A stretch of DNA of 63,956 bases, counting the filler, from Vicugna vicugna (taxonomy: Eukaryota): assembly GCA_013265495.1 (NCBI GenBank). It is 78 parts of 75 records of this genome, joined end to end, with 100 filler letters (N's around TTAATTAATTAA, not from the genome) between each part and the next. Parts side by side here need not be neighbours in the genome. Positions count along the whole stretch, not along the records: positions 13,005 to 14,067 come from MU057442.1; positions 14,168 to 15,144 come from PNXW01000344.1; positions 15,245 to 16,626 come from MU057445.1; positions 16,727 to 17,525 come from PNXW01000370.1; positions 17,626 to 18,388 come from PNXW01000401.1; positions 18,489 to 19,137 come from PNXW01000402.1; positions 19,238 to 20,022 come from MU057459.1; positions 20,123 to 20,926 come from MU057460.1; 70 more parts are not named here. One strand, 5' to 3'. Below are positions 1-63,956 of the stretch, one piece after another. The position numbers and the translations under genes are program-made. The notes beneath the pieces were generated by a model. It saw only the letters and a list, made by a program, of their open reading frames with translations. It was not told where the DNA came from and did not search any database. How positions within the stretch are numbered: position 1 is the stretch's first letter; each line of letters opens with the position of its first letter.

Positions 1-1028
1 GACCTGAAAAAAGCCATCTGATTCTTCTTCTACTTCTAGTCTTAATAATTTCAACTCTCCAATTTTATGTTTGCTTATATAGTTAAGAAGATATTTACAG
101 TATTCTTGTATGATGATTATTTATCATCTCTAAATGTTTTTTCTTTTGACCTATCCTTTCTGCTTCTTTGAGCTACATTGGATGACATTATCTACCCACA
201 TGTGCACAATAATTTTCCCATGAAAATAAAGCTTCTTAGAGAAAATCTATTGTTGCTTGGGTTGACTTTACAGCACTTCAGATCCAATTATTTATTTAGG
301 CCATTAAGTGTTTGAAAAAGAAAGACTTAGATTTGAAACCCAAATTGGTCACTGACTGGATTCAAGAAATTGGAGAAAATTATTTCCTATCTCTCTCAGC
401 TTTGATTTCCATACGTACAAAATTGGAATTAAAACATTTGCTCACTTAATCCCACAGATAGGTGTAAGAAGAACATGAAATGCAATTTCAGAAAGAACTT
501 ATTAAATTACAATGAAACGTGAAGCATATTCCCTTAATGATAAGGAATTAAAAGTTCGTACATTGACATATCTGATTTCTCATGCATTGGAAATTTCTAA
601 ATGGGAGTAAACCTGTTANNNNNNNNNNNNNNNNNNNNNNNNNNNNNNNNNNNNNNNNNNNNNNNNNNNNNNNNNNNNNNNNNNNNNNNNNNNNNNNNNN
701 NNNNNNNNNNNNNNNNNNNNNNNNNNNNNNNNNNNNNNNNNNNNNNNNNNNNNNNNNNNNNNNNNNNNNNNNNNNNNNNNNNNNNNNNNNNNNNNNNNNN
801 NNNNNNNNNNNNNNNNNNNNNNNNNNNNNNNNNNNNNNNNNNNATAGGAAGGCACAACTGGAAATCAAACTATTTTCACAATTTGGAAAATTTATGCACA
901 ATTCTCAAATCACGAAAAATCTTACAGTAAAAAGTCATGACTATAAATCTTAAAAAAAGTAATCTTGTGGGTTTCTAGACTTTATATTATAATGCCTTTC
1001 TAGGAAATCATTAGTACATATCACTAAA

Positions 1029-1128
1029 NNNNNNNNNNNNNNNNNNNNNNNNNNNNNNNNNNNNNNNNNNNNTTAATTAATTAANNNNNNNNNNNNNNNN
1101 NNNNNNNNNNNNNNNNNNNNNNNNNNNN
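1029..1128. other. Artificial scaffold-joining linker N44-TTAATTAATTAA-N44; first of about 77 copies (last core at ~63842)
   Basis: Identical 100-bp structure recurs every 0.3-1.5 kb. The palindromic 12-mer gives stop codons in all six frames. Flanking sequences are unrelated or switch strand. Confidence 0.98.
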
Positions 1129-2346
1129 GGATGAAAGATCAGTAATCCACATGCTCTCAACTCAGGAAAGCATATTTGTCGAATCTGTCATGCATGTAGC
1201 ATGTACAAAACACTGAATATCATTTAGATGGAATCTATTCAAATTATATATCTCTAGGGTAGNNNNNNNNNNNNNNNNNNNNNNNNNNNNNNNNNNNNNN
1301 NNNNNNNNNNNNNNNNNNNNNNNNNNNNNNNNNNNNNNNNNNNNNNNNNNNNNNNNNNNNNNNNNNNNNNNNNNNNNNNNNNNNNNNNNNNNNNNNNNNN
1401 NNNNNNNNNNNNNNNNNNNNNNNNNNNNNNNNNNNNNNNNNNNNNNNNNNNNNNNNNNNNNNNNNNNNNNNNNNNNNNNNNNNNNNNNNNNNNNNNNNNN
1501 NNNNNNNNNNNNNNNNNNNNNNNNNNNNNNNNNNNNNNNNNNNNNNNNNNNNNNNNNNNNNNNNNNNNNNNNNNNNNNNNNNNNNNNNNNNNNNNNNNNN
1601 NNNNNNNNNNNNNNNNNNNNNNNNNNNNNNNNNNNNNNNNNNNNNNNNNNNNNNNNNNNNNNNNNNNNNNNNNNNNNNNNNNNNNNNNNNNNNNNNNNNN
1701 NNNNNNNNNNNNNNNNNNNNNNNNNNNNNNNNNNNNNNNNNNNNNNNNNNNNNNNNNNNNNNNNNNNNNNNNNNNNNNNNNNNNNNNNNNNNNNNNNNNN
1801 NNNNNNNNNNNNNNNNNNNNNNNNNNNNNNNNNNNNNNNNNNNNNNNNNNNNNNNNNNNTTGAAAGATCAATAATCCACATGCTCTCAACCCAGGAATGC
1901 ATGTTTGTCGAATCCGTCATGCATGTAGCATGTACGGATCATGGAATATCATGTTGATGGAATCTATTCAAATTACGTATGTCTAGGGTAGAATTCACAC
2001 AAAGAGGGTTTTTCTGGGATGAAAGTGTGATTCTTGAAACTGGTGATAGGAAGAATCTATGAAGTCAAGGTAAATATTCCAAAGTGCATAAGTAAATTTT
2101 TATGGTTGAAACATCAGTCGTGCGCATGTTCACAACTCAGATGCATGTTTGTGGAATCCGTGTTTCATGACAAATGTTCAGCATAAGTAATGCCATGGTT
2201 ATGTAAACAATATAAAATATATATGTATTGGAGATAATTCGCTGAAAGAGGGTTTTCTCGTACCAAATGTCCGATATTAGAACCTGGTGATAGAAAAATA
2301 CCATGAAGTCAGAGTAAATATTTCAAAGTGTATATATGCCTTGTTT
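1129..2346 (+). repeat. Satellite family C (AT-rich, ~247-bp subunits, ~740-bp HOR)
   Basis: TGAAAGATCARTAATCCACATGCTCTCAAC at 1132 and 1861; matches 14168-15144. Confidence 0.92.
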
Positions 2347-3109
2347 NNNNNNNNNNNNNNNNNNNNNNNNNNNNNNNNNNNNNNNNNNNNTTAATTAATT
2401 AANNNNNNNNNNNNNNNNNNNNNNNNNNNNNNNNNNNNNNNNNNNNTCATCTTTTTATTTTCTAATTTTTTGGAATATTTGTTTTGTTAGCCCATCACCC
2501 ACTGGAGATTGATACCTGTTAAAATCCTTGCTTTGAGGAACCTGTTTGGTCCTCCTTATATTTGGTGACAAATGCGCCCTTATTAAATTTGTTTGAATGT
2601 TTTGAAAAAGTGAAATGCGAATTGGTTTAGGCAGCTGCTGAGGAATTCTTTTCATGAAGTATTTAAACTTGGAAAGTCAAAGTCTGCAGGATCTTGCTGT
2701 ATTCCTGCATGCTTTTACACAAACGTGCTCGGCACGTGGTTCCTGGCTGTCGCTGTGTGACGTGCGTGACGGAGCTTCCTTGCCGGCGGTCACTGGTGAG
2801 AAAGTGGCAGGCTCGGGGGTGAGCAGCTGTAGGGGACGCTGTTGGAGGAATCAGTCATCATTTTGTTATTTAATGTTTTTTTTNNNNNNNNNNNNNNNNN
2901 NNNNNNNNNNNNNNNNNNNNNNNNNNNTTAATTAATTAANNNNNNNNNNNNNNNNNNNNNNNNNNNNNNNNNNNNNNNNNNNNACGTTTACACTTGAAGT
3001 TTTCTAAAGACTGTAATGTACTGGAATTTAAGTGCCTAAAAGGTAGTCTCTGTTATGACTTGGTTTTAAAACTGGTGTAGAAATGACCTCAGCTGCAGGA
3101 GGAGCTTAC

Positions 3110-3335
3110 CAGAGTCAGTCATCATGATTGCCACTTTCTCATATATGGCGCTCAGTGTCACGATGATGATAAAACTGATGAGGGAAGCAGTCATGGGCGT
3201 GGCCCATCTGCACAGTCATGTACTTCTGGATTGGGTCTCTTCCATTCAGTTTTTTTGGAAATTTTGCTGAAAATACAATAAACACTGAAAGTCTGTAGAC
3301 AGAGATCCCAATAACTGAAGCAATGGTAGCAGGAC
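3110..3335 (-). pseudogene. ANO6: Disrupted copy of an anoctamin-6 (TMEM16F) coding exon
   Basis: Translates (two frames) as IASVIGISVYRLSVFIVFSAKFPKKLNGRDPIQKYMTVQM / ATPMTASLISFIIIVTLSAIYEKVAIMMTDS. This matches recalled ANO6 IASVIGIIVYRLSVFIVFSAKLPKNINGTDPIQKYLTPQTATSITASIISFIIIMILNTIYEKVAIMITNF. GTAAG donor at 3109-3105; +1 indel near 3204; -1 indel near 3325; acceptor reads CAT instead of CAG. Confidence 0.88.
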
Positions 3336-4356
3336 ATGACAACCCAAAAACCCAGCAGCATGAGACTCATTAATGATTGCATTTACACAGAAAACTTGCC
3401 CCAAACCCACGCTTAAACAGACAAAATGCATNNNNNNNNNNNNNNNNNNNNNNNNNNNNNNNNNNNNNNNNNNNNNNNNNNNNNNNNNNNNGTGAATATC
3501 AGGCACGTTAAACTTTAGGGGAGGAGGAATGAAGGATGTCAAAAAGAATGAGGGCATCCACTAATGTAACATGCTGACAGCAGTAGCAGCTGTGTGCAGG
3601 GCATAGGGAATACATGGCAACTCCACTTTCTGTGAATTTTTCTGTAAACCTAAAACTGCACTANNNNNNNNNNNNNNNNNNNNNNNNNNNNNNNNNNNNN
3701 NNNNNNNTTAATTAATTAANNNNNNNNNNNNNNNNNNNNNNNNNNNNNNNNNNNNNNNNNNNNCTTTTTGGTTTTATCCTTGATATTATTCTTAGAAATA
3801 CGTTCTTACAATGGTATAAATCTCTTCTATAGGTTTTTTTAATCTGTAAGTTGGAGATGATAATAGTACTTGTTATAGTGAGGGGAAGTTGAATTAATAT
3901 GAACAAAGATTTTTATTTGCTTTTATTAGTACTTTCTGATACTTATATCACTAACTGTAATATTTCTTGTGGTCATTATGACAGGAATAGAATTTGTTTT
4001 TTCCAGGTGATTCTCTGATTGTCCCAAGACAATTTTTGAATTCATAATTTGCTCTTTGATTTGAAATCCCACCTGTAAAAAATACTTATGCATACTACAG
4101 TCTCTTTTTGAGCTCATGGTTTATTTCTGTCAATCTTACTTTCTTACTCCAGTTTTATAAGCTATATCTTACATAATGTAAAAATTTATTTAATATTTGA
4201 CAGTGCGATTTTTTTTTTTATTCTTTTTTCCATCCCTAATTTTCTTGGCTAGCATTNNNNNNNNNNNNNNNNNNNNNNNNNNNNNNNNNNNNNNNNNNNN
4301 TTAATTAATTAANNNNNNNNNNNNNNNNNNNNNNNNNNNNNNNNNNNNNNNNNNNN

Positions 4357-5099
4357 ATAAATGTTTCCTTAGTCCGGGTGGCAAGGGAAAGGATACGGGT
4401 TCGGCTTTGAGGACAAGTAGCAGCGAGTGATCCCCTGAAAGAATGACGAAGAACTTAGAGGACTTGTCCCTAACCGGGAACACCTGTGCCCCCATTCATC
4501 TGCGTGGACTGGGGCTTCACTACTTCCCCACACACAAGGCTGTGTTCCGGAATCCTGAGAGTGGGGAAGTTCTTNNNNNNNNNNNNNNNNNNNNNNNNNN
4601 NNNNNNNNNNNNNNNNNNNNNNNNNNNNNNNNNNNNNNNNNNNNNNNNNNNNNNNNNNNNNNNNNNNNNNNNNNNNNNNNNNNNNNNNNNNNNNNNNNNN
4701 NNNNNNNNNNNNNNNNNNNNNNNNNNNNNNNNNNNNNNNNNNNNNNNNNNNNNNNNNNNNNNNNNNNNNNNNNNNNNNNNNNNNNNNNNNNNNNNNNNNN
4801 NNNNNNNNNNNNNNNNNNNNNNNNNNNNNNNNNNNNNNNNNNNNNGACAGCAGCGCCTGGATTAAACTAGAATCCCTTAGCATGTCTTCCCTGATGGTTT
4901 GCCTAGGCCAGAATGCGGGGGAAAGTAGGGGTTGTGCTCTAAATCCTAGTATTATCGAGTGCCTCTGCATGGGAAGTGGAGTTGTTTAACCAAAAACCCC
5001 CAAACTGGGAATGCCTGTGGCCCATGAAATATGCATGAACTCTATTTCCCCACATCCAGCAGACACACGGAAAAGTGTTCTGTTATTTTGAGTGTGGGG
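4357..5099 (-). repeat. Satellite family B (multi-subunit HOR, ~265-bp units)
   Basis: Reverse complement of subunits seen in 33374-34178 (GACAGCAGCGCCTGG, CTGAGAGTGGGGAAGTTC, AACACCTGTGCCCC). Confidence 0.88.
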
Positions 5100-5199
5100 N
5101 NNNNNNNNNNNNNNNNNNNNNNNNNNNNNNNNNNNNNNNNNNNTTAATTAATTAANNNNNNNNNNNNNNNNNNNNNNNNNNNNNNNNNNNNNNNNNNNN

Positions 5200-6058
5200 C
5201 CCTCTAAGTTCTAGTAGATGGCACAATGTCCACTCTCACCACTTCTATTAAATCTAGGAAGTCAAATTTATAGAATTTTAGAAATAAAAAATAATAAAAT
5301 GAACCAAATCATAAAGGAGGGAATTGTCTGTATGCAAAGGGAATAATCCTATATAGAAAATATATATATATGTATATAGAACCACCAAAGACCCTAAATC
5401 CTTAAAGCAATTCTGCGCAAGAACAACAAAGATGGGGGGATCGCATCTCCTGATTTCAGATTGTATTCAAAGCCATCTTCCTCAAAACACGATTTGACTA
5501 GCACCAAAACGGGCAAGGCGACTCACAGAACAGACCAGAAAGCTCAGAAATATGCCCAAGAATAGACAGTCACCTAACTCTGACAAGGGTATCATGAACG
5601 CACAACGGGGAACCAATATTCTTTTCAATACATTTCATTGGCTGAAGGGGATATACACGTGCAAGAAAGTTGAACCTTACTTACACCACACACAATAATC
5701 AAGCCAAAATGGATTAGAGACTTAAACATCACAACTGAAAGTACGAAACCTCTTGAAGGAAACGTGCAAAAAGCACACTGACCTTGGATGCCTCAGGTGG
5801 GCCCTGGAACCCAGGACCGCGTGGTCTGCCCAGCCAGGCTGGGTCCAGCCCGGGTTGCTGTGCGCTGTGCTCTGGGTCAGCGGGGACCCGGCCTCAGCCT
5901 CCCTGCGCAGCTGCCACTGGGAAGCACTCTGGCCCAGGTCAGCCGGCGGCCAACGCTGTCAAGCCCAGGGCCCAAGGGCCCCCCAAATCCCGGTAACAGA
6001 AAATGTAAAAAAAATCTTCCGATCAATGTCAGAAGATCACAAAGACCCAACAGTCCAG
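5200..6058 (+). mobile_element. Degenerate LINE-1 ORF2 fragments interrupted by a GC-rich segment (~5790-5995)
   Basis: L1 ORF2-like motifs CCACTCTCACCACTTCTATT, AAAGCAATTCTGCGCAAGAACAACAAAG, CCTGATTTCAGATTGTATT, CAAAATGGATTAGAGACTTAAACAT. Confidence 0.8.
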
Positions 6059-6158
6059 NNNNNNNNNNNNNNNNNNNNNNNNNNNNNNNNNNNNNNNNNN
6101 NNTTAATTAATTAANNNNNNNNNNNNNNNNNNNNNNNNNNNNNNNNNNNNNNNNNNNN

Positions 6159-7078
6159 GTTTTAATGTGCATTGTATTGATGGTTATTCAAGTTGAAGTC
6201 TTTCTTTTTTTTTGATACTTGTTGTCTGCATTTCTCCCTTGGAGCATATCCTTTGGAGAATTTTTGGAGAAGAATAAAACGTGCCTTCTACCTTCTCTGA
6301 CACTTTTTAAGCTTTTTCTCCTGTTTTGTAACGTCTGTGTATGAAGTGTATTAACTCTATGCCTGTGGCAATGCTTTTCAAACATTTTTTGTTGATTAAC
6401 TTTTAATTCACTTTTAGTGTTTTATTACATGGAGAAGTGTTTAATGTTTACATATTCAGATTTACTGTTTTTCTTTCATGACTTCTTTGTTTTAACCCCC
6501 TTTGGACAGCTTATTATAGTATAAAATCTACTAAATCTTCATAATTTGCTCTTCTAGAAATCTTCACAATTTGCTCTTCTAGATCTTTTTTGGGTTTTAA
6601 TTATTTCAACAGTTAATACTTCTTATCAATGTATTCATTACACAAGTTTTAAGTGAATACACTCTTATTTAAGAAGTTTTAAGAAATAACAATCTCAAGA
6701 AAATACGAGTTTCACCTTTCTTCCCCATCCATTTTATTTCCTTTCCCAAAATTTCAAACAAAGTTAATATGTGATGTATATCATAAGTGTGTTTTTAAGT
6801 ATCTGTAAATACACATGTCCACACATATATACACAAATACACATTTATGTGAGTTATATTATATGCATTCTTTCTTGCCTTTCTTTTTGATTTGATAGCA
6901 GTCTGAGATGTATTTCTTTATCAAGAAATAACTTCCATTATTTTTAACAGCTGCATAGTATTCTAAGATGTAATATAAATTATTCAGCTATTCCCACATT
7001 GAAGGACATTATCACTTGCATTTGATTTTCTTAAAAAATTTTTTTGTAATGAACACTGTTTTGAAAACATTTTTGCAC
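6159..7078 (-). mobile_element. Ancient LINE-1 (L1M-type) remnants
   Basis: T-rich sequence with TTTTTAACAGCTGCATAGTATTC...TATTCCCACATTGAAGGACATT, typical of antisense L1 3' regions. Confidence 0.55.
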
Positions 7079-7959
7079 NNNNNNNNNNNNNNNNNNNNNN
7101 NNNNNNNNNNNNNNNNNNNNNNTTAATTAATTAANNNNNNNNNNNNNNNNNNNNNNNNNNNNNNNNNNNNNNNNNNNNCCCACACTCGTGCAAGGCTTAG
7201 AAGGCCAGAAGATCACACGAGTGACCTGTGGGTCTTCACACATCATGGCATGGACGACGGTCAATGTGGCAACACCCTCTGTCTACGAGCCCATCCTCTA
7301 ACAGGCTGCGAGGGACCCCTTAGGTGCTTCCTATTTAGGTAACACAGATCTGTGTTTTATGACACCCTTCCGTACGCGGCACCAGCATCACAGATAGAAC
7401 ATATAACAGCACTCCCGGGTTAGAGGCTTTAGCACTGTGTGAGCTGCACGCTGAGCCAAAGCCACAGACTCTTCACGGTGCACTGTGCTGGGACAGATGT
7501 AAACTCGAGAAGGAGCTGGAATGCGGGCTCTTGTGTTATGATCAGGCCAGCTCTGGCCATGCTGTGTACATTGGCCAACAGAGGAGCCTTTATAATAAGC
7601 ACTTAGTGTAGGCACCGTGCTGAGCTGCGTGGCATTTTCAGCAGGTCTATTCAGGTATAATCAACACANNNNNNNNNNNNNNNNNNNNNNNNNNNNNNNN
7701 NNNNNNNNNNNNTTAATTAATTAANNNNNNNNNNNNNNNNNNNNNNNNNNNNNNNNNNNNNNNNNNNNAGTGGTGCTTGTTTCTTGGCTGGCCTGTCATT
7801 TCCGTAACAATAGCAGATTGGCCAGAACTCGTCGTGTAGTTCCCCAAGCAACCACAAGGGGGCCGGGAAGTGCGAACAGCCAGGTGTCCTGAAGGCAGAG
7901 AGCAGGAGGTAACTTGGGCACCAGCATATGAACTATCCAACGGCATATAAACTATATAG

Positions 7960-8343
7960 TTGAATGCGCTCTGGGTCTGAGGAACAGAGGCCCAACCTTA
8001 CAGAGCTGCAGCCCCTCATAAGCCCATTTCCAGACTTCAGACGCCCCTGACCAGCTTAAACAGCACACGTACACACTGTGCACGTTTTTCCTAGTCTTCT
8101 GCCGAGGAACCTGTGGGGATTTTGCCAGGTCACTGAGCCAGGTAAAGAGGAAATCCTCGGGGGGGGGAGTGTAGCTCAGTGGTAGAGCGTGTGCTTAGCA
8201 TACACGAGACCTGGGTTCAATCCCCAGTACTGCCATTAAAAATCAATCAATCAACCTAATTACCTCACCCCTCCAAAATAGAGGAAAACCGAAAACTCTC
8301 CAGTTACAATTGACACTGGCTCTGAGATAGAACTAATTCCTTG
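7960..8343 (+). mobile_element. ERV-L internal fragment (gag-pro junction) with degenerate protease active-site motif, interrupted by a SINE
   Basis: ATTGACACTGGCTCTGAGATAGAACTAATTCCT encodes IDTGSEIELIP, resembling the ERV-L protease motif LDTGSELTLIP. Upstream CCCCTCATAAGCCCATTTCCAGACTT resembles the ERV-L gag end. Confidence 0.6.
8159..8279 (+). mobile_element. tRNA-Ala-derived SINE (camelid Vic-1-like)
   Basis: GGGGGAGTGTAGCTCAGTGGTAGAGCGTGTGCTTAGCATACACGAGACCTGGGTTCAATCCCCAGTAC contains Pol III A and B boxes, followed by a non-tRNA tail (AATCAATCAACCTAATTACCTC). Flanked by an imperfect TSD, AGAGGAAATCC (8146) / AGAGGAAAACC (8280). Confidence 0.88.
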
Positions 8344-8519
8344 ATACTGTGAACGGAAAAATACTGCAAACCATTCAGTAAACAAAAAATGCTGAAGCCA
8401 TCAAGTCATCAGCGGCTACNNNNNNNNNNNNNNNNNNNNNNNNNNNNNNNNNNNNNNNNNNNNTTAATTAATTAANNNNNNNNNNNNNNNNNNNNNNNNN
8501 NNNNNNNNNNNNNNNNNNN

Positions 8520-8850
8520 ATAGAGGAGTAAGTTTTCCAAGATTTTTACTCAGATATTCTAGAATTGTATTCCATTTGCATTTGTTCTTAACTGAGTTAC
8601 TTGTACGACTAACTAATTCTACAGCTCCAGCCCCATTCACATAAGAGACAATCTGCATGGATTCTCCTACAGGGAGCAGTGTGCAACCTGTTGTCAGTTT
8701 GTTGTTTTTCTTATTAAAGTGTAGGGGTTTTTAAAAATAAGAATAGCCCTTTGTCATTTTTACACGTTACAAAATTTCCACTACTCTGTGGCTATTTTTT
8801 TCCGTCTCTTTTCGTTGCTTTAATGAAGTTCTCACTTTTAAGGTTTTTCA
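8520..8850 (-). mobile_element. Old LINE-1 ORF2 3' fragment
   Basis: AATAGCCCTTTGTCATTTTTACACGTTACAAAATTTCCACTACTCTGTGGCT resembles antisense L1 ORF2. Confidence 0.5.
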
Positions 8851-9661
8851 GTATAGTAATACGTGGATGCTGATCAGACGGGTGAGGCATTTAACTGCTG
8901 TCTAAACCTCAGTCTTTGCTTTGATTCACTATCTTCAATATCTGAACATATCTACTGAACCCCNNNNNNNNNNNNNNNNNNNNNNNNNNNNNNNNNNNNN
9001 NNNNNNNTTAATTAATTAANNNNNNNNNNNNNNNNNNNNNNNNNNNNNNNNNNNNNNNNNNNNGAAAAATGCATTTTATCTCTTTTTTCCGGGTTAGCAT
9101 TTAAAAAATTTTGTTTCATTTTCCACATTCTACCAGGAGGGAGCGAGGTGAGGCTGCCCTCTGGTCCCTGCACAGCTGCTCAGGGATGACCAAGCACTCC
9201 CAGGAACTGGGCCTGGGGGTCGGGCCTGTGCTCCTGATGGGGACTCAGCAGTCCTCCTACACGTGATTCGAACCAACTTCCTGTCCTTTTTTCACTGACA
9301 CCTGCACAGGGGCACCTGTGCATCAGTTAGTTTTTCTAGACTGTACTTCATGAAGAGGGGAGGGCACTGTAACATTTAATGGTTCCATACAGCTTTGCAC
9401 ATGGGCCAGGACTCCATTTGGAAATGTAAACGTAGGATGTGACTCAGCAGAAATGAACCACAGAATCAGGGAAGCCGACCATGGACCTGTGGATGGAGAC
9501 CAGGTGAGCTGCCCACCAGCTGGGCCCTCAGGTCTCTGGTCCTCGGTGACACTGTGCCCCGNNNNNNNNNNNNNNNNNNNNNNNNNNNNNNNNNNNNNNN
9601 NNNNNTTAATTAATTAANNNNNNNNNNNNNNNNNNNNNNNNNNNNNNNNNNNNNNNNNNNN

Positions 9662-10155
9662 GAGCAGTGGAGCAACCGGTACCAGGAGAGGGCGGGTGAC
9701 CAACCGTCTTCCTGTGAGGAACACAGCACCTGACCACTGTGCTGGGAGGGGCATGATCCACCCACCTGCCTCTCCGGAGCGCAGCATCTGACTGCGGAAT
9801 TGGGAGGGGGAGTGACCCGCCCACCCACCAGGTAATAATTCAGCTCCTGACCCAGTATTAGGAAGGGGCACAATCTGCTAGCGGACAGCCACTGGGAGCA
9901 GCACAGATGAGAGTGCCAATAGAGGGCCTCTGGAAACAGCAAGCTGAGTTCGCGAAACAGAGCAAAGACACAAAGACCTCCCGATAAAATCACTAAGAGC
10001 ACACCATCTCCAGGAGAACTAGATAACTGATACTCCTTAAGCCACAGTGCCAGACAGATATGAGCAATATGAAGAAGCAATCAAAAGATCAAGAGAAATC
10101 CCATGAAAGTATGATCAAGGAAATAGACATTGATGGCCTACTAGATCAAGATTTC
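9662..10155 (+). mobile_element. LINE-1 5' UTR end and ORF1 start (ATG at 10060)
   Basis: MSNMKKQSKDQEKSHESMIKEIDIDGLLDQDF resembles the laurasiatherian L1 ORF1p N-terminus and is preceded by a GC-richer UTR. Confidence 0.78.
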
Positions 10156-10255
10156 NNNNNNNNNNNNNNNNNNNNNNNNNNNNNNNNNNNNNNNNNNNNT
10201 TAATTAATTAANNNNNNNNNNNNNNNNNNNNNNNNNNNNNNNNNNNNNNNNNNNN

Positions 10256-10748
10256 ATCGCTTAACTTGTCTTCCCTGTTTGGTTGCCTGATACGTAGTGC
10301 TGGAGAAAGGGTGGCTTGGGCTCTTAATCAATGTAATAGCGAGTGCTTCTCCATGGGTTTTGGAGGTTATTAACCAAAAACCCACAACATGGGAATACCT
10401 GTGCTCCTTGAAACAGCGTGGACTATGTATCCCCACCAACAGAACACACATGAAGAAGTTTTCTGCTATCCTGAGTGTGGGCTGGCAATTTCAGGTGACA
10501 GAAGCGGCTGGGTTCTAATAGAATTCCTTAGCTTGTAATCCCTGAGTGTTTCCCTAGTACTGAATCTGAGAGAAACCTGGGGGTTGGGCTTTGAGGCCAA
10601 ATAGTAGCGAGTGTCCCCGATGGACTGAGGAAGTATTTAGATGAATTCTCCATAAAGGGAAACACCTGAGCACCCATTCATCTGCGTGGAGTGGGGCATT
10701 TTTGTTCCAGTATCCTGAGGGTGGAGTAGTTCCTCCAACTGACATCAG
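10256..10748 (-). repeat. Satellite family B
   Basis: Near-identical reverse complement of ~45280-45738. Confidence 0.9.
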
Positions 10749-10848
10749 NNNNNNNNNNNNNNNNNNNNNNNNNNNNNNNNNNNNNNNNNNNNTTAATTAA
10801 TTAANNNNNNNNNNNNNNNNNNNNNNNNNNNNNNNNNNNNNNNNNNNN

Positions 10849-11743
10849 CACACGCTGCCGACCGTTGGTGAAACCTCCCAAAGCTCAGGGTTCTGGAACC
10901 ATTGTAAGTGCTTGGGGGATCTCGATAGACAGCTCCACGAAACTCTCTTAAGTCACAGGTGTTCCCTGTCCAGGGAAGTCCGAGTAATGCCTTCCCAGGC
11001 CACGGGGGGCAGCCTCTGTCTCTGGGATTTCCTGCAAACACCCCTAGCATTCCCTGGCACAGAGACATTAGGAAAACCCTCAGGGGAGACCAGCTCAGGC
11101 ATTCCGTTGGAACCCATGCGCTGCCGACCGTTGGTGGAACCTCCCAAAGCTCAGGGTTCTGGAACCATTGTAAGTGCTTGGGGGATCTCGAGAGACACCT
11201 CCACGCAGCTCTCTTCATTCACAGGTGTTCCCTGTCCAGGGAAGTCCGAGTAATGCCTTCCCAGGCCACGGGGGGCAGCCTCTGTCCCTGGGATTTCCTG
11301 CAAACACCCCTAGCATTCCCTGGCACAGAGACATTAGGAAAACCCTCAGGGGAGACCAGCTCAGGCATTCCGTTGGAACCCACGCGCTGCCGACCGTTGG
11401 TGGAACCTCCCCCCTCTCAGGGTTCCAGAAATATTGTCAGTGCGTTGGGGAGCTCGAGAGACACCTCCACGAGGCTCTCTTAATCACAGGTGTTCCCTGT
11501 CCGGGGAAGTCCGACAAATAACTTCCCTGACCTTGGGGAGGCAGCCTCTGTCACTGGGATTTCCTGCAAACCCCCTAGCAGACATTAGGAAAATCCTCAG
11601 GGGAGTCCAGCTCAGGCATTCCGTTGGAACCCACGCGCTGCCAACCGTTGGTGGAACCTCCCCACGCTCAGGGATCTGGAACAATTGTCAGTGTGTGTGG
11701 GAGCTCGAGAGACAGCTCCACACAGCTCTCTTCAGTCACAGGT
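10849..11743 (+). repeat. Satellite family A (267-bp-type GC-rich monomer), about 3.4 tandem copies
   Basis: CACAGGTGTTCCCTGT at 10954, 11220 and 11485 (period 265-266). Confidence 0.96.
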
Positions 11744-11843
11744 NNNNNNNNNNNNNNNNNNNNNNNNNNNNNNNNNNNNNNNNNNNNTTAATTAATTAAN
11801 NNNNNNNNNNNNNNNNNNNNNNNNNNNNNNNNNNNNNNNNNNN

Positions 11844-12332
11844 AATATATCTATATAATTCAGTGGGTTATTACTTAGCTCTAAAAAGTATAAGTTCATG
11901 TCATTTGCAACAAATGGGTAGACTAAGAGGGTAATACGCTAAGTGAAATAAGTCAGACAGAGAATGACAAATGCTGAATGGTTTTACACATATTTGGAAT
12001 TTAAAACAAATGAACATAACAAAACAAATGGAGATATAGATATAGAAAGAAACAGGTTGCTCACAAGAAGGAGGGAAATGTGGTGAAGAAAAAGAAATAG
12101 TTGAGGATAATTAAGAGAGAAAATTTTCAGTTGCAAATTAAACGTGTAAGGGACAAGAAATATACAGTATGGGGAATAGTCAATAACTATGAAATATTTT
12201 AAATAGCAAAATATAATAAATAGATTTAATAATGTAATCAGTATTAAATGTATTAAAAAGAGCAAACAGTATGTTATAGTTTTATACATTAAAGTACACT
12301 TCAAAAACAAACAAACACACTTATAGAAAAAA
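11844..12332 (+). mobile_element. LINE-1 ORF2 end and 3' UTR
   Basis: TGTCATTTGCAACAAATGGGTAGACT, GCTAAGTGAAATAAGTCAGACAGAGAA, TACAGTATGGGGAATAGTCAATAA. Confidence 0.85.
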
Positions 12333-12432
12333 NNNNNNNNNNNNNNNNNNNNNNNNNNNNNNNNNNNNNNNNNNNNTTAATTAATTAANNNNNNNNNNNN
12401 NNNNNNNNNNNNNNNNNNNNNNNNNNNNNNNN

Positions 12433-12904
12433 TACAGTATATTGAACCCAAAATTAAGAACATGGAATGCAGAACATGGAATTAACAATATACAATAACG
12501 TATACTGATTATAGAATAAGAATATACCATGTAGAACAAAGAATTTAGAATATAGAATACCGAATACTGAATATAGAATATGAATATACAATGTAGAACA
12601 CAGAATTTAGAATATAGAATACAGAATACTGAATATAGAATTTAGAATATACAATGTAGAACACAGAATATAAAATATAAAATATAGAAAACGGAATGCA
12701 GAATATAGAATACAGAATAAGAACACAAAATTGAGAACATGGAATGCAGAACACAGAATTTAGAATATAGAAAACAGAATACTGAATATAGAATTTCGAA
12801 TATAGAATGTAGAACACAGAATTTAGAATATAGAATAAAGAATACTGAAAATAGAACTAAGAATATAGAATGTAGAACACAGAAAATAGAATATAGAATA
12901 TGGA
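12433..12904 (+). repeat. Satellite family E: degenerate heptamer (AGAAYNN)n
   Basis: agaattt agaatat agaatac agaatac tgaatat agaattt agaatat acaatgt agaacac (12602-12664). Confidence 0.95.
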
Positions 12905-13004
12905 NNNNNNNNNNNNNNNNNNNNNNNNNNNNNNNNNNNNNNNNNNNNTTAATTAATTAANNNNNNNNNNNNNNNNNNNNNNNNNNNNNNNNNNNNNNNN
13001 NNNN

Positions 13005-14067
13005 TTCAGTTCTGAGAGATAAGTTTGTGTGAAAGCCGTAATTCACCTAACTTGAAGGGAACACAAAGCTTCTTTACAGTTGCAAACTCCAATCCATACA
13101 TGTATATGGGGAGGTCCAAGTTCCAACACGGTTTTACAGTGAAAACGGCAGGCACTTCAAACCGGCACTAGGAAACAGACTGAGAAACCAGAGTAAGGGT
13201 TTCTCCTGCAACCCGTTCCNNNNNNNNNNNNNNNNNNNNNNNNNNNNNNNNNNNNNNNNNNNNNNNNNNNNNNNNNNNNNNNNNNNNNNNNNNNNNNNNN
13301 NNNNNNNNNNNNNNNNNNNNNNNNNNNNNNNNNNNNNNNNNNNNNNNNNNNNNNNNNNNNNNNNNNNNNNNNNNNNNNNNNNNNNNNNNNNNNNNNNNNN
13401 NNNNNNNNNNNNNNNNNNNNNNNNNNNNNNNNNNNNNNNNNNNNNNNNNNNNNNNNNNNNNNNNNNNNNNNNNNNNNNNNNNNNNNNNNNNNNNNNNNNN
13501 NNNNNNNNNNNNNNNNNNNNNNNNNNNNNNNNNNNNNNNNNNNNNNNNNNNNNNNNNNNNNNNNNNNNNNNNNNNNNNNNNNNNNNNNNNNNNNNNNNNN
13601 NNNNNNNNNNNNNNNNNNNNNNNNNNNNNNNNNNTTTTACAGTGGGCAGGCACTTCAAAACCGCACTAGGAAACAGACTGAGAATCCAGATTCAGGGTTT
13701 CTCCTTCAACCCGTTCCCTTTGTGCTGGGTGAACGAACGTCTCTCCACATGCTCAGTTCTGAGAGATAAGTGGGTGTGAAAGCCGACCTTCACTTAGCTT
13801 GAAGGGAACACAAAGATTCTTTTCAGTTGCCAACTCCACTCCATACATGTATATGGGGAGGTCCAAGCTCCAACTCGGTTTTACAGTGAAAACGGCAGGC
13901 ACTTCAAACCGGCACTAGGAAACAGACTGAGAAACCAGAGTAAGGGTTTCTCCTGCAACCCGTTCCCTTTGTGCCGGATGAACGAACGTCTCTCCACATG
14001 TTCAGTTCTGAGAGATATGATCGTGTGAATGCCGTACTTCACCTAGCTTGAAGGGAACACAAAGATT
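13005..14067 (+). repeat. Satellite family D (249-bp monomer)
   Basis: CACTAGGAAACAGACTGAG at 13664 and 13913 (period 249). Confidence 0.95.
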
Positions 14068-14167
14068 NNNNNNNNNNNNNNNNNNNNNNNNNNNNNNNNN
14101 NNNNNNNNNNNTTAATTAATTAANNNNNNNNNNNNNNNNNNNNNNNNNNNNNNNNNNNNNNNNNNNN

Positions 14168-15144
14168 TACAAAGTCAAAGTAAATATTTCAGAGTGGGTA
14201 GGTAACTTGTTTTTTTGTTGAAACATCTGTCATGCGCATGTTCACAACTCAGAAATGCATGTTTGAGGAATCCGTGATGCATGAAACATGCTCGTAATAC
14301 GGAATTCCATGGTTATGTAAACAATGTAAATTACATGTGTATTGGTGAGAATTCATGAGAATTCACACAAAGAGTTTTTTCTGGCTCCAAATGTCCGATT
14401 TTACAACCTGGTGAGAGGAAAAACCTATGAAGTCAGAATAAATATTTCTAAGCCTATATACGCCTTGTTCGGTGGGTGAAAGTTCTGTAATCCACATGTT
14501 CACAATTCAGAAACGCATGATTGCCAAATCCGTCATACATGTAGCATGTACGGAACCCGGAATTCCATGTTGTTGGAATACATGTAAATTACATATCTGT
14601 TAGTTGGAAATCGCTCCAGAACTATTTTTCTGTGAAAAATGCACGAATTCGAACCTGGTGTTAGGGAAAGCTTGTGAAAATGTGTACACGTGTCTAGATG
14701 AAAGTATTCCTTTTATAGAGGATGAAAGATAAGTAATCCACATGCTCTCAACTCAGGAATGCAACTTTGTCGAATCGGCCATGTATGTATCATGTACGGA
14801 GCACGGAATATCATGTAGATGGAATCTATTCTAATTACATATCTCTAGGGAAGAATTCGCTACAAGAGGTTTTTTGTGGGATCAAAGTTTGATTCTTAAA
14901 ATTGGTTAAAGGAAGATGCTGCGAAGTCAAAGTAAATATTTCATGGTGCGTAGGTAACTTGTTTGGTTGTTGAAACATCATTCATGCGCTTTTCACAACT
15001 CAGAACTGCATGTTTGAGGAGTCCGTGATGCATGAAACATGTTCGTAATACGGAATGCCATGGTTATGTAAACAATGTAAACTACATGTGTATTAGTTCG
15101 AATTCGCTCCAAGAGTGTTTTCTGGTGCCAGATGTCCGATTTTA
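14168..15144 (+). repeat. Satellite family C, more than one full HOR unit
   Basis: Subunit anchors (TCACAACTCAG-like) at ~14241, 14499, 14745 and 14992. The HOR restarts at 14924 versus 14172 (752 bp including a 10-bp local duplication). Confidence 0.95.
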
Positions 15145-15244
15145 NNNNNNNNNNNNNNNNNNNNNNNNNNNNNNNNNNNNNNNNNNNNTTAATTAATTAA
15201 NNNNNNNNNNNNNNNNNNNNNNNNNNNNNNNNNNNNNNNNNNNN

Positions 15245-16626
15245 CTCTGGTTTCTCAGTCTGTTTCCTAGTGCCGGGTGGAAGTTCCTGTGTTTTGCACT
15301 GTAAAAACGTGTTGAAGTTAGTTCCTGCCCATATATATGTATGGAATGGATTTTGCAAGTGACAAGAAACTTTGTGTTCCCTTCAAGCTAGGTGAAGGAC
15401 GGCTTTNNNNNNNNNNNNNNNNNNNNNNNNNNNNNNNNNNNNNNNNNNNNNNNNNNNNNNNNNNNNNNNNNNNNNNNNNNNNNNNNNNNNNNNNNNNNNN
15501 NNNNNNNNNNNNNNNNNNNNNNNNNNNNNNNNNNNNNNNNNNNNNNNNNNNNNNNNNNNNNNNNNNNNNNNNNNNNNNNNNNNNNNNNNNNNNNNNNNNN
15601 NNNNNNNNNNNNNNNNNNNNNNNNNNNNNNNNNNNNNNNNNNNNNNNNNNNNNNNNNNNNNNNNNNNNNNNNNNNNNNNNNNNNNNNNNNNNNNNNNNNN
15701 NNNNNNNNNNNNNNNNNNNNNNNNNNNNNNNNNNNNNNNNNNNNNNNNNNNNNNNNNNNNNNNNNNNNNNNNNNNNNNNNNNNNNNNNNNNNNNNNNNNN
15801 NNNNNNNNNNNNNNNNNNNNNNNNNNNNNNNNNNNNNNNNNNNNNNNNNNNNNNNNNNNNNNNNNNNNNNNNNNNNNNNNNNNGTGTTCTCTTTAGGTGA
15901 TGGACGGCTTTCACACACACTTATTTCTCAGAACTGAGCATGTGGAGAGACTTTCGTTCATCCAGCACAAAGGGAACGAGTTGCAAGGGAAATTCTTACT
16001 GTGGTTTCTCAGTGTGTTTCCTAGTGCCGGGTGGAAGTTCCTGTGTTTTGCACAGTAAAATCGAGTTGAACTTAGTTCCTCCCCATATATATGTAAGGAC
16101 TAGTGTTTGAAAGTGAATAGAAACTTTGTGTTCCCTTCAAGTTAGGAGAAGGACGGCTTTAACACCCACTTATCCCTCAGAACTGAGCATGTGTAGAAAC
16201 GTTCGTTCATCCAGCACATACGGAACTGGTTGCAGGAGAAACAATTACTCTGGTTTCTCAATCTGTTTCCTAGAGCCGGTTTGATGTTCCTGAGATTTTC
16301 ACTATAAAACCGAGTTGGAGCTTGTACCTCCCCATACATATGTATGGTTTGGAGCTTGCAAATGAAAAGAAACTTTGTGTTCCTTTCAAGCTAGGTGAAG
16401 GAGGGCTTTCACACACACTTATCTCTCAGAACTGAGCATGTGGAGAGACGTCCGTTCATCCAGCACAAAGGAAGCGGGTTGTAGGAGAAACACATACTCT
16501 GGATTCTCAGTCTGTTTCCTAGTGCCGGATTGTAGTTCCTGCAGTTTGCACTGTTAAAACGAGTTGCAGCTTGTACCTCAACATATATATGTATGGTGTG
16601 GAGTTTGCAACTGAAAGAAAATTTGT
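15245..16626 (-). repeat. Satellite family D
   Basis: Tandem TTCTCAGTCTGTTTCCTAGTGCCGG, the reverse complement of the 13005 block. Confidence 0.95.
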
Positions 16627-16726
16627 NNNNNNNNNNNNNNNNNNNNNNNNNNNNNNNNNNNNNNNNNNNNTTAATTAATTAANNNNNNNNNNNNNNNNNN
16701 NNNNNNNNNNNNNNNNNNNNNNNNNN

Positions 16727-17525
16727 AGGCAGCCTCTGTCACTGGGATATCTTGCCAACACCCCTAGCATTTCCTGGCACAGAGATATTAGGTTAATCCT
16801 CAGGGGAGGCGAGCTTAGGTTTTCCGTTGGAACCCACGCGCTGCCGACCGTTGGTGGATCCTCCCCACGCTCAGGATTCCGGAAACATTGTCAGTGCGTG
16901 GGGGAGCTTGAGAGACAACTCCACGCAGCTCTCTTCAGTCACAGGTGTTCCCTGTACGGGGAAGTCCGAGAAATACCTTCCCTGACCTTGGGGAGGCAGC
17001 CTCTGTCACTGGGATATCTTGCCAACACCCCTAGCATTTCCTGGCACAGAGATATTAGGAAAACCCTCAGGGGAGACGAGCTTAGGCTTTCCGTTAGAAC
17101 CCACGCACTGCCGACCGTTGGTGTAACCTCCCAACGCTCAGGATTCCGGAAACATTGTCAGTGCGTGGGGGAGCTCGAGAGACAACTCCACGCAGCTCTC
17201 TGCAGTCACAGGTGTTCCCTGTTCGGGGAAGTCCGAGAAATACCTTCCCTTACCTTGGGGAGGCAGCCTCTGCCCCTGGGATATCCTGCAAACCTCCCTA
17301 GCATTCCCTGACACAGAGATATTAGGAAAACACACAGGGGAGTTGAGCTTAGGCTTTCCGTTAGAACCCACGAGCTGACGACCGTTGGTGGAACCTCCCC
17401 ACGCTCAGAATTCCGGAACCAATGTCAGTGTGTGGGGGAGCTTGAGAGAAAACTCCACGCAGCTCTCTTCAGTCACAATGCGGGGAAGTCCGAGAAATAA
17501 CCTCCCTGATCTTGGGGAGGCAGCC
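16727..17525 (+). repeat. Satellite family A, about 3 copies
   Basis: AGGCAGCCTCTG recurs at 16727, 16994 and 17261 (period 267). Confidence 0.96.
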
Positions 17526-17625
17526 NNNNNNNNNNNNNNNNNNNNNNNNNNNNNNNNNNNNNNNNNNNNTTAATTAATTAANNNNNNNNNNNNNNNNNNN
17601 NNNNNNNNNNNNNNNNNNNNNNNNN

Positions 17626-18388
17626 TCGGGTACAAGCGGCGGCAAAGAGGCGGGGTTCAGGGACTACTAAAGGGGGGGGGCACCAGGAACCCTGGCTGCA
17701 GGCCACGGACCCACTTCAGGTTCCTAATTGGCCGCCCCACCCGGGCATCACCGACGAACCCCTACCTACGCGCCTCCCCAACTGCGCAGCCCAGGCCTCA
17801 CCTGCCTGCTCCCTGACCTGCGCGCCCCCACCAACGCCCCCTTACCTGCTCGGCAGCAGCAGCAGCGTAGGCGACAACAAGCGGCGGTCCAGACCCCAGG
17901 CCGCGTTCCTCCGGAGGGGCTGGTCCAGGAGCACCCGGCTCCCGCCAGCTCCCACACGCTCTGGACGGAGCGCAGCGGCCTCGCATCCTCCCGTCTGTGC
18001 GTCCGCGCGCGCGCGCCGCGCCCCTCCTCCTCCTGAGCGCAGCGCGGACGCTCGGGTTGGGTCTTCTGCCATACCGGACCCGAGGAGTGGGCCCTGGCGG
18101 GCCCGGGCGGTGGGGCGGATCCCCATCCCCAGCGCCCTCACCCTGCCAAGGACAGGATCTCCGCACCCAGCAAGAACCACCTCCGGCCGGGGCCAGGGCT
18201 GGGGCCAGGGCCGGGCCGGGCCAATCCACTCCCCCTGCTCGCCGCCCCTCCCACCCCATCGGTGCCTCCACACCCCCAGCCAGGCCCGGTCCCTGACCAG
18301 ATCCCCAAGACCAGTTTTTTTCCTGCTTACACCGAGATCCCCATCCCCACACCCTGCCCCACTAGGTCGTAACCTACGGCCCCTGCAC
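17626..18388 (-). promoter_or_regulatory. CpG-island promoter and putative non-coding first exon (paralog 1), gene unidentified
   Basis: Very GC/CpG-rich. CAG|GTAAG donor on the minus strand (exon ends at 17846). CCAAT at ~18221 and GC boxes upstream. Colinear with 36840-37200. Confidence 0.6.
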
Positions 18389-18488
18389 NNNNNNNNNNNN
18401 NNNNNNNNNNNNNNNNNNNNNNNNNNNNNNNNTTAATTAATTAANNNNNNNNNNNNNNNNNNNNNNNNNNNNNNNNNNNNNNNNNNNN

Positions 18489-19137
18489 ACAGAGGCTGCC
18501 TCCCGAAGGTCAGGGAAGGTATTTCTCAGACTTGCCTGAACACGGAACACCTGTGAATGAAGAGAGCTGCGTGGAGTTTATTCTCGAGCTCCCCAACCCA
18601 CTGGCAATGTTCCCGGAATCCTAAGCGTGGGGAGGATCCACCAACAGTCGGCAGCGCGTTGGTTCTTACGGAATGCCAAATCTCATCTCCCCTGAGGGTT
18701 TTCCTAATGTCTCTGTGCCAGGGAATGCTAGGGGTGATTGCAGGATATATCAGTGACCGAGGATGCCTCCCCAAGTTCAGGGAAGTTATTTCTCAGACTT
18801 CCCAGTACTGGGAACATCTGTGACTGAAGAGAGCTGCGTGGAGTTGTCTCTCGAGCTCCCCAACGCACTGACAATGATACCGGAATCCTGAGCGTGGGGA
18901 GGTTCCACCAACGGTCGGCAGCGCGTGGGTTCAAACGGAATACCTAAGATCGTCTCCCCTGAGGTTTTTCCTAATGTCTCTGTGCCGGGAAATGCTAGGG
19001 GGTTTGCAGGTTATCCCAAGCTGCCTCCATCAGGGAAGGTATATCTCGGACCTCCCCTAACGGGGAACTGCTGTGACTGAGGAGAATTTCGTGGAGTTTT
19101 CTGTCGAGCTCCACCACGCACTGACAATGGTTCTGGA
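18489..19137 (-). repeat. Satellite family A
   Basis: Reverse complement of the family A monomer (CTGAGCGTGGGGAGGTTCCACCAACGGTCGGCAGCGCGTGGG). Confidence 0.95.
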
Positions 19138-20122
19138 NNNNNNNNNNNNNNNNNNNNNNNNNNNNNNNNNNNNNNNNNNNNTTAATTAATTAANNNNNNN
19201 NNNNNNNNNNNNNNNNNNNNNNNNNNNNNNNNNNNNNACCATTATTGGAAATGCAAGAAGAGCATGAGTGGCAAGAAGAAACCAGAAGAAGGCAAGGAGA
19301 ACATCAATACCCTAAAAATGGGAGAGGGAAGCAGGAAATCATAGGTGATTGGAAGCACTATCTTAAGTGAATCAGCTTATATGACTCTCTGTTTGAAGCA
19401 AACGGAGAGATGCATGGCCTGACGTGTTTGCAAAACAAACGAGAAGCAGACCAACAAAAATCAAACAAACAAACATGCACCCAAAGTGTACGGTTGGCTG
19501 ACATATATCAAGGGAACCATGATTATTCAAAAGAAAATACTCAAAGTGATGTCAAGGATCATNNNNNNNNNNNNNNNNNNNNNNNNNNNNNNNNNNNNNN
19601 NNNNNNNNNNNNNNNNNNNNNNNNNNNNNNNNNNNNNNNNNNNNNNNNNNNNNNNNNNNNNNNNNNNNNNNNNNNNNNNNNNNNNNNNNNNNNNNNNNNN
19701 NNNNNNNNNNNNNNNNNNNNNNNNNNNNNNNNNNNNNNNNNTGCCATATTCTAGGCTACGTAGAGAAGAATTGTAAGAAGCCTATAACAAAGGCAAGTAG
19801 CTCTGCCAAAGTGTACTAAGAGCAAAAGAGACTGACAGCAAAGTGCACATTGGGGTTGGTTTCATTTCTTGGAATTTCAGCCCCCATGAAACCAATGGAA
19901 CCATGTCCTGAGATGAGGGGTGTTTCAGCAGAAATCAACTGATGGATATGTATTCCGGCTGTACGGATATTACAGGAACATACGTTTCCTTTAGAGGGTC
20001 TCTGTGTACTGTGAACTGTTAGNNNNNNNNNNNNNNNNNNNNNNNNNNNNNNNNNNNNNNNNNNNNTTAATTAATTAANNNNNNNNNNNNNNNNNNNNNN
20101 NNNNNNNNNNNNNNNNNNNNNN

Positions 20123-20926
20123 ATAGAGAATAGAGAATACGGGGTGCAGAATATAGAACACAGAATACAGCATGTAGAACACAATATATAGAATACTGAT
20201 TAGAGTATATAGAAACCAAAATTTACAACATAGAATGTAGAACCCAGAATTTAGAATATAGAATACAGAATACTGAATATAGAATTTAGAATATAGAATG
20301 TAGAACACAGAATATAGAATANNNNNNNNNNNNNNNNNNNNNNNNNNNNNNNNNNNNNNNNNNNNNNNNNNNNNNNNNNNNNNNNNNNNNNNNNNNNNNN
20401 NNNNNNNNNNNNNNNNNNNNNNNNNNNNNNNNNNNNNNNNNNNNNNNNNNNNNNNNNNNNNNNNNNNNNNNNNNNNNNNNNNNNNNNNNNNNNNNNNNNN
20501 NNNNNNNNNNNNNNNNNNNNNNNNNNNNNNNNNNNNNNNNNNNNNNNNNNNNNNNNNNNNNNNNNNNNNNNNNNNNNNNNNNNNNNNNNNNNNNNNNNNN
20601 NNNNNNNNNNNNNNNNNNNNNNNNNNNNNNNNNNNNNNNNNNNNNNNNNNNNNNNNNNNNNNNNNAAATTAGAATGTAGAACACAAAATATAGAATAAGG
20701 AAAACAGAATACAAAACCCAGAATTTAGAATATGGAATGCAGGACACAGAATTTAGAGTATATAATACGGAATACTGAATATAAAATTTAGAATATGGAA
20801 TGTAGAACACAGAATATGGAATGTAGTATACGGAAGGCAGAATATTGAGTACAGAATATTGAATGTAGAACAAAGAATTTTGAATATGGAAAACAGAACA
20901 TAGAATCCAGAATTTAGAAAATGGAA
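20123..20926 (+). repeat. Satellite family E heptamer
   Basis: AGAATTTAGAATATAGAATACAGAATACTGAATATAGAATTT, as in the 12433 block. Confidence 0.94.
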
Positions 20927-21026
20927 NNNNNNNNNNNNNNNNNNNNNNNNNNNNNNNNNNNNNNNNNNNNTTAATTAATTAANNNNNNNNNNNNNNNNNN
21001 NNNNNNNNNNNNNNNNNNNNNNNNNN

Positions 21027-21226
21027 CTAGCATTCCCTGGCACAATGACATTAAGAAAATCTTCAGGGGAGGCGAGCTTAGGCATTCCACTAGAACCCAC
21101 GCGCTGACGACCGTTGGTGGAACCTCCCCACGCTCAGGATTCCGGAACCATTGTCAGTTCGTGGGGGAGCTCGAGAGACAACTCCACGCAGCTCTCTTCA
21201 GTCACAGGTGTTCCCTGTTCGGGGAA
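21027..21226 (+). repeat. Satellite family A fragment
   Basis: Direct match to the family A monomer. Confidence 0.95.
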
Positions 21227-21326
21227 NNNNNNNNNNNNNNNNNNNNNNNNNNNNNNNNNNNNNNNNNNNNTTAATTAATTAANNNNNNNNNNNNNNNNNN
21301 NNNNNNNNNNNNNNNNNNNNNNNNNN

Positions 21327-21522
21327 CTTCAGTCACAGGTGTTCCCTGTTCGGGGAAGTCCGAGAAATTCCTTCCCTGACCTTGGGGAGGCAGCCTCTGA
21401 CACTGGGATATCCTGCAAAACCCCCTAAAATTCCCTGGCACAGAGAAAATAGGAAAACACTCGGGGGAGAATAGCTCAGTCTTTCCGTTAGAACCCACGC
21501 GCTACCGACCGTTGGTGGAACC
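21327..21522 (+). repeat. Satellite family A fragment
   Basis: Direct match to the family A monomer. Confidence 0.95.
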
Positions 21523-22822
21523 NNNNNNNNNNNNNNNNNNNNNNNNNNNNNNNNNNNNNNNNNNNNTTAATTAATTAANNNNNNNNNNNNNNNNNNNNNN
21601 NNNNNNNNNNNNNNNNNNNNNNACACTTGCCGAAAAGAGGTCTGTTACTTCCAAAGACAGGATGAGGTCTTAGAACACCTGGAAGCAGGAGAAGGCAAAG
21701 CAGGGAATGGAAACCAGTGCAGGGTCTGACCCCTGGTGATGGAGAAGCAAAGGTGAATCTCTGTTTAACTTGGACGCACACTCTCAAGCGGACAGGAGAC
21801 ATGGGATTGAAGGTGATGCGCTGAGTGTTAGAAGAGTGCACAGCAGATGCTTGGCTGACAGAACTCAAAGAAACCAGCGCAAAATATCCCCACAGTTGAT
21901 TCTGAGNNNNNNNNNNNNNNNNNNNNNNNNNNNNNNNNNNNNNNNNNNNNNNNNNNNNNNNNNNNNNNNNNNNNNNNNNNNNNNNNNNNNNNNNNNNNNN
22001 NNNNNNNNNNNNNNNNNNNNNNNNNNNNNNNNNNNNNNNNNNNNNNNNNNNNNNNNNNNNNNNNNNNNNNNNNNNNNNNNNNNNNNNNNNNNNNNNNNNN
22101 NNNNNNNNNNNNNNNNNNNNNNNNNNNNNNNNNNNNNNNNNNNNNNNNNNNNNNNNNNNNNNNNNNNNNNNNNNNNNNNNNNNNNNNNNNNNNNNNNNNN
22201 NNNNNNNNNNNNNNNNNNNNNNNNNNNNNNNNNNNNNNNNNNNNNNNNNNNNNNNNNNNNNNNNNNNNNNNNNNNNNNNNNNNNNNNNNNNNNNNNNNNN
22301 NNNNNNNNNNNNNNNNNNNNNNNNNNNNNNNNNNNNNNNNNNNNNNNNNNNNNNNNNNNNNNNNNNNNNNNNNNNNNNNNNNNNNNNNNNNNNNNNNNNN
22401 NNNNNNNNNNNNNNNNNNNNNNNNNNNNNNNNNNNNNNNNNNNNNNNNNNNNNNNNNNNNNNNNNNNNNNNNNNNNNNNNNNNNNNNNNNNNNNNNNNNN
22501 NNNNNNNNNNNNNNNNNNNNNNNNNNNNNNNNNNNNNNNNNNNNNNNNNNNNNNNNNNNNNNNNNNNNNNNNNNGTTTCATTGGGACATTCCCGTGGCAC
22601 TACAAAGCACAAGCGCACTCTCAGTTTGCACTTTTGGAAACACTCCAAAGTGACATGGAGCACAATGCAGAGCTGAAAACCTTTAGAATCTTCATTTCCA
22701 CCAGAGGAAGTGTCCTGTGCACNNNNNNNNNNNNNNNNNNNNNNNNNNNNNNNNNNNNNNNNNNNNTTAATTAATTAANNNNNNNNNNNNNNNNNNNNNN
22801 NNNNNNNNNNNNNNNNNNNNNN

Positions 22823-24111
22823 GGGCACAGTTATTCCATGGTTGTGGGTTGTAGGTTAAAAAGCCACTTCCCATCGATAGGTTCTCTCTAATAGTTGGTT
22901 TAGAGCCCAACCCCCACATTCCACCCCTCTCCAGCCTAGGAATGCCATCAGGGAAGACAAGCTAAGGGATTCTATAAGAACCCAGGCGCTGCTGGCATTT
23001 GGAGGAGACTCCCCACAATCAGGATACCTGANNNNNNNNNNNNNNNNNNNNNNNNNNNNNNNNNNNNNNNNNNNNNNNNNNNNNNNNNNNNNNNNNNNNN
23101 NNNNNNNNNNNNNNNNNNNNNNNNNNNNNNNNNNNNNNNNNNNNNNNNNNNNNNNNNNNNNNNNNNNNNNNNNNNNNNNNNNNNNNNNNNNNNNNNNNNN
23201 NNNNNNNNNNNNNNNNNNNNNNNNNNNNNNNNNNNNNNNNNNNNNNNNNNNNNNNNNNNNNNNNNNNNNNNNNNNNNNNNNNNNNNNNNNNNNNNNNNNN
23301 NNNNNNNNNNNNNNNNNNNNNNNNNNNNNNNNNNNNNNNNNNNNNNNNNNNNNNNNNNNNNNNNNNNNNNNNNNNNNNNNNNNNNNNNNNNNNNNNNNNN
23401 NNNNNNNNNNNNNNNNNNNNNNNNNNNNNNNNNNNNNNNNNNNNNNNNNNNNNNNNNNNNNNNNNNNNNNNNNNNNNNNNNNNNNNNNNNNNNNNNNNNN
23501 NNNNNNNNNNNNNNNNNNNNNNNNNNNNNNNNNNNNNNNNNNNNNNNNNNNNNNNNNNNNNNNNNNNNNNNNNNNNNNNNNNNNNNNNNNTGTGCTGGAG
23601 AAACAAATTCCACGCAACTTTATGGGGCACAGGTGTTCCAATTTGGGAATTTGTTTTAAAAACTCCACTACCCATAGAGGGGCACTCCCTAACCCTTGTC
23701 TTTAGAGCCCATCCCCCACATTCGCTCACAGCCATGCCTAGGTAAATACTCAAGGAAGTCAAGGTAATAGATTGTATTAGACCCCAGGTGCTGCTGTCAT
23801 TTGGAGGGAACTCCCACCATTCAGGATAGAAGAACACTTCCTCGTTTGTGTGCTGGTGGTGGGGAAACAGGGTCAAGGCATCTTTCAGGTGGCACATGTA
23901 TTCCCACGTTGCTGGGTGTAGGTAAAATTTCTCAAATTCCCATGTCGATGCATTGGCAAATTCTTGGTATTAGAGCCGAAAACCCACATTCCCCAGCACT
24001 CCAGCCTAGGCAAACCATCAGGGAAGGCAAGTTATGTGATTCAAGTAGAACACAAGCGCTCCTGATATTTGTAGGAACTTCCCCACACTCAGGATCCCGG
24101 AACCCAACCTT
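22823..24111 (+). repeat. Satellite family B
   Basis: 23592-24111 is colinear with 59141-59683; 22823-23031 matches the reverse complement of ~55300-55483. Confidence 0.92.
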
Positions 24112-24994
24112 NNNNNNNNNNNNNNNNNNNNNNNNNNNNNNNNNNNNNNNNNNNNTTAATTAATTAANNNNNNNNNNNNNNNNNNNNNNNNNNNNNNNNN
24201 NNNNNNNNNNNGGGCCAGCGATCCGCTCTGGGTCCTGAGAGAGAAGGTGGGGAACAAAGGGAGGGAAGATATGGGAGGGGAAGGGAAGGAGGGGAAAAGT
24301 GGAGGGAGACAGATGGACAGGAGGTGCAGAGAGAAGGCAGGTATCTGGAGTTGGGAGGGGAGTAGCAGAGATGGGGAGAAAGCGTTTTACCTCTGGGGGC
24401 AGGGCAAAGAAGGCAGCAGTCCTGCCTATGCACCCTTCTTAAACCCTCAATGCCCACAGTTCATATTTTACGTCCCTGGCCCAGCCCTCCAGCTAAGGTC
24501 TCTGCAGAACCCCTACGGGTATCACACTCGTTGCCAATGCCCCCACAAGGAGCTGGGTTTACTGTTTCTCCAGGAACGAAGCACCCGCAGGTGTCGCTCA
24601 TAACTACCTTGGGAAGTGTACACATTCCCCTTTTACACGCTGGGAAACAGGTAGGCACGATCTCTGCCNNNNNNNNNNNNNNNNNNNNNNNNNNNNNNNN
24701 NNNNNNNNNNNNTTAATTAATTAANNNNNNNNNNNNNNNNNNNNNNNNNNNNNNNNNNNNNNNNNNNNGGAAGGAAGGAGATGTCTATCCTCAGTGTCCC
24801 AAATTCCTCCCCTTTGCTCCTCTATACACACTGAGGTAATGACTTCCCCCACACCACACCAGCACGGCAGCCTTTTTAAAGCTTGTTAATTGCTGAATCC
24901 GATGGTCCACACACCGCTCCCACAGGTGGAAGACGTGAGGGAGATGCCCCCTCTCCTGGCTTCCTCCCCTGTGCTCTCTCCTCCACAGACTCAC

Positions 24995-25072
24995 CTCCCA
25001 CGTGCTACAGAGATCCACTGTGTCAAATATTACTTTTCCATTTTCATCTTTGGGAAGAGGGTCCTCCCCTGG
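24995..25072 (-). CDS. Internal coding exon (exon 4 equivalent) of an AKR1C-family aldo-keto reductase / hydroxysteroid dehydrogenase
   Basis: 78-bp phase-0 exon encoding [26 protein letters not shown], with acceptor TTCTCTTCCAG and donor GTGAGT. Matches recalled AKR1C [26 protein letters not shown]. The specific paralog cannot be assigned. Confidence 0.92.
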
Positions 25073-25435
25073 CTGGAAGAGAAGCAATCATTTTAGAGCT
25101 GTCACAAAGTAACTTCGCCAAGCGTAGCCCTGCCGGCAGGCACACCTAGGACCAGGACACTCAGCCTATGCGACATTCGGGATACTGGTATTTGCAAAGC
25201 GGCTTGCATGGGGAGCCGTAAGGAGCGTCTTTAGGAGACAGGCTTCCTGGAACCTCCTGCACTTACTATAAGTTGTAACGAATATAATTCTCCTGCTTCC
25301 TAACGGGGACTGTCGGGGATGTATGTGAATGGTCTNNNNNNNNNNNNNNNNNNNNNNNNNNNNNNNNNNNNNNNNNNNNTTAATTAATTAANNNNNNNNN
25401 NNNNNNNNNNNNNNNNNNNNNNNNNNNNNNNNNNN

Positions 25436-25723
25436 TGCCGACCGTTGGTGGAACCTCCCCACTCTCAGGATTCCGAAACATTTGTCAGTGCTTGGGGGAA
25501 CTCGAGAGACAACTACACGCAGCTCTCTTCAATCACAGGTGTTCCCTGTCCGGGGAAGTCCGTGAAATACCTTCCCTGACTTTGGGGAGGCAGCCTCTGA
25601 ACATGGGAATTCCTGCAAACCACCCCTAGCATTCCCTGGCACAGAGACATTAGGAAAACCCTCAGGGGAGACGTGCTGAGGCTTCCCGTTAGAACCCACG
25701 CGCTGCCGACCGTTGGTGGAACC
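25436..25723 (+). repeat. Satellite family A, about 1.1 monomer
   Basis: TGCCGACCGTTGGTGGAACC at both ends. Confidence 0.95.
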
Positions 25724-25823
25724 NNNNNNNNNNNNNNNNNNNNNNNNNNNNNNNNNNNNNNNNNNNNTTAATTAATTAANNNNNNNNNNNNNNNNNNNNN
25801 NNNNNNNNNNNNNNNNNNNNNNN

Positions 25824-26510
25824 AGGTTAAAATCAAAAAAAGATTAACAAGCACTAATGAGGACACAGTGGAAGCGGAGCCCGCAGCCATTGCTGGTAAG
25901 GATGTAACACAGCGTGACCACTTTGGAAAACATCCTGGCACGTCCTCAGAGAGTTGAACATTTGGCTTCTGAATGATCCAGCAATTCTGCTTCCTGGGCA
26001 CACAAGTAAGAGAACTGAAAACAAATGTTAACATAAAAACTCCTACAGNNNNNNNNNNNNNNNNNNNNNNNNNNNNNNNNNNNNNNNNNNNNNNNNNNNN
26101 NNNNNNNNNNNNNNNNNNNNNNNNNNNNNNNNNNNNNNNNNNNNNNNNNNNNNNNNNNNNNNNNNNNNNNNNNNNNNNNNNNNNNNNNNNNNNNNNNNNN
26201 NNNNNNNNNNTGGACAAACATTGAAAACGTTACTCAGTGTGAAAGAAGTCAGTCAAAATAGACGGTTCCACTTACATGAAGTGACTCGATTTGCATGAAA
26301 TGTTCAGCACAGGCAAATCCACAGAGACAGAAGAGTGGCTCCCTGGGGCTTGGGGAGGATGGGGAAGTTGATAATGTCTGCTTATGTGTACTGGGTTTTC
26401 TGTTGGGGGGAAGAAAATATTCTAAGATTGACTGGGATGCACATTTCTGGGCATAGAGTAAAATCCGCTGTACATTTTAATGGGTGATTTGTATTAAAAC
26501 TGTTAAGAAC
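25824..26510 (+). mobile_element. Old LINE-1 3' region (L1MB/MC-like)
   Basis: TGATCCAGCAATTCTGCTTCCTGGG, AGGCAAATCCACAGAGACAGAAG, GAAAATATTCTAAGATTGA. Confidence 0.8.
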
Positions 26511-26667
26511 AAAAGCACCTGTGATTAGTACCTTCCATAGTAAATGCAAATTGCTAACATTTATTACNNNNNNNNNNNNNNNNNNNNNNNNNNNNNNNNN
26601 NNNNNNNNNNNTTAATTAATTAANNNNNNNNNNNNNNNNNNNNNNNNNNNNNNNNNNNNNNNNNNNN

Positions 26668-27163
26668 ATATGTTAAGAACACCTAGAAATGAAGTTAACA
26701 AGTAAGGTGAAAGCCTATACGTTAAAAAACAGAAAATATTGCTGAAGGAAATTAAAACTGATCCAAAGGAATGAAAATATCCCTTATGTTAATGTTGTGA
26801 AACAATGTGTTTGAAACATCCATACTTAACAAAGGAATCTATATTTAGTGTGATTCATGTCAAAATACCTATGAGATTTTTCCATTAAGTAGAATAAATA
26901 ATTTCAAAATTTATATGTAACGACTAAGAACATGAGTTGCCAAAATAATCTTGAAAAAGAGTATTAAAACTAATGGTGTAAAGATCTCTGATGTTAAACA
27001 GTCCTACAAAGCTTTAGTAATTAAAACAACATGATACTGGCTCAGAAACAGACACCAATCTATAGAAGAGTATAGAGCAACCAGATATAATCCTTCACAC
27101 CTATGATCAAACGAAAATGGAAGCAAGAGTATAAAATGAAGAAAAGACATTCTCCTAAATATG
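26668..27163 (+). mobile_element. Degenerate LINE-1 ORF2 fragment
   Basis: ATATTGCTGAAGGAAATTAAA, CTACAAAGCTTTAGTAATTAAAACAACATGATACTGGC. Confidence 0.85.
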
Positions 27164-27594
27164 NNNNNNNNNNNNNNNNNNNNNNNNNNNNNNNNNNNNN
27201 NNNNNNNTTAATTAATTAANNNNNNNNNNNNNNNNNNNNNNNNNNNNNNNNNNNNNNNNNNNNTATTTAAGATGTGAGATTTTTATTTAAACTTTTATAT
27301 ATAAAATACCTGAATTCTTAGGACCGTTCTAGGAGACGAGTGCTGTTGTTGTCCCGAGTCTATGGATGAGGAGTCTGAGATGCAGAAAATTTCCCTGAAT
27401 ATCAGGGTCACAGCTGCCCAGTGGTGCTGTGGGATTTCAGGCCCTCTTGTTTGTCCCCAGCATCTGTGCTCTTCACCACCATGCTCTACTCCTTNNNNNN
27501 NNNNNNNNNNNNNNNNNNNNNNNNNNNNNNNNNNNNNNTTAATTAATTAANNNNNNNNNNNNNNNNNNNNNNNNNNNNNNNNNNNNNNNNNNNN

Positions 27595-28361
27595 CCGTTA
27601 GAACCCATGCGCTGCCGACCGTTGGTAGAACCTTCCCACGCTCAGAATTCCGGAACCATTGTCAGTGGGTGGGGAGTTCGAGGGACAACTCCACGCAGCT
27701 CTCTTCAGTCACAGGTGTTCCCAGTTCGGGAAGTCCGAGAAATAAATTCCCTGATCTTGGTGAGGCAGCCTCGGTCACTGGGATAATCTGCAATAACCCC
27801 TAGCATTCCCTGGCAAAGAGAAATTAGAAAAACCCTCANNNNNNNNNNNNNNNNNNNNNNNNNNNNNNNNNNNNNNNNNNNNNNNNNNNNNNNNNNNNNN
27901 NNNNNNNNNNNNNNNNNNNNNNNNNNNNNNNNNNNNNNNNNNNNNNNNNNNNNNNNNNNNNNNNNNNNNNNNNNNNNNNNNNNNNNNNNNNNNNNNNNNN
28001 NNNNNNNNNNNNNNNNNNNNNNNNNNNNNNNNNNNNNNNNNNNNNNNNNNNNNNNNNNNNNNNNNNNNNNNNNNNNNNNNNNNNNNNNNNNNNNNNNNNN
28101 NNNNNNNNNNNNNNNNNNNNNNNNNNNNNNNNNNNNNNNNNNNNNNNNNNNNNNNNNNNNNNNNNNNNNNNNNNNNNNNNNNNNNNNNNNNNNNNNNNNN
28201 NNNNNNNNNNNNNNNNNNNNNNNNNNNNNNNNNNNNNNNNNNNNNNNNNNNNNNNNNNNNNCCTTCCCTGATGAGGCAGCCACTTACACTGGGATATCAT
28301 GCAATCACCCCTAGCTTACCCTGGCACAGAGACATTAGGAATACCCTCAGGGGAGACGAGC
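27595..28361 (+). repeat. Satellite family A
   Basis: Direct match on both sides of an internal gap. Confidence 0.94.
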
Positions 28362-28461
28362 NNNNNNNNNNNNNNNNNNNNNNNNNNNNNNNNNNNNNNN
28401 NNNNNTTAATTAATTAANNNNNNNNNNNNNNNNNNNNNNNNNNNNNNNNNNNNNNNNNNNN

Positions 28462-29670
28462 TGGGGAGGTTCCACCAACGATCGGCAGCGCGTTGGTTCT
28501 AACGTAATGCCTAAGTTCGTCTCCCCTGAGTGTTTTTCTTATATCTCTGTGCCAGGGAATGCTAGGGGGGTTTGCAGGATATCCCAGTGACAGAGGCTGC
28601 CTCCCCAAGGTCAGAGAAGGTATTTCTCGGACTTCCCCGAACAGGGAACACCTGTGACNNNNNNNNNNNNNNNNNNNNNNNNNNNNNNNNNNNNNNNNNN
28701 NNNNNNNNNNNNNNNNNNNNNNNNNNNNNNNNNNNNNNNNNNNNNNNNNNNNNNNNNNNNNNNNNNNNNNNNNNNNNNNNNNNNNNNNNNNNNNNNNNNN
28801 NNNNNNNNNNNNNNNNNNNNNNNNNNNNNNNNNNNNNNNNNNNNNNNNNNNNNNNNNNNNNNNNNNNNNNNNNNNNNNNNNNNNNNNNNNNNNNNNNNNN
28901 NNNNNNNNNNNNNNNNNNNNNNNNNNNNNNNNNNNNNNNNNNNNNNNNNNNNNNNNNNNNNNNNNNNNNNNNNNNNNNNNNNNNNNNNNNNNNNNNNNNN
29001 NNNNNNNNNNNNNNNNNNNNNNNNNNNNNNNNNNNNNNNNNNNNNNNNNNNNNNNNNNNNNNNNNNNNNNNNNNNNNNNNNNNNNNNNNNNNNNNNNNNN
29101 NNNNNNNNNNNNNNNNNNNNNNNNNNNNNNNNNNNNNNNNNNNNNNNNNNNNNNNNNNNNNNNNNNNNNNNNNNNNNNNNNNNNNNNNNNNNNNNGGAGT
29201 TGTCTTCGGCTCCGCCATGCACTTACAATGGTTCCGGAATCCTGAGCGTGGGGAGGTTCCACCATCGGTCGGCAGAGCGTGGGATCAAACGGAAAGCCTA
29301 AGATCGCTCCCCTGAGGATTTGCCTAATGTCTCTATGCCAAGGAATGCTTGGGGAGTTTGCAGGATATCCCAGTGACAGAGGCTGGCTCCACAAGTTCAG
29401 GGAAGTTATTTCTCGGACTTCGCTGAACAGGGAACCCCTGTGACTTACGAGAGCTGCGTGGAGTTGTCTCTCGGCTCCGCCATGCACTTACAATGGTTCC
29501 GGAATCCTGAGCGTGGGGAGCTTCCACCAACGGTCGGCAGTGCGTGGGTTCTAACGGAAAGCCTAAGATCGCTCCCCTGAGGATTTTCCTAATGTCTCTA
29601 TGCCAAGGAATGCTTGGGGAGTTTGCAGGATATCCCAGTGACAGAGGCTGGCTCCACAAGTTCAGGGAAG
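28462..29670 (-). repeat. Satellite family A, including a 265-bp variant subfamily
   Basis: CCATGCACTTACAATGG at 29215 and 29480 (period 265). Confidence 0.95.
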
Positions 29671-29770
29671 NNNNNNNNNNNNNNNNNNNNNNNNNNNNNN
29701 NNNNNNNNNNNNNNTTAATTAATTAANNNNNNNNNNNNNNNNNNNNNNNNNNNNNNNNNNNNNNNNNNNN

Positions 29771-30430
29771 CTGAGGTTGCAGTCACTATGTGCATAACTC
29801 CCAGGTTTTGGCTATCTTTCCTTCACAAGATCTTCATTACGGAGCTTCATCAAGAAGTTTAAAGAGGCTATTCTTATATATGAGTGGAGGAGCCTGCAAA
29901 AAATTTAAATGGCTTTGAAGAGAGAGTTAACCAGGGACAGAGATGTCGCAGGTCCTAGTCAAAAGTGTCATGAGGAAAAATGTTCTCCCAAGGCTCAGAG
30001 TGGCTTCTGAACANNNNNNNNNNNNNNNNNNNNNNNNNNNNNNNNNNNNNNNNNNNNNNNNNNNNNNNNNNNNNNNNNNNNNNNNNNNNNNNNNNNNNNN
30101 NNNNNNNNNNNNNNNNNNNNNNNNNNNNNNNNNNNNNNNNNNNNNNNNNNNNNNNNNNNNNNNNNNTGTCAGTCATTTGGGCCACTTGGGAGAAGCTACA
30201 CGATGCCATTCACAGGGGTGGGGCATGACAGCCACACAAGTCTAGGTTGAAAGAACAGTTGGGGTATTTGTAAGGTTATCACGGGCATGCAGCAAACTCC
30301 CCAGCTTCAATGACCTCATCTCAAAGCTGTGGTCAATAAAACTACCAAGCAAAGTGCGAGATGATTATGGCCCACATCTGTTTATTAGGTAAGTGCCCGT
30401 GAAAGCTGCCGCTTAATGGGGAATGAGTAC
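29771..30430 (+). mobile_element. Possible degenerate ERV1 pol fragment (RNase H / integrase N-terminus)
   Basis: EVAVTMC at 29773 resembles the RNase H motif EVAVIHC. WEKLHDAIHRG at ~30187 resembles the integrase HxxxH zinc-finger half. Heavily degraded. Confidence 0.35.
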
Positions 30431-30599
30431 NNNNNNNNNNNNNNNNNNNNNNNNNNNNNNNNNNNNNNNNNNNNTTAATTAATTAANNNNNNNNNNNNNN
30501 NNNNNNNNNNNNNNNNNNNNNNNNNNNNNNGGATCTCTTCTGAAAGTTGAAAATGTGTACATTATCTCACTTCCTTCCACTGATACCACAATTTCCTTG

Positions 30600-31230
30600 T
30601 TTTGTTTATTTTTTTTAATTGTATGAAGAACACTTAGCATGAGATCTCTGCTGCTAAGTTTTGAAGCACACAGCACAGTACTGTTAACTAGATACAGAGT
30701 GTTGCACACCAGGTTCTAGAGCTACTTGTCTTACAAACTGACACTTTCTTTTGACACTTTCTTTCCATTAAACAACTCTTNNNNNNNNNNNNNNNNNNNN
30801 NNNNNNNNNNNNNNNNNNNNNNNNNNNNNNNNNNNNNNNNNNNNNNNNNNNNNNNNNNNNNNNNNCCCTCTAGGACTATATCACCCATCATAATATCCCC
30901 CAGGTTCACCCGTGGTTTCACGCATGGCAGGATTTCCTTCTGTTTTAAGCCCAAGTGAAGTTTAACTCTATGTACCCATCACGTTTTCTTTATCCATCCA
31001 TCCAATAATGGACATTTAGGTTGTTTTTATGTGTTGGCTATGGTGACTAGTACTGCAGTGAACATGGGAGTGAGATATCTAGATATCTATTCTAGATCCT
31101 GATTTCAATGATTTTATATATATAATGATATATTGATTATATATATATATATAATCTGAAATTGGGACTGCTGAATCATACGGAAGTTCTATTTTCAATT
31201 TGTTGAGGAGCTTCTACATTGCTTTCTTAA
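30600..31230 (-). mobile_element. LINE-1 3' end
   Basis: TTTCTTTATCCATCCATCCAATAATGGACATTTAGGTTGTTT, GGGACTGCTGAATCATACGG. Confidence 0.85.
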
Positions 31231-31649
31231 TTGCTTTCTTCTGTACCATCGCTTCTTCTCCTAAGTTTCCTCCTGCCACAGAACTTGGCATACTCTTTCT
31301 TCTCTCTTAGATAATGTCCCTACCTCCCATCCCTTTTGTCAACTCTTAATTGAGAATTCAAGCTGAGCATCATTTTCTAAGGGATGTTTTGCTGAAACCT
31401 GAACTTCCTGGGGTTCTGTTATGTTTTCTCATCACTGTGCACCTCTNNNNNNNNNNNNNNNNNNNNNNNNNNNNNNNNNNNNNNNNNNNNTTAATTAATT
31501 AANNNNNNNNNNNNNNNNNNNNNNNNNNNNNNNNNNNNNNNNNNNNTGACAGTTCACACACTTGTCTTGGCCCTGAGCGTGCAGCCCCGCCACCTGGGCA
31601 AAGGAGCCAACCCGTGTGCACGCATCCCGGCCCCGCCCAGTTGCCCCCT

Positions 31650-32005
31650 CGGCCACGCCCCTGCCCCGACCGCCGGCCCGCCCCTTAATCAGGCAGGCAG
31701 GCAGGAGGCAGTCGTTCCCAGCGGCCCAGCGCTTTTCTGAGCGCTGCTGTCTCTCCTCAGGCCGCCAGCGGCGGCAGCTGCACAGGCAGCGGCGCGGTCC
31801 TTTTAGAAGGCGCAGCTTGAGCCGAGCGGCGGCCGCGGAGGGGCCAGCGCAGCGCGTTGGCGGGGCCTGTGGCGTCCGCGTCGGTTTCCATGGAGACGGC
31901 AGAGTCGGTTGCACTGGTGGCGGCGGCGGCGGACACGGGCTCCAAGATGGTCCACAGGAAAGGCGTGCGACATGGGGCCGCCCTACAGCAACCTCTGGTA
32001 CATCG
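31650..32005 (+). pseudogene. MAPK1: Diverged, frameshifted copy of the MAPK1 (ERK2) 5' UTR and exon-1 coding start
   Basis: ATG at 31890: METAESVALVAAAADTGSKMVHRK, then +1 frame ACDMGPPYSNLWYI, versus recalled ERK2 [32 protein letters not shown]. Upstream GCCGGCCCGCCC..GGCAGGCAGGCAGG..GCTGCAC..GAGCGGCGGCCGC follows the recalled MAPK1 5' UTR. Confidence 0.85.
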
Positions 32006-32754
32006 NNNNNNNNNNNNNNNNNNNNNNNNNNNNNNNNNNNNNNNNNNNNTTAATTAATTAANNNNNNNNNNNNNNNNNNNNNNNNNNNNNNNNNNNNNNN
32101 NNNNNGGCACAGGGATGCCCAAATCAACTCGAGCCCACCGGCTATAGAAAGAGCACACTCCCAGCCCCACCTGGGTTGTGAGGGGACAGAAGGTGTCCTC
32201 AACTTTCATGTGTCTAAAACAATCTTCTTCAGCTGGAGGTTCTAGAGAAAAATAAAAGGTCCAAAACATAGTTCGGTGAGGAATTCCTCCAAGGACCTGA
32301 CTCCAGTGTCTACAACCATGTGTACCTACNNNNNNNNNNNNNNNNNNNNNNNNNNNNNNNNNNNNNNNNNNNNNNNNNNNNNNNNNNNNNNNNNNNNNNN
32401 NNNNNNNNNNNNGGCTGCCCAGAGGGGGCTGGGGGAATGGGTAAGGCCAGGGCAATTAAGAAAAGCACAGAGGACCTGACATCTCCCTTCTGCACTCGCA
32501 AACCCTTCCCCAAATCTCAAGGCATTGGACAGAGAGCCGCCACAATAATGAGATGCTCCCATTTCTTCACTCACTCCTGTCGTTTCACTTACATGCTGAG
32601 CATCCACTGGGACATGACACATAGGATGGCTGATGGGACAGGCTTGGTCCTTCCNNNNNNNNNNNNNNNNNNNNNNNNNNNNNNNNNNNNNNNNNNNNTT
32701 AATTAATTAANNNNNNNNNNNNNNNNNNNNNNNNNNNNNNNNNNNNNNNNNNNN

Positions 32755-33273
32755 CTCAACTCAGGAATGCATGTATTCAAATCCGTCATGCATGGAGCAC
32801 GTATGGAAAACGTAATTCAATTTAGATGGAAACTATTCAAATTACATACCTCTAGGGAAGTATTCGCTCCAAGGGAATTTTCCTTGGATCAAAGTGTGAT
32901 TCTTGATACTGGTGACAGGGAGAAGCAATGAAGTCAAAGTAAATATTTCAAACTGCATAGGTACCCTGTTATGGTTGAAACATCAGTCATGCGCATGTTC
33001 ACAACTCAGAAATGCATGTTTGAGGAATCCGTGTTGCATGAAACATGTTCAGAATACGGAATGCCATGGTTATGTAACTAATGTTAATTACATGTGTATT
33101 GGTGAGAATTCGCTCAAGGAGTGTTTTAAGGTGCCAAATGTCCTATTTTAGAACCGGGTGTTTGATAAAATCTATGAAGTCATAGCGTAAATATTTCTAA
33201 GTCTATATATGCATTGTTTGGTCGATGGAAGATCGATAATCCACGTGCTCACAACTTAGAAACGCATGTTTGC
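32755..33273 (+). repeat. Satellite family C
   Basis: Colinear with the ~14745-15144 subunits and their continuation. Confidence 0.93.
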
Positions 33274-33373
33274 NNNNNNNNNNNNNNNNNNNNNNNNNNN
33301 NNNNNNNNNNNNNNNNNTTAATTAATTAANNNNNNNNNNNNNNNNNNNNNNNNNNNNNNNNNNNNNNNNNNNN

Positions 33374-34178
33374 TCACATGTAGATGCATTGGCTAATGCT
33401 TGGTATTAGAGCCGAAATCCCACATTCCCCTGCACTCCAGCAAAGGCAAAGCGTCAGGGAAGGCAAGTTAAGGGATTCAACAACACAGGCGCTGCTGACA
33501 GTAGGTGGAACGTCCCAAATCTCAGGATTCCGGAACCCAACACTTTGTGGCGGGGAGATGTGGAGCCAAAATCCAAGTAGATGAATTGGGTCACACTTGT
33601 TCAAATTAGGGAGAAGTCCTCTAAATACTTCCACATTCCTTCGGGGGGCAGTTGCTGCTACTTGGCCTCCAAGCCAAACTCCCAGCTTTCCCTCTAAGCC
33701 CGGCCTAGGGATACACTCAAGGAAAACAATCTAAGGGATTCTATTAGAACCCAGGCGCTGCTGTCATGTGGAGGAGCCTCCCCACTATCAGGATACCTGA
33801 CCACGTCTCCGTGTGTGTGCTGCAGGGGGGAAACAGAGTCCACTCATCTTTATGGGGGCACAGGTGTTCCAAGGTTGGGGAAAGTTTCAAACCCTGCACT
33901 GCCCACAGAGATGCACTCTCTAATACTTGACTTTAGAGCCCATCCCCCACCATCGCCCCCTGCTAGGCCTAGGAAAACACTTAGAGAAGACATGCTAAGG
34001 GATTCTATTCGAGCCCAGGTGCTACTGTCAGTTGGAGGAACCTCCCCACACTCAGAACACCAGAACACTTCTTCGTGTGTGTGCTGGATGTAGGGAAACA
34101 GAGTCAAAGCATCTTTCAGGAGGCAGAGTTATATCATGGTGGTTGTTTGTAGGTTAAACACCCACATCCCATGGATAG
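33374..34178 (+). repeat. Satellite family B, three consecutive diverged subunits
   Basis: GG(C/T)GCT(G/A)CTG anchors at 33488, 33754 and 34018 (spacing 266 and 264). Confidence 0.93.
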
Positions 34179-34278
34179 NNNNNNNNNNNNNNNNNNNNNN
34201 NNNNNNNNNNNNNNNNNNNNNNTTAATTAATTAANNNNNNNNNNNNNNNNNNNNNNNNNNNNNNNNNNNNNNNNNNNN

Positions 34279-34975
34279 TTCACAACTCAAAATGCATGTT
34301 TGAAGAATCCGTGTTGCATGAAATATGTTCAGAATACGGAATCCCATGGTAATGAAAACAATGTAAATTAAATGTGTATTGGTGGGAATTTGCTCAAAGA
34401 GTGTTTTCTGGTGCCAAATGTCCGATTTTAGAACCTGGTGATAGAAAAAACCTATGAAGATATAGTAAATATTTCTAAGTGTATATATGCCTTGTTTGGT
34501 GGATGAAAGGTCAGTAATCCATGTGCTCACAACTCAGAAACGCATGTTTGCCGAATCCGTCATGCATGGAGCATGTANNNNNNNNNNNNNNNNNNNNNNN
34601 NNNNNNNNNNNNNNNNNNNNNNNNNNNNNNNNNNNNNNNNNNNNNNNNNNNNNNNNNNNNNNNNNNNNNNNNNNNNNNNNNNNNNNNNNNNNNNNNNNNN
34701 NNNNNNNNNNNNNNNNNNNNNNNNNNNNNNNNNNNNNNNNNNNNNNNNNNNNNNNNNNNNNNNNNNNNNNNNNNNNNNNNNNNNNNNNNNNNNNNNNNNN
34801 NNNNNNNNNNNNNNNNNNNNNNNNNNNNNNGAATACGGAATGCTTATGTAAACAATGTAAATTACATGTGTATTGGTGAGAATTTGCTCAAAGGGTTTTC
34901 TCTAGCCAAATGTCCGATTTTAGAACCTGATGATAGAAAAAACCTGTGAAGACAGAGGAAATATTTGTAAGAGAA
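34279..34975 (+). repeat. Satellite family C
   Basis: GAATCCGTGTTGCATGAAA, CCAAATGTCCGATTTTAGAACCTG. Confidence 0.93.
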
Positions 34976-35922
34976 NNNNNNNNNNNNNNNNNNNNNNNNN
35001 NNNNNNNNNNNNNNNNNNNTTAATTAATTAANNNNNNNNNNNNNNNNNNNNNNNNNNNNNNNNNNNNNNNNNNNNTTGCTTCAGTGTATCTATCCTGTCC
35101 TGTAATTTCTCATGTTGCCAAAACCACATTCTGCTTTCTAATCACACAGCATGACAGCACGTCATTCCTCTTCACTTCATACTCCCCTGCAGCTGCCTTT
35201 AGAATCCTCACAGATAAGGAGTATAAATCCAGTAGACATGCTCAAGTCTGGTGATGAGAAGGGAAAAGTAAACCATCTCATTCAGGAGCTGACATTATTA
35301 ACTGAATTTCTTCATGTGTGTCATTAAATGAGGTAATTCATGTTCCAGCACATCCAAAACTATACAATGTTATGTAAATGTTGGTGATTATTTATAATAA
35401 TAACAACAAAACACTTTCTCCTCCCTATTACCATATACTTTGGAAGTTGATTCAAAGAATAAGTGGAATGAACTGTGATTTTCTTCACTAAAGCTGGTCC
35501 AAAAAGACCCTAATAAAAGCCTAGTTTTGATGGTAAAATATAGAAGCAAAGGCATCTATGATAATAGTCCTTTACAAGGATCTTTGGGAAATACTTCCCT
35601 AGAGAAAGATGTAAACATAAATCATAAGACGACTACCCAATGAGAATATTTAGTTCAGGCTTATAAAGAACTAGCTGCCATAATTCATTTAAACCAAGTC
35701 ATTTCACAGGATTTACAGTGGCAGACACATTTGACTTTTATTAGATTTTCAGAAAAAAAATGTTACTTGTAAAATAAAGCAAGGGAAAAAATAAGTGGGT
35801 GTGGAAAGCAAGCAAATATTTANNNNNNNNNNNNNNNNNNNNNNNNNNNNNNNNNNNNNNNNNNNNTTAATTAATTAANNNNNNNNNNNNNNNNNNNNNN
35901 NNNNNNNNNNNNNNNNNNNNNN

Positions 35923-36739
35923 AGGATATATAATAGAGTATACAGAACCCAGAATTTAAATCATGGATCCCAGAACAAAGAATTTAGAATATAGAATACA
36001 GAATACTGAATACGAAATGCAGAATATAGAATACAGAATATAGAATGTGGAAAACAGAATATAGAATATTGAAAAAAGAATACAGAAAACAGAATTTAGT
36101 ACATGGAATGCAGAACACAGTATTTAGAATATAGAATACAGAATAGTGCACAAAGAATTTAGAAGTGGAATGCGGAACACAGATTTTAGAATATAGAATG
36201 CAGAATACTGAATATAGAATTTAGAAAATGGAATGCAGAACACATTATTTAGAATATAGAATANNNNNNNNNNNNNNNNNNNNNNNNNNNNNNNNNNNNN
36301 NNNNNNNNNNNNNNNNNNNNNNNNNNNNNNNNNNNNNNNNNNNNNNNNNNNNNNNNNNNNNNNNNNNNNNNNNNNNNNNNNNNNNNNNNNNNNNNNNNNN
36401 NNNNNNNNNNNNNNNNNNNNNNNNNNNNNNNNNNNNNNNNNNNNNNNNNNNNNNNNNNNNNNNNNNNNNNNNNNNNNNNNNNNNNNNNNNNNNNNNNNNN
36501 NNNNNNNNNNNNNNNNNNNNNNNNNNNNNNNNNNNNNNNNNNNNNNNNNNNNNNNNNNNNNNNNNNNNNNNNNNNAGAATACTTACAATTAAAAAATTGA
36601 ATGTAGAACACAGAATATAGAATATAAATACATAATACTGAATATATAATTTGGAATATAGAATGTAGGAAACAGAATAAAAAATAGAGCTTATAGAATA
36701 TTGAAGCCATATTTTGGAAAATGGAAAGCAGAACTCACA
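35923..36739 (+). repeat. Satellite family E heptamer
   Basis: AGAAT/GGAAT heptamer array. Confidence 0.93.
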
Positions 36740-36839
36740 NNNNNNNNNNNNNNNNNNNNNNNNNNNNNNNNNNNNNNNNNNNNTTAATTAATTAANNNNN
36801 NNNNNNNNNNNNNNNNNNNNNNNNNNNNNNNNNNNNNNN

Positions 36840-37330
36840 CGCACCCCTCCCTGTGCGCCTCCCCAAAGCATGGCAGGCCTCACCAGTGGCTCCCCAACCT
36901 GCGCGCCCCCATCAGCGCCCCTTTACCTGCTGGGCGGCTGTGGAGACAACGGGCACGTGGCGACCCGGACCCCAGGCCGTGTTTCTCCTCGGGGAGCTGG
37001 TCCAGGAGAATCCAGCTCTCGCCCGGCTTCCACGCGCACTGGGCGGGTTGCGGCGTTCGCGAGTCTGTGCGTCCGCGCGTGCGCGCCCCTCCCCCTCCGC
37101 CTGGCAGCGCAGACCACCGGCCTTGGGCTCAAAGTGTAAGGGATGAAGATGGGCCGGGCCGTGGGGCGGGCGCAACCTCTTGCCCGCCCCGCCCCGTCTT
37201 CATCCCCATAGCCCTCACCCCACCACCGACCAATCACCACCAGCCTGTGCCAGGCCACACAGCCCAGCCCCACTCTCAGTCTTTGTCTACTGCCCTCTCA
37301 AGCTGCCCGCCAGGCCCAGTCTATGCAGGG
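36840..37330 (-). promoter_or_regulatory. CpG-island promoter and putative non-coding first exon (paralog 2)
   Basis: Colinear with ~17770-18065. CAG|GTAAA donor (exon ends at 36927), GGGGCGGG boxes at ~37163-37195, CCAAT at ~37230. Confidence 0.6.
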
Positions 37331-37977
37331 ACCCCCAAGACAGGCCTCCTCACACCAAAGTCCCCGCCCCAACACTCCACCCTTCTAGGTACATGGCCCC
37401 AACGCTCCAAGCTCACACAACATCCCAAGATGGTCCCCCTCACCTCTTAGATGGGTCAGTTCTACTACCGAGCGGCTCCTCACCCCTCAGCCTGTCCCCC
37501 TCACTGTGGCATCCCCTCTTACTGAGAGTGCACTCCTACCCTGAGCTCACCTCCTCACCCCACAGGTGGGGCGAGGAAGTAGGGCTCCGATCACCATGGC
37601 GATTGCCACCAGCAGGGATCTGNNNNNNNNNNNNNNNNNNNNNNNNNNNNNNNNNNNNNNNNNNNNNNNNNNNNNNNNNNNNNNNNNNNNNNNNNNNNNN
37701 NNNNNNNNNNNNNNNNNNNNNNNNNNNNNNNNNNNNNNNNNNNNNNNNNNNNNNNNNNNNNNNNNNNNNNNNNNNNNNNNNNNNNNNNNNNNNNNNNNNN
37801 NNNNNNCTGTTGGTGAACCCAGACGGCGGAGGCACTGGGCTTCCGGACCTGCCGGGTAGGGGCAAGGGTGCAGCTGANNNNNNNNNNNNNNNNNNNNNNN
37901 NNNNNNNNNNNNNNNNNNNNNTTAATTAATTAANNNNNNNNNNNNNNNNNNNNNNNNNNNNNNNNNNNNNNNNNNNN

Positions 37978-38831
37978 GCAGAGGAGGCAACCCCTGGAGG
38001 TCACATAAGGCAAAGAATAGTTTATGTTCCCACTAGCCAGAATGGCAAACCTCATACATCACAAAGCATCAGATAGAGTGCTCAGGAGGGAATCACCTCA
38101 GTACTGGGGGAAAATTAGCTCTAGACTAATGGATATTCTGGCCCCAACTAACAAAGCTTAAAAGCAAGCCTCAAAAGGATGAAACTGTTCCCAAGTAACT
38201 TAACTGTGTCCCAGAACAAAGTTCAAGAATATTTATAGAAATATAAAAACATCCAGCACCTAACACNNNNNNNNNNNNNNNNNNNNNNNNNNNNNNNNNA
38301 GCTCAAAATGACAGTGCAGCCATTATGGAAAACAGTATGGAGATTTCTTTAAAAAACTGAAAATAGACTTACCATATGATCCAGCAATTCCACTTCTGGG
38401 TATATATCTGGAGGGAACTTTAATTTGAAAAGATCCATGCACCCTGATGTTCATAGCACTATTTACAATAGCCAAGACGTGGAAGCAATCTAAATGCCCA
38501 TCAACAGATGACTGGATGAAGAAGATGTGGTATACATATATACACAATGGAATACTACTCAGCCATAAAAAGCATAAAATAGTGCCATTCGCAGCAACAT
38601 GGAGAAACCTGGAGATTGTCATACTAAGTGAAATAAGCCAGAAAGAAAGAAAAATACCATGTGGCATCACTTATATGGGGAATCTAAAAAAATGAGACAA
38701 ATGAAGGTGGGGTGGTAAATTGGGAGTTTGGGGATTTGCAGATACTACTATACGTAAAGTAGATAAGCAGCAAGGTCCTGCTGTATAGCACAGGTATATT
38801 CAATACCTTGTAATAGCCTCTAATGTAATGA
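37978..38831 (+). mobile_element. Old L1M fragment followed by a younger LINE-1 ORF2 C-terminus and 3' UTR
   Basis: ORF 38447-38695 (MFIALFTIAKTWKQSKCPSTDDWMKKMWY) is the L1 ORF2p C-terminus. Confidence 0.92.
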
Positions 38832-39482
38832 NNNNNNNNNNNNNNNNNNNNNNNNNNNNNNNNNNNNNNNNNNNNTTAATTAATTAANNNNNNNNNNNNN
38901 NNNNNNNNNNNNNNNNNNNNNNNNNNNNNNNAGAGACTTTTAAGAGCCGTATCAATCGATCACAATGTACAGATCTTTAGATCACTAATTCAAACAATTA
39001 AAAGGGAAAAAAATAAGACATCTGGGGAAATGTGAACAGAGACAGGTATATTAAGGAATTACTGGGGACAAATTGTCAGCCAGGCCAAGCGAGGAGGAGG
39101 GTCACAGGGCGGGTGGGGACAGCACTGGCAGAGGCGTGCCCTCATTGGAGCCGGGGTGGTTAGGGCTGCTCAGGTACTCACTCTGGTTTCTGAGAAGGGA
39201 AAATGCAGAATACTGACACACAGACCACTGTTGACCTCTTCTGGCCTCCTGCGGTGTAGCGACCAACTCAGGGAAGAAGTCTTGTTGAGGGCTTTCAAGG
39301 CTACTCAGCAACAGAGGACAAGGACCCCGGCAGCGCCGGGGAGACGGAGGCTTATCCATCCTCTCAGCTCTGCCTGGGGTAGNNNNNNNNNNNNNNNNNN
39401 NNNNNNNNNNNNNNNNNNNNNNNNNNTTAATTAATTAANNNNNNNNNNNNNNNNNNNNNNNNNNNNNNNNNNNNNNNNNNNN

Positions 39483-39760
39483 AATGGAGACCCGTAAGTA
39501 CATGGATGGTTTTAAAGCTCCGGGATTTAAATTTGATAATTCAGGGCAAATGTTGATGTAGAAACAGTAAAGGACCAAAGACTAATCCCTGGAATATTTC
39601 CAAACGTGGGAAGAGGAGGGGATCACAGCACAGCAGACTGAGAGAGTGAAACCAGCACGGTCAGAGGGAAGCCAAGAGGACAGTCCTTCAGAGCCAGGAT
39701 GAGAAGGGAGAAGTGGCCACTAGATCTGCAAAATGACAGACTGTTCATGACAAGAGCAGA
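39483..39760 (-). mobile_element. LINE-2 fragment
   Basis: Purine-rich GGACCAAAGACTAATCCCTGGAA..CAGCAGACTGAGAGAG..AGAGGGAAGCCAAGAG, typical of antisense L2. Confidence 0.55.
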
Positions 39761-40199
39761 GCTGGGGGGAGACGGTGACTGAAAGGACAGGAGGTGAGTG
39801 GTCGTGTGGGGGGTAGATGACTGGGCAGAGGAGCTGTCCCTCCACCAGGGAAAGGAAAGCGGGGGTGCAGCGCAGCNNNNNNNNNNNNNNNNNNNNNNNN
39901 NNNNNNNNNNNNNNNNNNNNNNNNNNNNNNNNNNNNNNNNNNNNNNNNNNNNNNNNNNNNNNNNNNNNNNNNNNNNNNNNNNNNNNNNNNNNNTATATAT
40001 ATATTCATTTTCATACTCTTTCGTTAAAGGTCATTATAAGATATTNNNNNNNNNNNNNNNNNNNNNNNNNNNNNNNNNNNNNNNNNNNNTTAATTAATTA
40101 ANNNNNNNNNNNNNNNNNNNNNNNNNNNNNNNNNNNNNNNNNNNNGAGAAGGCAGAGACTCTTTCTAGAGTTTGAGGATTTCTGGGGCTCCGTCCTTCA

Positions 40200-40420
40200 A
40201 GGCCCAGGTCAGGCATCCCTTTCTTAAGAACGCCCACAGCCTGGGTTATATGCTCCCGTAATATCTCCCTCTCATGGAAGTAATCTTGTCTACATATTTG
40301 GTATTTGTTTACTTATCTTTCCACCCAGTAGATTATGAGGTTCCTGAAGACAGAAACCATGTTTTGTTCATTTCTGAATCCCCAGTGTCTGTCAGTGCCT
40401 GGCTTTGTAAAGGTTTGTAG
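40200..40420 (+). mobile_element. LINE-2 3' end
   Basis: TAGATTATGAGGTTCCTGAAGACAGAAACCATGTTTTGTTCATTTCTGAATCCCCAGTGTCT..AGTGCCTGGC. Confidence 0.75.
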
Positions 40421-41691
40421 AGTCGAAAAAGTAATAAGCCTTTTGTCTCCTTCCTTAAGCCAAAGAGACTAAAACTGTGGGGCCACTGAGTCAGGTTAAA
40501 TATATTGACTAATCCCTTTTAACCACCAAGATACTGTGCTTTTAGAATATGCTGGGGGTGGGGAGAGTTGCCTAAATTAGGAAGTGAATGAGAGGTTCTA
40601 AAGCAAGAAAATTGGGCTGGATGAGAGTGGAAAAGGAGAGGAAAAAATTTCTCCTAAGCAGAATATTTGATTTAAACGGGTGAGATAAAGTGTGGCCAGG
40701 ATAAAATGAAATTTAGGCCAGGTGTGTACAATGATATAAGCACAAAATTTTAGGAAAAAAACAGGAATATTAATTCTTATTTTTAACAAAGAAAAATCAA
40801 TAATTGAAATCCAGAAGTAGTGATGACCAAAATTTGGGGTGCAAGAAAAAACTAGAAGCTCTCCCCAGCTTTTTTTTTNNNNNNNNNNNNNNNNNNNNNN
40901 NNNNNNNNNNNNNNNNNNNNNNTTAATTAATTAANNNNNNNNNNNNNNNNNNNNNNNNNNNNNNNNNNNNNNNNNNNNGTCCCCTGCTCCTGGTCCCCTT
41001 TTACTAGCCGAGCTCACACTTTGGGGCTCACTGTGTCAGGGGGTGTGTCTGGCTTGGGTCCGCCTACCTCACTGGGCCAGGATTAGCCCCCACACCCCAG
41101 ACACCCACACCTGCCCAGTGGCCACGTGGGTCCTGGCTTCATACCACTGCCCTTTGTGGTGTTGGAGATGGGGTTCTGCTGAGATCCCTGGGGACTCCAC
41201 CCACCATAGGGTAGACAGCTTACACTCCAGAGTCACCCGTGGGATCCGGCTCCAGGTCCCCCTCTTTGTGGTCCTGCCCCTCCCCCTCCAGCCACAGGTG
41301 CTGAAACCAGGCGGCCGCCCCACACACCTGGCCAATCAGCTGCTGCCTCTCGGAAGCTCAGACTTGAGAGCCTGGGCTCATTTGCTGTGATGAGTAAAAC
41401 CAATAGCTCATGACAATAGCTCATGCGAGATGTAGGGCTTAGACTTATTTTGGGTGTGGCCAGAACGAGCCCCACTGTTACAGCATAAAGGTGCAGTCAT
41501 GCCTGTATGGATACATATCGTGCTCATTATAGGCCACTGCAGGGTGCTGGGTACAGTTCCCTGTGCTGGACAATAGGACCTTGTTGTTCATNNNNNNNNN
41601 NNNNNNNNNNNNNNNNNNNNNNNNNNNNNNNNNNNTTAATTAATTAANNNNNNNNNNNNNNNNNNNNNNNNNNNNNNNNNNNNNNNNNNNN

Positions 41692-42831
41692 ATACACTAA
41701 GAATTATTTACTCTGACTTCATAGATTTTTCTATCATCAGGCTCTAAAATCGGACATTTGGCAGCAAAAAACACTCTTTGAGTGAATTCTCACCAATACA
41801 CATGTAATTTACATTGTTTACATAACCATGGCATTCCGTATTACGAACATGATTCATGCATCATGGATTCCTCAAACTTGAATTTCTGAGTTGTGAACAT
41901 GCGCCTGACTGAAGTTTGAAACAACAAACAAGTTACCTATGTACCTTATATATTTATTTTGACTTCGTAGTTTCTGCCTATCACCAGTATCAAGAATCAC
42001 ACTTTGATCCCAATAAAAATTCTTGGAGCGAATTCTACCCTAGAGATATGTAATTTGAATAGATTCCATCTACATGATATTCCGTGTTCCTTACATGCTA
42101 CATAAATGACGGATTTGACAAACATTCATTTTGAGTTGAGAGCATGTGAATTACTAATCTTTCATCCACTATAAATGGAATATTTTCATCTAGACACGTG
42201 AACACATTTTCACGAACTTTCCCTAACACCAAGTTCGAATTCATGCATTTTTCACAGAAAAATTGTTCTCGAGCGATTTCCACCTAACTGATGTGTAATT
42301 TACATGAATTCCAACAACATGGCATTCCGGGTTCCGTACATGCTACATGAATGACGGATTTGGCAATCATGCATTTCTGACTTGTGAGCATGTGGATTAC
42401 TTACCTTTCGTCCTCCGAACAAGGCGTATGTAGACTTACACATGTTTACTCTGACTTCATAGGTTTTTCGTATCACCAGGTTCTAAAATCGGACATTTGG
42501 CACCAGAAAACACTCTTTGAGCGAATTCTCACCAATACCCATGTAATTTACATTGTTTACATAACCNNNNNNNNNNNNNNNNNNNNNNNNNNNNNNNNNN
42601 NNNNNNNNNNNNNNNNNNNNNNNNNNNNNNNNNNNNNNNNNNNNNNNNNNNNNNNNNNNNNNNNNNNNNNNNNNNNNNNNNNNNNNNNNNNNNNNNNNNN
42701 NNNNNNNNNNNNNNNNNNNNNNNNNNNNNNNNNNNNNNNNNNNNNNNNNNNNNNNNNNCAAAAACCCTAGCGAATTCTAATGTAGAGATATGTTATTTGA
42801 ATAGATTACATCTGAATAATATTCCGTGTTC
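41692..42831 (-). repeat. Satellite family C
   Basis: CTCTGACTTCATAG at 41711 and 42449 (HOR period 738). Confidence 0.95.
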
Positions 42832-42931
42832 NNNNNNNNNNNNNNNNNNNNNNNNNNNNNNNNNNNNNNNNNNNNTTAATTAATTAANNNNNNNNNNNNN
42901 NNNNNNNNNNNNNNNNNNNNNNNNNNNNNNN

Positions 42932-43331
42932 AGTTTATCTGGGGCAAAATGAGGACAAGATTCCAGGTGACAGCATCTCAGAAAGATTGCAGGAACTGCT
43001 CTGAAGATGAGGGGGAGCTGAGAATTATATAAGATTTCAGTGAAGTGGGACGTTATGTCCAGTACACGTTTAGGTAGAGGCTGCTGCTAGTCAAGGAGCA
43101 GGTGTCTCTGTTAATGATTTTAGTGCTTTTCTAGATAGGAATAGATGCAAGAATTTGGGCTCATAAAATTTCCTGAAAATGTCTAACTATCTGAAGACTT
43201 TTCTGCCCATTTTCCCAGAGCACAGAGCGCCCCATTCCTGATGTTCAGAGGGTGTTGAAGGTCAGCAGCTGCAGTGGCTCATGACTTAAGCAAATCAGAG
43301 GCAGATGACAAGAGCCAATTTTTAGTTGACA
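42932..43331 (-). mobile_element. ERV1-class LTR, 5' part
   Basis: The minus strand begins TGTCAACTAAAAATTGGC. The body (TTTCCCAGAGCACAGAG, GGGTGTTGAAGGTCAGCAGCTGCAGTGGCTCATGACTTAA) resembles laurasiatherian ERV1 LTRs. Confidence 0.7.
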
Positions 43332-44640
43332 ATATGTATATATTGTAGGAAAAAATGTTACTTTCCAACCCTACCCGTACTCTAGTTTTAGTTAGAGATC
43401 AACGGATTACTGTGTTAGATGACTTAGCTCAGATGAGAGGGCGACGGATTCGTCTCGTGAGCCAGCCGGTGCTCTATGTCAGCCTCCTTGATCACATTCA
43501 ATTTCCTTTCTCTTCAAATAGCATGCTTCTGACTTTGTGAAGTTTGGAGCCTGTCCTGAGCACATGGGGTCTGGAGGTGGCCCTGTTCCTGTGGTCTTTG
43601 TTTATTCTGTGAATTATGGTGTGAATCTTTATGTGCCCAAGCTTCATCATAATTTCAAACTTAATAGATTTAAATATGGGAGATGGATGCCAAGTTCTAG
43701 GAATAGATTTCCAGGATAACAGCCAGGATTGGTAAAAAGTAGGGAGAATGGACACAGCCTTCAAATAAGAAATGCTATTTTACAATTTCTGGCAGATAAA
43801 TTAAAGTGCTTNNNNNNNNNNNNNNNNNNNNNNNNNNNNNNNNNNNNNNNNNNNNTTAATTAATTAANNNNNNNNNNNNNNNNNNNNNNNNNNNNNNNNN
43901 NNNNNNNNNNNAATTCTTGAGATTATTCATTGTTAATGTGTCCATGTAGACAAGTTTGGATTCATTGATACTTTGTATTGTCTACTTGCTGAATTATTTG
44001 AGTTGCTTACAGTTTAAAAATTGAACTAGTCAATGAATTGTGTGTGCTTTCAAGATGTATATGTAAACTGATGTCAACTGTGTCTGNNNNNNNNNNNNNN
44101 NNNNNNNNNNNNNNNNNNNNNNNNNNNNNNNNNNNNNNNNNNNNNNNNNNNNNNNNNNNNNNNNNNNNNNNNNNNNNNNNNNNNNNNNNNNNNNNNNNNN
44201 NNNNNNNNNNNNNNNAAATCTCTGGATTCCAGATGATTGATATTGACCGTGCGTTTTTTATACAGCTTTGTATCATACTGAATAATTTGTTCCAGGTCCT
44301 ATTTTCACTAGTGTTTATGCCGTGAAGTAGGAGTGGAATTAGTTTAAAGCTTGTGGTGAATTAAGTGGAGTGAATGATGTGATTTTTCTGTATTGTACAA
44401 TTGTTGTTCATCACATTGCTTACCTTTATGTAATAATTTATGACATTGCTTGGTTTACAGTGTTAAAACTGGATTATCTGCTTTGGAGACATTTGCAGGA
44501 GGTGGAAAATCATTTCTATTGTGCTGTTAATTTCAGGTAAGTAGTAATATACAGGGAAGTGGAGGATTCTAGTTCATAGGCTAGCTGATGTGTTTTTGTT
44601 ACATATCGTGGGATTTGACCATCAGGAGAGTGGTAGGTTG

Positions 44641-45001
44641 TTACAAGAAAATAGGATTAAGGATTAGGATAGGGTCAAATAGGGGTAGGGTATGGGAATG
44701 GGTTAGGGTCAGTGTGAGGGTATCAGTGAGAGTTAGGGAAAGGGTTAGGGTGTGGATTAGGGTAGGAAATAGGGTTAGAGTACAGGTTAGGATAGCAGGT
44801 AGGGAACAGGTTAAGTTTAGAGTATGGGTAAGGTATGGGTTAGGGTACAAGTTAGGTTATGCATTAGGGAACAGCATAGGTTTAGGGCTACGGCTAGAAC
44901 CAGAGCAACGAACAGGGTTAGACTCAGGTTTTAGGGTTAGAGGGTTAGGGTTAGATTCAGGGTTAGGGTTAGGGGTTAGGGTTAGACTCAGGGTTAGACT
45001 C
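44641..45001 (+). repeat. Degenerate telomeric (TTAGGG)n-derived tract
   Basis: Hexamer periodicity with TTAGGG variants, purest at 44930-45001 (AGGGTTAGGGTTAGGGGTTAGGGTTAGACTC). Confidence 0.88.
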
Positions 45002-45101
45002 NNNNNNNNNNNNNNNNNNNNNNNNNNNNNNNNNNNNNNNNNNNNTTAATTAATTAANNNNNNNNNNNNNNNNNNNNNNNNNNNNNNNNNNNNNNNNNNN
45101 N

Positions 45102-46013
45102 TTTTCAGGGGTCACAGTAATTCCCACGTTGTGGGTTGTAGTTTAATCATCTAAACTACCCATGGAGAGGCACACGCTAATACTTAATTTTAGATCCCAA
45201 ATCACACTTTCAACTACACACTGGCCTAAGCAAACCATCAGGGAATTCAAGCAAATGGATTCTATTAAAACCAGGACGCTGATGTCAGTGGGAGGAACTA
45301 CCCCACCCTCAGGATACTGGAACTCAACCTTGTGTGGTGGGGAGATTTGAAGCCCCACTCCCGGCAGATGAATGTGTGCTCAGGTGTTTCCCTTTATGGA
45401 GAATTCATCTAAATACTTCCTCAGTCCATCGGGGACACTCGCTACTATTTGGCCTCAAAGCCCAACCCCCAGTTTTCTCTCAGATTCAGTCCTAGGGAAA
45501 CACTCAGGGATTTCAAGCTAAGGGATTCTATTAGAACCCAGCAGCTTCTGTCACCTGAAATTGCCAGCCCACACTCAGGATAGCAGAAAACTTCTTCACG
45601 TGTGTTCTGGTGGTGGTGATACAGAGTCCACGCTTTTTTTAAGGAGCACAGGTATTCCCATGTTGTGGGGTTTTGGTTAATAACCTCCAAATCCCATGGA
45701 GAAGCACTCGCTAATACTTGGATTTAGAGCCCAACCCANNNNNNNNNNNNNNNNNNNNNNNNNNNNNNNNNNNNNNNNNNNNNNNNNNNNNNNNNNNNNN
45801 NNNNNNNNNNNNNNNNNNNNNNNNNNNNNNNNNNNNNNNNNNNNNNNNNNNNNNNNNNNNNNNNNNNNNNNCTGGTGGTGTCAGCCTCCACGGATCTTTA
45901 TGGTGGCACAGGTGTTCACAGGTTAGCGATGTAGTTTAAACACCTCCACAAACCAAAGAGGGTTCATTGCAAATACTTGGTTTCGGAGCCCAAACCACAC
46001 TGTACCCCGCACT
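45102..46013 (+). repeat. Satellite family B
   Basis: CTAAGGGATTCTATTAGAACCCAG and CACAGGTGTT anchors; matches the reverse complement of 10256-10748. Confidence 0.92.
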
Positions 46014-46113
46014 NNNNNNNNNNNNNNNNNNNNNNNNNNNNNNNNNNNNNNNNNNNNTTAATTAATTAANNNNNNNNNNNNNNNNNNNNNNNNNNNNNNN
46101 NNNNNNNNNNNNN

Positions 46114-46837
46114 AAAGTTCTGTAATCCACATGCTCACAAGTCAGAAACTAATGATTGTCGAATCCGTCATGCCTGTATCATGTACGAAACCTGGAATGG
46201 CATGTTGATGGAATTCATGTAAATTACATATCTATTAGGTGGAAATCGCTTCATAAGTATTTTTCAATGAAAAATGCACAAATTGGAAACTGGTGTTAAG
46301 GGAACCTTATGAAAATGAGTACACGTGTCGAAATGAAACTCTTCCTTTTATAGAGGATGAAAGATCAGTAATCCACATGCTCTCAACTCAGGAATGCATG
46401 TTTCTCAAATCCGTCATGCATGTAGCTTGTACGGAACACGGAATATCATGTAGATAGGATCTATTCAAATTACATATCTCTAGTGTAGAATTCGCGCCAA
46501 GAGGGTTTTTCTGTGGTCAAATTTTGATTCTTGAATCTGGTGACAGGGAGAAGCAATGAAGTCTAAGTAAATATTTCAAAGTGAATAAGTACCCTATTAT
46601 GGTAGAAAGAGCAGTCATGCGCATTTTCACAACTCAGAAATTCATGTTCAAGGAATCCTTGTTGCATGAAACATGTTCAGAATTCGGAATTCCATGGAGA
46701 ATTCCATGGTAATGTAAACAAAGTAAATTACATTTGTATTGGTGGGAATATGATTAAAGAGTGTTTGCTGGTGCCAAATGTAAGATTTTAGTACCTGGTG
46801 ATCGAAATAAACTTTGAAGACATAGTAATTATTTCTA
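46114..46837 (+). repeat. Satellite family C, about one HOR unit
   Basis: Colinear with ~14480-15144. Confidence 0.94.
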
Positions 46838-46937
46838 NNNNNNNNNNNNNNNNNNNNNNNNNNNNNNNNNNNNNNNNNNNNTTAATTAATTAANNNNNNN
46901 NNNNNNNNNNNNNNNNNNNNNNNNNNNNNNNNNNNNN

Positions 46938-47724
46938 TCCCTGACCTTGGGGAGTCAGCCTCTGACACTGGGATATCCTACATTCTCCCCTAGCATTCTC
47001 TGGCACAAAGATATTAGGAAAAGCCTCAGGGGAGATGAGCTTTGGCATTCCGTTAGAACCCACGCGCTGCCGACCGTTGGTGGAACCTCCCCACGCTCAG
47101 GATTCCGGAACTATTGTCAGTGCGTGGGGGAGCTCGAGAGACAACTCCACGAAGCTCTCTTCAGTCACAGGTGTTCCCTGTTCGGGGAGGTCCGAGAAAT
47201 ACCTTCCCTGACCTTGGGGAGTCAGCCTCTGACACTGGGATATCCTGCAATCACCCCTAGCATTCCCTGGCACAGAGACATTAGTAAAACCCTCAGGGGA
47301 AACGAGCATAAGCATTCCGTTAGAACCCACGCGCTGCCGACCGTTGGTGGAACCTCCCCACGCTCAGGATTCCGGAACCATTGTCAGTGCGTGGGGGAGC
47401 TCGAGAGACAACTCCACGAAGCTCTCTTCAGNNNNNNNNNNNNNNNNNNNNNNNNNNNNNNNNNNNNNNNNNNNNNNNNNNNNNNNNNNNNNNNNNNNNN
47501 NNNNNNNNNNNNNNNNNNNNNNNNNNNNNNNNNNNNNNNNNNNNNNNNNNNNNNNNNNNNNNNNNNNNNNNNNNNNNNNNNNNNNNNNNNNNNNNNNNNN
47601 NNNNNNNNNNNNNNNNNNNNNNNNNNNNNNNGGAAACATTGGCGTGGGGGAGCTCGAGAGAAAACTATACGCAGTTCTCTTCAGTCACAGGTGTTACCTG
47701 TTCGGGGAAGCACGAGAAATACCA
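46938..47724 (+). repeat. Satellite family A
   Basis: CTGACCTTGGGGAGTCAGCC at 46941 and 47208 (period 267). Confidence 0.96.
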
Positions 47725-47824
47725 NNNNNNNNNNNNNNNNNNNNNNNNNNNNNNNNNNNNNNNNNNNNTTAATTAATTAANNNNNNNNNNNNNNNNNNNN
47801 NNNNNNNNNNNNNNNNNNNNNNNN

Positions 47825-48640
47825 AACCCTCTTGGAGCGAATTCTACCCTAGATATATGTAATTTGAATTGATTTCATCTGCATGATATTCCGTGTTCCT
47901 TACATGCTACATATATGGCGAATTTGACAAACATGCATTCCTGAGTTGAGAGCATGTGGATTACTAATCTTTCATCCTCTATAAAAGGAATATTTTCATC
48001 TAGACACGTGTACACATTTTCACAATCTTTCCCTATCACCAGGTACGAATCCGTGCATTTTTCACAAAAAAATAGTTCTGGAGCGATTTCCACCTAACAG
48101 ATATGTAATTTACATGTATTCCAACAACATGGCATTNNNNNNNNNNNNNNNNNNNNNNNNNNNNNNNNNNNNNNNNNNNNNNNNNNNNNNNNNNNNNNNN
48201 NNNNNNNNNNNNNNNNNNNNNNNNNNNNNNNNNNNNNNNNNNNNNNNNNNNNNNNNNNNNNNNNNNNNNNNNNNNNNNNNNNNNNNNNNNNNNNNNNNNN
48301 NNNNNNNNNNNNNNNNNNNNNNNNNNNNNNNNNNNNNNNNNNNNNNNNNNNNNNNNNNNNNNNACATGTAATTTACATTGTTTACATAACCATGGAATTC
48401 CGTATTACGAGCATGTTTCATGCATCACGGATTCCTCAAACATGCATTTCTGAGTTGTGAACATGCGTATGACTGATGTTTCAACCATCAAACAAGTTAC
48501 CTATGCACTCTGAAATATTTACTTATACTTTGTAGCTTCTTCCTATCACCAGATTCAAGAATCACACTTTGATCTCACAAAAACACTCTTGGACTGAATT
48601 CTTCCCTAGAGATATGTAAATAGAATAGATTCCATCTACA
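47825..48640 (-). repeat. Satellite family C
   Basis: Colinear with ~42020-42330 and ~41800-42075. Confidence 0.94.
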
Positions 48641-48740
48641 NNNNNNNNNNNNNNNNNNNNNNNNNNNNNNNNNNNNNNNNNNNNTTAATTAATTAANNNN
48701 NNNNNNNNNNNNNNNNNNNNNNNNNNNNNNNNNNNNNNNN

Positions 48741-49211
48741 AAACCGGAGGAAATTAAAACCGGCACTAGGAAACAGACTGAGAAATCTAAGTAAGTGTTT
48801 CTCCTGCAAACCGTTCCCTTTTTGCTGGATGAACGAACGTCTCACCACATGCTCAGTTCTGAGAGATAAGTGTGTGTGAAACCCGACCTTCACTTAACTT
48901 GAAGGGAACACAAACTTTCTTTTAAGTTGCAAACTCCACACCATACATATATATGGGGAGGTACAAGCTCCAACTCGGTTTTACAGTGCAAACATCAGGA
49001 ACTTAAAACCGGCACTAGGAAACAGACTGAGAAACCAGAGTAAGTGTTTCCCTGCAAACTGTTCCCTTTGTGCTAGATGAACGAACGTCTCTAGGATGAA
49101 CGATCTCCACATGCTCAGTTCTGAGAGATAAGTGTGTGTGAAAGCCGTCCTTCACCTGCCTGAATTGAACACAAAGTTTCTTTTCAGTTGCAAACTCCAC
49201 AAAATACATAT
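48741..49211 (+). repeat. Satellite family D
   Basis: CACTAGGAAACAGACTGAG at 48764 and 49013 (period 249). Confidence 0.95.
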
Positions 49212-49311
49212 NNNNNNNNNNNNNNNNNNNNNNNNNNNNNNNNNNNNNNNNNNNNTTAATTAATTAANNNNNNNNNNNNNNNNNNNNNNNNNNNNNNNNN
49301 NNNNNNNNNNN

Positions 49312-50044
49312 ATCTGCAAGTGTGTTTCAGTTTTGTAGATGAAATCATAGTATCCTCATCCAATTTTTTTTTAAGTTTCCACATATATCATGTCATGTGT
49401 TATTTTTCTTTCTCTTTCTGGCTTACTTCAATTAGAATGACACATTATAGGCACATCCATTTTGCTGCAAATGTCATTGTTTTATCTTTTTTTATTTCAG
49501 AATATTATTCGATTGAGTAAATATGGCATAAATTCTGTATACTTTTATCTGTTTATGAACAATTAGGGTGCTTCTATGTCGTGGCTGTTGTATATAGCAC
49601 TACTAAGTACATTGAGGTGCAGGTGACATTTGGAATTAGGGTTCTCTTTGATATATACCCAGAAGTGGGGTTGCTGGATCTTATGTTAAGTCTATTTTTA
49701 TTCTTTTGAGGAACCCTCATCCTGTTTTCCACAATGATAGCACCAAACTACATTCCTACCAACAGTGTAGGAGGGTTCCCTTTCTCCACAGCTTCCCCAG
49801 CATTTATTGTCTGTGGACTTTTGAATGATGGCCATTGTGACTGTTGGGAGGTGATACTTTATTATAGTTTTGGATTGCCCTTCTCTGATAATGATAGTGA
49901 GCAATTTTTTTCGTATATCTGTGTGGGATTTGTATGTCCCTAATGGAGAATTGCTTGTTTAGGGCTTCTGCAGGCTTCTGCTCATTTTCAGATTGGGTAT
50001 CTTGTTTATTTTAAGTATTATTATTAGTTTGTATGAACTCTTTA
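49312..50044 (-). mobile_element. LINE-1 ORF2 C-terminal region
   Basis: Minus ORF ([38 protein letters not shown]) is the L1 ORF2p cysteine-rich region. Confidence 0.92.
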
Positions 50045-50249
50045 NNNNNNNNNNNNNNNNNNNNNNNNNNNNNNNNNNNNNNNNNNNNTTAATTAATTAA
50101 NNNNNNNNNNNNNNNNNNNNNNNNNNNNNNNNNNNNNNNNNNNNGGTGTCTGCAGGGCAGCTTGCGCCTGTAGAGGAGGTCAGATGCACAGGCGTGAGTG
50201 GGGAGGAGCCATGCTGTCATGGTAGCGGCATCAGACTGGAGCAAGGAGA

Positions 50250-50345
50250 CAGGAGTCCCAGCCTCTGTACCTCCAACTTACTGTTTCATCACTGGTGAGA
50301 TACATCATCTCCTTGCAGCCTCAGTTTCCTCTCTGCAAAACTACG
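50250..50345. mobile_element. MIR SINE core fragment
   Basis: GCCTCAGTTTCCTCTCTGCAAAA resembles the MIR core motif. Confidence 0.6.
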
Positions 50346-50384
50346 CTTAAAGTCATCAAAATGTTTTGTTAAAATACAGACATG

Positions 50385-50756
50385 GATTTCTGATTCTGGA
50401 AAGATGGAGTAGATGTTCTTTTCTACATTCCTTCTGCTAAGTGCAGTTAAGCCCTGGACATTCTATATAAAACAAACATAAGATTCTGAAAGGTGGAGAG
50501 AAGGCAGACCAGCTAGGGCCCTTGGGTCTTGAGCATTGACACAGGAGTGATCTCTCTGGGTTTTCTTTTTGCTCCCTGTATCCCAGACTTGGAGCTGAAG
50601 AAGTAGGTAGCCAGGGAATGCCAATGGACACAGGTTTTTTTTTTTAATGAAAGTCCTGGTAAAAGCCTACTCTAAGTGTGGGTCCAGGAGAATGACAACC
50701 TAGCAAGATAGAAACTTTTAGACAGTAGCTGCTCTACTCCAGCCAAACAGCACAGA
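50385..50756 (+). mobile_element. Ancient L1M 5' end fragment
   Basis: TTCTGATTCTGGAAAGATGGAGTAG..AAGATTCTGAAAGGTGGAGAGAAGGCAGAC. Confidence 0.55.
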
Positions 50757-51490
50757 NNNNNNNNNNNNNNNNNNNNNNNNNNNNNNNNNNNNNNNNNNNN
50801 TTAATTAATTAANNNNNNNNNNNNNNNNNNNNNNNNNNNNNNNNNNNNNNNNNNNNCAGCAGCAGACATGCTGGGAAAACCTAGACTGACATGCCCAGAC
50901 ATTCTCCAGTTGGAACTTCACCTGTGACCACCCCGATAATGGGGGGAGTCCTCCTGCTGCCCCCTGCCTTATTCTGTTTGATTCTGCCTTATTTCTAAAC
51001 CCTTGCAGCCTAGAATTGTCAACACACACCTACTAGTGCACATGCACAAGCAGAAATTACTCTGCACTTGTATATTAATGAAGAAAAGCAGCAGTATAGA
51101 AGGAGGTTGCTTTTTTCCACTGGCATGTTCTACTAGACAGTGACTCACACCCATCTTGTTTCATTCACTCATGCATGGAGCCTCCCCTCTTCCCTACACA
51201 TTCCAGCTCACACCCTTACATTACGTCTTTCCCTCACTATAAGAGATTTACTCCCTGCACCAGCGCTGCCTTCCTAAGAGATGGACTCAGAGAATGCAAA
51301 TGTTCATAGGGATGTGGATGTGTCCCTGCATTGTGGGAAACTCCACAGTGGGGTCAGAAGTTATTTAAATAATATAACTGCATAGTGCAGNNNNNNNNNN
51401 NNNNNNNNNNNNNNNNNNNNNNNNNNNNNNNNNNTTAATTAATTAANNNNNNNNNNNNNNNNNNNNNNNNNNNNNNNNNNNNNNNNNNNN

Positions 51491-52378
51491 AACCATTGGT
51501 GAAGGAAATTAAAAAAAAAATTTAAGAAATGGAAAGTTATCCCATTCTCTTGGATTGCAAGAATCAATATTGTTAAAAAGGTCACACTGCCCAAGGCAAT
51601 CTACAGATTTAATGCAATCCCTATCAAATTACCCAGGACATATTTCACAGAACTAGAACAAATCACAATAAAATTTATATGGAACCAATAAAGACATAGA
51701 ATTTCCAGAGCATTAACGAANNNNNNNNNNNNNNNNNNNNNNNNNNNNNNNNNNNNNNNNNNNNNNNNNNNNNNNNNNNNNNNNNNNNNNNNNNNNNNNN
51801 NNNNNNNNNNNNNNNNNNNNNNNNNNNNNNNNNNNNNNNNNNNNNNNNNNNNNNNNNNNNNNNNNNNNNNNNNNNNNNNNNNNNNNNNNNNNNNNNNNNN
51901 NNNNNNNNNNNNNNNNNNNNNNNNNNNNNNNNNNNNNNNNNNNNNNNNNNNNNNNNNNNNNNNNNNNNNNNNNNNNNNNNNNNNNNNNNNNNNNNNNNNN
52001 NNNNNNNNNNNNNNNNNNNNNNNNNNNNNNNNNNNNNNNNNNNNNNNNNNNNNNNNNNNNNNNNNNNNNNNNNNNNNNNNNNNNNNNNNNNNNNNNNNNN
52101 NNNNNNNNNNNNNNNNNNNNNNNNNNNNNNNNNNNNNNNNNNNNNNNNNNNNNNNNNNNNNNNNNNNNNNNNNNNNNNNNNNNNNNNNNNNNNNNNNNNN
52201 CCAGAATATAAGCTCAAATGACTTAATAAGAAACAACCAAGTAACCCAATCCAAAAATTGACAGAAGACCTAAACAAGCAATTCTCCAAGGAAGACATAC
52301 AAATGATCAATGGGAACAGAAAAAAAGGCTCAGTATCACTAATTATCAAAGAAATGTAAATCAAAACTACAATGAGGT
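51491..52378 (+). mobile_element. LINE-1 ORF2 fragment (relatively young)
   Basis: CTGCCCAAGGCAATCTACAGATTTAATGCAATCCCTATCAAATTACC encodes [16 protein letters not shown]. Confidence 0.93.
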
Positions 52379-52478
52379 NNNNNNNNNNNNNNNNNNNNNN
52401 NNNNNNNNNNNNNNNNNNNNNNTTAATTAATTAANNNNNNNNNNNNNNNNNNNNNNNNNNNNNNNNNNNNNNNNNNNN

Positions 52479-53499
52479 CCCTGTAAAGAAATTGTTTTAA
52501 TGTTTAAAAAATCTATAGTGAAAAGACAATGTGAGAATAGTAGAAAAATTTTGCAAAGCATGTATCTAATAAGAGAGTAGTACCCAGAATATATAACAAA
52601 TGCTTAGAACTGAACAAAACAAAAAAATAGACCCAATTTTTAAATTTACCACGAATTTAAATAGATATACAAATGGCCAATAAGCATTTGAAAAGATGCT
52701 CAGCATCACTAGCCAAATCAAAATCAAAATACTCATTTTACACCCACTAGGATGGTTATAATCAAAACATGGACAATAACAAGTGTCAGTCAGGAGGCAG
52801 AGAAACCTCATTTGCAGCCAGAGGAAAGGGACAATGGTGCAGCTTCTTTGGAGAAGACGGGTATTTCCTCAAAAGCTTAGAGTTATATGGCTCAGCAATT
52901 CCACTCCTATATATAGAGTCATCCCTCAGTATCCTCGGGGGGTTGGTTTAAGGAATCCCCCACCCTGGATACCATTATCCAAGGATGCTCGAGTCCCTTT
53001 ACAATCAGACATCTAGATCCATGTAGTGGAAACTATAGNNNNNNNNNNNNNNNNNNNNNNNNNNNNNNNNNNNNNNNNNNNNNNNNACTCATAGCAATTC
53101 AGAGTAGCCAAAAGTTACTAACAATATCCATCCATCAATGAATGGATAAACAAAATTACCAAGAATAGTCCGACAAACTTTTGGTCATTGAATCTTTGAC
53201 AAAGGAAAGGAGGNNNNNNNNNNNNNNNNNNNNNNNNNNNNNNNNNNNNNNNNNNNNNNNNNNNNNNNNNNNNNNNNNNNNNNNNNNNNNNNNNNNNNNN
53301 NNNNNNNNNNNNNNNNNNNNNNNNNNNNNNNNNNNNNNNNNNNNNNNNNNNNNNNNNNNNNNNNNNNNNNNNNCTCAGCAATGCTAGAGCAGTCTACTCA
53401 AGCAATAGAAATACAAGCAAAAATTTAAAGTGGGATCTAATTAAACTTACAAGCTTTTGCACAGCTAAGGAAACAGTAAGCAAAACTAAAAGAAAAGAC
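52479..53499 (+). mobile_element. LINE-1 fragments (old 3' region plus younger ORF2 pieces)
   Basis: GAAAAGATGCTCAGCATCACTAG, CTCAGCAATTCCACTCCTA, TGGGATCTAATTAAACTTACAAGCTTTTGCACAGC. Confidence 0.85.
52916..53038 (+). mobile_element. MER2-like TcMar-Tigger DNA transposon, 5' end, nested in L1
   Basis: TA followed by GAGTCATCCCTCAGTATCCTCGGGGGTTGGTT..GGATACCA..TCCAAGGATGCTCGAGTCCCTT, matching the recalled MER2 5' end. Confidence 0.75.
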
Positions 53500-53599
53500 N
53501 NNNNNNNNNNNNNNNNNNNNNNNNNNNNNNNNNNNNNNNNNNNTTAATTAATTAANNNNNNNNNNNNNNNNNNNNNNNNNNNNNNNNNNNNNNNNNNNN

Positions 53600-54453
53600 A
53601 ATATAGTATACAGAAATAGAATATAGAATACAGAATGAAGAACATAGAATTTAGAACATGGAATGCAGTACACAATTTAGAATATTTAATACAGAATACA
53701 GAATACAGAATGTAGAACACAGAATGCAGAACACAGAATATAAAATATAGAATACAAAATGCAGAATATAGAATTTAGTATACAGAATACAGAAACCAGA
53801 ATTGAGTACTTGGAATGCAGAACACAATTTAAAATATAGAATACAGAGTACAGAAAACAAAATGTAGAATATAGAATATAAAACACAGAATATTGAATAT
53901 AGAATGCAGAACCCGGAATTTAGAACATGGAATGCAGAACACAATTTAGAGTATTGAATACAGAATACAGAATACCGAATGTAGAGTATAGAATGTAGAA
54001 AAGAGAATATGGAATATAGAATATAGAATACAGAACGCAGAATTTTGAAGATGGAATTCAGAACACAGAATATAGAATATAGAATACAGAAATAGAATGT
54101 GGAATATAGAATGTAGAACACAGAATATAGAATTTATAATACAGAATACAGAATATAGAATGTAGAATACAGAACGTAGAACACTGATTATAGAATATAG
54201 AAAAACAATATACAGAATCCAGAATTTAGAACATATCAGAACAGAAAGAATATAGAATACACAATATAGAAGAAATATACAGAATGTATAACACAGAATA
54301 TAGAATATAGATTACAGAACGTAGAACCCAGAATTTAGAACATGGAACGCAGAGAACAGAATGTAGAATATAAAATACAGAATACAGAATATAGAATGTA
54401 GACAACAAAATGTACAACACAGAATATAGAATATAGAATACAGAACGCAGAAC
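53600..54453 (+). repeat. Satellite family E heptamer
   Basis: About 850 bp of uninterrupted AGAAYNN array. Confidence 0.96.
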
Positions 54454-54553
54454 NNNNNNNNNNNNNNNNNNNNNNNNNNNNNNNNNNNNNNNNNNNNTTA
54501 ATTAATTAANNNNNNNNNNNNNNNNNNNNNNNNNNNNNNNNNNNNNNNNNNNN

Positions 54554-55483
54554 CAGCAGCACCTGGGATCTAATAGAATCACTTGGCTTGACTTCCCTCA
54601 GTCTTTCCATAGGCCGGGCTGTGAGCGAAGGTGTGGTTGGACACTAAACCAAAGTAATAGCGAGTGCCCCTCTATGAGCAGTGGAAGTGTTTAACTACAT
54701 CCCCAGCCTGTGAAATCCTGTGCCCCCAGAAAGAAGCGTGGACTCTGTTTCCCTCCTCCAGCACACACACGGCATTGGGTTCACATGTCTTGAGTGTGGG
54801 GAGGTTCTTCCCACTAACAGCAGCGCCTGGGTTCTAATACAATACCTTAAATTGTCTTCCATGATGGANNNNNNNNNNNNNNNNNNNNNNNNNNNNNNNN
54901 NNNNNNNNNNNNNNNNNNNNNNNNNNNNNNNNNNNNNNNNNNNNNNNNNNNNNNNNNNNNNNNNNNNNNNNNNNNNNNNNNNNNNNNNNNNNNNNNNNNN
55001 NNNNNNNNNNNNNNNNNNNNNNNNNNNNNNNNNNNNNNNNNNNNNNNNNNNNNNNNNNNNNNNNNNNNNNNNNNNNNNNNNNNNNNNNNNNNNNNNNNNN
55101 NNNNNNNNNNNNNNNNNNNNNNNNNNNNNNNNNNNNNNNNNNNNNNNNNNNNNNNNNNNNNNNNNNNNNNNNNNNNNNNNNNNNNNNNNNNNNNNNNNNN
55201 NNNNNNNNNNNNNNNNNNNNNNNCAACCTTGGAACACCTGTGCCCCATAAAGATGCGTGGAATCTGTTTCCCCACCTCCAGCACACACACGGAGACGTGC
55301 TCAGGTATCCTGATTGTGGGGAGGCTGCTCCAAATGACATCAGCGCCTGGGTTGTAATAGAATCCCTTAGCTGGTCCTCCCTGATGGTATGCCAAGGCTG
55401 GAGAGAGTGGGAAAGTGGGGTTTGGGCTCTAAACCAAATATAAGCGAGAGCCTATCCATGGGATGTGGGTTTTTAACCTACAA
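54554..55483 (-). repeat. Satellite family B
   Basis: CAGCAGCGCCTGGGTTCTAATA, CTCCAGCACACACACG. Confidence 0.92.
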
Positions 55484-55932
55484 NNNNNNNNNNNNNNNNN
55501 NNNNNNNNNNNNNNNNNNNNNNNNNNNTTAATTAATTAANNNNNNNNNNNNNNNNNNNNNNNNNNNNNNNNNNNNNNNNNNNNAGGTATAGTTATGAGAC
55601 TCAACTTTGGCACCCAATGACCTTGAATCAATCCCTTAATTTATGTGAGAAGCAATTACTTAATTTATAAATAGCAAAAAAAGATACATACCTCAGGATT
55701 CTTTAAATTTATAAGCAACCTAAGCCAATATCCACTATATATGCTAATATAATATATACCATAATGTGTATATATAATATGTGTGTGTAATAATGTGTAC
55801 ATAAATAAATTATAAGAATTTTTATATAATTANNNNNNNNNNNNNNNNNNNNNNNNNNNNNNNNNNNNNNNNNNNNTTAATTAATTAANNNNNNNNNNNN
55901 NNNNNNNNNNNNNNNNNNNNNNNNNNNNNNNN

Positions 55933-56885
55933 ACATTCCCCCGCACTCCCGCCTAGGTTAGCCATCAGTGAAGACAATTTGATGGATTGTATTAGAACCC
56001 AGGCCCTGCTTCCAGTTTTAGGTGCCTCCCCACACTCAGGAAACCTCAACCCGTTTTCGTGTGTGTGCTGGAGGTGGGGAAACAGAGTCCACGCATTTTT
56101 GGGGGGGCACAGGTGTTCCAAGTTTGGGGATGAATTTTAAACACCTCCAATGCCCATAGAGAGGCACTCGCTATTACTAGACTTTAGTGCCCAACACACA
56201 CCTTCGCTCAAAGCCTGGCCAGATGAAACACTCAGGGAAAGCAAGCCAAGTGGCATTTTAAGGTCCCAGGTGCAGCTGTCAGTTGGAGGTGCCTACCCAC
56301 ACTCAGTATTAGAGAACTGTTCTTCGTGGGTGTGCTGGAGGTGGGGTAAGGGAGACCACGCATTTATATGGGGGGCAGGTGTTTAAAAGTTAGGGATGTA
56401 GTTTTTAAATCTCCATGCCAATAGAGAGGCACTCGCTAAAACCTAGCTATAGAGACCAAACCNNNNNNNNNNNNNNNNNNNNNNNNNNNNNNNNNNNNNN
56501 NNNNNNNNNNNNNNNNNNNNNNNNNNNNNNNNNNNNNNNNNNNNNNNNNNNNNNNNNNNNNNNNNNNNNNNNNNNNNNNNNNNNNNNNNNNNNNNNNNNN
56601 NNNNNNNNNNNNNNNNNNNNNNNNNNNNNNNNNNNNNNNNNNNNNNNNNNNNNNNNNNNNNNNNNNNNNNNNNNNNNNNNNNNNNNNNNNNNNNNNNNNN
56701 NNNNNNNNNNNNNNNNNNNNNNNNNNNNNNNNNNNNNNNNNNNNNNNNNNNNNNNNNNNNNNNNNNNNNNNNNNNNNNNNNNNNNNNNNNNNNNNNNNNN
56801 NNNNNNNAGAACACTGGCACTGATTTATGCTGGAGGAACATTCCCACTCTCATATTCCGGTAGCCAGACTTGTAGGGGGAGGGAA
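55933..56885 (+). repeat. Satellite family B
   Basis: GTGTGCTGGAGGTGGGG repeated at ~264-bp spacing. Confidence 0.92.
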
Positions 56886-56985
56886 NNNNNNNNNNNNNNN
56901 NNNNNNNNNNNNNNNNNNNNNNNNNNNNNTTAATTAATTAANNNNNNNNNNNNNNNNNNNNNNNNNNNNNNNNNNNNNNNNNNNN

Positions 56986-57344
56986 TCCCAGGTGCTGCTG
57001 TCAGTTGGAGGAGCCTCCCCACAATCAGGAGACCAGAAAAGTTCTTCATTTGTGTCCTGGAGGTTGGGAAACAAATTCCACGTTTATTTATTGGATCACA
57101 GGTGTTCCCAGGTTGGGGATGTAGGTAAACACTTCCACTGCCCATAGACAGGCACTCGCTATTACTTTGGTTTAGTGCCCAACCCCACCTTAACTCACAT
57201 CGCGGCCAAAGGAAACAATCAGGGATTTCAATCCAAGAGATTATATTAAATCCCAGGTGCTGCCGTCAGTTGTAAGAGCCTCCCCACATTTAGGATAGCT
57301 GACGAGTTCTTCGTGTGTGTGCTGGAGTGGGGAAACAGATCTAC
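56986..57344 (+). repeat. Satellite family B
   Basis: TCCCAGGTGCTGC at 56986 and 57251 (spacing 265). Confidence 0.92.
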
Positions 57345-57719
57345 NNNNNNNNNNNNNNNNNNNNNNNNNNNNNNNNNNNNNNNNNNNNTTAATTAATTAA
57401 NNNNNNNNNNNNNNNNNNNNNNNNNNNNNNNNNNNNNNNNNNNNTGCAGGCCTGGACCAAATCCGATAAAGACACCCGGACAAGTTCAGTAAAATACAAA
57501 CAAATTTTTCTCTCTGCAAGACTGAAATGTCTGTGAAGCTATAAAAACATCTGCACCTACAAAAATATGGAACCAACTCATCAATAACATATCTATCCAT
57601 AATGCATGGACATTCAAAATAAATACTGTATTTACTCCTATTAAATTCTATCTGGCTTTTGCCAAACTGTGTCCTAAACTGAAAGGAAAGTAGGTAAATG
57701 TAGAGAATTTTTTACCTTT

Positions 57720-58151
57720 TAAGAGAAAAAGGAACCCTCCTACTCGGTTGGTGGGAATGTAAATTGGTGCAGCCTCTATGGAGTACAGAATAGAGGTTCC
57801 ATAAAAAAATGAAAATAGACTTCCGTGTGATCCAGCAATCCCATTCATGGGTATATGTTTGGAGAAAAATTTAATTCAAAAAGACACATGCACCCCAATG
57901 TTCACAGCAGCACTATTTAAAATAGCCAAGACACTGAAACAACCCAAAGAAACAACCCAAATGTTCACTGACAGATGACTGGATAAAGAAGTTGTGGTAT
58001 ATTACATATATATGTATATGTATATATACATGTATACATATATATACACACGCATATATACACATGGACACACACAAAAATGGAATACTGTTCAGCCATT
58101 AAAAAATAAATAATGCCATTTGCAATAACATGGATGGACCTACAGGGTATT
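57720..58151 (+). mobile_element. LINE-1 ORF2 C-terminal fragment with an internal (TA/CA)n microsatellite
   Basis: TGTGATCCAGCAATCCCA, ATGCACCCCAATGTTCACAGCAGCACTATTT. Confidence 0.9.
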
Positions 58152-59140
58152 NNNNNNNNNNNNNNNNNNNNNNNNNNNNNNNNNNNNNNNNNNNNTTAAT
58201 TAATTAANNNNNNNNNNNNNNNNNNNNNNNNNNNNNNNNNNNNNNNNNNNNCTTAATTTTAAAACATATCTGAGCAGTAATTCTATATTACCTTTTTCCT
58301 CATGAAACGAACAACACAGTCTGTTGTCAAAATTCTGTCCTTACAATGATTCACGAGCACCGTATCCTCACAAAACTGCTGGACAGCAAGGCACTATCCA
58401 GACACTGTGACCCAACAAATGAAACACAAGGAAGACAGTGACACTATTCTGGGGGGCTTATAGNNNNNNNNNNNNNNNNNNNNNNNNNNNNNNNNNNNNN
58501 NNNNNNNNNNNNNNNNNNNNNNNNNNNNNNNNNNNNNNNNNNNNNNNNNNNNNNNNNNNNNNNNNNNNNNNNNNNNNNNNNNNNNNNNNNNNNNNNNNNN
58601 NNNNNNNNNNNNNNNNNNNNNNNNNNNNNNNNNNNNNNNNNNNNNNNNNNNNNNNNNNNNNNNNNNNNNNNNNNNNNNNNNNNNNNNNNNNNNNNNNNNN
58701 NNNNNNNNNNNNNNNNNNNNNNNNNNNNNNNNNNNNNNNNNNNNNNNNNNNNNNNNNNNNNNNNNNNNNNNNNNNNNNNNNNNNNNNNNNNNNNNNNNNN
58801 NNNNNNNNNNNNNNNNNNNNNNNNNNNNNNNNNNNNNNNNNNNNNNNNNNNNNNNNNNNNNNNNNNNNNNNNNNNNNNNNNNNNNNNNNNNNNNNNNNNN
58901 NNNNNNNNNNNNNNNNNNNNNNNNNNNNAACAACAGCACCCGTCTCCTAGAACGGTCCTAAGAAATAAGTTATTTTATACATACGAGCTTAAATCAAATA
59001 CCTCAGATATTAAATGTTACCCCAAAAGCACAAGGAAAAANNNNNNNNNNNNNNNNNNNNNNNNNNNNNNNNNNNNNNNNNNNNTTAATTAATTAANNNN
59101 NNNNNNNNNNNNNNNNNNNNNNNNNNNNNNNNNNNNNNNN

Positions 59141-59683
59141 TCGTGTGTGTTCTGGAGCTGGGAAAGATATTCCACGCATCTTTATAGGGGCACAGGGATT
59201 CCAATGTTGGGGATTTGGTTTAAACACCTCCACTGCCCATAGAGGGGCACTCGCTAATCCTTGTCTTTAGGGCTCAACCACCACATTCGCTTACAGCCCG
59301 GCCTTGGTAAACACTCAAGGAAGTCAAGCTAACGGATTCTATTAGACCTCAGGTGCTGCTGTCATTTGGAGGAAACTCCCCACATTCAGGATAGAAGAAC
59401 ACTTCCTCGTTTGTGTGCTGGAGGTGGAGAGTCCAGGCTCAGGTGGCACATGTATTCCTACGATACTGGTTGTAGTTAAATTTCTCAACTTCACATGTAG
59501 ATGCATTGGCTAATACTTGGTATTAGAGCCGAAACCCTACATTCCCCTGCACTCCAGCATAGGAAACCATCAGGGAAGGCAAGTTAAGGGATTCAAGAAC
59601 AAAGGCTCTGCTGACTGTAGGAGGAACGTCCCAAAACTCAGGAATCCGGAACACAACTCTTTGTGGCGGGGAGATGTGGAGCC
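59141..59683 (+). repeat. Satellite family B
   Basis: Colinear with 23592-24111 and overlaps the start of 33374. Confidence 0.93.
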
Positions 59684-59783
59684 NNNNNNNNNNNNNNNNN
59701 NNNNNNNNNNNNNNNNNNNNNNNNNNNTTAATTAATTAANNNNNNNNNNNNNNNNNNNNNNNNNNNNNNNNNNNNNNNNNNNN

Positions 59784-60675
59784 TCATTCTATGAAGCCAC
59801 CATCACCCTGATACCAAAACCAGGAAAAGACACTACAAAAAAAGAGAATTATAGGCCAATATCACTGATGAACATTGACGCCAAAATCCTCACCAAAATT
59901 TTAGCAAATAGAATCCAACAACAGATAAAAAAGATTATACATCATGACCAAGTGGGGTTCTTCCCAGGGACACAAGGGTGTTACAACATACACAAATCAA
60001 TCAATGTAATACATCATATCAAGAAGAGAAAGGGCAAAAACCACATGATCATCTCAATTGATGCAGAAAAAGAATTTGATAAAATTCAACATCCATTTAT
60101 GATAAAAAAACTCTCACCAAAGTGGGTATAGAGGGAACGTATCTCAACATAATAAAAGCTATATATGACAAACCTACAGCCAGCATAGTNNNNNNNNNNN
60201 NNNNNNNNNNNNNNNNNNNNNNNNNNNNNNNNNNNNNNNNNNNNNNNNNNNNNNNNNNNNNNNNNNNNNNNNNNNNNNNNNNNNNNNNNNNNNNNNNNNN
60301 NNNNNNNNNNNNNNNNNNNNNNNNNNNNNNNNNNNNNNNNNNNNNNNNNNNNNNNNNNNNNNNNNNNNNNNNNNNNNNNNNNNNNNNNNNNNNNNNNNNN
60401 NNNNNNNNNNNNNNNNNNNNNNNNNNNNNNNNNNNNNNNNNNNNNNNNNNNNNNNNNNNNNNNNNNNNNNNNNNNNNNNNNNNNNNNNNNNNNNNNNNNN
60501 NNNNNNNNNNNNNNNNNNNNNNNNNNNNNNNNNNNNNNNNNNNNNNNNAAATATCTGGAATCCAACCAAGGAGGTGAACGAATTATACACAGAAAACTAT
60601 AAACCATTGATGAAGGAAATTAAAGAAGATTTTAAAAAATGGAAAGATATTCCATGCTCCTGTATTGGATTGGAA
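59784..60675 (+). mobile_element. LINE-1 ORF2 reverse transcriptase fragment (frameshifted)
   Basis: [37 protein letters not shown]...[23 protein letters not shown]; frame change near 60110. Confidence 0.96.
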
Positions 60676-60775
60676 NNNNNNNNNNNNNNNNNNNNNNNNN
60701 NNNNNNNNNNNNNNNNNNNTTAATTAATTAANNNNNNNNNNNNNNNNNNNNNNNNNNNNNNNNNNNNNNNNNNNN

Positions 60776-61549
60776 ATTCCTCAGTCAATCGGATGGCACA
60801 AGCTGCTACTTGGCCTCCAAATCCAACCCCCAGTTTCGCTCGCAGCCCGGCATAGGGAAACACTCAGGGAATACAAGCTGAGTTATTCTATTCGAACGCA
60901 GGCGCTGCTGTCAGTTGGAGGAACTTCCACACACTCAGGATTCCGGATCCCAGCCTTGTGTGTGGGGGNNNNNNNNNNNNNNNNNNNNNNNNNNNNNNNN
61001 NNNNNNNNNNNNNNNNNNNNNNNNNNNNNNNNNNNNNNNNNNNNNNNNNNNNNNNNNNNNNNNNNNNNNNNNNNNNNNNNNNNNNNNNNNNNNNNNNNNN
61101 NNNNNNNNNNNNNNNNNNNNNNNNNNNNNNNNNNNNNNNNNNNNNNNNNNNNNNNNNNNNNNNNNNNNNNNNNNNNNNNNNNNNNNNNNNNNNNNNNNNN
61201 NNNNNNNNNNNNNNNNNNNNNNNNNNNNNNNNNNNNNNNNNNNNNNNNNNNNNNNNNNNNNNNNNNNNNNNNNNNNNNNNNNNNNNNNNNNNNNNNNNNN
61301 NNNNNNNNNNNNNNNNNNNNNNNNNNNNNNNNNNNNNNNNNNNNNNNNNNNNNNNNNNNNNNNNNNNNNNNNNNNNNNNNNNNNNNNNNNNNNNNNNNNN
61401 NNNNNNNNNNNNNNNNNNNNNNNNNNNNNNNNNNNNNNNNNNNNNNNNNNNNNNNNNNNNNNNNNNNNNNNNNNNNTCTTCTTCATTGCTGGAGGTTGGG
61501 AAACAGAGTTCACGCATTTTTCAAGGAGCACAGGTGTTCCCAGGTTGTG
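60776..61549 (+). repeat. Satellite family B
   Basis: CAGGCGCTGCTGTCAGTTGGAGGAACTTCCACACACTCAGGATTCCGG. Confidence 0.92.
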
Positions 61550-61649
61550 NNNNNNNNNNNNNNNNNNNNNNNNNNNNNNNNNNNNNNNNNNNNTTAATTA
61601 ATTAANNNNNNNNNNNNNNNNNNNNNNNNNNNNNNNNNNNNNNNNNNNN

Positions 61650-63016
61650 GAATACCTGTGCCCCCTGAATGTTGCAAGGACACTGTTTCCCCACGTTCAG
61701 CACACAAAAGATGTGGTGTTCTGGTATCCTGAGTGTGGGGAGACTCCTCCAACTGACAGCAGCACTTGGGATCTGATATAATAACTATGTTTGACAACCT
61801 TCAGTGTTTTCCTAGGCCGGGCTCTGAGCCTAGGTGGGGGCTGGGCTCTAAAGCCAAGTATTAGCGTGTGCCTCTCTATGTTCAGTGGAGGTGTTTAAAC
61901 GACATCCAAACCTGGGAACACCTGTGCCCTCATGAAGATGCGTGGACCCTCTTTCACCACCTCCAGCACACACACGNNNNNNNNNNNNNNNNNNNNNNNN
62001 NNNNNNNNNNNNNNNNNNNNNNNNNNNNNNNNNNNNNNNNNNNNNNNNNNNNNNNNNNNNNNNNNNNNNNNNNNNNNNNNNNNNNNNNNNNNNNNNNNNN
62101 NNNNNNNNNNNNNNNNNNNNNNNNNNNNNNNNNNNNNNNNNNNNNNNNNNNNNNNNNNNNNNNNNNNNNNNNNNNNNNNNNNNNNNNNNNNNNNNNNNNN
62201 NNNNNNNNNNNNNNNNNNNNNNNNNNNNNNNNNNNNNNNNNNNNNNNNNNNNNNNNNNNNNNNNNNNNNNNNNNNNNNNNNNNNNNNNNNNNNNNNNNNN
62301 NNNNNNNNNNNNNNNNNNNNNNNNNNNNNNNNNNNNNNNNNNNNNNNNNNNNNNNNNNNNNNNNNNNNNNNNNNNNNNNNNNNNNNNNNNNNNNNNNNNN
62401 NNNNNNNNNNNNNNNNNNNNNNNNNNNNNNNNNNNNNNNNNNNNNNNNNNNNNNNNNNNNNNNNNNNNNNNNNNNNNNNNNNNNNNNNNNNNNNNNNNNN
62501 NNNNNNNNNNNNNNNNNNNNNNNNNNNNNNNNNNNNNNNNNNNNNNNNNNNNNNNNNNNNNNNNNNNNNNNNNNNNNNNNNNNNNNNNNNNNNNNNNNNN
62601 NNNNNNNNNNNNNNNNNNNNNNNNNNNNNNNNNNNNNNNNNNNNNNNNNNNNNNNNNNNNNNNNNNNNNNNNNNNNNNNNNNNNNNNNNNNNNNNNNNNN
62701 NNNNNNNNNNNNNNNNNNNNNNNNNNNNNNNNNNNNNNNNNNNNNNNNNNNNNNNNNNNNNNNNNNNNNNNNNNNNNNNNNNNNNNNNNNNNNNNNNNNN
62801 NNNNNNNNNNNNNNNNNNNNNNNNNNNNNNNNNNNNNNNNNNNNNNNNNNNNNNNNNNNNNNNNNNNNNNNNNNNNNNNNNNNNNNNNNNNNNNNNNNNN
62901 NNNNNNNNNNNNNNNNNNNNNNNNNNNNNNNNNNNNNNNNNNTACATCCCCAACCTGGGAACACGTGTGCGCCCAGAAAGATGCGTGGACTCTGTTTCCC
63001 TCCTCCAGCACACACA
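61650..63016 (-). repeat. Satellite family B
   Basis: CTGAGTGTGGGGAGACTCCTCCAACTGACAGCAGCAC. Confidence 0.92.
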
Positions 63017-63116
63017 NNNNNNNNNNNNNNNNNNNNNNNNNNNNNNNNNNNNNNNNNNNNTTAATTAATTAANNNNNNNNNNNNNNNNNNNNNNNNNNNN
63101 NNNNNNNNNNNNNNNN

Positions 63117-63797
63117 TTGAGATAATTTCTATATTCTTAAATTTGTTGTGGTTTCTTTGGTGTCCAAGTACAATTTCGATCCTGGAAAATGTTCCATGTG
63201 CACTTGAAAAGAATGTATATTCTAATTTTTGGGGGTGTAAAGCTCTGAAAATATCCACCAAATCTAGTCTTTCTATTGTAGTATTTAATTTCTCTGTTGC
63301 CTTNNNNNNNNNNNNNNNNNNNNNNNNNNNNNNNNNNNNNNNNNNNNNNNNNNNNNNNNNNNNNNNNNNNNNNNNNNNNNNNNNNNCTTTATCTCTGAAT
63401 TCTTGTATATACTTAGGTGCTCCTATATTGGGTGCATATATATTAACGAGTGTAATATCTTCATCTTGTATCACTCCTTTAATCATTATAAAATGTCCTT
63501 CTATATAATATATNNNNNNNNNNNNNNNNNNNNNNNNNNNNNNNNNNNNNNNNNNNNNNNNNNNNNNNNNNNNNNNNNNNNNNNNNNNNNNNNNNNNNNN
63601 NNNNNNNTCTTTTGACTGGAGCATTTAGTCCATTAACATTTACAGTAATTAATGATAGATGTGTGTTTATTGCCATTTTGAACTTTGCAGTTGAATTGGT
63701 ATATCCTCTTTGTTCCTTTCTTCTTCCTTTTGTGGTTTGGTAATTTTCCTTTGTATTATCATGGATTTTATTTAATTTTTGTGACTCCCTTGCCTTG
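63117..63797 (-). mobile_element. LINE-1 inter-ORF region and ORF2 endonuclease domain (ATG at 63676)
   Basis: MAINTHLSLITVNVNGLNAPVKR...GHFIMIKG...DITLVNIYAPNIGAPKYI...EYTFFSSAHGTFSRIE. Confidence 0.96.
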
Positions 63798-63897
63798 NNN
63801 NNNNNNNNNNNNNNNNNNNNNNNNNNNNNNNNNNNNNNNNNTTAATTAATTAANNNNNNNNNNNNNNNNNNNNNNNNNNNNNNNNNNNNNNNNNNNN

Positions 63898-63956
63898 TTC
63901 ATTACATGCTTCAAACATGACTGATTTGACAAACATGCATTCCTGAGTTGAGAGCA
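63898..63956 (-). repeat. Satellite family C fragment
   Basis: GACAAACATGCATTCCTGAGTTGAGAGCA. Confidence 0.85.

What the first reader, a model, noticed from the sequence alone, without database searches (positions are those of the whole stretch)
13005..34178. Four apparently distinct satellites (A 267 bp, B ~265-bp HOR, C 3 x 247 bp, D 249 bp) look like one superfamily
Seen by eye: D (~13907-14005) AACCGGCACTAGGAAACAGACTGAGAAACCAGAGTAAGGGTTTCTCCTGCAACCCGTTCCCTTTGTGCCGGATGAACGAACGTCTCTCCACATG is colinear with C (~14652-14745) AACCTGGTGTTAGGGAAAGCTTGTGAAAATGTGTACACGTGTCTAGATGAAAGTATTCCTTTTATAGAGGATGAAAGATAAGTAATCCACATG. The match continues as CCGT..T.CA..TAGC.TG.A.GGAACAC. D also aligns with B (~33699-33785) CCGGCCTAGG...CTAAGGGATTCTATTAGAACCC...GGAGGAGCCTCCCCAC. 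B clearly matches A (TTAGAACCCAsGCGCTGC...TTGGwGGAACCTCCCCACrCTCAGGATTCCGGAAC; CACAGGTGTTCC). Inference: one ancestral ~250-267-bp monomer radiated into families differing widely in GC content and higher-order structure, a satellite library. The A-B and C-D links are strong; the B-D bridge is weaker. I recall camelid satellites being described individually, but do not know whether this common origin has been.
Basis: partly seen in the sequence, partly recalled or inferred. Interest (0 to 1): 0.7.

Follow-up and report, generated by a model that had tools for sequence, protein, structure and literature searches.

The report
Camelid satellites share one ancestral repeat
Four abundant camelid tandem repeats of 250-270 bases, so far treated as separate satellites, align in the same order and strand, so they likely descend from one ancestral repeat unit that includes the llama's presumed centromere DNA.

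Summary
Confirmed. The window is 78 unplaced scaffolds joined by an artificial spacer; four satellites fill 39% of its called bases: A (267 bp, 55% GC), B (~266 bp, multi-monomer higher-order repeat, 49%), C (3 x 247 bp, 36%) and D (249 bp, 44%). A-B (69% identity) and C-D (59%) are plainly homologous. The B-D bridge is weaker but holds: 0 of 20,000 shuffles, five scoring schemes, same strand, colinear. Its firm core is about 110 bp; A-C shows no direct signal. D matches the llama's top tandem repeat, a candidate centromere satellite (Melters 2013). B motifs lie in the alpaca 'kilobase monomers' VpaSat15 and VpaSat16, which are likely 14- and 7-mers of B. A may be SAC-SAT (recalled, untested). 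D also holds a 97-bp inverted repeat; no CENP-B box was found. Best reading: one ancestral monomer split into two lineages, each with a homogeneous and a higher-order family. Satellite superfamilies are a known kind; this one was not found in my literature searches or in earlier scan notes. Useful for camelid centromere work, not surprising in principle.

The parts
13005..14067 (+). Family D array (249-bp monomer), scaffold with two pieces (13005-13219, 13635-14067)
   Evidence: about 92% to D consensus
13962..14058 (+). 97-bp imperfect inverted repeat inside a D monomer (previous copy 13713-13809)
   Evidence: D consensus 0 of 500 shuffles; monomer starting near 13655: 0 of 200
15245..16626 (-). 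Family D array (pieces 15245-15406, 15884-16626)
   Evidence: TRF period 249; llama-repeat motif hits
48741..49211 (+). Family D array
14168..15144 (+). Family C array, trimer of ~247-bp monomers (types Cc-Ca-Cb-Cc)
   Evidence: 75,425-87,590 contigs laid in two public DNA runs, joints at ~250 and ~750
32755..33273 (+). Family C array
1129..2346 (+). Family C array (two pieces)
34279..34975 (+). Family C array (two pieces)
41692..42831 (-). Family C array (two pieces), period 739
46114..46837 (+). Family C array
47825..48640 (-). Family C array (two pieces)
63898..63956 (-). Family C fragment
16727..17525 (+). Family A array (267-bp monomer)
   Evidence: TRF period 267, 92% matches
18489..19137 (-). 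Family A array
21027..21522 (+). Family A, two separate scaffolds (21027-21226, 21327-21522)
25436..25723 (+). Family A array
27595..28361 (+). Family A array (two pieces)
28462..29670 (-). Family A array (two pieces)
10849..11743 (+). Family A array
46938..47724 (+). Family A array (two pieces)
22823..24111 (+). Family B array (two pieces)
33374..34178 (+). Family B array, three different monomer types in a row
4357..5099 (-). Family B array (two pieces)
10256..10748 (-). Family B array; its two monomers match those of 45102-45738 in order (93%, 93%)
45102..46013 (+). Family B array (two pieces)
54554..55483 (-). Family B array (two pieces)
55933..56885 (+). Family B array; the 78-bp piece 56808-56885 is probably B too (not used in the statistics)
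56986..57344 (+). Family B array
59141..59683 (+). Family B array; monomers match 23591-24111 (86%, 87%) and then 33374-34178 (91%) in order
60776..61549 (+). Family B array (two pieces)
61650..63016 (-). Family B array (two pieces)

Best explanation
A, B, C and D are four tandem-repeat families whose units align in one order and on one strand along the chain A-B-D-C, and they likely descend from one ancestral 250-270-bp unit by repeated amplification of variant copies. Shown: tandem arrays; A and D homogeneous monomers (neighbours 86-90% alike); B and C built of unlike monomers in fixed order (neighbours 65% alike, matching types 82-95%); significant colinear homology A-B, C-D and B-D; an unrooted tree with a long branch between (A, B) and (C, D). 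Inferred: an early split, with indels netting about 18 bp, into a 267-type and a 249-type lineage; in each lineage unequal exchange or gene conversion homogenised either single monomers (A, D) or blocks of several (B, C); GC content then drifted apart (36-55%). Inferred from the literature match: D is the most abundant, likely centromeric member; the roles of A, B and C (likely heterochromatin blocks) are untested.
For: A-B 69% and C-D 59% identity over whole monomers, each 0 of 1000 shuffles; raw segments without consensus: A-B 140 of 140 and C-D 31 of 32 pairs beat all 12 shuffles. B-D: 0 of 20,000; 0 of 1500 in 5 of 5 scoring schemes and 0 of 500 in 12-bp local shuffles; score 2699 against at most 1656 for 240 tiles of other window DNA and 1085 for reversed D; 137 identities in 236 aligned columns, null mean 110, max 133 of 1000; first and last thirds of D each find the predicted part of B, 0 of 500 each; B profile finds 3 of 5 D segments above all shuffles, all on the predicted strand; 23 of 56 raw B-D pairs (about 4 expected) and 7 of 40 natural monomer pairs (under 1 expected). 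A-D peaks at the predicted phase and strand among all rotations, and A-D and B-C each reach 1 of 150. Tree.
Against: A-C is not significant in any test; A-D and B-C not by local alignment. The C, and joint C+D, profiles find 0 of 14 B and 0 of 10 A segments; the D profile finds only 4 of 14 B segments at 2.4-7.1 bits, near the pooled null maximum of 5.7. D's middle third is not significant against B alone (163 of 500). Column tests meant to give support independent of the B-D alignment were inconclusive (C: 17 of 46, 216 of 1000 nulls; A: 15 of 34, 53 of 1000). D rests on 5 segments about 86% alike, so it is in effect one observation. The tree cannot be rooted and composition differs among rows.
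Confidence: 0.8

Rival explanations
1. Mosaic origin: (A, B) and (C, D) are two superfamilies that share only a module of about 110 bp, joined to unrelated DNA in each, as horse CENPB-sat shares 224 of 425 bp with 37cen.
For: Only D positions about 198-249 and 1-58 are significant against B on their own; the middle needs several gaps. Equid precedent: PMC11804003 passages.
Against: The middle third's best hit is on the predicted strand and in colinear position (D 134-158 to B 146-170); unit lengths are close; whole-monomer global scores are significant for B-D and marginal for A-D and B-C.
Confidence: 0.14
2. The B-D likeness is chance or convergence (composition, nucleosome-length units), leaving two unrelated pairs.
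For: No direct A-C signal; weak reciprocal profile hits; inconclusive column tests.
Against: 0 of 20,000 shuffles, ungapped score also 0 of 1500, local-shuffle, reversed and real-DNA nulls all far lower.
Confidence: 0.04
3. All four are independent tandem amplifications of one dispersed element (for example a short inverted-repeat transposon), not descendants of one satellite.
For: D holds a 97-bp inverted repeat with 8-bp perfect ends.
Against: The inverted repeat covers 97 of 249 bp; C-D and A-B homology runs round the whole unit, so unit boundaries were inherited; a four-family profile finds no dispersed copy in 60 other segments.
Confidence: 0.02

Closest known systems
Llama top tandem repeat, candidate centromere satellite (Melters et al. 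2013, PMC4053949; supplement passages and main-text passages seen)
   Same: 248 nt, 45% GC, no higher-order structure, 2.9% of the genome. A 29-nt stretch of it hits D copies 7 times and nothing else in the window; by eye the printed unit is D's reverse strand. D is this family.
   Different: Listed as a single repeat; the word llama does not occur in the main text, so no relatives are discussed there. Centromere role is presumed from abundance.
Alpaca VpaSat16 (1863 bp) and VpaSat15 (3718 bp) (Mendoza-Cerna et al. 2026, PMC13751797; body text and spreadsheet read, consensus cells cut at 400 letters, slide supplement unreadable)
   Same: VpaSat16 carries two B/A motifs in order at B's 14-nt spacing; a motif read from VpaSat15 hits 10 places, all in B segments. 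Lengths are 7.0 and 14.0 times 266.
   Different: The paper treats them as kilobase monomers without primers or FISH; 'superfamily', 'higher-order' and '267' occur 0 times. An exact 25-nt VpaSat16 stretch has no window match within 3 mismatches, so it is a different variant or a noisy consensus.
SAC-SAT, NOR-associated satellite of South American camelids (Mendoza Cerna et al. 2026, Genomics 118:111212; not held, title and citing passages only)
   Same: I recall a 267-bp unit, the length of A; this comes from no call.
   Different: Sequence not seen; identity with A untested.
Satellite superfamilies of the satellitome scheme (Ruiz-Ruano et al. 2016, PMC4935994; passages seen)
   Same: Homologous families under 80% identity with units differing by indels, e.g. 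locust SF3, 231-274 bp.
   Different: Here the span is wider (direct signal lost between end members), with two higher-order families and a 19-point GC spread.
Equid 37cen / CENPB-sat (PMC11804003; passages seen)
   Same: Related satellites of one lineage; the CENP-A-bound member lacks a CENP-B box and is enriched in dyad symmetries.
   Different: Partial (224 of 425 bp, 70%) rather than whole-unit homology; no sequence relation to camelid repeats was tested.
Primate alpha satellite, monomeric and higher-order families (recalled)
   Same: One unit giving both monomeric and higher-order arrays.
   Different: 171-bp unit with CENP-B boxes and far narrower composition; none found here.

Membership tests
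satellite DNA superfamily (Ruiz-Ruano 2016) | each member is a tandem repeat family | tested here: met
satellite DNA superfamily (Ruiz-Ruano 2016) | detectable homology between families at under 80% identity | tested here: met
   A-B 69%, C-D 59%, B-D 52-58%, all significant; linkage is by chain, A-C not significant directly
satellite DNA superfamily (Ruiz-Ruano 2016) | homology over the whole unit (stricter reading) | tested here: inconclusive
   met for A-B and C-D; for B-D firm over about 110 bp, colinear but weak elsewhere
satellite library (Fry and Salser sense) | families shared by related species and amplified to different levels | tested here: inconclusive
   D in llama data, B in alpaca data, C abundant in two coded organisms and present as mostly under-90% variants in two further runs; no named Old World camel data
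llama candidate centromere repeat (family D) | 248-249-bp unit, about 45% GC, same sequence | tested here: met
   whole-length match judged by eye, 29-nt stretch by search
llama candidate centromere repeat (family D) | binds CENP-A / lies at centromeres | not testable with these tools
   only presumed from abundance in PMC4053949
VpaSat15 / VpaSat16 (family B) | B motifs in order and length a multiple of 266 | tested here: met
   only the first 400 letters of each consensus were visible
SAC-SAT (family A) | sequence identity and NOR co-location | not testable with these tools
   paper not held; length recalled
higher-order repeat | unlike neighbours, alike same-position monomers in fixed order | tested here: met
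   C: three types, within 79-95%, between 59-74%; B: ordered pairs recur in separate scaffolds, full period not seen; A and D are monomeric
CENP-B-box satellite | 17-bp box with 9 core bases (motif recalled) | tested here: not met
   0 strict boxes in the window; best 6-7 of 9 in consensuses

The most novel reading that the evidence does not exclude
This is the whole centromeric satellite lineage of camelids: an old unit that already held a 97-bp inverted repeat, kept best by D, which now binds CENP-A without CENP-B boxes; B and C are older higher-order layers, and the 'novel, South-American-specific' NOR satellite (A) is a re-amplified, GC-enriched offshoot of the B side whose relatives persist in Old World camels.
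Probability: 0.25. Interest if true: 0.65.

Novelty: new member of a known kind. Interest (0 to 1): 0.45.

Why it matters
Camelid satellites are catalogued one by one and the 2026 survey left centromeric arrays aside. One superfamily would tie the llama's presumed centromere repeat to the alpaca's kilobase 'monomers' (likely higher-order repeats of a 266-bp unit) and possibly to SAC-SAT. It gives four monomer profiles for annotating unresolved centromeres in camelid assemblies, and a clean test of the library and layering models in a family with a frozen karyotype (2n = 74). It also shows how far one unit can drift: 36-55% GC and no direct similarity between end members.

Tried and rejected
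No whole genome is held, so all statistics rest on 17,488 bp in this window. Internal sub-repeats in the monomers: none (circular autocorrelation at most 0.34). A nested within B as sister to one B monomer type: suggested by a shared 2-bp deletion, but the AU test does not decide (p 0.58). Inverted repeat as a feature of all four families: significant only in D (A 54, B 353, C 236 of 500); folding energy of D is unremarkable (7 of 100; a 173-nt natural piece 3 of 200); C and B do not restore D's broken pairs more than chance and paired positions are no more conserved among D copies. Gapped percent identities are inflated for distant pairs and were not used. Further remote members among 60 other segments: none above null. 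Metagenome scans: 0 hits and 16 hits that are not satellites. Rfam: only a tRNA outside the families. Earlier scan notes: nothing relevant. In one search one B segment was still in the wrong orientation (fixed), which explains 10 minus-strand A-B bests.
Full report
Setting. The window is not contiguous DNA. It holds 77 identical spacers (44 N, a 12-base linker, 44 N) and so 78 small unplaced scaffolds. BLAST clustering of the called segments gives four satellite families: A in 12 segments (4,630 bp), B in 17 (5,953 bp), C in 12 (4,881 bp), D in 5 (2,024 bp), together 39% of 45,375 called bases. They occupy 9, 11, 8 and 3 scaffolds, and no scaffold holds two families. No whole genome was available. 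The species is not given; matches to llama and alpaca repeats (below) point to a South American camelid.

Anatomy. A is a 267-bp monomer, 55% GC, neighbours 90% alike. D is a 249-bp monomer, 44% GC, neighbours 86% alike. C is a trimer of about 247-bp monomers, 36% GC: three types, 79-95% alike within type and 59-74% between, always in one order. In two public DNA runs of two coded organisms 87,590 and 75,425 contigs lay on the C stretch, with joints that skip about 250 or 750 bases, so C is a real, very abundant array. B monomers are 254-268 bp, 49% GC, 53-93% alike; ordered pairs recur in separate scaffolds at 86-93%, which shows higher-order structure, though its full period is longer than any scaffold here.

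Homology tests. Each family's consensus was built from its own segments alone. Local alignment with free phase and strand against 1000 dinucleotide shuffles: A-B z 49, C-D z 28, B-D z 8.6 (0 of 1000 each); A-C, A-D and B-C not significant. Whole-unit identities in a four-way alignment: A-B 69%, C-D 59%, B-D 52%, A-D 52%, B-C 47%, A-C 45% (the last three are not evidence by themselves). I pressed on B-D. It held under 5 of 5 scoring schemes, including ungapped (0 of 1500 each), and against 12-bp local shuffles; against 20,000 shuffles (max 2322 against 2699); against 240 tiles of other window DNA (max 1656 over the four consensuses) and reversed D (1085). The first and last thirds of D each find the predicted part of B (0 of 500); the middle third lands colinearly but is not significant alone (163 of 500). 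Without consensus, 23 of 56 segment pairs beat all 12 shuffles and 7 of 40 monomer pairs beat all 60. Global alignment over rotations adds marginal support for A-D and B-C (1 of 150 each), none for A-C (58 of 150). Against my reading: profiles of C and C+D find no A or B segment, the D profile finds 4 of 14 B segments weakly, and two column tests were inconclusive (216 and 53 of 1000). So the link is a chain A-B-D-C, its middle bond firm over about 110 bp.

Tree and mechanism. A tree of the 41 monomers of 195 bp or more separates (A, B) from (C, D) with full support and gives A, C and D each one side of a branch; B is not resolved as one group and the AU test does not decide whether A arose from one B type. 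Path lengths are roughly 0.7 changes per site for A-B, 0.8 for C-D and 1.1 for B-D (summed by me; rough, as alignment and composition are uncertain). Inferred history: one unit split early into a 267-type and a 249-type lineage; in each, exchange between copies homogenised either single units or blocks of units. This follows the standard account of satellite evolution (recalled). Copy variants of A and D run from G/C to A/T about three times as often as the reverse (159:54 and 70:26), so both sit above their mutational equilibrium; biased gene conversion or chance amplification of GC-rich copies could explain this, and neither was tested.

An extra feature. D holds a 97-bp imperfect inverted repeat (28 of 46 pairs; 0 of 500 shuffles; natural monomers 0, 0, 1 and 16 of 200). 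Both arms are homologous to C (29 and 31 of 46), so it likely predates the C-D split, but it is not significant in A, B or C and shows no sign of conserved pairing. No CENP-B box was found (motif recalled). Dyad symmetries have been proposed to mark centromeres that lack such boxes (PMC5889037, search listing and start of abstract; PMC11804003 passages); here this is a lead only.

What is known. D is the llama's most abundant tandem repeat in Melters et al. 2013 (PMC4053949: 248 nt, 45% GC, 2.9% of the genome; supplement passages; motif search), a candidate centromere repeat by abundance alone. The 2026 alpaca survey (PMC13751797; parts 1-5 of 8, the whole body; spreadsheet with cells cut at 400 letters; slide supplement unreadable) lists VpaSat16 (1863 bp) and VpaSat15 (3718 bp), whose visible starts carry B motifs and whose lengths are 7 and 14 times 266; an exact VpaSat16 stretch did not match the window. 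That paper focuses on non-centromeric satellites and never uses 'superfamily', 'higher-order' or '267'. SAC-SAT may be A; I recall a 267-bp unit, but the paper is not held and could already mention relatives. The 1987 and 1994 restriction studies were seen only as cited. Passages of PMC13477059, PMC6675863, PMC6598621 and PMC7830431 gave nothing on these units; the last reports that alpaca centromeric repeats hybridise only weakly to camel autosomes. Searches found no paper stating a common origin; subscription journals, Dfam and Repbase were not searchable.

Verdict. By the published definition (PMC4935994 passages) this is a satellite superfamily, a known kind of thing, with an equid analogue. 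What is new is the membership: it joins the llama's presumed centromere repeat to alpaca kilobase satellites and perhaps SAC-SAT. Interest 0.45.

Noticed in passing
whole window, e.g. 12905-13004: 77 identical artificial spacers (44 N, 12-base linker, 44 N) join unplaced scaffolds; neighbourhood in this window carries no biological meaning.
   Followed up: yes
13962-14058 and other D monomers: 97-bp imperfect inverted repeat with 8-bp perfect ends, significant only in family D.
   Followed up: yes
12433-12904, 20123-20926, 35923-36739, 53600-54453: A fifth, unrelated AT-rich satellite with a 7-bp unit and a 63-bp (9-mer) higher-order period.
   Followed up: no
44914-44997: Degenerate telomere-like hexamer run with a 31-bp period at a scaffold end.
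   Followed up: no
17626-18388, 36840-37622, 31547-32005: CpG-rich segments of 66-71% GC; the first two are related to each other by BLAST.
   Followed up: no
8165-8235: tRNA-like Rfam match, 53.8 bits; gene or tRNA-derived repeat not examined.
   Followed up: no
runs X15 and X17 laid on 14168-15144: Contigs mostly under 90% alike to C (91 of 110, 121 of 149) that run on into C-like but different sequence: a diverged C relative in another organism or a rare subfamily.
   Followed up: partly
B monomers in 33374-34178 and 45102-45738: One B monomer type shares a 2-bp deletion and several motifs with A, hinting that A arose from it; the tree test is undecided.
   Followed up: partly
PMC13751797 Table S3: VpaSat14 (1864 bp) is also 7 x 266 and may be a further B higher-order unit; judged by length and a weak by-eye match only.
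   Followed up: no
38300-38831, 49312-50044, 57445-58151: Three mutually related non-satellite segments, one with an internal inverted match; likely interspersed-repeat fragments.
   Followed up: no
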